Source of the DNA: Bispira polyomma
Taxonomy: Eukaryota
NCBI GenBank assembly: GCA_965649765.1
Contig: OZ287749.1
Span: 92,256,001-92,320,000, forward strand
DNA: 64,000 bases
Direction of reading: 5' to 3'
Part shown: one piece after another, positions 1 to 64,000 of the stretch
How the letters are laid out: each line of letters starts with the position of its first letter
Position numbering within the stretch: the first letter of the stretch is position 1
Program-made: the position numbers and the translations under genes
Notes under the pieces: model-generated
Database searches by the model: none
What the model saw: the letters and a program-made list of their open reading frames with translations, nothing else
What the model was told of the DNA's origin: nothing

Positions 1-2350
1 AGTAGTTATAAAAGTTTCTACAAAACCTTAAAATATTTTTACCTGTCAGATATACTTTGCTGCCAAAAACAACTTGGCTGCCTAAATATACTAGCAAACA
101 ACATTTCCTTACTGCAATTTATATACATAGTATATGAAGAGTTTGTGGGTGTAAAGCTGAAGTGGAAGTCTAAATCACCCTGGATCAACACAGCATGCAG
201 CTTACTAAGCTCAGTGGTGAGGGAAACCTTAATGACAAACAATCCCCCCTAAAATCTGCCACACAACACTGCCACCAAGAGATTAATTGCAGCATTTGTT
301 GAGATTTTATGAGCTACAGAAGGGAACATTATCCCTCTTCCTCTAAACTATCTGCCTTTCTTTCTCTCCCACTCTTTTGGGGAGATTGGCAATGACTCTT
401 TAAGGTTTTTCAAATGAGTAAACTACCAAGGGGGACTGTTGAGGACATAGCACCTGTTAATGGTCAGGTCTTTTTGCTGAATGTTTTTAAAGTCACAAGC
501 CTTATTGGAAAACTGAACTTGTCTTGAGGTTTTACCAAAAATCTTTCACAACAAACAAAGCAGACTGCAATAAAAGAAGAAACTACTTTTGTAGAAAACT
601 TAAATTTCCAAATAATTTTCAATGTCTCTTTACTATACTCAAGAATATCAAAAACTTTAACTATATATCTTGGTAAATATAAAATACTGTAATAGTTGTT
701 GATTTGTTTTAGGAATTTAAACTGTAAAAAGACATTTTTATCTTTTATATAATGTGATAGCACCCGAAAAGAAAGCAAGTTTAGAAATGACTTACTGAAG
801 CACTAAAAAAGAAATTATTTGTTTGGCTCGCATGTTTCATGAAAAAACAAATGGATTAACTTGCTTTTTGTTGTTACTTTGCTCCTGCCACTACTAATGA
901 AAGTCTACAGACATTTAAATGAAGACCAGCATGTAATAGAACACCTGTACTTAACAAATTAGAACTTGCAATGTTTTAATCTAAAGCTTCAACTTTCTAA
1001 GAATTGGCCGAAAATTTTCAGATATATGATGACCAATTTTATAAATTGATGCCCTCTAAGTGTAAAGGAAACAAGGTGGTCGTACACCAAGTATAATATT
1101 GAATATTAATACTGACAATCTGAGTAATATTTAATAGCACAGATGCTGAAACTGCGCAGCTATTACCTGGAAGGATTCAGTTGAACCTGAGGCCAGGCTG
1201 TGATTATACACACCTGTGAAAATTACTCGCAGTTTTTGTGTAGACATAAAGCAAACAACATGTTAATGGTCAAGGTCATTATTCTAAGGTCAAATTGAGG
1301 ACCCACTAAGATGGAATATTAAATATCTACGATCCAGCTGCATATTTACATGTATATCCAACATAAACATTCTCAGTGTCAGAGACTTCCTCAAAGAAAG
1401 ATACTGAAATCTTCTCTACTATAACCAGGGCATCAAGGTAATAATATGTGCTACATATCAACATTCACATAGAGGGCCTTTTTGCATTACATTAAGTGCA
1501 GGAAAATATGCATAGCATTTTTTTGGGGGGTGTGTGGGGGTGGAAGTCTCTACACTGTTCTGTGAGACATAGTTCCTGGCCCATAATTCAAGCAAAATAT
1601 GCCACATAACAAGAGTAATGAAAAGAGAGGGGGGACCTAGAAGGATACTCTAGATGGCACAGAGCCACACAAAAAAACAAGTTCCAGATCTACCCTAATC
1701 CCCAAAATTAAATGAAAATAACTGTACATGTCCCAAAATATACAGGGTTACAATTTATTTTTGATACAAGATCAAATCTAATCTAACCAATATCCTTAAT
1801 GGTGCTTACTCTTTGTAGTAGCAGATTTTAAGACGCAACAACCAAAGTCATAGTTGAGTAGTAGCAAACCTACCACACAACAAGGGTGTGAGAGGAAAAC
1901 CGATGACAACTTAGCAAACAAAAACGTGACCTCAGCATTGAACGTAACGAAACACACGGTCAACTATCTTGAGCCCTTACTTCTTTTGATATATAGTGAA
2001 TATGTGTAACAACTGACTAATAATATCAGGGAAATTAAGGGAATACGTGTATTTCCTGGAAATTTTAGGAAATTCACTGTTAAATTAACTGTAACATTCA
2101 CATAGGGTGTTTAGACTCTTTGAAATCTGGTCATCAAATCACATTTGTTATACCAAATGGTATATTATGATATTTATTAAGTCTTACTACAGTAATAGTG
2201 TAGCAAATTCATCCTATGCATTATTCTGATAGTTTTCCAAAAGAGAACCAGCATGTCTCATAATTTTATGGCATGGTATTATACATGAAACAATGTGCTA
2301 ATAAAAGGTGTACAATCAATCAATAAGAGTGGCTTCATCTTCATCACTTA

Positions 2351-2776
2351 AGTGAGCGTTTCCATGCAGGCAACTTTCTGAGGCGACCAGCCGACGTGCA
2401 ACAGGCAATTTTCATGTTTCTATACAATTATTTGAGAAAAATAGATACCTGTATTTAAACCTGAATATCTTAGCCATTTCTAAACCGATTTTGATGCAAC
2501 AAAAAGCACAATATACCCGACAAAACAAGCTTCCTCACCATATTTTTATGAAATTTATACCTTCAGTAATTTTTGAGTTATTATAAAAAATCGGCAATGT
2601 TTACAAGGCAACGGCAATGCCAGGCGATTTTTTTCGCTCCTAGTAGCGAAAAAAATCGTCTGGCATTGCCTGTCGCCTATCGGCATTGCTCACATGGAAA
2701 CACTCGGTTTTAAATCAACTGATAGAGTCGCCGTCGGCCGTCGCCTCAGAAAGTTGCCTGCATGGAAACGCTCACT
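2351..2776. mobile_element. MITE with 37-bp perfect TIRs
   Basis: AGTGAGCGTTTCCATGCAGGCAACTTTCTGAGGCGAC at 2351-2387 and its inverse at 2740-2776, TA on both flanks. Confidence 0.85.
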
Positions 2777-4139
2777 TATAATGCAACAGAGTCGCTATTA
2801 TCCAAACATGTTGGTAGAACACAAGATTTTATTCACATAATAGAAGGTTCATATACATGTATCATAAGACATTTTCGTCATAAAAAAAACCCAAGAGAGA
2901 AAAACAAAAGTTTAGGGTGAGTGATAATGTGTTTTACAATATGAAATATTTGGCTACTAAGCGAAGCTCGAATAACAAGCGGTTTTTAACTGCTGTATTT
3001 TAGCACAAAAAGTGTCCATATATTGGATATTAATCTACAAAAAAATCCACAAGGTTTTTTCATACGTTTCCATGAAAAAGTGGAGCCCAAATTCTTGTAT
3101 GATGAAGTCATTGAACTCCATACAATATTGGCAGAAATCAATGCCAAACAGACTACGCTGTGCCCTCCCCCGGGTCATTTTTCTAAATGAATAGAACAGA
3201 GTTTTCTTCTCCCTCCTCAAATAGCTACTCAGGCAAAAAATTACCACGGTTATCCACCCAGAAATTGTTTCAATTAGCATTTCGCTTAACAGAGCAACCA
3301 TGTACCAACCTTGATTAAGCTATCACTGCTTTTTAAGCTTGGCTTATCACCTATAATATTAGTCTTCGGTTTATGTCTTAGTTAATATTCTTTATTATAA
3401 ATTCAATTATTTATTTGTGTATAAAAATCTGAAATTGTCGAATTATATTGCATCATATTTTCCCTGTAAAAAGGGCATGGTGTGCTTAAAGTAAAATCTT
3501 AAATTTGTAAATTACGACTAGAAATCATACTAAAACAGGAAAAAACGGAAAAAATAATAGAAAAACAATGTAAAAAGGTCAGGGTTACTAATCATACATG
3601 TCACATGTGCTGTCTGCACCTGAATGCATTTTTTATTATTATTTTTTTATTTGCTGCAATTTGATATGTATTAGCTATTCATTTTTTTTTTCTAAAAGAA
3701 CAATAATTGGAGTTCGGTTGTTTTTTTAAGAAATAAAAGTAACCAGGGGCCACAATGTGCCAAAAAAATGTACTGCAGATTGGCCTGGGAAAATTACAAA
3801 GTGATAACTTGAGAAGCAAGCATTCAGTAAATGTATCACCCATGTATTAATGTGAGCAGTTTCAACTTACATTCCCTGACAATCGTTTATGCAGCAAATG
3901 CAACAAGAACTTTTTCCCAGAGTTAGAGTTTGCAATAAGTACTTCTGGATTTTTGCTTTGTGTACGGTTTTTTACACATTTTGCTAAGAATGCAATGCTT
4001 TTGCAAGTTTTATGGACACTTGAATAAAGTGAATTAAAACTGGGGAACTTTCCCCATTTTGTTCCAAATGGACACTTATTTCTATAGACTATCGTAGAAT
4101 TGGCAATTTAAGGTAAAAGAAAATTTCACCAAGTTTTTA

Positions 4140-4272
4140 ATTTTTGACATTTTTCACGTTATAATTTTTGATATTTTTCACGCTATAATTTTTGATATTT
4201 TCCACCAAGTTATAGTTTTTGATATTTTCACCAAGTTATAATTTCACCAAGTTATAATTTTTAATATTTTTC
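4140..4272. repeat. about 23-25-bp tandem repeat
   Basis: GTTATAATTTTTGATATTTTTCAC units. Confidence 0.75.
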
Positions 4273-6000
4273 GTTGAAATTAAATTTCACTATTGGGCCA
4301 TTTTTTCTAGCTACAATATCAACAGACAAGTTCAAATTTTCACTGGGAATTACGTTTCACTATCCTTCTAACTCATCAGCTAAAATTACTGCCACAAGTG
4401 AAAATTTCCACTTATGCCGTACAGTCCCGTAATATTACTCAATACTACTGAACATTATCTATTTAATTAACAATCTGTTTATTACAATTTGTACTGAACC
4501 TTTTAAAATGTGATAAATTTGAAAACAATAGACAATCATTCGATGTATGTGAATTGTAAGAGTAGTTTCAATTTTCAATTGACAATAATAAGAGAAGCAG
4601 TTACACACGCTTTTGTCTATTTAGTAGGTGGAGAAGAAAGGACTAGATACTTTTAACGGGAAAAATCTTTCTAACTAATCAGGAATCTACACTGTTATTT
4701 TCCAGGGGCCACTGTATTTACAAAAGGTCTTCATCTGAACTTAGTCTTGAGTTCTTGGTCTTTGGTTTTGTCCCCAAAGCCTGGGATTATGGGTCCTAGT
4801 CCCAGTGACAGTAAGGGAAGATATGTGGTAAGTGTTAACTCTGCTCTATAACAGTAAGACTAACCAGTAGGTACTAATTAAGCAGTCTTAAATACTTTAG
4901 ATATACATGTAAAGCTTAAGACTAACCTAAGGCTAGAAGACCTTTTCGTGCATACGGCGCCAGACCTTTCAATTATTGATGATTTAATGAAATATTTCCA
5001 TGTTGTTAATGGCTGACATGTTTGTCCTCCCCTGAAGCAATATATATAAGATACACTTTATATCTTTATAATTTATATTACTGGAAACTTTCCAAATATT
5101 GACAAGTCCATGTACACTAATCATTACTGGGGAAAAAAACCCACTACGTATTGTACATTGTACCACATAGAAGGGCAAGTCAATAATACCCATTTGCTGG
5201 GATTACAACACTTTACCTGACTTTTTCCTAATACAAGGGACATGCTTGACAAAACATTGACCAGAGCGAACTGCCAACTTGAAACTGAAGTTCTGTCATC
5301 ATGTGACTTTTATGTGGACTTAGGAACCATACCAAAAATACAGACGAACCTCTATTATTGTAAAACCTCTATTATACTAAAATTCTATTAACTGAAAATA
5401 TTACATTTGATGAACTCATTTTCACTCTCATAAAGATAAATTTTCATATTGTTCCCTTTAGGTAATTAATGTACCTTTTATTATCCAAACAAAATCTTGC
5501 TATTCTAGCATGTTCGGATAATTGAGGTTGTAAGTTACAGTTTTACACAGGCTACTTACTCCAGAAACAGTAAACAATAAGATACAGTGGAACCATGCAT
5601 GTTAAGTCGAATTTGGAGGGACCATAAAAATTTGTTTTACTTAACAGAAATTCTATGTAACAGGATAAATTTTAATTAGAAATATAGCAATGAAACTTAA
5701 AAATAACTTCTACTTAACAGATAGTTCCACTTTTTAGAGTTCTACTTTGACTGTATATGCAAGAAAATATACTGCCTTGCCATTTCAATATAAGGTTCGA
5801 CAATAAACCCACACACACCCCTACCGCCCCTCCTAAGAAACCTGGTGGTGACATCAGAAAAACTTTAGGTCTAATATAGAAACCACTCCTGTTTACAAAT
5901 AGAGTAGTATGAAACAAGTGTTTTGTCAACACAATCCTCTCATCCACAAAGTTACCCAAAAATTTCTTCTGAATTACTTAAAAATCCTTAATATTTCTGT

Positions 6001-6273
6001 GGGTCGTATTCACAAAAGGTCTTTGTCTTAACTTAGACTAACATTACTTAACAGTACATTTATGGCTAAAATATTCAAGACTGCCAACTGTTAGTTCTTA
6101 GTATTAAGAGTAAAGTTACACTAAACAAAGATATTTACTTACTGTCACTGGGACTAAGACCAAAATCTTAACATTTTCAGTCAAAATCGAAGATAAAAAT
6201 CTTAAGAGAAAGACTAAGTTAAGTGTTCAGCTTAAAACCAAGTTAAGACTAAGACCTTTTGTGAATACGACCC
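6001..6273. mobile_element. MITE, GGG.CGTATTCAC TIR family (relatives at 4705-4961, 59174-59406)
   Basis: GGGTCGTATTCACAAAAGGTCTT ... AAGACCTTTTGTGAATACGACCC perfect inverted ends. Confidence 0.8.
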
Positions 6274-8024
6274 TATACGTTTCGCCCCAAATGATGGAGC
6301 CAGTTTAAGTGTGAGTGTAAAGTACTACATAAATTTTATCAAATAATATCAGATATATTAATATATATCTCAACAAAAAGTACAGGGTCTATGGATTCTG
6401 TATGGCTGATTACATTTTGGCCCTGTGTAGTATACACTTGTATACATATCTGTGCAATCCTGTTCTCAACTTGGCAGAGACTCAATATACTTTATATGAT
6501 TCACGTGTCATAAACATGTACAGAAACTGTCTAGAGTGACTGGATTTTACCGGTTTACACTGCTGTCACCTGAACGAAACGGGACACATACATACATACA
6601 CATTCGACACTTTGATGTACCATAGTGTCATAAACAACATAGATCTGATTTGTAATGTTATCATGTCCAACCCAAATACATATATTTGTACCAACACAAA
6701 TCCTTATACTTTTTCTTCATAAAAAGTGAGCTTAAATTATTCCATGCAGTATTGCTCTATCTTGGCCACACTATGATAATAATAATATACTTAACCTACA
6801 AAAACAAATGTATCAAACTATTTCGGCCACTACCACACATTGATGCATTTATATATTTTTTTGTGTTACGTGTACGAAAATGATAGTTTTCTGTACTGTG
6901 TAAACTGTATGTGTTGGTCTGCATGACATATGTTCAAATGGACTATTTCTTTTGCTAAATTTTGTATATTTCTAATCTTATGGTTCCTTTGCTAATTTTT
7001 TGAAGTTTAAAAATCCACAACCAATAATTTAAAATATCAATTTCTCTCTCTTTCTGCAGATTAGATACAATATATAAAACCTCTATTACTAAAACTTCTA
7101 TTTTCCAAATATATGACTTAATGAACTTTAGTGAGAATCAAAATAATTTATGAATCACTATTGCTTTATATTATACTAAAATCATAAAATGTTTCTTATT
7201 TCCTGAACCTTTTACAAAATCACTATCTCCAAATATGTTCGGATATTACTGATTCTACTGTTGAAAAACACATAAATTAATGGAAGCCTAAAAATAGAAA
7301 AAAATTCAAATATCTGGAAATCTTATGTAAGATCACTCTGAGGGTTTAAAACCTGAAATGATTCCACCCACAAAAATATGCTATTTCAGAGAAAAGCGCA
7401 GTGAGAAGCAAGACTTCTACAAAACAAACATTTTTCGGTAACATGTCCTTGATACTGGCCAAAGGAACTATTTTAGGCATGGAACAGACTTTTCAATGAA
7501 GCACATCTACCAGGTCACATAAAATTTGTAAATAAATTAGAAACAAAATTGTGAAGCCCCTTTTAGATTCCACATAGCTATGTTTCTAAAACCCATGTAC
7601 ATGTTTTCAAATTGGTGGCTACCGCGACAATCTTGTTTTTCAGAACAAGCCCAAAATCAATCCTAAATAAGCTATAATGACAAACCCATGCATTAAATTT
7701 AGTGAAGATTATCAGCAATACTTTTGCATTAAATCAATGGGAACTAAACTCAGATGTCAGATGGCAAAGCACAAACATTTGTCCTAACCCACAACACCAA
7801 GAACTGAATTATCATATATAACAAGAGTTGTCTTTTAACAAGAAAAGAGCGGCCCACGGCCGCTGACTAGTTTGCTATGCACATGCCTGAGGCCATGCAC
7901 ATGCCTGAGGCCCAATTTCTGGGCTGTACAATCGAGTTTGAGATTTTATCATGAAAACAGTGTAAAAAGAACCAAAACTGGCAAACAAAAAATTTATTTT
8001 TAGCTGTTATAGCTTGCAAAACGT

Positions 8025-8630
8025 CTGAAATTTTTTGACCAGGGAGAATTTGGCCAAGATATATGTTAGAGACAAAAAGAAAAAAAAAATTGACCAGGAA
8101 GATTTTGTTAAAATTATAGGTTGGAGACAAAACAAATATTAAATTTTGACCAGGGCAATTTTGTCAAAAGTTATGATTGGACATAAAAAAAAAAAAAAAA
8201 ATTGACCATGGCGATATTGTCCAAGTTACAGGTTGGAGACAAATGTTTTTTAAATTTTAATCACGGCAATTTTGTTCAAGTTATAGGTTGGAGATAAAAT
8301 GTTAGCAGGGCTATTTTGTCCAAGTTATAGGTTGGAGATAAAAAAAAATTGACCATGGCAATTTTTTGAAAGTTATGGTTGGAGATAAAAAATAAAAAAT
8401 TTGACCATGTTGATATTGTCCAAGTTACAGGTTGGAGGCAACATTTTTTCAAAATTATGACCAGGGCGATTTTGTCCAAGTTATGGGTTGGAGATAAAAA
8501 AAAAATTGACCATGGCGATTTTGTGCAAGTTATAGATTGGAGATAAAAACAATTACCCATCTTTCAAAAGCAGGCTTTTTTCTAAGTTATAGGTTTGAAA
8601 AAAAAAACCAATTAATTTTGACCAGTGAAA
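8025..8630. repeat. about 60-bp tandem repeat, about 10 copies
   Basis: Unit TTGACCA(T/G)GGC(G/A)ATTTTGTCCAAGTTATAGGTTGGAGATAAAAA. Confidence 0.85.
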
Positions 8631-10047
8631 GTATCCATTTTTAGCGTAATAATAACAAGAGGAAAGTGACCTTGTGGCCACAAATCTCGGAGACATCTAT
8701 CTATTTCTCAAGCTGTCTACCTAAAAGTAAACCAATATTATCTGTCAATGTATAAGTTACAACAAAAACGAAATATCTGTCTACCTATAACCTAAAATAC
8801 AATTGTCAATATATAAGTTACAAAAAAGGAAATTATTTGACAACCTATTTAAATATTAAAAAATATTATCTGTCTACCTGTCAACCTGTGTACCTAAAAG
8901 TAAAAAAAAATTGAATCAACTGTCTATCTGTCGACATGTCAACATGTAACCTGACAGGTCGACAAGTTAAAAAAAAATTTTTTTTAATTTTTTGATTGAA
9001 GGTAATTTTATATGGTTTAGGGCTAGGGTTTAGGGGAGTTAGCCATCATTCTTTAGCCTAAATATCTCTAACACTTAAAGTTAGGGTTTAGGGCTTAGGA
9101 GAGTTAGCCATCATTCTTTAGCCTAAATATCTGTTACACATAAAGTTAGATATAATGCCCTAACCCCTTAAGCCTAAAATAATTTCGACCTGACAGCTCA
9201 TCTTTTATAAATAATTAAAAAATTAGTCTACCTGTCGACCTGAAAAAAATGAAATTTCTACCTGTCGGCCTGTCTACCTAAAAAAAAAAATTTTTTTTTG
9301 TTAACCTGTCGACCTGTCTACCAAGAAAAAAAAATAAATATTTTTTTTTTTTTTTTTTTGTCAACCTGTCTACCTAGAAAAAAAAATAACTTTTTTTTTT
9401 TTTTGTCAACCTGGGGAAAAAAACATACCTGTGTCTCGTAAATTTGATAGTTTTAACCATTTTTTATTGGCTTATTTCACCCTAAAAAGTACTGTTCTTC
9501 GCGAATATTGGAGCTGTATTTTAATATAAAGATATTAAAATATTTATTATTAACGAATTAAGAAGGCTATCGAATCAACAAGAAATACTAGACTTCTTCA
9601 TATATCTCAATATACTTTCTAAATGCAATACATTACGATACGAAATTGAAAAAAAAGTTCAATGGAAATGTCATTCTTTAGCAACAAATTAAATATTACA
9701 AAAAATAAATACCTTTGCATCGTCTGTCAAAATGTGAGGCCATTATTTAGATTAAAGCAAGTACATACGTATCGATCGACACAGTATGATGAGAATGTAG
9801 GCGAAAATAGAAATAGTTCGCAGACTTTGCCTCGACTCCTGTGTTAATAAAATATATTCTAGCGAGATAGGAAGTTTTGAAAGCCGATTACCAACCGAAA
9901 TGCCCCAAAAATGATGAGAATGTAGGCGATTTGCAAGCCGCTTGTGTCAAATAAAATATACGAAAAGTGAAGACGTCAACACAAAAATGACGAGAAATGC
10001 TAGTACCGAGTATCTGAATACTTAAAAATTACAAAAAGACTGTAGTG

Positions 10048-10063
10048 TGGCGCCATCTAGCGG
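10048..10063 (-). promoter_or_regulatory. CTCF consensus-like site
   Basis: Minus strand CCGCTAGATGGCGCCA matches the CTCF core CC.C.AG.(G/T)GGCGC. Confidence 0.4.
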
Positions 10064-11319
10064 TCGAGACCGAAGTTAAAAAGGGTGCGTTTTCGCCAGT
10101 TGGAAGCATATTTAAAAGAAATTTATTTTCCCGTCAGTATGGGTGTATATATATCGTATATATATCCCAAACCCTAGTGTTTGTCACATATATATATACC
10201 TATTGAAACCTACGAATCTGACTGGCCCCACGAAAAATGGACATAACAAAATATGCGGTAATTGGGAGGGCAAAGGTTACATCTTATTTTACAAACAAAA
10301 TAAAAAATAAATAGATATATTAAGGCTTCTGACTCATCCTTAGTACCAACCACATACAACTGCAAAAAAACGAACTTAAAATAATGGACGAAACTGGTAG
10401 AAAGTGCTGTCTACAAACGAAAAACATCTTCTCAATACATGATCTCGGATGGCTCCACCCTCCGAGATAAAAACCGGGGCTTTTTAAAACGAGTATCAAA
10501 TTTCGGTTCCCTTGTTGTCGGCTGTATGTAGTCAGTTAAAATTTTGAACGATCTCGCCGCAGGTGAAGCTAGAATATAGAGACACAGAAGACTTCCGGAA
10601 ATGCGCTGAGATTTCCGTTTTCTTGTTGTTTCGAATTATTTTGTAAACGTGGATCCTAGAAGTTATTGTTTCGTAGAACTCGCCAGGAGTGCTGGGGTCA
10701 CTTTTAGATGTAAACAATTCTCACAAAGATCGTTTGTAACTGTATAATTTCCCAAAAAAAAGGTCTTATATTGGGGTGTTTTAAACACGTGGTATGCATC
10801 TGGTAAGTATGAAGTTGAATTTTCGGGCCGCTTGCTCTCTCATATAAACCACCTGAAACTGACGTCATAAACAGAATACTTCAAAACGAGGCTGTATAAG
10901 GCAAGGGATATCCCAACTTTCGTGTTCTCATAGAAAGTCCAATATTTACGGATTCGTTATTTGAATCGATCCCAAAAAACATCTGTAAGCACAACAGATT
11001 CAACTTAAGATACTACGCGATTTTCAAACCATAACTCCCTACCAGTTTCGAGATTTACTTGTCAACACGTTTTGTACACTTTCTCCATCTTTTCGAGTCC
11101 TGCTATGAACTAGTTTGCACATGCGCAGACTTGCGCAATGTGCAAACTAGTTAAAAATGACATCAACCCATAGTGTAACACCCCTCAGTTTGGCTGGGTC
11201 GAATGCTTTAAACCAATCCATGAAGGGGTTACATATTTCTAACATGGCCACGCCCTTTTCAGAATGAAATCAATCTAAGGCTGTGCATGTAAAAAAAATT
11301 AATGACAAATATTACATAC

Positions 11320-11936
11320 CTGCATTTTCTCTAAATCCAGGTATGGCCTCTGTATAACGATTGGACTGAGGCCGGAGGTCTGACGTGGTCGTTTCCTTGG
11401 TGATATCCAGCACGAATCACAAACGGGCGACACATTTGCAAGAAACAGTTTTGGTGAGACAGTTCTCCTGAGCCGCGAGGCATTCTTAGGAGGGCTAGAA
11501 CTAAAGTGACTTGGCACGGGCATGGCAATTAAATCCTTGACCTCTTCGTCCGAAGAGCCCAGGCCTTCGTGTGGCTGACCAGACTGCATCACCTCTGACC
11601 ACTTGCGCTTCTCGCGCTGCAGCTGTTGTAGGTTAATACATGCAAGCTCCTCCTCAGAACTGTTCCCTTCGTGTTCTGGCATATGAACTACACTGTCCGG
11701 AGTAGAATTAGCTAATTTTTGAACATTTTCAGAACTAGACCTACTTTTCGAACGCACACTGTCTCGGAAGTCAAGGGGTTTAATTGAATCTACGTTATTG
11801 TCCTGCTTCACACTACAACTGTTGAGGTTCATCTGACGGAATGGCATCCGAGAGCCAGCTGGTGAGTTAGCGGGCGACTGGAATGTACAGACGTCACCCT
11901 GTGTCTGGCTGGGCTGATTCTCACTGGTATCTAAGC
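11320..11936 (-). CDS. FAM53-like large coding exon
   Basis: ttttgtttaag|GC TTA GAT...ATG CAG|gtatgt; contains ORF 11299-11847, Ser/Pro-rich with basic motifs REKRKW and RKRPR. Confidence 0.82.
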
Positions 11937-14066
11937 CTTAAACAAAAGTAAAAACGAAAATCTGTATGCTGAATGGTTGTAAGTGTACCACACATAAATA
12001 TTCTGTCACTACTGTTTCCTTACCTATTTAGGCTGTTGTAATCTTTTACGGTTAAGATCATAACTACAACATCCAGGGTAAAAACAAGGTTTCCTTAAGA
12101 TGTTGCCTGTAGATGAATAAATAACTCTTAAATATAAACTTGTTCCTGAGATGTAGTCCCGATATGACATACACTTGAATCTGTCTATGTCAAACTTCAA
12201 TGGATCAAATAATAAATAGATATACCCGGTATGAACTTCTTGGAGGACTATCTGGATTTTATTCTGCCCGACACAAAGAATGACAATGGGTTTTATTCTG
12301 CTTGACAAAAAGAATGACAATAACACAACTGCAATAGATGGCAGCCCGGTTAAAAAAGCCATCATATATGAGTGGATTTGAAAAATCTGGTGATAAGAGA
12401 CAACACTTGCATTAATAGAAGAAGCTTCCCCCCTTTATAAAGTGTAGTTACCTTTAGTAATGGAGCAAATTTCTGCATTTTCTTCATCAGATTCTGTGCT
12501 GGAATCGCACACTTTGTCCTTCTTATCACAGTTTTCATCATCCTATGTTTGTATTGACAAATGGATAAACATCAGTAAATACATCATAGATAGTAGAACC
12601 TCTGTTATCCAAACAGAAGGTTCATAAAATAGAAGAAGCATTATCAGTAACAAAAATGCTGACAGAAATTTAGGCGTGTGAACATGAGTTTATAAATTTG
12701 AATATTCAGATAACAGAAGTTTGGATAATAGAGGATCTAATTTATAAAACAAACTGAGCTAAGGTTGTGAGTTATAGCTTTTAATACAGTGGAAACTTTA
12801 TTATCTGAACTTTGACTGTCCTAATATTTGATTTTATTAACTCAGTTTCACTCTACCAAATTTATATTTTCCTATTGTTTTGTATAAAAGTACCTCTTCT
12901 ACTTTTTTAACCTTCTAATATCTGAACAAAATCTTCCTGTCCTAACATGTTCGGATAATAGAGGTTTCAACTGTATTTACACCACTTTTTGAAGGAACAT
13001 TTCTTTGCCAGGTAAAACTTTATATAATTGGCATATATAATTGCAATCTTACTCTGGGAACTTCCATGTTGAAAACAACATCAATACACATACAATTTAG
13101 TACTTTATTACTACTGATAAATTGATAATACATGTATTGTAATACAAAAAACTTATGACCATTTAATGTGTGGTTTCTGGCATCATACTGTGGCACATTG
13201 CTATAAGGAAAATTATAAATATCTATGTCAAAAAAGATTCAACTTATCATGGGGTACAATGACTTTTTTAAGTATAGTTTAATGCCTATCAGACATCCAT
13301 GCCAGCTTATAGCCACTTGTTTCCAATTAGAATTTAGTAGGTCTTACGTCACTTTCAACAGCTTAGGTTGTACCATGATGGCCAGATTTAATTGTGGAAG
13401 AAACCACTGCTGACGCACTGTAAACCACTGAACCACGGCAAGTACCTCAGTCCTGACAAAATTTTTCACATGAAGGGAGAAACAGGATTCAAACCCAAAT
13501 TAATAAGATTGTGAAGTAGGCGCTACTAACCACTAGGCCACCATGGCCCCTTGTCTCATATTACAATGCAAGTCACCATGGCTAGCATATTCTACAAATT
13601 TATTGTGGTACAAAATATGCAGGCACTCATGATACAGCTAGGTTGGTTCATAGTACCATTTGATGCATTTACTTCTGCATGCAAAACAGGACAAATACAC
13701 TAAATAATTCTGTACATTCACTGATAGCCTGAAACCAGCGTCTGTTTCCGATAATGATTTCTATTATTTAGTACTATTTGCTACCGCAAAACATGATGGA
13801 TTGTGACCCGACCGGTATTACAAAAACCTGTGCACAAACTCTGGCATTCAGCATAACGGTTGGGTCATATATAATACCATCTGCTTGGCTTAAAAGAACT
13901 AAACAAGGGAACTTAACATTGCAAACATAAGCTGGTTTAAGAATATGAATTAATGTACAGAGTACTTTACCTTATTTTGAAGACATTTGTGTTTCACACA
14001 ATGAAAGAAGTGTCCTGCGGCATTATGATGAGACTGGTTTAATGAATGCAACAGTTATATATATAT

Positions 14067-14103
<37 letters not shown>

Positions 14104-14521
14104 ATGCAGAGCATATATACAAGAAAGATATTGCTTCTGGCGGAATTCGATCCATGGATCTTGTGGGACTCACGATTAATGGTCGCACGCTTAACAGTTG
14201 AGCTAAAGGGGAAACCCCAGAAGCCTGAGTGTTTAATGCGGTCATATATACACTGATATATTACAATATTTTGAAGGGATTTTGAAAGGAGTCAGTAAAT
14301 TTGTAGCGGTTAATAACTTGTCCAGTGACGTAAACACTTGTCCTCACACTAACATCCCCTAATCCATATTTAGTGGTTAGAAGTAGAAGTCAACAACATT
14401 GACTTACCCCTGATGACATTTTGTGGACCCTGGTTTGCTTCCCCTGTACCAGCTCCCCAACACTTGGGCAAACTTCTCCAAGGGACTGATTCTTTAACTT
14501 TTGTGTTAGAAACTTCAACAT
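11320..14521 (-). CDS. FAM53-family protein, coding exons 14408-14521, 13971-14033, 12452-12542, 11320-11936; downstream exon(s) not located
   Basis: Starts MLKFLTQKLKNQSL (cf. the FAM53A/C N-terminus M.TLITE.LQ.Q.L, from memory). The large exon ends SPRKRPR...QRPYLDLEKMQ|gtatgt (cf. FAM53 RPSLD..KM). GT-AG phases 0,0,1,0 are consistent. Confidence 0.7.
12452..12542 (-). CDS. FAM53-like coding exon
   Basis: catag|GAT GAT GAA...AAA G|gtaact; DDENCDKKDKVCDSSTESDEENAEICSITK; phase 0-1. Confidence 0.7.
12787..12973. mobile_element. Tc1/mariner-pogo type MITE (many copies, e.g. 36114-36305, 50220-50368, 33244-33340, 12592-12740, 7080-7260)
   Basis: TA|CAGTRGAA...TTATC ... GGATAATAGAGGTT..ACTG|TA termini, recurring more than 10 times in the window. 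Confidence 0.75.
13335..13551 (-). mobile_element. tRNA-derived SINE (family copies 22680-22860 -, 23775-24004 -, 50655-50876 -)
   Basis: Minus strand begins GGGGCCATGGTGGCCTAGTGGTTAG (A box)...GGTTTGAATCC (B box); shared body CAGATTTA.T.GTGGA.GAAACC...ACGGCAAGTACC. Confidence 0.7.
13971..14033 (-). CDS. FAM53-like possible cassette exon
   Basis: accag|TCT CAT...AAT AAG|gtaaag; 63 nt, phase 0-0, open; no homology support. Confidence 0.45.
14056..14099. repeat. (TA)n microsatellite
   Basis: About 21 TA units with one interruption. Confidence 0.95.
14408..14521 (-). CDS. FAM53-like first coding exon
   Basis: ATG TTG AAG TTT CTA ACA CAA AAG TTA AAG AAT CAG TCC CTT...TCA GGG|gtaagt. Confidence 0.72.
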
Positions 14522-16065
14522 CTTCTGATATTTTCAAGAGATCACATTAAATGAGGTAGTAAATCTTTTGCCAGGTAGCCAGAATTTCAAGCATACGCCA
14601 AGTATGTTGAACACTTTCACACATATACATCCACAATGATATTATTATTGGGAGGGATCGTCTTTTTTCACCAGCAAAAAGCCGGCCCAAGAAGACTGCA
14701 ACTTTAACAAACCATTTTCTCCTGCAAAAAAAAAGAATGCAACATAAAATAAAAAGTGGTACGACATTAATCTTAGCTTTATATTCATTTTGCGTGCAAA
14801 TAAGTGCAAAAATAATTGCTGTAAAACAACAAAGAAAACGATTTTTGAAGAGATGAAATAACAGAACTTACTCCCTATGTTGTCAACTCTTTCAGTGACA
14901 ATTTTGCCATAGATTGCCCTAGTTCCATCCCGAGGTCGGATTGTGCAAAATAATTTGGGGAGTGATAGCACTATAATTTTCACCGTACATTAAATTTAAT
15001 TTTTATATAAACTAAGGTATACCATACAAACGAGATAACAATTCTTATTCTTCAAGACCAGGGCATTAGTTTGTTTATATTGTGTCACTGTCTATTTATT
15101 GTGATATATTGTATGTATACTTTAATGCTTGTTCACCTAGTTAATTTATCGTGTTGGAATAGTCCTAGTACACGACAATTTCATTGGTTGGGCAATCAGC
15201 CAGATAAGAAAAATTTGTAAGTACACATGTTGGATGTAAACAAACCGAAGCGATATCGGTTTTTCAGCTTAAAAACTGTTAAAATATGGACAGTACAAAA
15301 AGATAAAAGTTTATCCTTGATGAAATTATTGTTTTTCAGAGTATTAGGAACAGAAGTACTTCGCCATTACAGAATGTTATTCTGCTACAAGTTAGAAAAA
15401 CATCATAAAAATAAAGACACGTCTCACTGTGTGATAAAAGGGGAATCTGCGGCCACCTATCGGCAATATGGATAACTAAGGTCGGTGCCAGAACAATGAA
15501 ATATGAGAAACACACAACATCTCCTTTCTCCTCGTTTATCCATAAAACAACATAATTACACTTCTTATACCATGCAGAAAAATTCAATCTCACAGAAATT
15601 AACTACAGTCCGTGGCAGAAATTGCAGACAGCCGAAATTAAACGAAATTAATGGAAAAAATACATTTCTGGGCAAGATATTAAAAAAAAAAATTAATGAA
15701 CAACAACTAATACCATTGGTTAGAGATATTGATTGTTCCAGTTAAAATACAATCTATAATATTAATACATAAGTGTGTTAAAGTGGTTGTGGGCATCATA
15801 TACCACTATATTTTGGTGTTGATGGAAAGATTGGTCTCTGTGATGCATGCCAACAACATCAATCAATTTACATACTTTGTTAAAGAGAAATACTTTTGTA
15901 AACGGCTAAGTATCTCTAGTCAAATCTCGATGAACACATCTGCACATTTTACAACAAATTTTTAACATATTTAACTTATTTTCTATGAGTAACAGACAAT
16001 TTTCTGAAAATTACACATTGGAACTATATTGTATTTTCCCACAATCCCCAGCAGCATTTATATTA

Positions 16066-16900
16066 AAGCCTCTGTTCCACTGTCAAGGTCGATCTGGAAC
16101 AGCAAGGATTTTGGCGATTTTGATAGCACCCTGTTGAATCCTCTAGACTACCTGCTGTGACAGAAAATACTTAAAATATTTTTAAATGCCCCTGATAATC
16201 TGGCGGTCACCCCAGGTGATCTTTAGGGACCCAACAATTTAACTGCAATAACTGAGGCCCCCGGGGGTCTCCCCTCCCCAATCATAAAGATCAGTCTAGG
16301 TGACCTCCCCGATCATATAGATCTGTCTGGTTGACCTCTCTGATCGTAAAGATCATTCTGGGTGACCTCCATGATCATAAAGATCAGTCTGGGTGACACC
16401 CCGTTTGTCTAGAGTTTTGGTTATAAAAGGTAAGTTTTTTTCCATGTTTCAGACAATTGAATTTTTTTTTCCCAAAGAGCAATCTTTACAATCGGGGTGT
16501 CACCCTAGTTGATCCTAACAATCGGAGAAGCCACCCCAGTTGATCTTAACAATCAGGAAAGCCACCCCAGTTTATCTTAACAATCTGGGAAGCCACCCAT
16601 GTTGATCTTCACAACAATGAGGATTCCATTTTTTTGTTTTAGGGGATGGGGGGGGAAATACACCCAGATCAACCTAGGTGGCATTAGGTTTACTCCGGGC
16701 TACTTCCGATTATCCAGGCCCAGAGGGGGGGTAAAATCTCGAAACATGTTTAGAAACTTCATGATCATGTTATTTGATCCCCGGATCACAAGGATTACGA
16801 CCCTGACTGTCCAGATCAATCCTGGAGCTACAGAATTATGTCCGGGGTGCCCAAATTTGGGGCTGCTCCCGATCTCTCTTGACATAAGGGATTGTTTTAT
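16066..16900. mobile_element. repeat element with about 33-bp internal arrays
   Basis: GGTGACCTCC..GATCATAAAGATCAGTCT x4 (16275-16400), then CACCCCAGTTGATCTTAACAATC x4 (16490-16620). Confidence 0.5.
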
Positions 16901-18461
16901 CTGCAAAACAACGATGTTGTGAGGATATATATACATATTTATGATGTCATCCTTTTCCCCTTAAACCTATGTCCGTGACACAGGCAAAAGCTAGTCATTA
17001 TATTAATCTAGAACAAGTTGTAAAACATAAAAATAGGTACATTTGTTTTTAAGTGATCTATTATTTTTATTTACGACTTACTTTTTTACTGGTTATAACT
17101 ACGTCTTTATATAATTTATCTTATTGGCATCCAATCAGATACCACTATACTGCTTACCTGTCTATGTGGTTACAACATAGTTTCTCCGTCTCTAAATCAT
17201 TTCCACTTTTAGAAATGTCCTCTGTTATGTGAGAGCATGGAAACTAAATTAAGCATTCTGGAATGGAATCTGTATTTCAAAAAGTTATGCTGTCTGTAAT
17301 GTTATACTCCTAACTAGAGTATCACGCTAACAAGTTAAATATACTCTCCATGCCTTTTGGGACTAAATAAGTCTGAAGGTGTGTAGAATAGTTACCTCCC
17401 CATAATATAGCATTGTTATTAACTGCTTTAGCTTGGATATTCAGATTATTTACTTGTATATCCTCTTCTTGCTGATGAAAAGAAGACTAAAACAACATTT
17501 CTGCCTCTTATTCTATCCTGGTAGCCACTTTTAGGACTATTCTGAAAGTTATTTCAAGACTTACTTTCCAATTATCTGTTGGTGTTATTCTTGAGGTATC
17601 TTCATAATAACATGGTTATTCTTTCTAAGAACATAGTCAGATTTGACAGTGAATTTAAAGAAAATACAATATCTACTTTTTTTACCTAATTTTGTCCTCT
17701 AATCTGTTGTAATTTGTGATGTACTATAATATCACCTTGGGGATGGGGGTGAGAGGTATTTTTGCTCTGGTCAGCAATTTATTCTCGTTGTTTATCTCTG
17801 TATTGTAGAAGAATAAAATTTACTTTATTCATATTTTATGAGCCATACAATTTACAGATTTTAGATTAATGCTGTATTTCTTTTATTTGCTGTATTTATT
17901 AAAATAAAAACTGGGAAGAGATATTTTAGAAAACAATTGAGCTTTAGCTTGCCACTCAATGTTATTGAGTAGTAGACTAAAGTCTAGAATTCCCCACCAT
18001 GTCAGCCATTTTTAAAAATAGTTCTGTATTAAAGTAGTCCCATACAATATTGTGTGTATATATATGTACATTATATATTAAGGGGTTATATATATAAAAA
18101 TTTTATATATTTAAAAAAAAAAAAATTTGGCTGTCTACCTGCCGACCTGTCTACCTGCTAACTTGTCTACCGATATTATATATACATATATATATCTGGA
18201 ATGGTATCTTATCACGTATGTATTGCTACACAGATGTACATATATATTTATACACCTAGTGGGGAATAACATAATCGTTCCGAGTGGTACACATTTAAAT
18301 ATAACATTTAATTGGAAATAGCAATTACATGTTTCGTATATATGTTTGAAACCTAACACACTTAGCACTATTGCGAGAAATTGAGACTGTGGTGCAGCAT
18401 GTCCCATTTTCTAGGGGACAATACTTTCTCTACATGATCAATGGGCTTATAATTTCATATA

Positions 18462-18680
18462 GGGCCTTGGTGATATAGTGGTGACATGCTTGTCTCACAC
18501 CACTGCCATCTTGGGTACAAATCTCAGACCTGACATATACATGTGAAAGTTCGCAGTAATCTTGTTGCAAGCTGGTGGTTTTCAGAGCAGAAAACCTTGA
18601 CCATCTCCTCTGTTCTGATTGCCTTCACCAATAAACTGCATGTTGTGATATGCTTGGAGTGTGTTGCAAATAATCTAAAA
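18462..18680 (+). mobile_element. tRNA-derived SINE (relative at 61752-61960)
   Basis: GGGCCTTGGTG...GTGGT.ACA head with degenerate B box; shared ACCTTGACCA...TTCTGATT..CTCCACCA body. Confidence 0.55.
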
Positions 18681-20192
18681 CCCGAATTATTCTAATCATT
18701 TCATCTAAAATACTAATATCAGAATAATTTTGGGGTGTAAATTGTTTAGAAATGAATTAACCTGTCCTATTTTTTTTATTTGTATTTTACCATTACTAAT
18801 TATGTATAATTCTTTCTTTGTATTTATAGTGTCATTTTAAATTTTATAAACTTTAGCTAAATTTTATAAACTTTAGCTATTTCATCAATTTGGCATGACA
18901 GCTTTCAGAGAAAAGGTGAAAGGTAAGCAAAATTGTGAAGGGGAGTTGGTCCAGTCACAGAATATATTGTGAGGATAAATGGTAAAATTAGGTTGATAAA
19001 TTCACATTTGTTGCAGCTCAAAAACTATTTAATAATGGATCCTAATAGTAAATAAGAAGCAGGATAATACAAATATGACATTGTAATGTGACCTAAGCTG
19101 TTGAAAGCGACAAACAAAATTAAATTAAAATACAATGGGCTACAATCTGGAAGAAACTCAAAAGAAATTAAGTACACCACGTAAGATTCTGGACATCATT
19201 TAGACTACCTTTGAGTTTGTCAAAAAACCCAGTAGATTCTTATTTGATAAATGGACATAAAGCTGTGTCATCAGCATAGAAGTAGTACTTGCACAGTAGA
19301 TATGTTGTTATGGCATTATATATTTGTTCCGTGCGTCCATGAACAACACTCTCAAAACTTTTTTGCCTTTAAAGTTGAAATTTATATTTCGGCGATGGAC
19401 AGATATGACCTTGACATTGTAGAAGTTCAAATTTTGTGAACATTTTGATTTAAATTTTAAGCACAAACTCAATAATTTTTTGCTTTAATGTTGGAGTAGA
19501 CTGTTCATGTGTGACATATATATCACCTTGATATTGTATGTTATTTTTCTACTTTTTGGGGTGTTATGACTTAGGAGTTGAACTTACATATGTAACACAA
19601 ACTCATTATTTTTTTAGGTTTTAATGTCATTGTAATTTCTAGCTTTTTTAGATTTGATATATCAACAGATATGACCTCAACATTTGAGGAGTTCAAATTT
19701 AGTTTTAAACAATAACTTTAATGTTAATTTTCAAGGAGTTTGGCTTATAAAAATGTTACACAACTCAATAACTTTGTTGACTTTATTTAGTCAAAGGAGA
19801 GCATAAAAATATTACACAACTCAAAAAATCTGTCACAGGAGAGCTCTTTTCTATTTAATAATCAACAGATACGACCTCAACATTGCATGAATTTGCATTC
19901 TATAAAAAATTGACGTTGAAAGGTTGAACTTCAGATTTGGACTGAAATAGTAGTATTTTCATTATTGCTATACTTGATAGGAAAATGTGTGAAACTATAT
20001 ATGAAGTCTTACAATTAATTAGCTGCTACTAGTTGAACCCCAAGAAGTCCAGCGTCAAGGGATCGGGAAAGCTACCTCTACTTAAGCAAGATGTCGACTT
20101 AACCAGGTCAATTTTGTGAGACTAAATTTTTCTGCTACACAATTAAGAAATTGACTAGTATGGCTGCATATAAAACTGTGGCACATATGTTT

Positions 20193-20422
20193 TGACGTCA
20201 CAATTACATTAACTATATTCCGAAGGATCAGATATTTACAACAAAATTATAAAAAAAATTTGTAAAGGTCTATACATTGATAAAATTGTTGTAGTTAAAC
20301 GCAAGTCCACATTCCACAAGTTGCGTGTGTAATAAAGCACTTTGTTACGTCACACTAGACAGGATTCGTGGCGTAACGTACATTACGTCTACGACAAAGT
20401 GTGATGTCATAAGTTGACGTCA
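20193..20422 (+). promoter_or_regulatory. CRE/ATF site cluster upstream of F-BAR gene
   Basis: TGACGTCA 20193-20200 and 20415-20422; TTACGTCA 20345-20352; TGATGTCA 20402-20409; locally CpG-rich. Confidence 0.55.
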
Positions 20423-20511
20423 TAGTTCGTATCCGTAGAAACGGCATGATACTGATAAACGTTAACTAAACGTTAAGAATTTTAAGTTGTTTATACGGTT
20501 AGATAACCAAA

Positions 20512-21918
20512 ATGAATCACAGTCAAACAAGTTATCTATCTCCGGATGTGATAGAAAAGTGGGGGAACTGTACGCACACTTCTTCGAATGCATTATTAAG
20601 AATGATACAAGACAGGATTATGGCTGAGAAAACGTATGTGGATAGCTTAAGTAAGTGGGCGTCCAAATATCAGTGTGTCGAAACTGCTCTTGTGAATGAT
20701 AATTTTATGTACCCAGAATTGGCCTCCCTGATCTACTTATTGACAGAAGAAGCTGAATTAAAATCAGAGGAACATCAAGGTTTTATCAACAAATTGGCCC
20801 ACGGTTCTACGTCTCCATTAAGGTTAATGAGTGCATTATCACGACAGTGGCCCACATTTGGGAAAAACGGAAACAAGAGAATTTTAAACTTGATAAAACA
20901 ACATCGTGATAGCTTGAGTAGCTACCAGAAGAGTCTGGATGAAGTTGTTTTTTCAAGTGACAAACTAGAGAAAAAACACAAGAAAATGAACAGTTATAAG
21001 AAATCTGTGGTGAAGAAGCGTGAAAGGTGCAAAGATAGACCCCAGTTCAGAGGAATCATGAGGAGAATAAACACCAAAAGTGAGGAATATGACAAGGACA
21101 TGTTCATCTGTCAAACAAAGTATGAATCTTGTCTGAAGAAAGAAGAAAACAGACGTAGTTCTTTTCTAGAGATGGATGGCAGATTGAGAGAAGCACTGAC
21201 ATTTTTCGAAGCTGAAAGGCTGAAAGCAAGCCTCAGCCATTTGATTGGATATGTTGATATCCTACAAAGTGCAACCATGGGTTATGACCAACAAGATCTT
21301 TATGGTAAAATTGTGAAAAAGTGTGAATCCACGAACGTCAGACATATGATTGACAACTGGATGAAAACAAACAGCAAAAGTTTGATGCCTCCAAAGCCTT
21401 TGGCTATAGACATGGCTCATTCGCATATATTAGAGAATGTGGAATCTGGATGCAATGTCCTCGATCAAGTTTTATCTAGTGGAGATCATTTCTTCAGTCC
21501 AGTGTATGTAATAAATCATACACAAGTTGACTTAGTGCCTAGTGCTCTGCCTGAATGTCCAAGGCCTGAGACTTACCAGCTTGAAGAAGCATTCAAACAT
21601 CCAGTGTCTTGCTTACACCATCCAAGGTCAGTAGATATCGTGCCAGATTTATACGAAAGTGATCCGGAACACTTAGAAGTAATAGACATTGAGAGAAAAA
21701 GTCCCACACACTGCAGGCATCAATTACAAAATGATGGTCTTGAACATCTTGGGAAAAACAGATTTACAGACAGACAGAGAAGGCAGGCTTGGGATATTGT
21801 GGAAGAAGTTAAAGATTTAGTAACTAAGCCTGCAGCTAAGATCAATGCATCACGGGGCATGACACTATTAGACATGTTTCAGTATGGCGACTTTGAAAGC
21901 GACATTGAAAGTAACTAA
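20512..21918 (+). CDS. intronless F-BAR/FCH-domain protein (PACSIN/PSTPIP-like, no SH3)
   Basis: 468-aa uninterrupted ORF, ATG in AAAATGA context. LLRMIQDRIMAEKTYVDSLSKWASKY fits the FCH signature ER..IEK.YA..L..W. The region EAERLK...CESTNVRHMIDNWMKTN..MPPKP resembles the F-BAR C-terminus. Confidence 0.8.
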   Translation: MNHSQTSYLSPDVIEKWGNCTHTSSNALLRMIQDRIMAEKTYVDSLSKWASKYQCVETALVNDNFMYPELASLIYLLTEEAELKSEEHQGFINKLAHGSTSPLRLMSALSRQWPTFGKNGNKRILNLIKQHRDSLSSYQKSLDEVVFSSDKLEKKHKKMNSYKKSVVKKRERCKDRPQFRGIMRRINTKSEEYDKDMFICQTKYESCLKKEENRRSSFLEMDGRLREALTFFEAERLKASLSHLIGYVDILQSATMGYDQQDLYGKIVKKCESTNVRHMIDNWMKTNSKSLMPPKPLAIDMAHSHILENVESGCNVLDQVLSSGDHFFSPVYVINHTQVDLVPSALPECPRPETYQLEEAFKHPVSCLHHPRSVDIVPDLYESDPEHLEVIDIERKSPTHCRHQLQNDGLEHLGKNRFTDRQRRQAWDIVEEVKDLVTKPAAKINASRGMTLLDMFQYGDFESDIESN

Positions 21919-24900
21919 TATGATGGATGACGCAGACAAGTATTCGCATGGTTTAAAAAAATATTGTAAATGCATGATAGGTTCCTTTATCAATATCAGT
22001 ATTGAGATGCAACTAGTATGCTAAAAATAATTATAAATTCTATAAGAAACTGAACTGGGCACAGGTATATTGAAAGTGTTTTTATTAAATATAACAGAAT
22101 TAGGTTTGGCACCTTCTATCTACTATCATAGCATTAGGGTATAGTATGTTCCTCAAATGTTCAGTTTTAATAAGTTTATATCTAAACAGTATATTCATAT
22201 GCCAAAATCCAACATGGCAAATTGAGTCATTCCACTGAAATGTCCATATTATGTCTGTTTTAATGTAGGACAGTATTACTGATCCCAGTGCAATCATTGA
22301 GTTGTTCAAACTGACATTTACTTGTTAAAATGTCTGTAAATATATTGCAAAAATTGAGGTTGAATTGATTCTTAATATATATATTTTTTAGATATTTTAT
22401 TTAAATTCATATATCAACCTTTTATTGCAATAGGGGCTCCCTAAAAGGAATTTGGTCTAAAATTCAATATTTTTTAGTTTTCTAGGTTTAATCATGAATA
22501 TGTATTGTTGTTCTTGAAGTATTTAAACAAAATACATTCAATGTAAAAGTATAACATTTAGTTCTACTAAACTGCTTATAGCACTCCAGGTTCCAATGGT
22601 CAAATCAGGTTGTAGCAGGACAGTGAAAATCAAAGACATCCAAAGAACATTTGTAACACCCTTTGTAAAATTATTTTGAATTTTACGTCGTAATACAACT
22701 GCCAGATTTATTGGCAGAGGAAACCAGTACTATTTGTACTGTAAACCACAGACCTAGGGCAAGTACATGAAGGAAGCAGTAGAAGTTGAATTCACTGTCC
22801 TCTGAGGTTAGAGGCTAGTGATATTATAGCAGATGGTTATAATCACTGGATCACCATTGCATTTTTATCAGGTGAAACCTGATTTTGTTTTCATTCTGAA
22901 AAGGACGTTGCCATCCTAGAAAATATGTAAGGCCTTCATGGATTGGTTGGAAACAATCGACCTGGCCAAAACTTTATGAGGGGTGTCAGATTTATTGTTA
23001 TCAGGCACAGGCTAGGGCCTGAGTATAAAGTGGCCATATCAATGTTAGTGTATTGCACACTGTGTGCCTGTGTCTTTTTAAAAAGATAACTTTTTTGTTT
23101 GTGCCAGTTCTTCTTTTCTTTTTAGAATTTGCACAAAAAATGTTCCCGTTGATAGATACACAGTTTATTTGCTGGAATATTTAAACAAGACAAAAAAATT
23201 TAAAACTCTAATTTATTGCCATAAAGAGGTTCAAACTTAAACAATATTATTTATTATATAAATATCTTCATAAATATGTGTAACAACAGAATTTAAATAC
23301 CTTACTCAAAAATGCACTCAACCTGTGTGGTTTTGTTGCAGTGTATAAGGATGTAACTAATTGTTACTCAGAACAGAAGAGACATATTGCAACTTTTGAC
23401 TCTTGGACAAAAATATATATTAGTAACAGTTATACACAGGTCAATAAGAAAACAAACTTTTTAATATACCTGTATGTAACATGACTAGACAATAAAATTC
23501 AAATACCAGTGAGTTTCAACTATAACTAAAAGAATTATTGCTGTATGCACTGTACAAACGTAATTGTATAAACGATTAGATTGAGACAAAATGTCCATTC
23601 ACCATTTACATCTCAGTTTTCCACTTACCTATACATAGCTTCGCAGAGATATGTTTTACAATTTCAACAACAAATATTTTTTAGAGATATATTTAATAAA
23701 TTTCATGCCAATTAACTTTTTTTTTTTTGAGGCAAAAAAAAATTTCTATCTTATAAAATTTAAATTTATTTTGGTTTATATATCTCTTTACGTCTTAATT
23801 TGGTCAAATTCAAATTGTGACAGGGCAGATTTATTGGTGGAGGAAACCAGAGCCATTTGTAGTAGATACCACCGACCTACGGCAAGTACCTGGCAAACTT
23901 CCAACATATGGAGCAAGGATTTGCAGTCAAACCCACTGTCCTCAGCGGTGAGAGGCTGGTGAAATCAAAACAAACATTTATAACCACTAGGCCCCCATGG
24001 GCCCTACTGACTAATAGAACAAGTTTTTACACCAATGTATCTGATAATGGTTGCTCCAGTATTGTCATGTGTAGTTATTGGCAATGATTCTGTCGTTAAA
24101 TATGGTTAGCAAACCTTCTGAGATAACCTGCAAACTGATAGTTGACTGGTTATCTCCTTATCTCTCTCTTATCTTCTACTCTGGCATGATTACCTTGGTG
24201 TCCACTATTCTGATTGGCCTCTGATAAACATCCGTATATATAAATGACTAGTGCAACACCTTTTATTGTCAATTTAAAAAAAAAAATTCAATAATACAGC
24301 TATTAATAACAATTTTCAAAAAATATATAATTTGTCGTTTTACCCCAATAATAATCCACTCAAAACGATGAGAAACGGTATATTTTACCATTGAATCACA
24401 GTCAGGTCCTCATTCTATGTTAAGCATGGCTTGATTTGGCTTATTTATAGATATTTTAAATAAAACAGCAGTTTAATACCATGATAAACTGATAGATATT
24501 ATTGTTCACTTTTTGCTACATTTAGAACAAGCTGTACAAGTGCATTCTGAAAAATAAACAGTCACTGTCAAAGTAAGACACTTTTTTTACATATTTCTGT
24601 GACCTAATGCTAAGTGTACTTAAGTAGACCTTGATTATTGTGGACACTTACAGTATAATAAATAGAAAAGCTGAATACCATTTGTCAACACCGTTTAACT
24701 GAAAAACTACAGCGAATTGGCATTCATTATAACAAATTTAATTGTTTTTTTTGTATTTGAAGCATTTATACAGTGCAAAACTATTGATAAATGCATCTTC
24801 TAAAGTGCTTGTTCTTCTGAAAAAGGATATTCCTACAGCATAGCATTCATCGTCATCAGTAGGCAATAATGTATATTCTCCCTCAGTGTCCATAATGGCA

Positions 24901-25529
24901 TCACAGGTAGTCAAACTTGGGACCTTCTGATCACCAGACCAACTCCCTAACAACTAAGCTATCTATGGCTATAAGATTAGTATCAATTTTCACGAGGCAC
25001 TTGTACTTTTGGCAAGAAAGGTGGTTTTATACACTAAAGATGCTGGTCAATGCCAAACTCGGTCTGTAGCCACTAGTGAAAAGAAAAATATAATTTTTTT
25101 GAGCTACATAAGTTAGGGACAAACTTTGGGTCGAAGGAGATGTTTGATATGTATATCAAAGTTACACAAAAATCTTATATCTTGTTATATGGGCATTCAT
25201 ACGACCAGTCAGGTCAATGTATATTACTACAGACAAATCAGAGAGCCCTGGGAGCCGTAATTCATGAATATTCTTAGAATGTAATTCTAAAAGTTATTGT
25301 AGTCTTAACCAATCAGATTCTTTGAAAAAATATTCTCAGCCAATCAAATCCCTTGAGACAAAAAATTTAAGACTAAGAATCTTTGTGAATACCAGCCCTG
25401 GTGCTAGTTCTAGAGAGTCTACTGTGGAGGTTCTGCTGTTTTTAAATATTAAGATGGATGGTATTCTGACCCGACTGGTATATTATGGTATATGAAAACC
25501 TGTATGTGTAACCCACTTATTAAAGAGGC

Positions 25530-26246
25530 TTATATCATCTGTTCACTAGTGCTGAAATCCCTCAATGTTTTCTTGATAGTCGAGGGTGTATATGACTTTT
25601 TCAGCATATCCCACTTTAGCGTCCTCCACTTGTCCTGTACTTCCTGTGATGGAGTGTCCACTGCGGTCAGTTTCTCCACCACACTGGTGGGCCCCCGGTC
25701 GTGTAACTCCAGCTGCAGGTTCATCTGTTCGGGGACACTCCTAGTCCTCTTGAGGGCGGTGAAGGCATTTTTTGAGTAGACATCATCGGCAGAATTCAAT
25801 CGTCCACGTGCCCAGGTGTCTGCACTGTCCGCTGAAGGCTCAAACAACACGTCAATGGCATTGCCATGACGAACAACATTCTTCACAGAAATACTGTATT
25901 TCTCTACAGAGCCTGGTTGGTGTTTTCCACTACTACCAACTTTGCCATTAGTCCGTGGTGCCATTTCATTGTGCCTGCCATGATGCGTTTTATCACCATT
26001 GCCAAGTTTACCATGGCTTACACTAAAGCCTTTATGACCATTTGGGTTATCCTTTGGATCAGTAGGCTTGGCGCCAGTCTTTGGTTTAGGTTTAACCATT
26101 GGCAAGTTGTTCTTGCCTTTGTTATCAGTTTTTGTGTATGGTGTATGGACAGTAGAGCTGTTCTGCTGCATTAGACGGACACATTCCTCCTGCCAGGCGT
26201 CCACTGCCTGCCAGATCTCAGATTCCACCTGTTCCAGGGTCTGAAG
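25530..26246 (-). CDS. NEK9: NEK9 terminal coding exon E24 (low-complexity C-terminal extension)
   Basis: ttgacag|CTT CAG ACC CTG GAA CAG, in frame with ORF 25530-26228; 717 nt ending TAA; joined to NEK9 by phase and coiled-coil continuity only. Confidence 0.72.
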   Translation of the reverse strand, partial: LQTLEQVESEIWQAVDAWQEECVRLMQQNSSTVHTPYTKTDNKGKNNLPMVKPKPKTGAKPTDPKDNPNGHKGFSVSHGKLGNGDKTHHGRHNEMAPRTNGKVGSSGKHQPGSVEKYSISVKNVVRHGNAIDVLFEPSADSADTWARGRLNSADDVYSKNAFTALKRTRSVPEQMNLQLELHDRGPTSVVEKLTAVDTPSQEVQDKWRTLKWDMLKKSYTPSTIKKTLRDFSTSEQMI

Positions 26247-29200
26247 CTGTCAACAGAAACACCAACAGGTACTAACAACATACAGCAAAAAACCTCTATT
26301 ATCCAAACATGTTGAAGGAATTGGGAGAATTTCTTGGGCTGATAATAGAAGGTTTATCAAATGGAATAGGTATTTATGTACAAAGCAAATTAATCAATAA
26401 TTAAGGAAACATCAATTTGGTTAAAATATTTGGATAACAATAGTTCAAATAGAGAGGACTGGTACACAAGATCACCATTCAACAACAAAAATGTTGGAAG
26501 ACGATATTGTGACTATGCATTTTAGATATTATTTCCTTTCTTTCAAAACAATGCAAGAATTGACAAGAATGTTGGCAAGATGTTAACACAGGTTTGCCTA
26601 GTAGCTTGGGTGACCACTTAACATGGTAGCCCTTTGTCACTGAGTACTATCTCCAGTGGCAGATTAAAGATCCTTGGGGATGTTGATAAATGGCCATCCT
26701 CAAGCAAGCCTCGGTGCCCGTAGTGGCTGCCCATGAGGAAGCACATTTGAAATGACCCTATGTTGTATAAGTGCACTATAACAAATGTCATATTTCATTC
26801 ATTTTTTTTCATATTTCATTTAAATGCAATTTTGTGTTCATGCTTAAAAATGGGTGAAATTTGATCCTTGCAACTGAAGGTCGAGTTTATTCCCCAGGTT
26901 TTAGACGTTTTTTTTTTTTAGTCTTGTAAAAATGCACATCAATTGCAATAATTGAGGATCTCTAAAAACAAAGGACATGATTTGTTCAACATATGACATA
27001 TACTTGACCCGCCAAAAACTGTATACTTAAGCGTACACCTTATGTTGTAAGTTGGACAAAAAAGAAATGTGGCATACTGTTGGAAAACATAGATACCATT
27101 GCAGGAATCAACTAGATTACAAAATCTTACAACTGAGTTTTAATTGCTTTAGACATGGTAACATCAATTTTAAATTGGTTTCTGTGGACTTTCGTTGGTA
27201 AACGTAAAGTCACTTCAATGCAGGTCATTTAACGACATATAGGCAGAAATAGATAACATAAAACAGTACACAAAAACAGAAATAATAGTAATCCCTTTTT
27301 ACATGTCTCAAACAAAACAAAGGTACTGAAAGTATCTAAGACCGAAATAAATCAAACACTATACTGAAATTTCTGTAATAAATGTCCTGTATAAGCATGC
27401 AGAGATTTGGCCTTGAATCTCCTCATTCAAGGTCATCGACAGAGTGCCAAAGTACCCTGAATGACCAATTTTGGCCAAACTTAAAAGTGCCTATATCTTG
27501 CTTATTATTGGTCCTAGAGGTTTGGAATATGAAACCAACCTGTAGGAAATCAAGGCCTGGGAATCTTTTATTGTGGTCTAATTTGACCTTGGGCCTCTTT
27601 CAAGGTCAGTCTTGGTCAAACTTAAAAGTGCCTAATCTCACTTATTATTGGTCATAGAGGTTTGGGAAGTGAAACCAAGCTATAAGGAAATCATGGGATG
27701 GTAATCTTTTACTGTGGTCAGATGGACATTGGACCCCTCGTGCAAGGTCAAACAGGTAGGCCAAACTTTAAAATGCCTATCTCACACTAGTTATTGGTCT
27801 CACAGGTTTGCAATGTGAAACCCACTTGTGCCATTTAAGGCTTTAGCATAAATGCCCTATAGGAAATCATAGGCTTCTAGCTTGGGTGCTAGCTAGGGTG
27901 CTTGCTACCTAAGGTACTTTGTCCTTCTGGTGGATACAAATATGCATTGGTTCTCCGATGTGCTAGTTCTAGTTAGAAAATGGGCCTTTATTAATTCTAA
28001 CCTAGGCTAATCTTAAGTTAGCCTAAAGCTGTGACATTTTGGCAAGATAAAATACAAAAACTTGTATGCTTAAAATCATGCATGGTATATAGACTGATAT
28101 AAAATTAATTTATAAAGTCACGGCAGATAAATTTTTTAGGACAAAATACTAAAACCCATAAAATGTCCCTTGGGAACCAGTGAAGTAGGTGTAGGTATTA
28201 TACTGAAGGAGCAGTCAGTTATATGCATCAATTGTAAGTTAAATGAACAATTAAAATGCTTAGCTACACAATATAGCACATGCCATTAGTATACATGTTT
28301 AGAATATAATAATAAAATGTCTGTTTGCCACAAAAAAAAAACATGCTTATACCACTATATAGATAGACACGTTCAAATGCATGGTCCATATTTATCAACG
28401 GTTGTAAAGTCACAAGAATCTCCAAATTTGTCTTACTGTATCTTTGTGTACAATAAAGCTATTTAATATCCGATTGCAGATTAGAGTTCCTGAAAGTTCT
28501 ATTAAAATGAATGGTAACAGGTCTAAGGCATTCTCATTATAGAAAAGGAAATATAAATATATGGTGGGATGCAAGGTAACACGTCCGAGGTATTCCCATT
28601 AATAAAAATATTAATATAAATATATGTTGGTATACAAGGTAAAGCAGGCGTTTAAGTTTTAACAGCTTTGCCATGATGTATCTTTCTGTACAAAAAATAT
28701 CATAAACTGACATAATATTTGTATTATTCTAGTTCTTCACTGAAATCTTCATTAAAATCAATTGATAGTGGCATGACAAGTTATGTCTATTAACCCTCTA
28801 ATGACCATGATTGTCAGTGGCCTTTAGACACTCGTTTCAATACCAAGAATCCATACCTTTAATATGGTTCCTACTATTATAGCAAGATTATTCTATGCAG
28901 GAGAGATTTCCGAACACTATGTTTGGCATAATATAGAATAACTCTCATAATTGTCTGTAAAAATAAGCCCACATATCATGACGTAAGGTTGTTTCTGTGG
29001 TTTCCTGCAAAACTATTACTTCGCTCATAAGGGGTTGATAAGATACATCTATGTATGTGGTAAATAAGATTACATACTCTGTTCATGCATTGCTCTTGCA
29101 ATACTACATTTATACCTAAAATTGCATAAGGGTGTAACAATATATTGAAAAACTTATTATATTGTATAGAACTACAATATCTGGTAATACAAAATTGTAA

Positions 29201-32200
29201 AAGCAATACATATTAAGTACATCATTTTGGAGTAAAACATTAGAATATCGTTCACTTCTAAAATGTGAGAGCAGACAAGATATTTGTCCACCACAGAATC
29301 AGAAATAATACATTGAATATATTACTCTCATTTTTACAGTTTGTTAACCTTTTTACAAGAGCACTGCTGCCAATTTTTATTGCACAAGTTTTTACGCATG
29401 GGCAGAAACTCATTTGATTTTGTAACTTGCTGTTATTTTTGCAAATGGATCCAATACATTGCAATACATATTGTGAATATGACTGAAATATCGCAATATA
29501 TAGCAATACCATCGATTTTAAGGCACAATATACTCACCCATATTGGGTACGTTTAAGTTTTTGGACGAAAAAACTGTTGTTTGATCTCAAAAATCATACA
29601 CTCTACCCAATATAGCATAAGATAACTCACCTTGCATTGATTTTGTCATTTTATTACGTTTTCTGTTTGATTTCTGTGTATGGAGAATGTTACAATTTGA
29701 ATTTTTCTAAGTAATTTTAAGTTTTAAATTGAAAAATCAGGCTCTTACTTATAACTTCTATCACCAAAGAGACGCTAAATAATATAAAACCATGTACCAA
29801 ATGTGTGGAAATGAATTAACATTTAAAGCCAAAGAAAACACCACAAACAATTATGCAAATAAAAATATCTTTATTTTCTCAATAAATGAATATAACATTA
29901 AAAATAGCATTAGTGGTGGATTTGATTTAGTATATGAAGACCTTAAGGATAATAACACTATCTCCCAGGAATAGGATGTGTAAAAACTCGCTTTATGCAA
30001 TTAATATTACTCACAACAATCCCTAACTGATATAGAGTAAGGAATTTAAATTCGTCACTGTATCTGAAATTAGCCACCTAGAAAATGTTGTGTTTTGGTA
30101 GAATTGTAGGTAATATTTGCTGAAATTGATGTCAAATTGTGACTATTTTGCCTTACCGAAATTCCAGTTATTTTTCGCCTAGTTTTATTGATTTGGCCTA
30201 AATTTTAGGGGTGGCGAGTTTCAGATACAGTGGCAAATTTTAGATTCTTTCACTCTACCTTTAAATAAAAATGTGATATTAGGGAAAACAGTAATTTTAA
30301 TTCGGCTTTCAAATAACATAGAATGAATTACAAAAGTACAATTAAGAAAAATATAAGAAATAAAGGTAAATTAATGCAACAAATTTAATAAGTTTCAGGA
30401 ACATTTCTAGAATTCACTGGACATGGCAATGCCATTTTGTTGTTATAATTTGGTGTTTTAACACATAACACTAAACATAAAAGGCTAAACCCTATATGCT
30501 GTAATACAAGGAAGAACTACTACTTTTATTGTGGGCATGCTGTGTCCAGTGAATTCTGCAATCTAGCTAAATATCATTATATTATTGTCTAGAATTAAAT
30601 GAAGTGTCACCACAAATACCTACTACTACTGATGAATTATGATAAAAGAGTGGTGTTCGAACTACATAATACTTTGAAGTAAATCTACTTTGAATTCTAC
30701 ATTATAACCACTATTTTATTATAGTAAATAGCATGGTAGCAAGAACAACAATAACAGTTTCGAACTCTTTGGTTTCGCTAGTATCACTCCATTCAAATAA
30801 ATCTAAGTTTTTTAAAAGTAATGTGAACATTGCCTCCAATCCCCAGCAATGATCTCTCTGAAGTCTACATATTGGGCAAATTCAAGGTACGCCACTTACG
30901 AAGAATAAGGGGTCCGAACGACTACAATTTGATCTGCGGGACATGAAATTTATCCTCGCCAAGTAATGTTCAATCAGGCGGACTCGAATTTCAAAGATGG
31001 CATCCAACCTAGCATGTGGCAGGTAATTTTGATTTTAATTAAATTTTACAAGCCAACTCTTAACTAGGACCTGGAGTGAAGGAACATCTAAATATGTTTC
31101 TGACTCATAAAACAGAAATTGCATTTGCTTATCCTATTTACTTAATCATCAGATTTATTCCAATTCGTTTGGCTTCACAACACATATTAAACAATCTGTG
31201 CTTGTGCAAGATTTCTCTGAGAATAAATAGACGTATGAGGCCGAATTTGCTCAATGCAAAAGAAAGTCACATGCATATGTTAAAATTTATAACAAACATG
31301 TCCTTCACCTTGTAAACAGAAATGCAACAAAACACGAACAAAGTCTGAAAACATAAACAATGTCATGGCCTTCACCTTCTAGCCAGAGGAAATAACAACG
31401 AAAAAAATTCCCATCACACAAATCATACAGTCTTATTCTTGCAAGGTGAAAAAAGGACCTTCACCTTCTAGCTAGGGGAATAACAACGGAAAATTCCCTT
31501 TACACAAAGTATACAGTCCCATCGTTGCAAGGTGAAAAAGAAGTTGTAGCGACAAATAGAGATTGCCATGCAAGTTGCCATGCAGCCATGCTTGAAGATG
31601 TGACATAAATGAAGGAGCACAAACTGGGTCAAAGGTCACTGACCTTGCCTTCTAATTGTTTGATAGTCTGAGCCTGGCTCATAATTGTTTCTGCTTGTTG
31701 CTCTATCTGGCTTTGTAACTGAAAAATATATAAAAAATAAAGACCACAGATGTTAAAATTGTAATATATTTTAAGTGAATATCTGCTAGGAGAGAAATTA
31801 AGATGTATGAGGAAGTGATATGCAAACTTTTAAAACAGCACTTACTGAAATAAGTATGTGACAAACTTAAAACTCAATTTATCCACTGCCAAGAAAAAAG
31901 GAAAGCATTATCACCCAGGCATCCATAAAAATTGACATTAGGACATGTAGTGTACCAACATTTTTTAGCTTAATATTTCGTTTCTGAATAAAATAATGTG
32001 CACTACGAGTAGTTACAATATGTGTAAGATATAGATATTAAACTAGATATTGGTATAAAAATTGCACTTGTTAAATAGATTTTAATGTCATTTTTAAACT
32101 CATTTTTAAAGAAGAAACTCACCTTTTCTTTGTATTGTGATGTAAACAACCTTTCTTTGTATATTCATGATAATTAATTACAAAGAACATACACCCTTTT

Positions 32201-35200
32201 AGCTAGTAGTTACCCACCTTACTGTTGGACTTCTCTAGTTTCACCACACTCTCACTGTTACTAATGACATACTTACCTTACCTTTGGATTTCTCTAGTTT
32301 CACCACACTCTCACTGTTACTAAGGACATACCCACCTTACTGTTGGTTTTCTCTAATTTCCCCACACTCTTACTGTTACTAAGGACTCACCTTACTTTTG
32401 AATTTCTCTAGTTTCATCACACTCTTACTGTTACTAAGGACATACTCACCTTACTGTTGGTTTTCTCTAGTTTCATCACACTCTTACTGTTACTAAGGAC
32501 ATACTCACCTTACTGTTCGACTTCTCTAATTTCCCCACACTCTTACTGTTACTAAGGACATACTCACCTTACGGTTGGATTCCTCTAGTTTCATCACACT
32601 CTTACTGTTACTAAGGACATACTCACCTTACTGTTGGTTTTCTCTAGTTTCATCACACTCTTACTGTTACTAAGGACATACTCACCTTACTGTTGGATTT
32701 CTCTAGTTTCATCACACTCTTACTGTTACTAAGGACATACTCACCTTACTGTTGGTTTTCTCTAGTTTTATCACACTCTTACTGTTATGAAGGACATACC
32801 ACCTTACTGTTGGATTTCTCTAGTTTCACCACACTCTTAATGTTACTAAGGACATACCCACCTTACTGTTAGTTTTCTCTAATTTCACCACACACTCACT
32901 GTTACTAAGGACTCACTTTACTGTTAGTTTTCTCTATTTTCACCACACTGTTACTGTTACTAAAGACATACACACCTTAGCGTTGGTTTTCTCTAGTTTC
33001 ACCACACTCTCATTTAGTTCACTGTTCCTTCCTTTTAACCCCTTGTTTTCTTCTCTCAGACTCGACACCTCAAACTCTAGTTGGCTCACTAGTGCCGAGA
33101 GTCGGGCCACTTCTGTGTCTCGTGTGGAGTTCTGGCTGTCAGAAGCTGAATTCGTGAATGTGTCCTGTGTGAAAATGAGGAGAAAGTCGCTTTAGAAATG
33201 ATACATAACCTTAATACATCGATCATGTTCTCACACATACATACAGTAGAACTTCTATTATCCAAACTTCTAATTGTCAAAATATTTGGTTTTATGAACT
33301 CATTTCTCCCAAAATGTTTGGATAATACAGCTTCTTCTGTATATGGTGTTAAAACAACATACTGTCTAGTAGTTTATTTTTGTATATAACTACATGTTAA
33401 CTAGCTATATCATAAGTTGTTTGTCAAATACTAAATATTTGGGAATTTGCTAATGCTCCATGTTGAATTTACTAATCTCTCACTGAGTTCAAAATGTTCT
33501 CTAAAAATTCGTGCTCAAACTGCTTGTACCGCTAATTGTACAGTTATCATTACTCAGCAGTATTTGTGAATTTCCCACTCAAATATTTTGTGTACAACTG
33601 TTCACTGTACTTTGAGGGACCAAAAGGGCCTAATAAATGCTAATACATGGAATTACATTGAAAAGATATACTATTTTACCTCAATTTTAGCTTGATTTTT
33701 AAATGTTTACATTAGAATATGCTGTTGCATTTCCAATTTACTGTAACTTTGATCCTTTTCTATTCCCCTTAACCACTTTGCCAATGATGGACAATAATTC
33801 CACCATACCGAAGGAAAATACTTTAACACTAATATTTTATACCGTTGACTGCTGGCAGATGGACATGGCACTGGCGACTACAAATTGTCGACAGACAAGG
33901 TTGTCAAGGGCTCAAACATCACCTTGAGTAACTTCTTGAGAACTTATATCGAACCCCTCCCCATCATATGTTAGGGGAGTAACAGTGATTAGGGCTAATT
34001 GGGTACACTTGGGCAGTCGGGAAGTAGTATAGATGTGCGGGTATAAATTTAAACACAATAACAATAATTAGTACACATTTTGTCCATGCACATAAGACAG
34101 TTGAATCCCGGAGACTTTTGCAAGGTAAGGGACATGACCTCAACCTTAGTTACTACTGAAATATATAATTCAAACTGCAAAATAAAACTATTGTCAATTA
34201 ATTACCTCATGTAAGGTAAGGGACATAAGCTGAACTAGAGTTGCTATGGAAACATATAATAAGCATAACTGCAATATGAAATTTTTTGGATAAATTCCTA
34301 CATCTCATGAATTCTAATTGCCGGTCACAAGACAAGTGAGGATTTTTTATTATATATTAGTCACTACTGCATGCAAGGTGATAAAAGATGTTTTTGCCAA
34401 AAACTGCCAGACGATCTGTGTGACTAAGAGCTGTGACAGAATTATAAACTTGGGGTAGCCTTTCCATGGCTGAAATCTTAACTGTGTCAATTAAGAGGAA
34501 TTTTAACGATAATTTCATTTACCAGTTATACTTGTATGTTTTCTGTACATTTTAGCTTACACTTTGTCAGTTTAAACAAACCACCTACTTGTGTGGATCC
34601 CTCTGCAGTAAGTTGGTCTACATCACAGTTGTCAGGGGTGATGGGAATGATCTCAGCTTCCTCAAGTTCCTGCAGTATACAGAAAACAAAAACATGTATA
34701 CATGTAGTAACACCTAGAATGGTAGAATAAAAGAAGTTCTTTAAGTGTAACAGAGAGCTCATTCTGCCAAGGAACAATTGTATAACAAACAATAAAAGTA
34801 CCGGTACTGAAGTAACCGTCTTTAGACACCAAGTTGGTTTGTGTACAAAAAATAATTTAAAATAATGAATCGACATTTGTGTTTATACCACATTTTTATG
34901 AAATTTGCTGTCAACATCACTTTTCAGACACGTATTCAAGGGGTCGTATTCAATGATTATAGATAGCTATTAATGAGATAACGTCATTCAGAGTGCACCA
35001 TATGTCATTGAGTGTAAAATCCACTATTTGATAACAGAAGTTTGGATAATAGAGGTTCTAGTATATTACAGGCATCTCTCTTTGGGTATAGCCCATGTTT
35101 TTCATAATAACCTACCTCCAGGCTTCTGTAAATACAGGTAAAACTTTGAACAGTAAACCACATTCTCTTTGGAGCCCATCCCCTACAGTTCCTTCAATTC

Positions 35201-38200
35201 AAGTTACAAGCCCAAGGGCTATTCAGAGAGAAAGTTTATGGTATACATCTCTCTAGACACGCACCTTTTTCAGCCAAGGTGGCGGTACAGACTCTTCCAC
35301 TGCAGGTGTGAACGGTACCTCAGAGGCTGGAATGTATTCACCTTCTAGTTCCTACAACAAACACAGGGGGAAATAGTGTATACAAGGACCATATGTGTCC
35401 CTGGACCTGGACATTATTACTATGTTGTGATGATATGGGGGTACGGAAAAAAATAATAAAAGAAGATAATCAGTCAAATTTATTTACAAAATTTACGTCT
35501 GAGTTTTCTGGTGAACTTTTCCGGTATCTCTTAATATGTTTATATTTCATATACATGCTTATATCGTCCCTTAACCACATTTAACCTATTGCAACAATTA
35601 TATAAATATTCTAGACATTGGTGGTGTACACTAACTGCCTGTAACCACGGCATCTGAGAACTCTCCTCCACATCAGCCACCTGTCTGTCAGAGTTAAGCC
35701 CCGCCCCCTCCTCTAACAGCTGGGTGGGACTATTGAACACAGAGTCTGTAATACTGGCCTGAGATTCGACTGAACACATATTGTACACTGAAAATGTAAC
35801 ACAGATACACAGAGGTTAATGTATGTATACTAACTAGATACAATAGGAAGATTGTTGTTTCATAATTTTTAATATTTCATAAAGTGTTAAAAGCCATTAA
35901 ATCTCTTTCCATTTTGGTACACCTTATACATGTCATGCTTGTTGACTTCACTCATGTATCAAGACTGCCAAACAGAGGAATTTGGTATTGGACCTTTGCA
36001 TGAGCTATTAAAGAACAAAAAATTTCAGCTCAGTTTTTATAATTACGGAGAGATGTCCAGAATATACCCATTAATAAGGAAATCTAAAATTCCCTGTACT
36101 TTCCGCCATATTGACAAGTAGAACCTCTATTATTATCAGAACATGTTGGGAGAGTAAGATATTGCTTGGATAATAGAAGGGTCATAAAATAGAAAAGGAT
36201 TTTTTGTATAAAAACAATAGGAAAACATAAATTTGGGAGAGTGGAAATGAGTTCATAAAATCGAATATTGGTATAATAGAAGGTCGGATAATAGAGGTTC
36301 TACTGTAGTTCCAACTGAAGTAGTCTATCATATATATATTTACAAATAAATTTGGGCTGTATTCATGTTTATGATACTTTTTTATGAGATTATGGTATTC
36401 ATTTCACCCATAGCACAATTTGAAATAAATCAATAAACAGAGGTTCTTGAGAGGTTTCAACCTGCTCCCTATAACAGTCAATCTATTTCCAAGAGGGAAA
36501 AGAGGCTTTCTGTTTCCCCTGTGAAGCCTAACAAGAGGAATGGATCTGGAGCTTTCTCTATTACTGCCCTGATGTGATAGAATATTTTTCCCTGTTGGCT
36601 TAGATCACCAGAAACACTTTCTTGGTTTAGGAGAACAACTTTCTCTTGAAACTCACTTACCCCCTCTTAATTGCCTCCCTGTACACCCCTACATCTTTCC
36701 TAATGACTTTGCCATTGTTTTTGGACTTCTTCTCTATTGGTTAACTGATTCAGTTGCGCTTTAGAAGATGCCTCGTATCGATAACGCGTGTTAAAAGGGC
36801 AAAATACAATAGAATGTTGGCTTACCTCTGGCACCAGAAGATGTAGAGCGGAGAGTCTTCTGAGATAAGACTTTCTCTGTAAGAAAAGAGAAAATGACAT
36901 TTACAAGGTCACAACATTGTCACTACATTGTTATTTGTTAGAGTGTAATTCTGTTGTACGGGTATTTATATTGTCAAAATCACAAAAATAGCACAGAATT
37001 TGTGTATATATGTGTATAAATATAAGACACTGTCCTGACCTGCAATAACTCCAGTACTCCAGCAGAATGAGTTAATGGTTGAGACACGGTGCAGGGCCCC
37101 AAAGATTGGTCTGGGTAAGGCAAAACACTGACCATCTGGTCCTTTACCCTGGTCAGCTGCGTCTGTCCCTAGACGGCCATTCTCACTCAGACCCCAAGAG
37201 TACACCAAGTTATCTGTAACATGTCATAGATATGTGTACAATGCAAAACAAAGCTACCATCAAACTGACTTTAGTGCGGGAGGGGTGGGGGGGATTGCAA
37301 TTATACTATATCTTCAAATGACCTTATTTCTTGCCAAAAACTCTGTCTTTAATTTCTGCTTTGTCAGAATTTTCGGGTTCATCATAGCAGAGTTCAATAT
37401 GTTTTTTAAAGAAATGTAAGCAAACGAAAATAAACAAACTGAAATTTGGGAAACGTAACAAAAAAATCAATGTATAGGCTGTTTTGTACACGTTCTGTAC
37501 ACGTTTGTACACGCATTAAACACGTTTTAATAGCTGTTTTAATTATGTTTGTACCATTAACCAAGTTTCTAAGCAGGTTGGCCACATTTCTAAATACGTT
37601 AGCAATGTTTCTCAACATGTTTTAATCTCGTTCTCTCTTTTCACGCTTGTTTTAAATAGGTTGCATTCGCTTCTTCCATGTCGTTCATGTTTCTAGTTAT
37701 CATTTCTATGTATAGTACGTCTTACTGTTGTCCTTTCTGTTTATATATGCATTGAATACTTGTCATGCATTTGCCACGAGAAATGATGGGAGCATATCAC
37801 TTACGTATGCATATGTTCAAGTACACATACTACGTCCACTATGCAAATGCTTACGTTTCACCTTACGTTTGCTATTTTTAGCCATTTTTTTAGCGTAATC
37901 GGAACGTAAGCCAAGTGTGAAAAAGACATGTAGATAAATTATATACAAAACCATTCAAAATTTCACTGTGACAAAATTATTTATACCTTTTAAGTTTTTA
38001 ACTCAGTGAATCTTTTTAACAGTTTGTTTACACTTTAAGTCAAGGTGACACTTTTACCTGCTGTAGCGATCACAGTAAATCCATCTCCACAGCTGACCTG
38101 GGTGACCTTTTGACCTCCAAGGACCCCACTGACCAAGGTCACACCAGTGCGTTCCTTGTAGTCTCCCACGCCCAGCTGGCCGTATTTGTTAGAGCCAAAC

Positions 38201-41200
38201 ATGATCAGGTGACCTCCAGCTGCGGGAAAAATGGACACAGAATGTATAGATGGACATTTTTCACTGGATTTAATTAACTTTCTATATTATGTATTATATT
38301 ACGTAGCAATGGAGGGGACATTGTAAATATTTTTTACCCAGATTATTTAGTGCTCACAGATTATAAATCATGCGCACAGTTTACTTTAACACAAGCAGTA
38401 ACTCACAGTCTATTGCCCCTGTATGTGTAGGACCCAGAGATACTGTCTGAATGTTGTACTTGTATAAACACAAGCAGTAACTTACAGTCTATCGCCCCTG
38501 TATGTGTAGGACCCGGCGATACTGTCTGAACGTTGTACTTGATCAGAGGCTTCACTGTACTCAGGTTATAGCGACACTGGATGTCATAGGAAATCTGAAA
38601 GGCACAAAATAAATTGACTGTTTACTATTGAATATCTTCATCTTGAAGTAGGCGTGTTTATATCAATAACGAATACATTTAGAGGAGTTATGTGACATTT
38701 ACCCACCTGTTATTTCTTACACAAACCCTGTATTGTATTATATCACACATATTACTACAGGAATTTACCCACCTGTTTTTATCCCTTGTACAAACACTGT
38801 ATTGTATTATAACACAGATATTACTACAGGCACCTACGCACCTGTTTTTATCTCTTACACAAACCCTGTATTGTATTATATCACACATATTTCTACAGAA
38901 ATTTACCCACCTGTTTTTATCTCTTGTACAAACACTGTATAGTATTATAACACACATATTACTACAGGCACCTACTCACCTGTTTTTACCTCTTATGCAA
39001 ACCCTTATTGTATTACATCCCACATATTATGACAGGCATCTACTTACCTGTATTACATCACTCATATTATGACGGGCATCTACTTACCTGTATTACATCA
39101 CACATATCATGACAAGCATCTACTCACCTGTATTACATCACACATATTATTATGACAGGCATCTACCCACCTGTTCCTTTCTTTTATACAGTCCCTGTGC
39201 CGCACTGTTAAAGCCCAATTTGTTGTGTTCGTTACTTCCACATGCCAGTACACGGCCGTTAGTCTTCACAACAAACGTGTGGTCTGAGCCGGCATGTACA
39301 CTATGTATGGCGTGTCTCCCTCTGGTCTGAACCTGAAGTTTAAGGTCATCAAGTGAATATAAATACAGTTTGTTCAAGGTTATCAATATAGACAGAATTT
39401 GTTCATGGTCACTTAATCAATACAGACAGAATTTGTTCAAGGTTACTTGCCAATATAGGGATGGTTTGTTCAAGGTCACTCAGTCAATATAAACACAGTT
39501 TATTGAAAGTCACTTTGTCAATATTGACACTACAATTCCTGACGCTGTTTATCTTACATGTGTATGTGTGTGCAGTGTAGAAGTATTAAATATGATTTAT
39601 GCTAAATACAAATGGCAACTACCATCATAAAACTATTAATTTTAAAAGATGCATAAATATTTTTTTAGTCAGCAGGGGTTAGGACGGGTGGAGGCGGGGA
39701 CTTAAGTTAGGGGTTGGGTTAATTCCTATATTGGATTAATATCAAAATGTAGAGGTTATACACGTAACTACTGTATATATATATTTACCTTTTGTGGTAC
39801 AGCGAAGTTATCTTCAGAACCCAGGCCTAGTCTGCCATACTCCCCACAGCCCCACGTGTATACTTCACCCTCCTTAGTGAGGGCGACCACATGGGCATCT
39901 CCACAGGAAACCTAGAGTAGTATAGACATAGGAAGGTTAAAACTAGACACATCAAACACCTCAACCTCCTTAGTGAGGGTGACCACATGGGGATCTCAAC
40001 ATAAAACCTAAATAAGTATAGACATAGGAAGGTTAAACACAACAAATACCTCACCCTCCTTAGTGAGGGCGACCATATGGGCATCTCCACAGGAAACCTA
40101 GAGTAGTATAAACATAGGAAGGTTAGAGACGTCAAAAACAGGAAGCTTACACTACACACAACTCCAGAACATGGGCATCTCCACTAACCTGTGGTGTACA
40201 AGATGCTAGAGTGTTTGACATTAGATCAATCTTCACTACAGGTCTGAAGATTATACCTTTCCACAGGCATGCAAGTATGCTACCTTTGGGTACTGAAAGT
40301 GAACAGTTGGTTGACAAGTAGAAAATCCTAGACTGATCTACAGGTGTGTAATACATGTATATAATACATATACCTGGTCTACAGTTGTGTAATATATAAA
40401 TATAACCCATTTACCTGATCCACAGGCTTTGATGTAAAGAAGTCTATGAGTACAGGTGTACACACTTCGTCCCCCTCCTGGTTATCACACCCCAGACAGC
40501 CGTAGTAGTCTGAACCAAAGGAATACACGGACCCAGAGTCTGAAAAATAAGTTAATGAACATCTTAGAGACATCAAACAGGACATGTTTCTGTGGTAAAA
40601 AATAGAAGCATTATCATGCTCCATGTGCCATGGCAACAAAACCACTAAACTTGGCAACACCAAAAGCAACCGCAAAAGCAATCCCAAGCAAGCTACTCTC
40701 ATGAAAAATCGACACACTAAATTTGGGGATGATATCTTTATTATTTTTTTTCTAATGAACAAAAACCCCAAATTTGACAACAATAAAATGTCCACCCTTT
40801 TAGGATCTGCCCCTAGGGCCTGCATGTATTCTCCAAATATATCAGGCTCGACTCAGACTCAACCCTAAGACCTTCCTATCTCTGACAAGAAGGAAGGCAA
40901 GTAATATTTGACTGCATATTTGAATTCAGTACTCAAAGCTCTATTAAAATGAATGGTCACAAGTATAGGTTATTTCTATATACAGGAGTTACACGTGGGC
41001 TCCACTTAACCCTTCCTTTACTGGCAGGAAAGAACTGCTGGGAACTGAAATAGGTTCACAGATAGCTGAAGTCACTTAAACACACACTACAAAATTACTT
41101 CCAGCATTAAATAATGACCTTGTTGTATAGCTTTTTAAACAGGGAAGTCTTCTGTACTAACAATTTCCTACTGTGACCAACTGAAGGAAAATAACATAAG

Positions 41201-44200
41201 ATTTTTGTTGTCTTAACTGCTTGCCAACAGACATAGGTCCTGGGAGTAACAATTGCTGTTGATTGCTTGCCGACAACATAGGGGTTAAAAGGAGTAAGCT
41301 GGAGTTTTAGTTCTTTTGGAGAATACGGGCCCTGACAACACTCACCTGTGACACACACAGTAAAATCATCCCCACAAGACACCTGTTTAATGGACACAGA
41401 CTCCAGGGCTTCCACCTTCTTTGGGGCTTTGTAGGCGGCCGTGTCGCCATGACCTAGCTGTCCCACAATGCCTGAACCAAAGCCAACAGGACCCTGGAAT
41501 TAAAAACACAGGTCATCTGACTATTGGAGCCTGGGTAATTGGTTTTACTAAAATGTATGACAAGAATTCTGAGAAATTATAATTTTTTAAAGGAAATTTG
41601 ATGAGAGATTCTGTTTCATTGACTTTTGGAGCAAGATTTTTTCCCTATGATAAAATATAACTCCTAATTAACCCCTGCAATAAGGACACCTATATACAGA
41701 TAAACCTCTATCATCCAAACATGTGAGAGAGCAAGATGTTTATCATTTGAACATGTGAGAGAGCCAGATTTTGTTCAGATAACAAAAGGTTATAAAATAA
41801 AATAGGCATGTCTGAGAGACAGATTTAAGAATAAGAATCTGAATATCAGCTGAAGAGAGTATGTCTTGTACTCACCGCCCAAGTGTACAATTCTTTCTCC
41901 ACTGTTGCCACAGCAAAGTGTACCCCGCCCACAGCTATATCTAGGGGACTGCGGCCCCTGGAGAACAACTCCTGCTTCTGTGGGGTTAGCTTACCACCTC
42001 CCCAGAAGTAGACCTGTACAGGACAAGGGTAAATCTATGGAACTAAAGGACATGCAATAAGCACTAGACTTTTCTTGTTGCGTCCCAAAATCTGCTAGTA
42101 TGGAGATTAAGAGCAATTAACAGGATTGATTAGATTAGATTAAGATAGTAATGGGAACTATTCTAAATGTTCTATTGAAGTTCAACAATAAAATGTTAAA
42201 AGACCCATCCTTGTTAATTAAACAAGTGTTTACTATATACATGTACTATAACAAGTAAGTTTTTACCATAATTAAGTACAAATATTATAACAGCAGTGTT
42301 TTTTTTATCAAAACCTCTATAGCTTTTAAAAGTGGTGCCAAAATATTATACTTTACACACTGGCAAAATACATTCCCTAAATGAATTCTGTGGCAAAATA
42401 CCTTCAGACTCAAAATAACCCGACTGAGATATATGTCTTAACCACTGACCTCACTTGTCTGAGACGTTTGTTTAAACCACTGACCTCACTTGACTGAGAC
42501 GTTTGTTTTAACCACTGACCTCACTTGACTGAGACGTTTGTTTTAACCACTGACCTCACTTGTTTGTTTAAACCACTAACCTCACTTGACTGAGACGTTT
42601 GTTATAACCACTTACGTTACTTGTCTGAGACATTTGTTTTAATCACTGACTTTACTTGTCTAAAATGTTTGTCAAAACCACTCACCTTACTTGACTGAGA
42701 TGTTATGACAGGCATCACCTCTGCCTGTGTGGCTGTGTTTTAATTACTGACCTCACCTGTTTGTTTTAATCACTCACCTCACTTGTTTGTTTTAATCACT
42801 GATCTCACTTGTTTGTTTTCATCATTGATCTCACTTGTTTGTTTTAATCACTCACCTCACTTGTTTGTTTTAATCACTACCCTCAATGGTTTGTTTTAAC
42901 CACTCAACTCACTTGACTGGGATGTGATGACAGGCATCACTTCTGCCTGTGTGGCTGTGTTTTAATCACTGATCTCACTTGTTTGTTTGAATCACTAATC
43001 TCACTTGTTTGTTTTAATCACTCACCTCACTTGACTGGGATGTGATGACAGGCATCACCTCTACCTGTGTGGCTGCAGAGGCGGAGGCAGACATCTTTAG
43101 GTTCCTGGCTGACGTGTTGAAGTCCCAGATTCTACTGTCAAACTCACTGGGAGGAATAAACAAACACATACTAGTTATGCTGAGGTTACACCTACACATA
43201 CAATCATAGCCAGCTGGATACTGTGACAGTTGTGCGTAGCATTTGAAATTATCGAAAAAAACGGTCTTTTTTGGTTGAAATATCAAAATGACACAATATT
43301 CCCATAGGCCAAGTTAGGGATCCATTTGCCACATTCCTTGAAAACATAATGCCCAGAAGATGAAACGAAAACGACTGTGTCCAATCGTTGAACACAGGAC
43401 AGCATCATGAGCCTATAAGTCTGTATGAGACACTTCAGCTCTACTCGGACAGATCAAAGCAGTACAAAACTTGTATATTGATTCATAATAGTCCCTGTGG
43501 TGACATCGTTGAAGTGAGGTTCTTCGTTTTATAAACAATGCATCAACGTTGCACAAAAGTTCCCAATCGTTGGTTAGTAAGACTATTATAGACTATTACA
43601 GATTAGGCATCTGTTTGTGAGAAAACACCACATTTTTGGGGTTTTGTCATGAATGTTTTGAACAATTTGAAACATTTGTCGCAACTGAAGAAATGTTTCA
43701 AAAGTCGAACCAGATCCTCATGAGTTAATAGGTACATGGAAGAAACTATTCACTATGTTGTGAAATGAGTCAGAAACGTAGGTGCTAACCGGGAAGGCGT
43801 GACCTAGGCATTAAGTGAGGCAATACTAGTGATTTTGACTTATTATTTATGCCTTCTGGGATATGTTTTCAATAATCCCCCAGAACTTCACTTTAACTTC
43901 TATAAGCACTACATTGGATGTTCAGGCGATGGTCCACATCCTAATCTAATCTAATCTAACTTTTATAGTGCTTATTTCAGTTGTAGCAGATTCTAAGGTA
44001 CATGAGACAGAAAAATCATGTTCATCATGCCTTATAGCTATTTGACATACAGGGGTCATGACCTTGGAGATGGTAAAGGAGGCTAAGGTGGAAAAGCCTT
44101 GCTAAAAATGTAGATATTGAGCTTCTTTCTTATAGCATGTAAGTGAGGGGGTAGTGCGAATATTATGAGGCAGATCATTCCACAGATTAGGAGTATCATA

Positions 44201-47200
44201 CAAGAAACTTTTGTTGAAATGCCTTCTTGACTTATGAACTGATCATACCAAAGTAGGGACACTTAAGAAAGTCTTATCAGGGTTACTACATCTTGTATAG
44301 AGTGTATGTATAGGGAGACAAATAAGGACTGAAATACAGAGGGAGGCCTGAATTGAGACTAAGGTAGCAGTTTTAAATATTGGGTAACCAGAGGAGGATT
44401 TTAAAAATAATTTGATGTGAGCAAACTTCTAATCAAGGTAAAGAAGGGATATTTCCTACAACACAGCATTGGTCTTGATTAGTGGGCAATGACATGTTCA
44501 CATCTTGATCAAGGATATTATCTCCTAATGACCATTACAGCATTGTCTAAAAGTCAAACTATTGACCATCTCTAATTCATTCTTAACCAACTGCCCAGCA
44601 TGAAATTAAAACTGCGACCTTCTGATCACCAGACCAACTTTATAACCACTAGTCCATGTCAGACCCTAGTTCTATGGGTGCCATGTGGTGCATTAAAAAG
44701 CAACATACCACACTGCCAAAAAGTGAAAAATAATTTCCTCGATTCACCCTTCTACCTTTGCTGAAGGTATCAAGCAGTGCTCACTTTGGCCTATTTTATT
44801 AATTTTATGAGTCTTGTGTTTTATGTATTAATTTTTTGTTAAAAATCAAACAGCATGGAGCTTGATGACTTGGGACTCTCAATTGATTTGAATAAATTAG
44901 GTTACAGAACAAAAATAACAGGCAAGTCTGTGCAAAAACTTATATCACCTGTAAAAGGCCATCACATGTTCACAAGGGCCCCTTATTTAAAATGTAGTTA
45001 ACTGGGGCCGTATTCTCAAACATATACTCAGCTCAAACTCAACCCAAATCTATATAACTTTAGATAAAGTAAACATATATAGAATCTGACTTTATATTTA
45101 AATTCGGTGCTGAAAGCTCTATTAAAATGAATGGTCACAAGTATAAGTTATTTCCATGTACAAGGATTTCCTTATGGCATGTATTTAAGTTAACTATCAG
45201 TTTAAGCATGAGTTTATTTCGAGAATACCAGCCATGGTCTGTTAATAACCTGGGCTGGTATTCTCAAATGTATACTCTGCTTAAACTCATACTTAACTCA
45301 AATCTAGATTCTCAAAAAGTCTGGATACAGTAAATATATCTAGAATCTAACTTCATATTTGAATTCAGTGTTGAAACCCCTATTAAAATGAATGGTTACA
45401 AGTATAGGTTATTTCCATGCACAAGGATTGGACCTTTAGACCCTGACCTTTGAAGAGGAATCTATACAGACTATATACAATCATTTGACTGTATTAATAT
45501 CATGTAATCTAATTCGGTATGTTAATTTTCCTCAAGTTATTTGAATAACAAATGCAATAAACTAGTTCAATCATTAAACTGAACTGTCTTTTTAAATCAT
45601 AACTCAATGATGTGCCTAGTCTAGCATCTTTTATTTATTACATGTATAATACCACCAGTGAAGACCCTGCATTAGTTCATATGTTTCCTTTGTCTTGTTG
45701 TCTACCATGAAAATGTGCAAAAAGGTGCAAAATCTGTGTTACCTGACCAAATTGACAGAAGTAACATTATATTAAAATGGGAAAAAAATTTTAACTTGTG
45801 AAAGTACAACTGCTGTGATACCATTGCACTGTAATATAAAGGTACAGTAACCACTCTCAAAACTGGCACCTGATGAAAATTCGCCACATGATATACCCCT
45901 CAATAAATTCGATGAATTGGAACAAAATTAATCACAGACTATTGAAAACAAAACATATTTTATGTGAGATGCAAATTTGAAAAATATATAATAGAAATAA
46001 TTTCGTTTTTCAACATTTTACAGATAGTAAATATTAGATATGTAGCGACTTTTATGTCCTTTACTGTATCATTGTCTGCCATGTGGCCTAGTGGGTAAGC
46101 ACACTCACTTAGGACAGAGTAACTAGGTTTGATCCCAATCTGAGGCTCCTAGAGCCAAACACATAGTGGCTCAGATGTCATCACTCATAAAATGGTGATC
46201 CTCTGTCATTTGCCTTCTATCTCCATTGACAGGCTAAAGCACCTTGCGGACAGACGTTAATAAATTGTGTCATCCTCAAGCCTCTGTCCTCAGGGGAATG
46301 ACAGTTACTGGTGCTGACTGGCTGCACTTAGGCAGTCAAGAAAAGGTTAATTTAATTTAGTGCTTTGAATGCTACACAAAGGTAGATAAATTAAATATGA
46401 ATACCTACCACACTCAGTCTGGTGTTCTTTACACTCTATTACTAGTCCATCAAATCCCAATATATTTTTTTCTATTCAGTTTGTCTCAGTGATACTATTC
46501 TAAACAATTCTCTGATTCAAAATATGCTTTCCCAAGTCTCTTTCAAGTGATAACTGCTACAATACAATGTCCATATTTATTTAAAACAACGGAAACATCT
46601 TTTACGTTCATATCTGAACAATTATACAGCTCTATTAAAATGTTTATCTGATTCTCAAATACTGAGTCAGACACAATATATACATTTTCTCCACCCATGA
46701 CAATATACAGACAACTCATCTCTATTGTCAAATGTTATTTTGTTTTAGTGCAAAAAAAAAGAAAGAAAATAGTTACCTGCCAACAAAACATAAGCAGTAA
46801 TAAATAGAACTGCTGGATCCATTCTTATCGTTCTCTTTGTGTTATTATAAAGTAGTTTGTGTCATTGAGACATACGGACAAGTCCATTTTACTGAGAAAA
46901 CACACCTTTATAAATCAAAAGCCAACAAAACAACACTGAGAAATCTTTGCTCACGGGGTTCTACGTGTGACAAAAAGCATAGATTTCATGAATAAATAAT
47001 GAATTATTCCCAGATCAACGCAATTTTTCTCAGAAAATGACAAAATTGAGTCCCCCCGCTCTCCACCACTCAATCTTAAGGTTTTAACTTTTATTGTACT
47101 GCACGAAAGAACTAGGGTTCTATTTTTAATTTTTGCCTCAACGATGTTATAAATAGCTTTTCCACTTAAGTACAATGTACTACTTAACAAAGAAAATTCA

Positions 47201-50200
47201 TTCACAGATTTATATCTGTATAAAAAAAAATTTGTTCTATTTAGCTTGGCAGAAATGTTTTTATTTTTGTACGTTTACTTAAGAATATATGTGAACTAAC
47301 CTAATTTTTTATGTAATCAATTATATATATGTATTTGTTATATATTAGGACCAATTATGTGTCTGAAACAAAGGTTTATTATCTCTCATAGAGTGTCATT
47401 ATAAAAATAGGTTTTCACTTAAGTACTATTTAACCAAAAATCATGTATTTATATAAAGATTAATTATTTACTTCTGTTTATAAAGTTATTTTTATTTTTA
47501 GGCTATTTAGTCCTAATTAATCTCATTAGTGTATTAAATCTCTGTATATTCTTTGTTAAATATATTGTGTATCTCTTTCATATCAAACGTTAAGTTCTCT
47601 TTACCTCGAGACCTGGGGCCGTATTCTCAAACATATATACTCAAACTCATACTCAATTTAAATCTGAATTCTCTATAACTCTGAATACAGTAAACATCTC
47701 TAAAATCTGACTTCATATTTGAATCCAGTGTTAAAAGCTCTATTAAAATAAATGGTCACAAGTATAGGTTATTTTCATGTACATGTACAATGATTTCCAC
47801 ATTGCCTTATATTTGAGTTTGAGTACGAGTTTATTTCCAGAATACCAGCCGAGCTGGTCTATTCTGTTTATACCCCGACAGACAAAGACATCGGGGCCCA
47901 TACAATGGACACACCATTCAGTGTGGCATAGATCAATGATGATAAAGAACATGACGTCAGACCTGGTGTGAAAAGCCATGTCAGAGTAGGAGTCTTGTTT
48001 ACTGGTACTTGGCTCAAAGGACGGGCCATTCAGAGAAATCAGCTTAAAGTGAGTGTTTGGTGCAGGATGGCTGACGTTATTCTGGTGGACAAGGAGGGGG
48101 GGAGGGGGGAAATACCTTTGTACAGCAGATTTAACTGATGTTAGGAGGCATGTTAAAGAGGCGTGTTAAATGGAAATAATAACAGATTTATATCTTTATG
48201 AATATGATTTCACTCTCTAAATCATTGATTTATACTAAAATGCCTCTTCTATTTAATGAACATTCTATTATCTAAACAAAAATCTTGCTCTTCCAACATG
48301 TTCAGGCAATAGAGATGTAGAACATCTAATATCCAAACTTATTATACAAACATTTGATTTTATGAACACATTTTTATTCTCCCAAATTTATCTTTTCCGA
48401 TGTTTTACACTGAAATAGCTCTTCCATTTTATGATTTTTTTTATTATCTACATAGAATCTTGTTCCTACAACATGCTCAGATAATATAGGTTCTACATAT
48501 TTCTCCAGGATGATAATAGATTTGCATTGATTGTATGATGGCAATCCATTTTATCAAAAATATGACAGTTGAGAATATAAGCATTTGCAAACTTGGACAT
48601 TTCTTGTGTCATACAAATGAATAGCCTTAATCTGTAACAGATGTAACATGTGTAATTTTTATTTAAAGCCAATTATAAATGAATAAAAATGGATTTTCAA
48701 ACCTAAAAATATTTAATATATATATATATACCCTACACAGAAGTTTGAATTTTAGTAATTTCAAAATTTGTATCTGTAGGCCTCAAATTTCCATAAATTT
48801 GTCTCCATTAGAAAAATATCATTGTGGATCAAAAATTTTAAAAATCATCAAACCATTTTGCAGCATTATTTTTGTGTGCTAGTTATGTTGCAGTCATATT
48901 ATGATTTATACAAAACACAATCACAGTTATGATCATCAAGGACTTTTTGTAATTTCAGATTACACCATATTGTACAGTGTGACTAAATTTGAGCAAGACC
49001 TAAACTTCAGCATTGCACACAATTTACCAGCACATAGGTTAATTAAAGCATTGGCCCTGAGATCAATCAATTATTGACACACATGTACTTTGACGACAGC
49101 ACCACTAAAAGATCAGGGCTGGTATTCTCCAACGTATACTCCAGTCAAACTCATACTTAACTCAAATCTGGATTCTCTATAACTCTAGATACAGCAAACA
49201 TATCTAAAATCTGACTTGATATTTGAATTCAGTGTTGAAATCTCTATTAAAATGAATGGTCACAAGTATAGGTTATTTCCATGTACAATGATTTCCATAT
49301 GGCCTGTATTTGAGTTGAGTCTGAGTTTAAGCTGAGTTTACATTCGAGAATACCGACCCAGTTTATGCATTAAAAAATAAATCTTGAGCTTTGGATCCCT
49401 AGGGCCATACTTACAAATATTCTTAGTCTCAACCTATCAGAACCTTAAAAACAATATTTTCAGCCAATCACATTGACCGAGACAAAACCTATCTTTCATT
49501 TTCACCTCTTGTGAAGTTGTATACTAGCCAGAGTTTATGTTATTATAAATATTTTGAAACTGATCACTTTATCAAGACCACCTACAAATGACTTCCGTTT
49601 TACTATACTACATTTATCCAACTGCAAAACTGTACTAAAAATTGTGGAATCTCTCTGTTATTTTTTCTGATGAAACCGAATTTATTCCTTTTTGATTCAC
49701 CATAAATATTATAGATTTGCTTGTTATAAATCCTCACAACTTGGAAACTTAGCTGTAGTATATTATATTGTATATACAGAAGGGGAAATTTATTACACTG
49801 TATTAATTAATAAAACATCATCAGACACGGCAAGACCTTGTGTGTAAATGTAGGTTTATAGTCCAATATCATACTAGCCATGACACATACGGCCAGGTGC
49901 CCATTTATATACGGTGGAGATAAACAACTTTTTGAAAAGTACCTTGCCCAAGGACACAATCTCCAGGCCACTAGACCACAGTGCATGATTAAAATAATTC
50001 CAGGTGCCAAGTTTAAACTGAGATAAAGTTAAAATGATGTATAGCAGGCTGTCATGATTATTTGTCTGAAATATAAAGCACCCAGTATGTCTGAGACAGG
50101 GCCAAAATTTTACAGCCTAGGTCATAACTACCAAGGTCAAACATCAAAATCGGTCAGGTCATAATTACAACAATTACATGTCTTAATGTTAATTTCAATT

Positions 50201-52870
50201 TCATATATGACACAATATACAGTAGAACCTCTATTATCCAAATATTTTATTTTATGAACCCACTATTTAAATTTTCCTGCTGTTGTCTACTAAAATACCC
50301 TTTATTAATTTTATGGCCATTCTATTCTCTTACTTTCCTAACATGTTCAGATAATGAAAGTTCCAGTGTATAAGGCTATTAGGTTTGCAGTCTATAGTTT
50401 TGTACTCACTTGGCACAGTTATCTAACAAAGGCACCGTCAGTATCTCCTCAGCTTCAGGTCTTTTACTGGGATCCTGTATAGGAAATAACAGCAATATCA
50501 GTTTGATCAATTAATAATAATGTTAACATACACATATATGTACATGTAACTGTAATTGTCACAACAAGTTTATAATTTACTTCACACATTAAACTGTTGA
50601 GCTTTCCAAATTTACATGCAAATGTCAATTTTGTGGAATAAATTTAATTTAATTAGAGTTGGGAATTACATGCTTTCAACAGCTTAGGTCATATCAGGAT
50701 GGCAAGATTTAATTGTTTGACAGAAATCTAGTGTTAAAGCCACTGTAAACCACTGACCTATGGCAAGTACCTGACAAAGTTTCCCCACATGCAGGAACAA
50801 ATTGGATTAAATCTCACATTTGTGAGAGGCCAGTGCTTGTGAAGCAGGCACTTCTAACCACTCGGTCACTGCGGCCATATTACAATACAAAGATAAGAAT
50901 GTCTCTCTTCATATGTTTTGTACCCACCTTGTTTAGCAGAGTGTTACAGAGGCTTCTGATCTCCACAGAGTATTTAGGACTGACGTCATCAAAACTACCA
51001 TGGACTATGTCATTCGCCAGTCTCAGGGCATTCTGAAATATATCATTAAATAGAGAAAACAGTGAGACATGTACAAAGAATTAAGTGTGAAAACTTCAAC
51101 ACAACAAATACTTAAAGTCACCTGGGCCATATTTACAAACATTCTTAAAATTTCTTTTGTCTCAGCCAATCAGATTCTTCAAAACAATATTTTCAGGCAA
51201 TCAAATTAGTTGAGACAAAAATTTTAAGAATAAGAATCTTTGTGAATACCAGCCCTGGTCAAACACTACTTTAATTTGGCTTTTCCATGGCAAAGTTTTT
51301 GCACACAAATTCCACAGTTTATCTAGGTTAAGCCTATGTCTCACTTTCACAAATAAGTATGAATTGATATACATGGATAGGTAATCCTTCTTAAAACCTT
51401 GGATATCCATGGACATAATGGCAGGGTTTTTGAAATTATCAAAACTGACATGGTCAGTCACAATTTTGTAGATGGACTGACTGTTCCTTCATTGGTATTT
51501 GTGACTTTCCGTAGATCTATTAGGGCTATTTGTGTAAAGTAATTGGTGCTTAATCGTGAAGTATCTATGATTATTCTTGGTTGTTTTTGGATGTTTTTGA
51601 CACAATTCTCTCAAAATCTCATTACAATTCGTGTGAATTTGCATGAATACCCTGCCTCCCCTGGACTATACTCACCTCAACCTTGTTAGAACCACACAAA
51701 ATCGTAGGTATTCTTACAGTGTTCTTGCCATAGGTGGATCCATGAGAAGGGGGAGAGGGGGGCTATTAAGTCATTTTAGAAACTGCAGCAAACATGTGTC
51801 TAACAGCCACATTTTAACATTGGAATCATTAGAATTTGCGGGTTATCCAAACAGAACCAATATCTGCCAATGTTTAAAAACATGGTTCCTTATTACTGTT
51901 GGTTGTTCTAATGGGCGACATACACGTTGCAACACAATTACATGAAGAGGGAATTTTAAAATTACATAATGAGTAGCAAGACTTGCTTCTTAAGAACTGG
52001 GCCCAGGGCTGGTATTTACAAAGATTCTTATTCTTAAAGTTTTATCTCGATTAGTTGAAATATTGTATCAAAGAAGTTGATTGGCTAAGGCTAAGAAATT
52101 TCAAAGAATTGTATCCTAAGAATGTTCATAAATATGGACCCTGGTATACCCTTCTATAGCTATACTGACCGTAGCATCAAAGACTCTTGTGAGGGTGAGC
52201 ATCTCATACAGTACACAGCCTATAGCCCAGATGTCAGTCTTGTAGTTATACCTGGAACATAGAAAAAACACGTGCAAGATTCATCAAACAGAAAGTCCTA
52301 TGATCAAACAACAGTAAAACCTTTGTTATCTAAAATTTGTTTGTCAGAATATTTGATTTTAACACTACAATCTAAGGACTTAAGGTCACAATTGGGTCAT
52401 GTTTTTAAGGTCAAGGTCAACCTTGGTTTATTTTTGAAGGTTAAGGTCCAAATAATGTCATTTATGAAGGTCAAGGTCAAAGTTGGGGCACTCTTTAAGG
52501 TTAAGGTAAAATTTGGGTCCATTTAGAATATCAAGCTTAAAATTGGGTCATTCAAGATAAATAGTAAGATCATGAAGAACAATTTTTTTTTTTTTTTTGT
52601 TTTTAACATTTTATTTATCTTCTTTTGTGTTTACAATAATGACATGACATTTAGAAAAAAAAACAAGAAACAAAGTTACACAGGTTACATTTAAAGCTTA
52701 GGTGAGATTTCAAATTAAAAGTTATTTCGATGCTACTATATACTCTATAAAAGACATAACAATTAAAAATAAAAGATTACACTTTTTTCAGATTCAGCAT
52801 ACTTTACCAAGAGGACGTACCGTTAAAAACAAAGTCCACTTTTTTGTGCGGACTCTGCCAAATTACGTGA

Positions 52871-52903
<33 letters not shown>

Positions 52904-55900
52904 TGATAACACTTTTTAATTTAGTTTTTCAGACTTGGCGGGAATAATGTGACATTCAAAAAACAATGTTGTCAAGTTACATTTTAAAAGGTGGTACAAC
53001 TTTAAATAAAATTACTTCTAACAGATTTCAACAGAGTTTACAGACAATTTGAGTGTAACAGACTCCACAGAATAATATCTTCTTCTTTAAAACTTTTTCA
53101 CTTTGTTTTTTGAGCCATTATTTCAATATCGATCATTTTTCTAATGTTTGAACAAAAAACTTTAAAAATGATATTAACCTCGTTTCTTTTACAGGTATAT
53201 ATATACCATTTTCCATATAGTATTAAGAAATTGATAATGGTAAACACACTATTGTCGTAACATAGAATCCCAAGTAATATTTCTAGAATTGCAAGATCCA
53301 GCTTTATCTGGAAAGTCTTAAGAATTAACTACCTGATATTCTTCCACAATATCACAACAGATTTGCATTCATAAAAAAAATGTTCTATTGTGTCCATTTT
53401 ACTACATTTTTCACAATTTGGTGAAGTAGCCTTTTTCCAAAGAAACAAGTTGGAGTTACATGTGACAAATCTATTTAGGATAGTATACTGGAAACTTTGT
53501 AATCTAGAGTCCTGGCATATATTGTAAGGAAGTTTAAAAACTGGACTCCAATCTAAATTGTCCAAGAAATTATAGTATTCTGTCCATTTATTGACTGCAG
53601 TCGGATATTTATAAGTAAATGCTAAATATTCATAAATGTCTTTACTTTTTATCATTGAGATGTCTTTCCGTAAATGTGGAATATCGTAAGTTGTCATTTT
53701 CATTGGTTTGATGTTGGTTCGAACAAGATCTTTCCATTTTTTAGGAATACAAGATATAACTGAATTAAATACCATGATAGGAATACTGCATTTAAACTTG
53801 ATGTTTAGCTCCTCTCTAGTTAAAAATTTGTTACCATGTATTAAATCTCTCAGATATATTATCCCATTATCTTTCAAAAAGTCATATTTACGATTCAATG
53901 GTTTATTCTCAATCAGAATGAAACGATTGCTTTGTAATTTCTCTTGCATAACTTCGTTGTAATTCTTAGATGCCACTGAATAAAAGGAATACCAACAATG
54001 TAGTACTTGTTTATAGAATTCACTACCAATTGACCAAACATTTAAGTTGCTTGGATTAACTTTGGAAAATATGGTGGTTGAATCCAAGATTCTACATAAC
54101 GTCTTTGCTAAAAGTCTCCATTTATTTACAAAAGTATTATTACTGTTACAAAATAATCTTTTAACCCAGTATGCCTTAATTGCAATGATAGTTTTGCTAA
54201 AATCTGGCATCTTAAGACCCCCCTGCTCAATGCTATTAATAATTGCATCATTTTTAACTTTTGGCCTTTTATCTTTTCCCCAAAGGAAACTGAACAACAT
54301 GTCATTCACTTCATTTATAAAGTGGTCAGGTACATGAATCATACTACAAATATTAATGATAAGACTTAATATAAGACTTTTGATGACCACTATTTTACCT
54401 CTAAGGCTTATTGCTTGACTAGACCACAGGTTGATAATCCTTTGTATATCTCTTAGTTTGGGTTTTAGATTTAAGTTATATACTTCATTTTTGTTATGAG
54501 AAAACCAGACCCCTAGCGTTTTAAAAGGGCCTTGCTTTAATTTTTTTTGGATATGTTTGTCTTTCAAGGTTTTCTCGCTAAGGGGGATTAGTTCTGTTTT
54601 TGATTTATTAAGTCTTAGACCAGAACAAATACTAAACAATTCTAATTCATCAAAAGCATACCTCAATGAGTTTTGATCATGTAAAAAGAGAGTTGTATCA
54701 TCAGCAAGTTGACTAATCTTAAATTCAAAGTTATCAATTTTGATTCCTTTAATGTTTGTTTCAGACCTTATATCTTTTGCTAAGAATTCAACAACTATTA
54801 TAAATAAGAGTGCACTTAAACAACAACCTTGTCTTATTCCACGGTGAAGCTTGAAAAACAGAGAACCTTTGCCATTATTTATGACGCAACTTTCAATATC
54901 AGAATATAACATTTTGACACAGGCTATGAAATCCTCTCCAAAGTTAAGAGCTTTGAGGCATTTTATTAGGAAAGACCAGTTAACAGAATCAAAGGCCTTT
55001 TCAAAATCCACTAAAACAAATAAGCCAGGGATAGAATTTTGATTTGAATAATCAATTATGTCAAAAATGGTCCGAATATTTTCACCTATAAATCTTCCTT
55101 TAATATATCCCACTTGGTCAGGGTTAATGATTTTATCTAAGACTTTTTGTAAACGTGATGCATAAAGTTTTGTTAAGATTTTGTAATCAGTGTTTAAAAC
55201 ACTAATAGGTCGCCAGTTTTTCAGTTGACATAGATCTTTGTCCTTTTTTGGGACTAAAGTTATGACTCCTCTTTTCTGGTCAAGCAATAACTGGCTATGT
55301 TCAAGAGACCATTTGAAACTGTCACAGACAAAATATTTGACCTTGCACCAAAAGAATTTATAAAACTCTGTTGACAGCCCATCTGTCCCAGGTGATTTAT
55401 TGTTTGACAAATTTTGCAATGCTTTTGCACATTCGTCTATTGTGATAGGATTATCACACATAATTTTGTCCGCCTCATTAAGTGGCTTTATGTTGGGATT
55501 ATTCAGAAACTTATTTTCAATATTTTCTATTTCTTGTTTGTCAATCAGGGGGCTGTTACTGTTATACAAATTTTGAAAGAAACGTTGTTCTTCCATTAGT
55601 ATTTCGTTTTCATTAGTGATAGGCCCATTGGAAGTGTCTAAACGTTTTATACATTTTGTGTTGCAATTTTGTTTCTCCAGATTGAGAAAATACTTAGTAT
55701 TTTTCTCATTTTCCATTTTGTGTTTTGCTCTTGAGCGCACTATAGAAGCATTTGCTCTAGTGGTGTAAAATTCATTTAAATCTAATTTTGTTGTTTCATA
55801 TGATTCTAAAATTTCAGGGGTAGGATTTTCATTCAGTTTTATCTCTATAGTTCTGAATTTTTCAATCATGTCAGTTTCAAGTTTTCTTCGTTGTTTTGCT

Positions 55901-58900
55901 TTGAAAGAGGAGTAAGAAATTGTTTGTCCACAAATTTTGCATTTAATATAGTCCCACAACAATGACTTGTTCTCAAAAGTACCATATTCTGTATATGATT
56001 TTGTTAATAAAGAACAATTTTGTTGTATATATATATATGGATAATGGATAATAAAAGTACTACATATTAAGTCTTTGTGATACTTGTCTGTATGAGAGCA
56101 TACCTTTGACTCTATAAGAATTGCTAAAGTGTAATTAGCCAGAGTTTTATAGTTAGCTCAGAGTGGATGACAGAATGGAATTTACAGTTGTAGATAATAG
56201 TTTAAACTCCTAAGAAACACACTGTAAAATATTTTAACGACAAATGGGTGTGTCATCACTATTTAATAATTGTTACATGTGCATCAGTCACAGTAAAGTA
56301 ATACAAGTTATATGTCTGTCTATCTAGTGGTAGAAATGAGGGCTGTTGTTTTAAAATCATGCCCTGTTAACTCAAATTCCTGCTTTAGCAGAGGTATTTC
56401 CAATGAACCTTTATAAAAAAATGTGATTTAACAGGGTTTAAATATAATAAACCCTTTCGACCCCAAGAGAAAAGTATCGCTGGGAACTAATGACAATTTT
56501 TTGGTAATAGGTTACAGATGATTGGAGTCACTAAACAACACACTACTTCCGGCATTCAATAACAGCCTTGCGTATAATGTTTTAAATGAGGAAGTCTGCT
56601 GTACCAACAATTTCCTATTGTGGGTAACTGAAGGAAAATACAAAAATGTTTTTAAGGTGTCGCCGGCTTGCCGATAGACATGGGTTTGGGAAGTAACAAA
56701 TTCCGTCGACTGCTAGCCAACAACATAGGGGTCCAAAGGGTTAAACTTAATTCTATCATAAAATAATATTAATGCAATAGAACTGATATTTTACGTACCT
56801 AGTTGGGAGAACAAGATTTTGTTCAGATGATAGATGGCCGATAAAACAAGCAGAAGTAATTTGGCACAGAAACTTGTATATTAGGGAAAATGAAAAAAAA
56901 TGCAACGAAAATGCATAAAATTGAATTACAAAGGTGGTACGTTAGAGGTTCTTTCGCAATGTCTTCTCTGAGAAACCAGAAATAGTTTTCTTGTAAATGT
57001 GGACCAAGATGTTAAAAAGACAATATAACTTCTATCATCTGAACATGCTAGGAGAGCAAGGTTTTGTTCAGATAATGGAAGGGTAATGAAATATAGAAAA
57101 GGTATTTTAGTATAGGATAGGAAAATGTACATTTGGGAGAGTGAAAGTCTGTTTATATATATTTCAACATGACAACCTTGTGTCACCGATTCCGATTGGC
57201 TCTAAAGTATGGTCAAATCTACGACAACTAATCAGAACACACGAGACCACTTTTCTCCATTATGGCTCTTACATCTAGTGAAGTAGATCCACAGTAAAGC
57301 GAAATCATTTAGGCAATTATTTTAATTGTTTATGTTAGAATCGGAATAATAGATCCCAAACCTGAAAGATTTGGATAACAAAAGTTTGGATAATAGAGGG
57401 TTTTTTACTATATATATATAGCATGTAAACTGATAAGAAGAGCCCAGGGTCTTAACTAAGTATCACAGCTTCTACATCCAGTCAAGTGCCTCCACTTGTG
57501 AATAATACACAAATTAATCTGGCTGCTTCACTGATCAAACAGGACTTTCCTTTTAAACAGGGAGAGAACTTGTTCAATAATGCAGGTATCTAGTTGTAAC
57601 CACTCAATCCATATAGTGCCTGGATGTCTGGATGTGAGAGCTGGTGGGGCCAATTTGCTGCTAACTAACGATTTGTTCACATGCAAGGCTTTCTCCAGTG
57701 TGATACGTTAGGTCTTACTTGCGATTGGATTTATTCGGTTTTATTTATTTTTCATTTACTTTGTCTGCAATGATAATCAAAAAGATTGCTACATCTATAC
57801 ATCTATTTTTTTTAATAATTTTTGTATCTAATTATTTTTGTTATTATTATTTTTTTTTTTTTTTTTTTTTGGGGGGGGGGGAGGGGGGGGAGTGTGAAGA
57901 TTCAAATATCTCATTATATTATATTAGGGCACGAAATGATAGGAACAGAAAAACTTTACATATAGATTCGAAGAATTGGTTTGAACATTGTCCAAGATCT
58001 TTACCTTGCTATTACACGGGTTATAAATCTCCATGGCTAGCCTCCTTGTCCATTTTCCCACGAGCATTACCAGTACTTTTATGAGCTTATATATCTAATC
58101 ACTACCTCTGGTACATTTAATCTGTGAACTGAATTGTTCTATTATATTACCATAGATCTATCATTTGTTTTCAAGCTGTAGTTACTCTACTGAATAATGT
58201 TCTAAGATGTCCACTCTTACCTTACATGCCTTAAATCTAAACACCAAGGTTTTTATTACTTTGGTTTTTTTGAGAAACAAGGAAACATATTTTAAATAAA
58301 AAATTTGTATCGTTTAAAAATAGACCTAAAAGTTACCAGGACAAATATCATTATGCTAGGGTGGTTTTATAAATTTATTTGTCACATCAAGGTGTGCAAG
58401 CAAAATTTAAATAAAAGCAATGTTCCTAAATCTGGGTGAAAATATTTTATGGTTTGTTCCTAACTTTGGTTGAAAAAAAATTTATTTTGTCCAAGCAAAT
58501 TATATTTTGCCCAGCCAAAATAAAGTTTGTTTACAACCCCAAAAAAATTAAATCATTTTGCCTGAGCAAACTTATTATAATTTTTACATTTTACTAAAAA
58601 TTTGAGTTTTCAAATATTACATTTTACTAAAAATTCGAGTTTTCAAATATTTGTTGTACCACGTCCTAAATATGTTTCCGTATGATACAGATAAATGTAG
58701 TTCATTTTAATACATATCATATAAGTACAGTTGAACCTCTTTAAGTCGAACCTCATGGGACCAGTAAAAATGTTTCTAGTTAAGCAGGATTTCCACCTAA
58801 CAGGGTAGATATTAATAGAAAAGGCCTTTGTGGGACTATAAATTTTGTTCTACTTAAAATGCAAATTGAGTTAACAGAGTTCTACTTCAAGGGGTTTGAC

Positions 58901-61900
58901 TGTATGTCTCTGGGCCCGTATTCACTAACAGAATTAGCCAAGCCTTAGGCTTAAATCTAGCACAAAAGAATACTAGATTTAAGCCTAAGACTGGGCTAAG
59001 TCTGTTAGTGACTACGTACAGACCCTGATGTATGGACTTTACAAACTTTATTAAAATTATTGATCAAACTTCAATTTAGTACTCACGGATCTCCTTTAAC
59101 CAGTTCTGGAGACATGTAGAGTAGGGTCCCCACATACTGAAATACACAACAAGAGAGGTCAGAGCTAAAACACCAGGGTAGTATTCACAGAAGGTCTTAG
59201 TCTTAACTTAGTTTTAAGCTTAAAATTATGGTCTTTGATTTTGGCCGCAAATGTTTAACTTGATCATAGTCCAAGTGACAGTAAGAAAAGATCATTGGAT
59301 AGTGTTAACTTTGCACTTTACACTTAGACTAACAGTAGACAGTCTTACACATTGTAGACATTAATGTTAAGCTTAAGACGAAGACCTTTTGTGAATACGG
59401 CCCCAGGCTTTTACCAACAAAGGGATAAAATCCAAATTATTGTATACAGCAAGGAAACTCCCTGAGTATAACCCATATTTTCATATAACAGCCCATCCCA
59501 ATTTTTTTTTTGGTGTGAACTATACAAATAAATATTCATCAGCTTAAGCACGCTTCAGATCTCTTCCTCTGCTTGTTTATCTAGCCTTTAAGATATCTTA
59601 CCGTCTGAGCCATGTGGGACTTGCTGTTCATGATCCGTGAAATGCCAAAGTCTCCCAGTTTGATCAGCCCTGTCTTGGTGAGAAAGATGTTCATAGTCTT
59701 GATGTCTCTGGAAACACACACACACAATCCAACAAGTTAGTCAAAGAGTATCTCACCATTACATGTGAATCAGTTGGGTCATAATACACGTTAAATACAA
59801 AAAAGTCTGAATACAAAAGTGGTAAAACATGAATATTTTAACATCTTCACCACTAAATTATCTATTCCAAATAACTTGTCACTAGAACACACAACACAGA
59901 TGACTTCCAGCATTTCATAACAGCCTCATGTATACTTTTAATGTATATTTACCATCAATTACCTGTTTATTATACCTCGGCAAAGAATCAAAAGATTCTA
60001 ATGGTTAAAATGCGAATTAAACGCTTCTGGGATCTCAAGAAGCTTATATTCTGTAATTTTTATATTATATTTATGCACCAGTAACATTTCTATTATACCA
60101 CTTACCTGTGTATTATACTGTATTTATGCACTCCTCACCTGTGTATTATACCATACTCATGTATATGAGCCACTGCAGACACCAGCTGATACAGATACCA
60201 TAGAATCTCATTCTCTGTCATTAAGTCTTTGATCACAGCCAGCTTTTCACATAAACTGCCATCTGTGTAACAGAAACAAATAGGGCTAAATTCTATATAT
60301 TTAAAGTAGTGTACTTCCTATTCATATTCAGTTTTATACATATATATCTATCTTCATCTGGTATTCACAGCACTGAGTAACCATTTCCTGACTGTAACAG
60401 TCAACTGCATCAGTTACTCTTAACTACTACTACTAGAAGTCTAGAAGTTACTGTAGCTGGCCGAACGCCAACCTTGGCAGTTTCAAAATGGCCCATGGCG
60501 GTTTCGAAATGGCCACCTATTTTTATTTTCCATTTTGGGACCAAGATATGTCTGGATTATAATACAACTTAAATATTAAATAATCTGTGCAGCTGTATTG
60601 ATCATAAGATTCTAAAATTGTTATGAATAACAAAAAATATGGAATTGAAATAAACTTATTATTATCATACTATTATTATTATATACCCTGTAAAATGTCC
60701 TAAAATGGCAATGGCCGTTTCGAAACTGCCAAGCCATTTCACAACTTAGCAAAGGTCCCCAAATGGCCATGGCCGTTTCGAAATGACCAACGGTCGCAAA
60801 ACGGCAAGTAACAGTTACTACTATCACAGCCTTAGGGTTTAATGTTATCATCAAGGTTTAGGGTTAGGTATTCCAATACCAAATCCAACATGACTGCACC
60901 CTGTCCAGCGAATTCTAGATTTGTTCTGAACAAAGTCCCATTACTGCACCATAACTACACTAACCATTAATTTGGAGGTGTTTTTACTAACTTGTGTACA
61001 GCCTTTTACTACAGTGATTTTCATAGAATTTTATCTTAGATTTTATATATCTGGGTGCTTCCAGAGGTAAACTTTTAGGAGATACCTGTCCACTTTATAT
61101 GGACCTCAGCTAACATCAGTTAATGAGCATAAGTTAACGCAAAAACCCTTCTAATTGTAAAACAAGGGGTTAATATGAAAAGAACCGAGAAACCACAGAG
61201 GGTCCCACATCCCTACTTTGGTGTAGTCGCCAAATTTATTTAGAGGGAAGATAAAACATGACGAACAAAATAGAAGAGGCACTGACTATAAGACGACAAG
61301 AAAATTGAAAACTGGAAGAGTTAAAATGTTTGCATGAAGTTCAGATAACAGAAATTTGGATAATGAAGGTCCCTACTGCACATTTGGTCAAAAGGTAACT
61401 AGTATACATCTGCATACTTACCATACAATTCTTAGTACAGTAAAAAGTTGGTAACACAACAGGAAAACATACCTTTGAAGAGTAAAAATAAGATCAAATA
61501 TTTAAAAAATAGAGGTTTTACTGAATTTTACTAAGCAAACAAGTCTAAGCACATGTACCAGTAAAATCACAGGGCCCGTATTCACGAAGGGACTTAGCCA
61601 AGTCTTAGGCTTAAATCTAGCACAAAGTTATACTGATTTAAGCCTAAAAATTGGCTAAGTCCCTTTGTAAATACGGGCCCTGGTCATTCAAATGATAAAA
61701 TCCATGGGCAAGCTGGGAACATGCAATTGGCTACTGATGACAACCAATACTAGGGGCCTTGGTGTTGTGGTAACACTCTTACCCCAACCTCTGCCATCAT
61801 GGGTTTTGAACCTCAGCCCTGGTGTGTATGTGAGCAAGTAGATTTGCTGTAGGTTGGAAGTTTGCAGATCAGATAACCTTGACCAAACTACCCTATTCTG

Positions 61901-62329
61901 ATTTCCTCCACCAGTGAACTGCCAGCTGTGATAAAACTAGACTTGAGACAACCAATGCTATGTTGGGCGACTGTACATTTTCAGGGTACATGGTTAGTAA
62001 ATGGAATGTAATCTTCAAAGAAATCCCCTCTTACCATTACAAACTCCATCTCAATAATTACAGTGTGTTCCCATCCAGGAAGTGGTTGTATATGTACAAC
62101 ACATCTGTGTATTATACTGTATTTAAGCACATTCAGTATATCCCCTCTTACCATTACAGAACTCCATCTCAATCAGCAGTGTGTCTCCATCCAGAAAGTG
62201 GTTGTAATATGACACGATGTTTGCGTGATTCAGCATAGACAGGATGTCAATCTCATTTTGAGCGTCCTTCCTCTCCTTCTCACTCAGTTTACCCAGCATC
62301 ACTTCCTTCCACACAACCAGGGAGTTGTC
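25530..62329 (-). CDS. NEK9: NIMA-related kinase 9 (kinase + RCC1 repeats + coiled coil), multi-exon, 5'-partial in window
   Basis: Spliced exons give [10 protein letters not shown]...[23 protein letters not shown]...GTLLYMSPE...[11 protein letters not shown]...EVYFWGGGK...GQLGHGD...[12 protein letters not shown]...[10 protein letters not shown]...[11 protein letters not shown]...[11 protein letters not shown]...[13 protein letters not shown]. All are colinear with vertebrate NEK9 as I recall it. All introns are GT-AG and the phases chain without a break to TAA at 25530. Confidence 0.95.
27400..27973 (-). mobile_element. interspersed element with about 135-bp internal tandem repeat (HINE-like)
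   Basis: Three to four copies of CAAACTTAAAAGTGCCTA...TTATTGGTC.TAGAGGTTTG...GAAACCAA...AGGAAATCA; terminal CATCGGAGAACC.ATG hairpin. Confidence 0.55.
30033..30257. mobile_element. MITE with about 45-bp imperfect TIRs
   Basis: TAGAGT...CACTGTATCTGAAATTAGCCACC versus GGTGGCGAGTTTCAGATACAGTG...ACTCTA; no clear TSD. Confidence 0.6.
31644..31718 (-). CDS. NEK9: NEK9 exon E23 (coiled coil)
   Basis: tttcag|TTA CAA...GGC AAG|gtcagt; [25 protein letters not shown]; phase 0-0. Confidence 0.8.
32213..32975 (-). repeat. 59-bp tandem array (13 copies) of E22 3' end plus donor
   Basis: Unit on minus strand TATGTCCTTAGTAACAGTAAGAGTGTGATGAAACTAGAGAAAACCAACAGTAAG|GTGAG. Confidence 0.95.
32976..33164 (-). 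CDS. NEK9: NEK9 exon E22 (coiled coil)
   Basis: cacag|GAC ACA TTC...GCT AAG|gtgtgt; ...[46 protein letters not shown] with heptad pattern. Confidence 0.85.
33843..33877 (-). CDS. NEK9: possible 35-nt NEK9 exon E21b
   Basis: tttgtag|TC GCC AGT GCC ATG TCC ATC TGC CAG CAG TCA ACG|gtataa; phase 1-0 fits the 34585 donor and E22; weak donor, no homology support. Confidence 0.4.
34585..34669 (-). CDS. NEK9: NEK9 exon E21 (donor at 34589 or 34585)
   Basis: tgcag|GAA CTT GAG GAA GCT GAG ATC ATT CCC; [27 protein letters not shown]; two adjacent GT donors. Confidence 0.82.
35265..35351 (-). CDS. NEK9: NEK9 exon E20
   Basis: tgtag|GAA CTA...AAA AAG|gtgcgt; [29 protein letters not shown]; 87 nt, phase 0-0. 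Confidence 0.82.
35636..35787 (-). CDS. NEK9: NEK9 exon E19
   Basis: ttcag|TG TAC AAT...CAG GCA|gttagt; [10 protein letters not shown]...[11 protein letters not shown]; phase 1-0. Confidence 0.8.
36826..36876 (-). CDS. NEK9: NEK9 exon E18
   Basis: tacag|AG AAA GTC...AGA G|gtaagc; [17 protein letters not shown], matching vertebrate EKVLNSKTIRSNSSG. Confidence 0.88.
37040..37213 (-). CDS. NEK9: NEK9 exon E17 (RCC1)
   Basis: tacag|AT AAC TTG...GCA G|gtcagg; [16 protein letters not shown]...[26 protein letters not shown]. Confidence 0.92.
38058..38219 (-). CDS. NEK9: NEK9 exon E16 (RCC1)
   Basis: cgcag|CT GGA GGT...GCA G|gtaaaa; [25 protein letters not shown]...[13 protein letters not shown]. 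Confidence 0.93.
38387..38541 (-). repeat. 79-bp tandem duplication of E15 3' end plus donor
   Basis: 38387-38462 versus 38466-38541, near-identical. Confidence 0.93.
38486..38594 (-). CDS. NEK9: NEK9 exon E15 (RCC1)
   Basis: ttcag|ATT TCC...GAC T|gtaagt; [36 protein letters not shown]. Confidence 0.91.
38698..39170 (-). repeat. 69-bp x5 plus 40-bp x3 array of E14 donor
   Basis: Donor-containing ACCTG core recurs at about 38701, 38767, 38836, 38905, 38974, 39042, 39082, 39122. Confidence 0.9.
39171..39332 (-). CDS. NEK9: NEK9 exon E14 (RCC1)
   Basis: ttcag|GTT CAG...GAA CAG|gtgggt; [42 protein letters not shown]...KRKEQ. Confidence 0.92.
39338..39530. repeat. about 33-bp tandem array abutting E14 acceptor
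   Basis: Unit GTTCAAGGTCACTTA.TCAATATAGACAGAATTT, about 6 copies. Confidence 0.8.
39789..39911 (-). CDS. NEK9: NEK9 exon E13 (RCC1)
   Basis: tctag|GTT TCC...CAA AAG|gtaaat; [41 protein letters not shown]. Confidence 0.93.
39912..40195 (-). repeat. about 92-bp tandem copies of E13 acceptor plus exon start
   Basis: Copies at about 39958-40040 and 40048-40130, partial at 40168-40190. Confidence 0.92.
40415..40539 (-). CDS. NEK9: NEK9 exon E12 (RCC1)
   Basis: ttcag|AC TCT GGG...GAT CAG|gtaaat; [42 protein letters not shown]. Confidence 0.93.
41346..41493 (-). CDS. NEK9: NEK9 exon E11 (RCC1)
   Basis: tccag|GGT CCT...ACA G|gtgagt; [39 protein letters not shown]. Confidence 0.93.
41876..42013 (-). 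CDS. NEK9: NEK9 exon E10 (RCC1)
   Basis: tacag|GTC TAC TTC TGG...TGG GCG|gtgagt; [13 protein letters not shown]...[15 protein letters not shown]. Confidence 0.93.
42438..43025 (-). repeat. array of E9 donor copies (about 17 units of 24-35 bp, two of them long)
   Basis: Core AA(C/T)CACT(G/C)ACCTCACTTG; long copies at 42678-42736 and 42898-42958. Confidence 0.92.
43026..43146 (-). CDS. NEK9: NEK9 exon E9 (linker)
   Basis: cccag|T GAG TTT...AGT GAG|gtgagt; [40 protein letters not shown]. Confidence 0.88.
43940..44440 (-). mobile_element. degraded 3' end of L2/CR1-group LINE
   Basis: Minus strand reads [38 protein letters not shown] (with a frameshift), the typical L2-group ORF2 end; (TTAGA)n tail at 43940-43959. 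Confidence 0.7.
46078..46340 (+). mobile_element. tRNA-derived SINE (relative at 26595-26780)
   Basis: A box TGGCCTAGTGG and B box GGTTTGATCCC; shared body CTATCTCCA.TG.CAG..TAAAG..CCTTG...CATCCTCAAG. Confidence 0.6.
49114..49361. mobile_element. MITE family copy (others 45002-45232, 45251-45430, 47612-47851, partial 40825-41000)
   Basis: GGGCTGGTATTCTC...GAGAATACCGACCC ends; shared core CTCTATTAAAATGAATGGTCACAAGTATAGGTTATTTC. Confidence 0.75.
50410..50474 (-). CDS. NEK9: NEK9 exon E8 (kinase end)
   Basis: tacag|GAT CCC...GCC AA|gtgagt; [21 protein letters not shown]. Confidence 0.9.
50928..51032 (-). CDS. NEK9: NEK9 exon E7
   Basis: ttcag|AAT GCC...AAC AAG|gtgggt; [35 protein letters not shown]. 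Confidence 0.9.
51123..51257. mobile_element. MITE family copy (others 25250-25400, 52004-52143, partial 49400-49500)
   Basis: GGGCCATATTTACAAAC...TTTGTGAATACCAGCCC ends with repeated CAGCCAATCA core. Confidence 0.7.
52170..52251 (-). CDS. NEK9: NEK9 exon E6
   Basis: tccag|G TAT AAC...GCT ACG|gtcagt; [27 protein letters not shown]. Confidence 0.93.
52380..52555. repeat. about 30-bp tandem repeat
   Basis: AAGGT(C/T)AAGGTCAAA.TTGGG.C units, about 6 copies, directly beside the LINE 3' end. Confidence 0.75.
52587..56009 (-). mobile_element. 5'-truncated Tx1/L1-clade LINE retrotransposon
   Basis: 877-aa RT ORF; 3' AATAAA plus poly(A) (T-run 52583-52598); target-site duplication AAGAACAATTTT at 52575-52586 and 56010-56021. 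Confidence 0.93.
53329..55962 (-). pseudogene. LINE ORF2 reverse transcriptase (endonuclease missing, premature stop)
   Basis: Motifs [46 protein letters not shown]...[10 protein letters not shown]. The frame continues past TAG 53329 into [16 protein letters not shown], so this stop is a lesion. Confidence 0.88.
56451..56742. mobile_element. piggyBac-like MITE (relative at 41007-41297)
   Basis: ACCCTTTCGACCCC ... GGGGTCCAAAGGG|TTAA ends; about 150 bp of internal sequence shared with 41150-41295. Confidence 0.55.
58728..58902. mobile_element. pogo-type MITE (relative at 5584-5753)
   Basis: TA|CAGTTGAACCTCTTTAAGTCGAA...CTTCAAGGGGTTTGACTG|TA. Confidence 0.7.
59087..59136 (-). CDS. NEK9: NEK9 exon E5 (activation segment end)
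   Basis: ttcag|TAT GTG GGG ACC...GAT CC|gtgagt; [17 protein letters not shown]. Confidence 0.92.
59602..59707 (-). CDS. NEK9: NEK9 exon E4 (catalytic loop, DFG)
   Basis: tccag|A GAC ATC AAG...CAG ACG|gtaaga; [35 protein letters not shown]. Confidence 0.94.
60139..60262 (-). CDS. NEK9: NEK9 exon E3
   Basis: cacag|AT GGC...CAC AG|gtgagg; [42 protein letters not shown]; phase 1-2. Confidence 0.92.
61570..61682. mobile_element. short palindromic MITE, probably PIF/Harbinger type (relative at 58910-59027)
   Basis: CAGGGCCCGTATT...AATACGGGCCCTG, whole element folds back; CWG flanks. Confidence 0.75.
62152..62329 (-). CDS. NEK9: NEK9 exon E2 (kinase subdomains II-V)
   Basis: tatag|GAC AAC TCC CTG...TTC TGT AAT G|gtaaga; [59 protein letters not shown]; 178 nt, phase 0-1. 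Confidence 0.93.
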
Positions 62330-63232
62330 CTATACAGAATATACAAACAGAGGCTACAGATTTGTCCTACACAGAGGCTTAAAACAAGTGTCTGACAGAA
62401 TTAAACCACTCAGTTTACCGAGCATGACCTCCTTCCAGACAACCAGGGAATTGTCCTATACAGAAACAGAGGCTTAAACAAGTGTCTGACAGAATTAAAC
62501 CACTCAGTTTACCGAGCATGACCTCCTTCCATACAGCCAGGGAATTGTCCTATACAGAAACAGAGACTTGAAACAAGTGTTTAACAGAATTTAACCACTC
62601 AGCTTATATGAACTCCTTCCATACAACCAGGGCATTGTCCTACACAGAAACAGAATACACTAAAAAGTAGGCTTAAAACAAGTGTCTCAGAGACTTAAAT
62701 CACTTAAGACAACCAGCGAGGTATGCTTGAAATAGTATCACTTAAAATACTTTTACTTCCTTTTAAATGTCAAGGGAGTTGTATCACTTAAAATACTTTT
62801 ACTTCCTTTCAGATGTCAAGGGAGTTGTCCTGTAGACAAAAGGGAAATACAGAGAAAAAACAAGTGAGTTTACTCAACATGACCTTCTTCCAGGCGACCA
62901 TCGAGTTCTCCTACATAGAGTAACAGAGCGAGAGACAGAAGCACAGGCTTCAAATACAATTAAATGAGAATGAAAGCAGTTTAACCAGCATCTTCAAATT
63001 CCATAGCACCTTAGAGTTGTCTCATACAGACACGGACAAAATCCGGACAAAGAGACACTAAAAGACAGGCTTGAAATGCACCAAAAACAAGAATTAAGTC
63101 ATTCAGTGAGTTGTTCAACACAGTCAGACACAGGCTTTAAATACAATGAAATGCGGATAAAAATGAGCATTAAATCACTCAGTTTACCCAGCATCATATT
63201 CTTGAAGACTACAAGTGAGTTGTCCTACAAGG
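62330..63232 (-). repeat. about 94-bp array of E2 acceptor plus exon start (about 8-9 copies)
   Basis: Core CACTCAGTTTACC.AGCAT.AC.TCCTTCCA.ACAACCAGGG..TTGTCCTA at 62406, 62500, 62595 and degenerate to 63230. Confidence 0.92.
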
Positions 63233-64000
63233 ATGAACATTCCTGTAAAATATGAAATACAATGGACCACCAGCTTTTTTTGCAGAGGCTAGACTAGACA
63301 GATGGGAATGGACAAACTGGCAGGTTTCTAGACTGAGTTCATTCTTGTATGATATATATTCCCCATTTGATTGGAAAAATAAGCCTAGATTTCCATGTAA
63401 GTGACTGTGGATAGCTAAGATAGCCAGATAACTGGCACCTGACAGCATATTGGACTGTTTCTATGCGTGGGATTTATATAGGTTTCCTGGATTGTTTACA
63501 GGCTGCAGGCTGACACAAACTAACTTCTTTGCTATGTAGGCCAATAGGGGCAGTCAGCAGTTAATGTCGGGTACATAAAAACAGTACTAAAACAAAGAAA
63601 TTGACATAATCGGTCATCAGCCGTTGGCTATGGCCTTTCAGCCGTCTGTAACATTTAAACATAGGCCAATAAGACTTCACCTTGTGATTTAACCAGGTCA
63701 CTATTCACTACAATATACATTCTTAGCAACATCATTGGCTTTATTGAAAGGGAAACCTGTTTCAGTACTTGAGACTTAGGAAACCCGGGACAGATTATTT
63801 TGTACCTGCCAAAACCCTTCTTTTGCACATTAATAAACAACCAACATCTTTTAAATTTTTTATTTTAATTTGTAACTTCTTTTCGTTAAAGTAAAATCAG
63901 ACTTGCTTTAATTTATAATTTTTTGCTGCAAATAAGTGAAAATGTTAAGAGTAACCTTAACCCTATAAACAATGTGTTTTAGTATGTTCCAAACATGTAA

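What the first reader, a model, noticed from the sequence alone, without database searches (positions are those of the whole stretch)
32213..63232. Gene-wide 'junction echo' system: ten independent tandem arrays, each anchored on a different NEK9 exon boundary
Seen: donor-side arrays at E2, E3, E9, E12, E14, E15 and E22, acceptor-side arrays at E2 and E13, plus a purely intronic array abutting the E14 acceptor. The units are unrelated to each other (about 33-94 bp). Nine consist of the exon edge, the splice site and adjacent intron, and the copies extend into the intron while the exon stays intact. Most substantial non-TE tandem arrays inside this 37-kb gene sit on a splice site. Inference: either a mutational process targets splice junctions (e.g. 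co-transcriptional R-loop or break repair with template switching), or selection keeps arrays of decoy splice sites. I know of no named system with this gene-wide pattern.
Basis: partly seen in the sequence, partly recalled or inferred. Interest (0 to 1): 0.9.

Follow-up and report, generated by a model that had tools for sequence, protein, structure and literature searches.

The report
"Mirage" splice-junction minisatellites in NEK9
In this invertebrate, about one exon edge in five to seven has been copied head-to-tail, splice site included, into the neighbouring intron; this repeat type is already named ("mirages", from lancelets) and looks harmless, but why exon edges carry them about five times more often than intron interiors is still unexplained.

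Summary
Real, but not unnamed. The minus-strand NEK9 orthologue (E2–E24, open frame) has direct-repeat copies of 9 of its 45 exon–intron boundaries in the adjacent intron: seven clear arrays and two short echoes (E2, E3 donors). The tenth array is purely intronic. The E12–E15 echoes and part of the E9 array lie in read-derived contigs without a difference, so they are not an assembly artefact. The pattern is genome-wide: 24 of 174 junctions in unrelated myosin, kinesin and DEAD exons carry one, against 4.5 expected (5.4×, 95% CI 3.0–8.7). These are "mirage" minisatellites, described in amphioxus Adh3, globin, troponin C and PGBD5 genes. The intron-ward polarity follows from any duplication spanning a splice site and is no evidence of targeting. 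Decoy selection is unsupported: echo GT/AG is no better kept than first/second codon positions, and all 40 intact echo sites would give a stop or frameshift. Most likely these are near-neutral VNTRs whose birth, expansion or survival is raised at exon edges; I could not separate those. Babylonia NEK9 has its own, at least three of four at other junctions. The scan has reported the same thing on other pieces of this genome.

The parts
25530..62329 (-). NEK9 orthologue, coding exons E2-E24 (kinase + RCC1 repeats + coiled coil); exon 1 was not located and probably lies beyond the window; E19 donor read as GC
   Evidence: Hand-built model, all introns GT/GC-AG, 1107 codons with no internal stop; Pfam Pkinase and RCC1 exon by exon; best full-length relatives are named Nek9; most E2-E17 boundaries match Babylonia, Diadema and Pinctada. 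E18-E24 rest on frame and splice signals only.
62281..63250 (-). E2 acceptor mirage: about 90-94 nt unit (intron tail + AG + about 49 nt of exon), 3 good copies and about 7 decayed copies further out
62020..62216 (-). E2 donor echo: one copy of the last ~65 nt of the exon plus GTAAGAGG, offset 117
60080..60155 (-). E3 donor echo: two short copies, offsets 33 and 53; weakest case
42422..43075 (-). E9 donor mirage, compound (26, 35 and 118 nt units), 17 echo donors, 11 still GT
40333..40426 (-). E12 donor mirage, 41 nt x 2.3
39860..40200 (-). E13 acceptor mirage, about 90-96 nt x 2.9 plus a decayed distal copy
39382..39523 (-). Purely intronic 34 nt x 4.2 array just upstream of the E14 acceptor; holds no splice site, so not a mirage
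38696..39178 (-). E14 donor mirage: proximal 40 nt x 4 unit, distal 69 nt x 5 unit
38388..38541 (-). E15 donor duplication, 79 nt x 1.9 (56 nt exon + 23 nt intron), 93% identical
32211..33012 (-). E22 donor mirage, 59 nt x 13.7; the functional unit differs from all 13 echoes at one codon position and at donor +4

Best explanation
These are mirage minisatellites and are near-neutral by-products. Step 1 (inferred): a short tandem duplication of 20-170 nt arises by ordinary slippage or break repair. Step 2 (logic): if it straddles a splice site, the copy attached to the exon body stays functional and the other copy lies in the intron, so the event survives, whereas wholly exonic ones are mostly purged. 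Step 3 (shown for a myosin mirage, inferred for NEK9): the pair expands and contracts like a VNTR, and inner copies homogenise while the functional edge unit drifts apart. Step 4 (inferred): the exon-contiguous site is spliced because only it is defined across a full exon; slips to an echo site give a stop or frameshift and would be removed by NMD. Step 5 (shown as a pattern, cause open): exon edges hold about 5 times more such arrays than intron interiors. About half of that excess (2.5x) is regional and also affects arrays without a splice site; the rest (about 3x) is specific to junction-spanning units and is strongest for multi-copy arrays. That points to longer survival and expansion beside a conserved anchor, perhaps with a higher birth rate.
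For: Matches the published mirage description. Genome-wide 24/174, in 22 of 60 gene clusters and all three families. Exonic share of the unit is compatible with uniform (KS P=0.47), and breakpoints do not cluster at the splice site (6 vs 4.9 expected, P=0.35). Echo GT/AG varies like first/second codon positions (10/42 vs 105/447, P=1.0). Unit lengths are not biased to multiples of 3 (4/24 vs 22/79). 40/40 intact echo sites are unproductive. Three myosin paralogue copies 99.5% identical in the flank carry 12, 17 and 24 units. Arrays without a splice site are 2.5x denser within 150 nt of exons (P=3e-4). Two-copy events are 2.6x enriched, multi-copy arrays 9.8x.
Against: The excess remains 3.1x (CI 1.5-6.2) even against the near-exon background and holds for high-identity arrays (7x at 92% or more), which survival alone may not explain. 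No RNA data were available to show that splicing is unaffected. Boundaries in the 87 test exons were predicted, not annotated.
Confidence: 0.6

Rival explanations
1. Splice-site-targeted mutation: paused polymerase, R-loops or nucleosome edges at junctions of germline-transcribed genes cause breaks repaired with short tandem duplication, so the birth rate itself peaks at the junction.
For: 3.1x residual excess over the near-exon background; young-looking, high-identity arrays are enriched 7x; independent arrays in Babylonia NEK9, 4 of 48 vs 0.8 expected.
Against: Breakpoints are not concentrated at the splice site; simple two-copy events are only 2.6x enriched, close to the regional 2.5x; no clear CpG-depletion difference between echo and other exons (0.33 vs 0.45, P=0.18); Diadema NEK9 0/42 and Pinctada 1/32.
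Confidence: 0.27
2. Selected decoy or helper splice sites: arrays are kept because extra U1/U2AF sites tune splicing, feed NMD or protect long introns from premature cleavage.
For: 40 of 50 echo sites in NEK9 keep GT/AG; the best echo scores above the real site in 21 of 32 arrays; mean mismatch at echo GT is low (0.022).
Against: Counted as sites, echo GT/AG is no more conserved than other GT/AG or codon positions 1-2 (P 0.1-1.0), so youth and the constraint on the real copy explain it. Copy number varies two-fold between 99.5% identical paralogues. At least three of the four Babylonia arrays are at junctions without an echo here. Published RT-PCR found no effect on splicing in amphioxus (PMC3087553).
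Confidence: 0.1
3. Assembly or detection artefact.
For: The three runs may come from the assembled individual, and only contigs, not raw long reads, were available.
Against: Copies differ from each other by 5-25%; independent read-derived contigs span four echoes with 0 differences; the same type occurs in 22 other gene clusters and in another species.
Confidence: 0.02

Closest known systems
'Mirage' minisatellites of amphioxus (Adh3: Canestro et al. 2002, cited via PMC3087553; globins BflGb6 and BflGb9: PMC3087553; troponin C and PGBD5: PMC3902484)
   Same: Minisatellite-like tandem duplications spanning an exon-intron boundary; both donor and acceptor sides; units of tens to about 160 nt; many but not all copies keep GT/AG; length instability; boundary units excluded from homogenisation.
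   Different: Reported there gene by gene in cephalochordates, 'possibly a more general phenomenon'. Here it is measured against a null across a 1.04-Gb genome whose NEK9 is only 53-58% identical to mollusc, urchin and chordate NEK9, and it is also seen in a gastropod gene. Splicing outcome and somatic instability were not tested here.
Internal tandem repeats at exon-intron boundaries of human segmental-duplication genes (PMC2812944) and intron gain by tandem genomic duplication (Rogers model; PMC4974935)
   Same: Tandem repeats that include splice signals and can shift or create introns.
   Different: There the repeats are mostly exonic and change gene structure; here the exon is intact and the copies are intronic. 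No new intron was shown to come from these arrays.
Tandem exon duplication with mutually exclusive splicing (own knowledge; PMC8373072 abstract)
   Same: Local duplication of exon sequence together with splice sites.
   Different: Whole exons with both sites and a kept frame, versus one exon edge with one site and unproductive read-through.

Membership tests
Mirage minisatellite | Tandem unit spans an exon-intron boundary (exon edge + splice site + intron) | tested here: met
   9 junctions in NEK9; 24 in other genes, units printed
Mirage minisatellite | Occurs at both 5' and 3' boundaries | tested here: met
   7 donors and 2 acceptors in NEK9; 14 and 10 elsewhere
Mirage minisatellite | Minisatellite-sized unit (10-160 nt reported) | tested here: met
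   26-117 nt in NEK9; 19-173 nt elsewhere
Mirage minisatellite | Many but not all copies keep AG/GT | tested here: met
   40 of 50 echo sites in NEK9
Mirage minisatellite | Copy-number instability | tested here: met
   12, 24 and 17 units in three myosin paralogue copies with 99.5% identical flanks (L005-L007). Shown between paralogues; allelic variation of the NEK9 arrays was not shown.
Mirage minisatellite | Concerted evolution inside the array, with the boundary unit excluded | tested here: met
   The E22 functional unit differs from all 13 echoes at two positions; shown for this one array only
Mirage minisatellite | Normal mRNA splicing is unaffected | not testable with these tools
   No RNA run holds the locus; only the open frame and conserved exon boundaries speak for it
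Mirage minisatellite | Somatic instability (reported for Adh3) | not testable with these tools
   Only contigs, no raw reads
Functional tandem exon duplication / alternative exon ends | Copies keep frame and both splice sites | tested here: not met
   0 of 40 intact echo sites give an in-frame, stop-free product; one possible 48-nt cassette upstream of E13 is the only candidate
Intron gain by tandem genomic duplication | New intron whose 5' end copies the downstream exon and whose 3' end copies the upstream exon | tested here: inconclusive
   Intron 12 is absent in three orthologues and sits at CAG|GT, but its ends do not match that pattern; the exon-like pieces inside are the E12 and E13 mirages
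NEK9 orthologue (host gene) | NIMA-type kinase followed by RCC1 repeats and a coiled coil; closest named relatives are Nek9 | tested here: met

The most novel reading that the evidence does not exclude
In this lineage, and patchily in other invertebrates, a splicing- or transcription-coupled DNA lesion makes exon-intron junctions hot-spots of short tandem duplication in the germline. The functional junction would keep re-seeding its array, which makes mirages a genome-wide mutational footprint of co-transcriptional splicing and a standing source of new splice sites and introns (NEK9 intron 12 a possible product).
Probability: 0.2. Interest if true: 0.75.

Novelty: new member of a known kind. 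Interest (0 to 1): 0.4.

Why it matters
Mirages were known from a handful of lancelet genes, with the mechanism stated as unclear (PMC3087553). A genome in which about 14-20% of junctions carry one gives thousands of independent events. That makes two old questions testable: whether splice junctions are mutation hot-spots, and whether such duplications seed new introns. It also matters in practice, because echoes mislead tblastn and gene predictors (they were picked up as false exons) and may disturb read mapping. The NEK9 locus itself is a rich example, not a special system.

Tried and rejected
1. NEK9-specific system: rejected, because unrelated genes show it at a similar rate (14% vs 13-20%).
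2. Polarity as evidence of targeting: rejected on logic.
3. Preferential retention of echo GT/AG: it looked strong at first (mismatch 0.02 vs about 0.14) and vanished against the right control, positions constrained in the functional copy.
4. Identity gradient away from the exon: not found (8 of 12 negative, P=0.34).
5. Third-codon-position excess among echoes: weak (0.31 vs 0.24, P=0.03 by site, P=0.24 by array); only a hint of re-seeding from the functional copy.
6. Units ending just past the splice site (an earlier scan note): not supported.
7. Near-exon intronic arrays being eroded mirages: only 1 of 24 resembles its exon.
8. Link to CpG depletion: not significant.
9. Two short contigs holding the closest E2 relatives (L095, L096) show no echo; they are too short and probably too distant to date the arrays.

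Limits. Canestro 2002 and Gao & Lynch 2009 were not held, so they are cited second-hand. The planned CCT, HECT, ligand-gated-channel and SLC6 samples (housekeeping vs tissue-specific contrast) were therefore not obtained, and I did not try another tool for them.

Full report
THE GENE. The window is C2:92,256,001-92,320,000 of a 1.04-Gb genome in 75 contigs. The minus strand holds a NEK9 orthologue. I rebuilt exons E2-E24 from the sequence. All introns are GT-AG except a GC donor at E19, and the frame is open over 1107 codons. Exon by exon, Pfam finds Pkinase and RCC1 repeats. The best full-length relatives of E2 are named Nek9 in Babylonia, Diadema, Branchiostoma and Heterodontus. Most E2-E17 boundaries coincide with those of Babylonia, Diadema and Pinctada. 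Identity to all of these is 53-58%, so I did not place the organism; earlier scan notes call it an annelid, which I did not test. The joined model was not searched.

THE OBSERVATION. For each of the 45 junctions I asked whether a direct-repeat copy covering the junction lies within 600 nt. Nine score 14 or more, all towards the intron: E2 acceptor and donor, E3, E9, E12, E14, E15 and E22 donors, and the E13 acceptor. Seven are TRF arrays; the E2 and E3 donor echoes are one or two short copies. The tenth array (39382-39523) has no splice site. Of 11 TRF arrays scoring 100 or more in the gene, 7 sit on a junction. A strict pipeline gives 6 junction arrays against 0.9 expected from the gene's own intronic arrays (P=3.5e-4). 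Contigs built from three public DNA runs span the E12, E13, E14 and E15 echoes and part of the E9 array with no difference (table 8). They may come from the assembled individual, but they show the arrays are in the reads. No RNA run holds the locus.

GENOME-WIDE TEST. I took 90 exons found by HMM in three unrelated families (myosin head, kinesin, DEAD), each with 1.5 kb flanks. I called their boundaries with a matrix trained on NEK9 and dropped three duplicates. Of 174 junctions, 24 carry a spanning array (14 donors, 10 acceptors), in 22 of 60 gene clusters. Uniform placement at the intronic rate predicts 4.45: 5.4-fold, P=8e-11, gene-level bootstrap 3.0-8.7. Unknown exons in the flanks make this conservative; predicted boundaries are a source of error. 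Arrays with no splice site are also denser within 150 nt of an exon (0.92 vs 0.36 per kb, P=3e-4). Against that near-exon rate the junction excess is still 3.1-fold (1.5-6.2). It is 2.6-fold for two-copy events and 9.8-fold for multi-copy arrays. NEK9 is therefore an ordinary to rich example of a genome-wide trait.

OTHER SPECIES. The same pipeline on orthologous NEK9 genes gave 4 of 48 junctions in Babylonia areolata (0.8 expected, P=0.009; not inspected by eye), 1 of 32 in Pinctada, 0 of 42 in Diadema and 0 of 18 in a partial Branchiostoma model. Three Babylonia arrays are at the E15 acceptor, E17 acceptor and E18 donor, which have no echo here; the fourth lies in the poorly alignable tail. 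The trait is patchy and the events are independent.

WHAT IT IS. Ebner et al. [quoted passage not shown] They occur at 5' and 3' boundaries with units of 10-160 bp; many but not all keep AG/GT; they are length-unstable and homogenised inside but not at the borders; RT-PCR showed no effect on splicing; and their mechanism is called unclear. PMC3902484 adds troponin C and PGBD5. Every structural feature I could test is met. 40 of 50 echo sites keep the dinucleotide. Three myosin paralogue copies with 99.5% identical flanks carry 12, 24 and 17 units. The functional E22 unit differs from all 13 echoes at two positions. I reached this identification from the literature before seeing that other follow-ups on this genome had reached it too.

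HOW IT WORKS. Polarity needs no special mechanism. If a segment spanning a donor is duplicated in tandem, the first copy stays joined to the exon body and the second falls in the intron; for acceptors the mirror holds. Such events survive, while wholly exonic ones mostly do not. Expansion then follows ordinary VNTR turnover, shown here for the myosin array and inferred for NEK9. Using any intact echo site would give a stop or a frameshift (40 of 40; these are nine arrays, not forty independent tests), so slips would be NMD substrates (inference from established knowledge).

SELECTION FOR DECOYS. Echo GT looked unusually conserved at first. The comparison was unfair, because the real site cannot change. 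Against codon positions 1-2, which are likewise fixed in the real copy, there is no difference (10/42 vs 105/447 variable sites, P=1.0). There is no sign of purging either. Unit lengths show no bias to multiples of three.

TARGETED MUTATION. The exonic share of the unit is compatible with uniform and breakpoints do not crowd the splice site, so no fixed lesion point is visible. Simple duplications are enriched about as much as the near-exon background, whereas long arrays are enriched tenfold. This favours longer life and growth next to a conserved anchor, where deletions are constrained and one copy decays slowly, over a sharp birth hot-spot. It does not exclude one: the residual threefold excess and its presence among high-identity arrays are unexplained. 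A weak excess of variation at third codon positions among echoes (P=0.03 by site, 0.24 by array) would fit repeated re-seeding from the functional copy but is not established.

VERDICT. It is a new member of a known kind (mirage minisatellites), genome-wide in this animal and already noted several times by this scan. What remains interesting is the size of the enrichment and its unknown cause, which population long reads and RNA-seq can now test. Interest 0.4.

Noticed in passing
window 39912-40414 (NEK9 intron 12): This intron is absent from Babylonia, Diadema and Pinctada NEK9, sits at CAG|GT and has a mirage at both ends. The gene also lacks two introns that all three others have (inside E3 at about +53-62 and inside E13 at +76).
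   Followed up: partly
window 40050-40097, minus strand: The second E13 echo reads as a 48-nt in-frame, stop-free mini-exon with an AG before it and a weak GT after it; a possible cassette exon. The neighbouring echo has a stop.
   Followed up: partly
window 52877-55962, minus strand (intron 5): LINE-type retroelement: 877-aa ORF with RVT_1 and zf-RVT, in the same orientation as NEK9, apparently 5'-truncated, with a homopolymer run near its 3' end.
   Followed up: partly
window 20512-21918, plus strand: Single 468-aa ORF with a weak F-BAR/FCH match (E=7e-4, below cut-off), convergent with NEK9.
   Followed up: partly
window 11299-11847, minus strand: 182-aa ORF without a Pfam match. Its end resembles the motif I recall from FAM53-family proteins (from memory, untested).
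   Followed up: no
window about 40820-40980, 45000-45430, 47600-47840, 49120-49360: Copies of a very abundant short repeat with inverted ends (MITE-like); summed contig depth at 40784-41131 is thousands of times the single-copy level.
   Followed up: no
L005, L006, L007 (C11, C8, C13): A myosin gene segment present on three chromosomes at 99.5% identity, sharing one 53-nt donor mirage with 12, 24 and 17 units.
   Followed up: partly
L016, L018, L021, L005: Some donor arrays have units that are almost wholly exonic, with only about 0-6 nt of intron. In L016 the unit starts at an exonic sequence resembling the donor itself, suggesting microhomology between a cryptic and the real donor.
   Followed up: partly
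G000 C1-C14: Many near-identical intronless kinase-domain ORFs of 411-418 aa are scattered over the chromosomes, possibly carried by a mobile element.
   Followed up: no
window 16273-16397 and 16482-16614: Two 31-nt x 4 arrays about 85 nt apart whose consensus units look like reverse complements of each other, as in a foldback or MITE.
   Followed up: no
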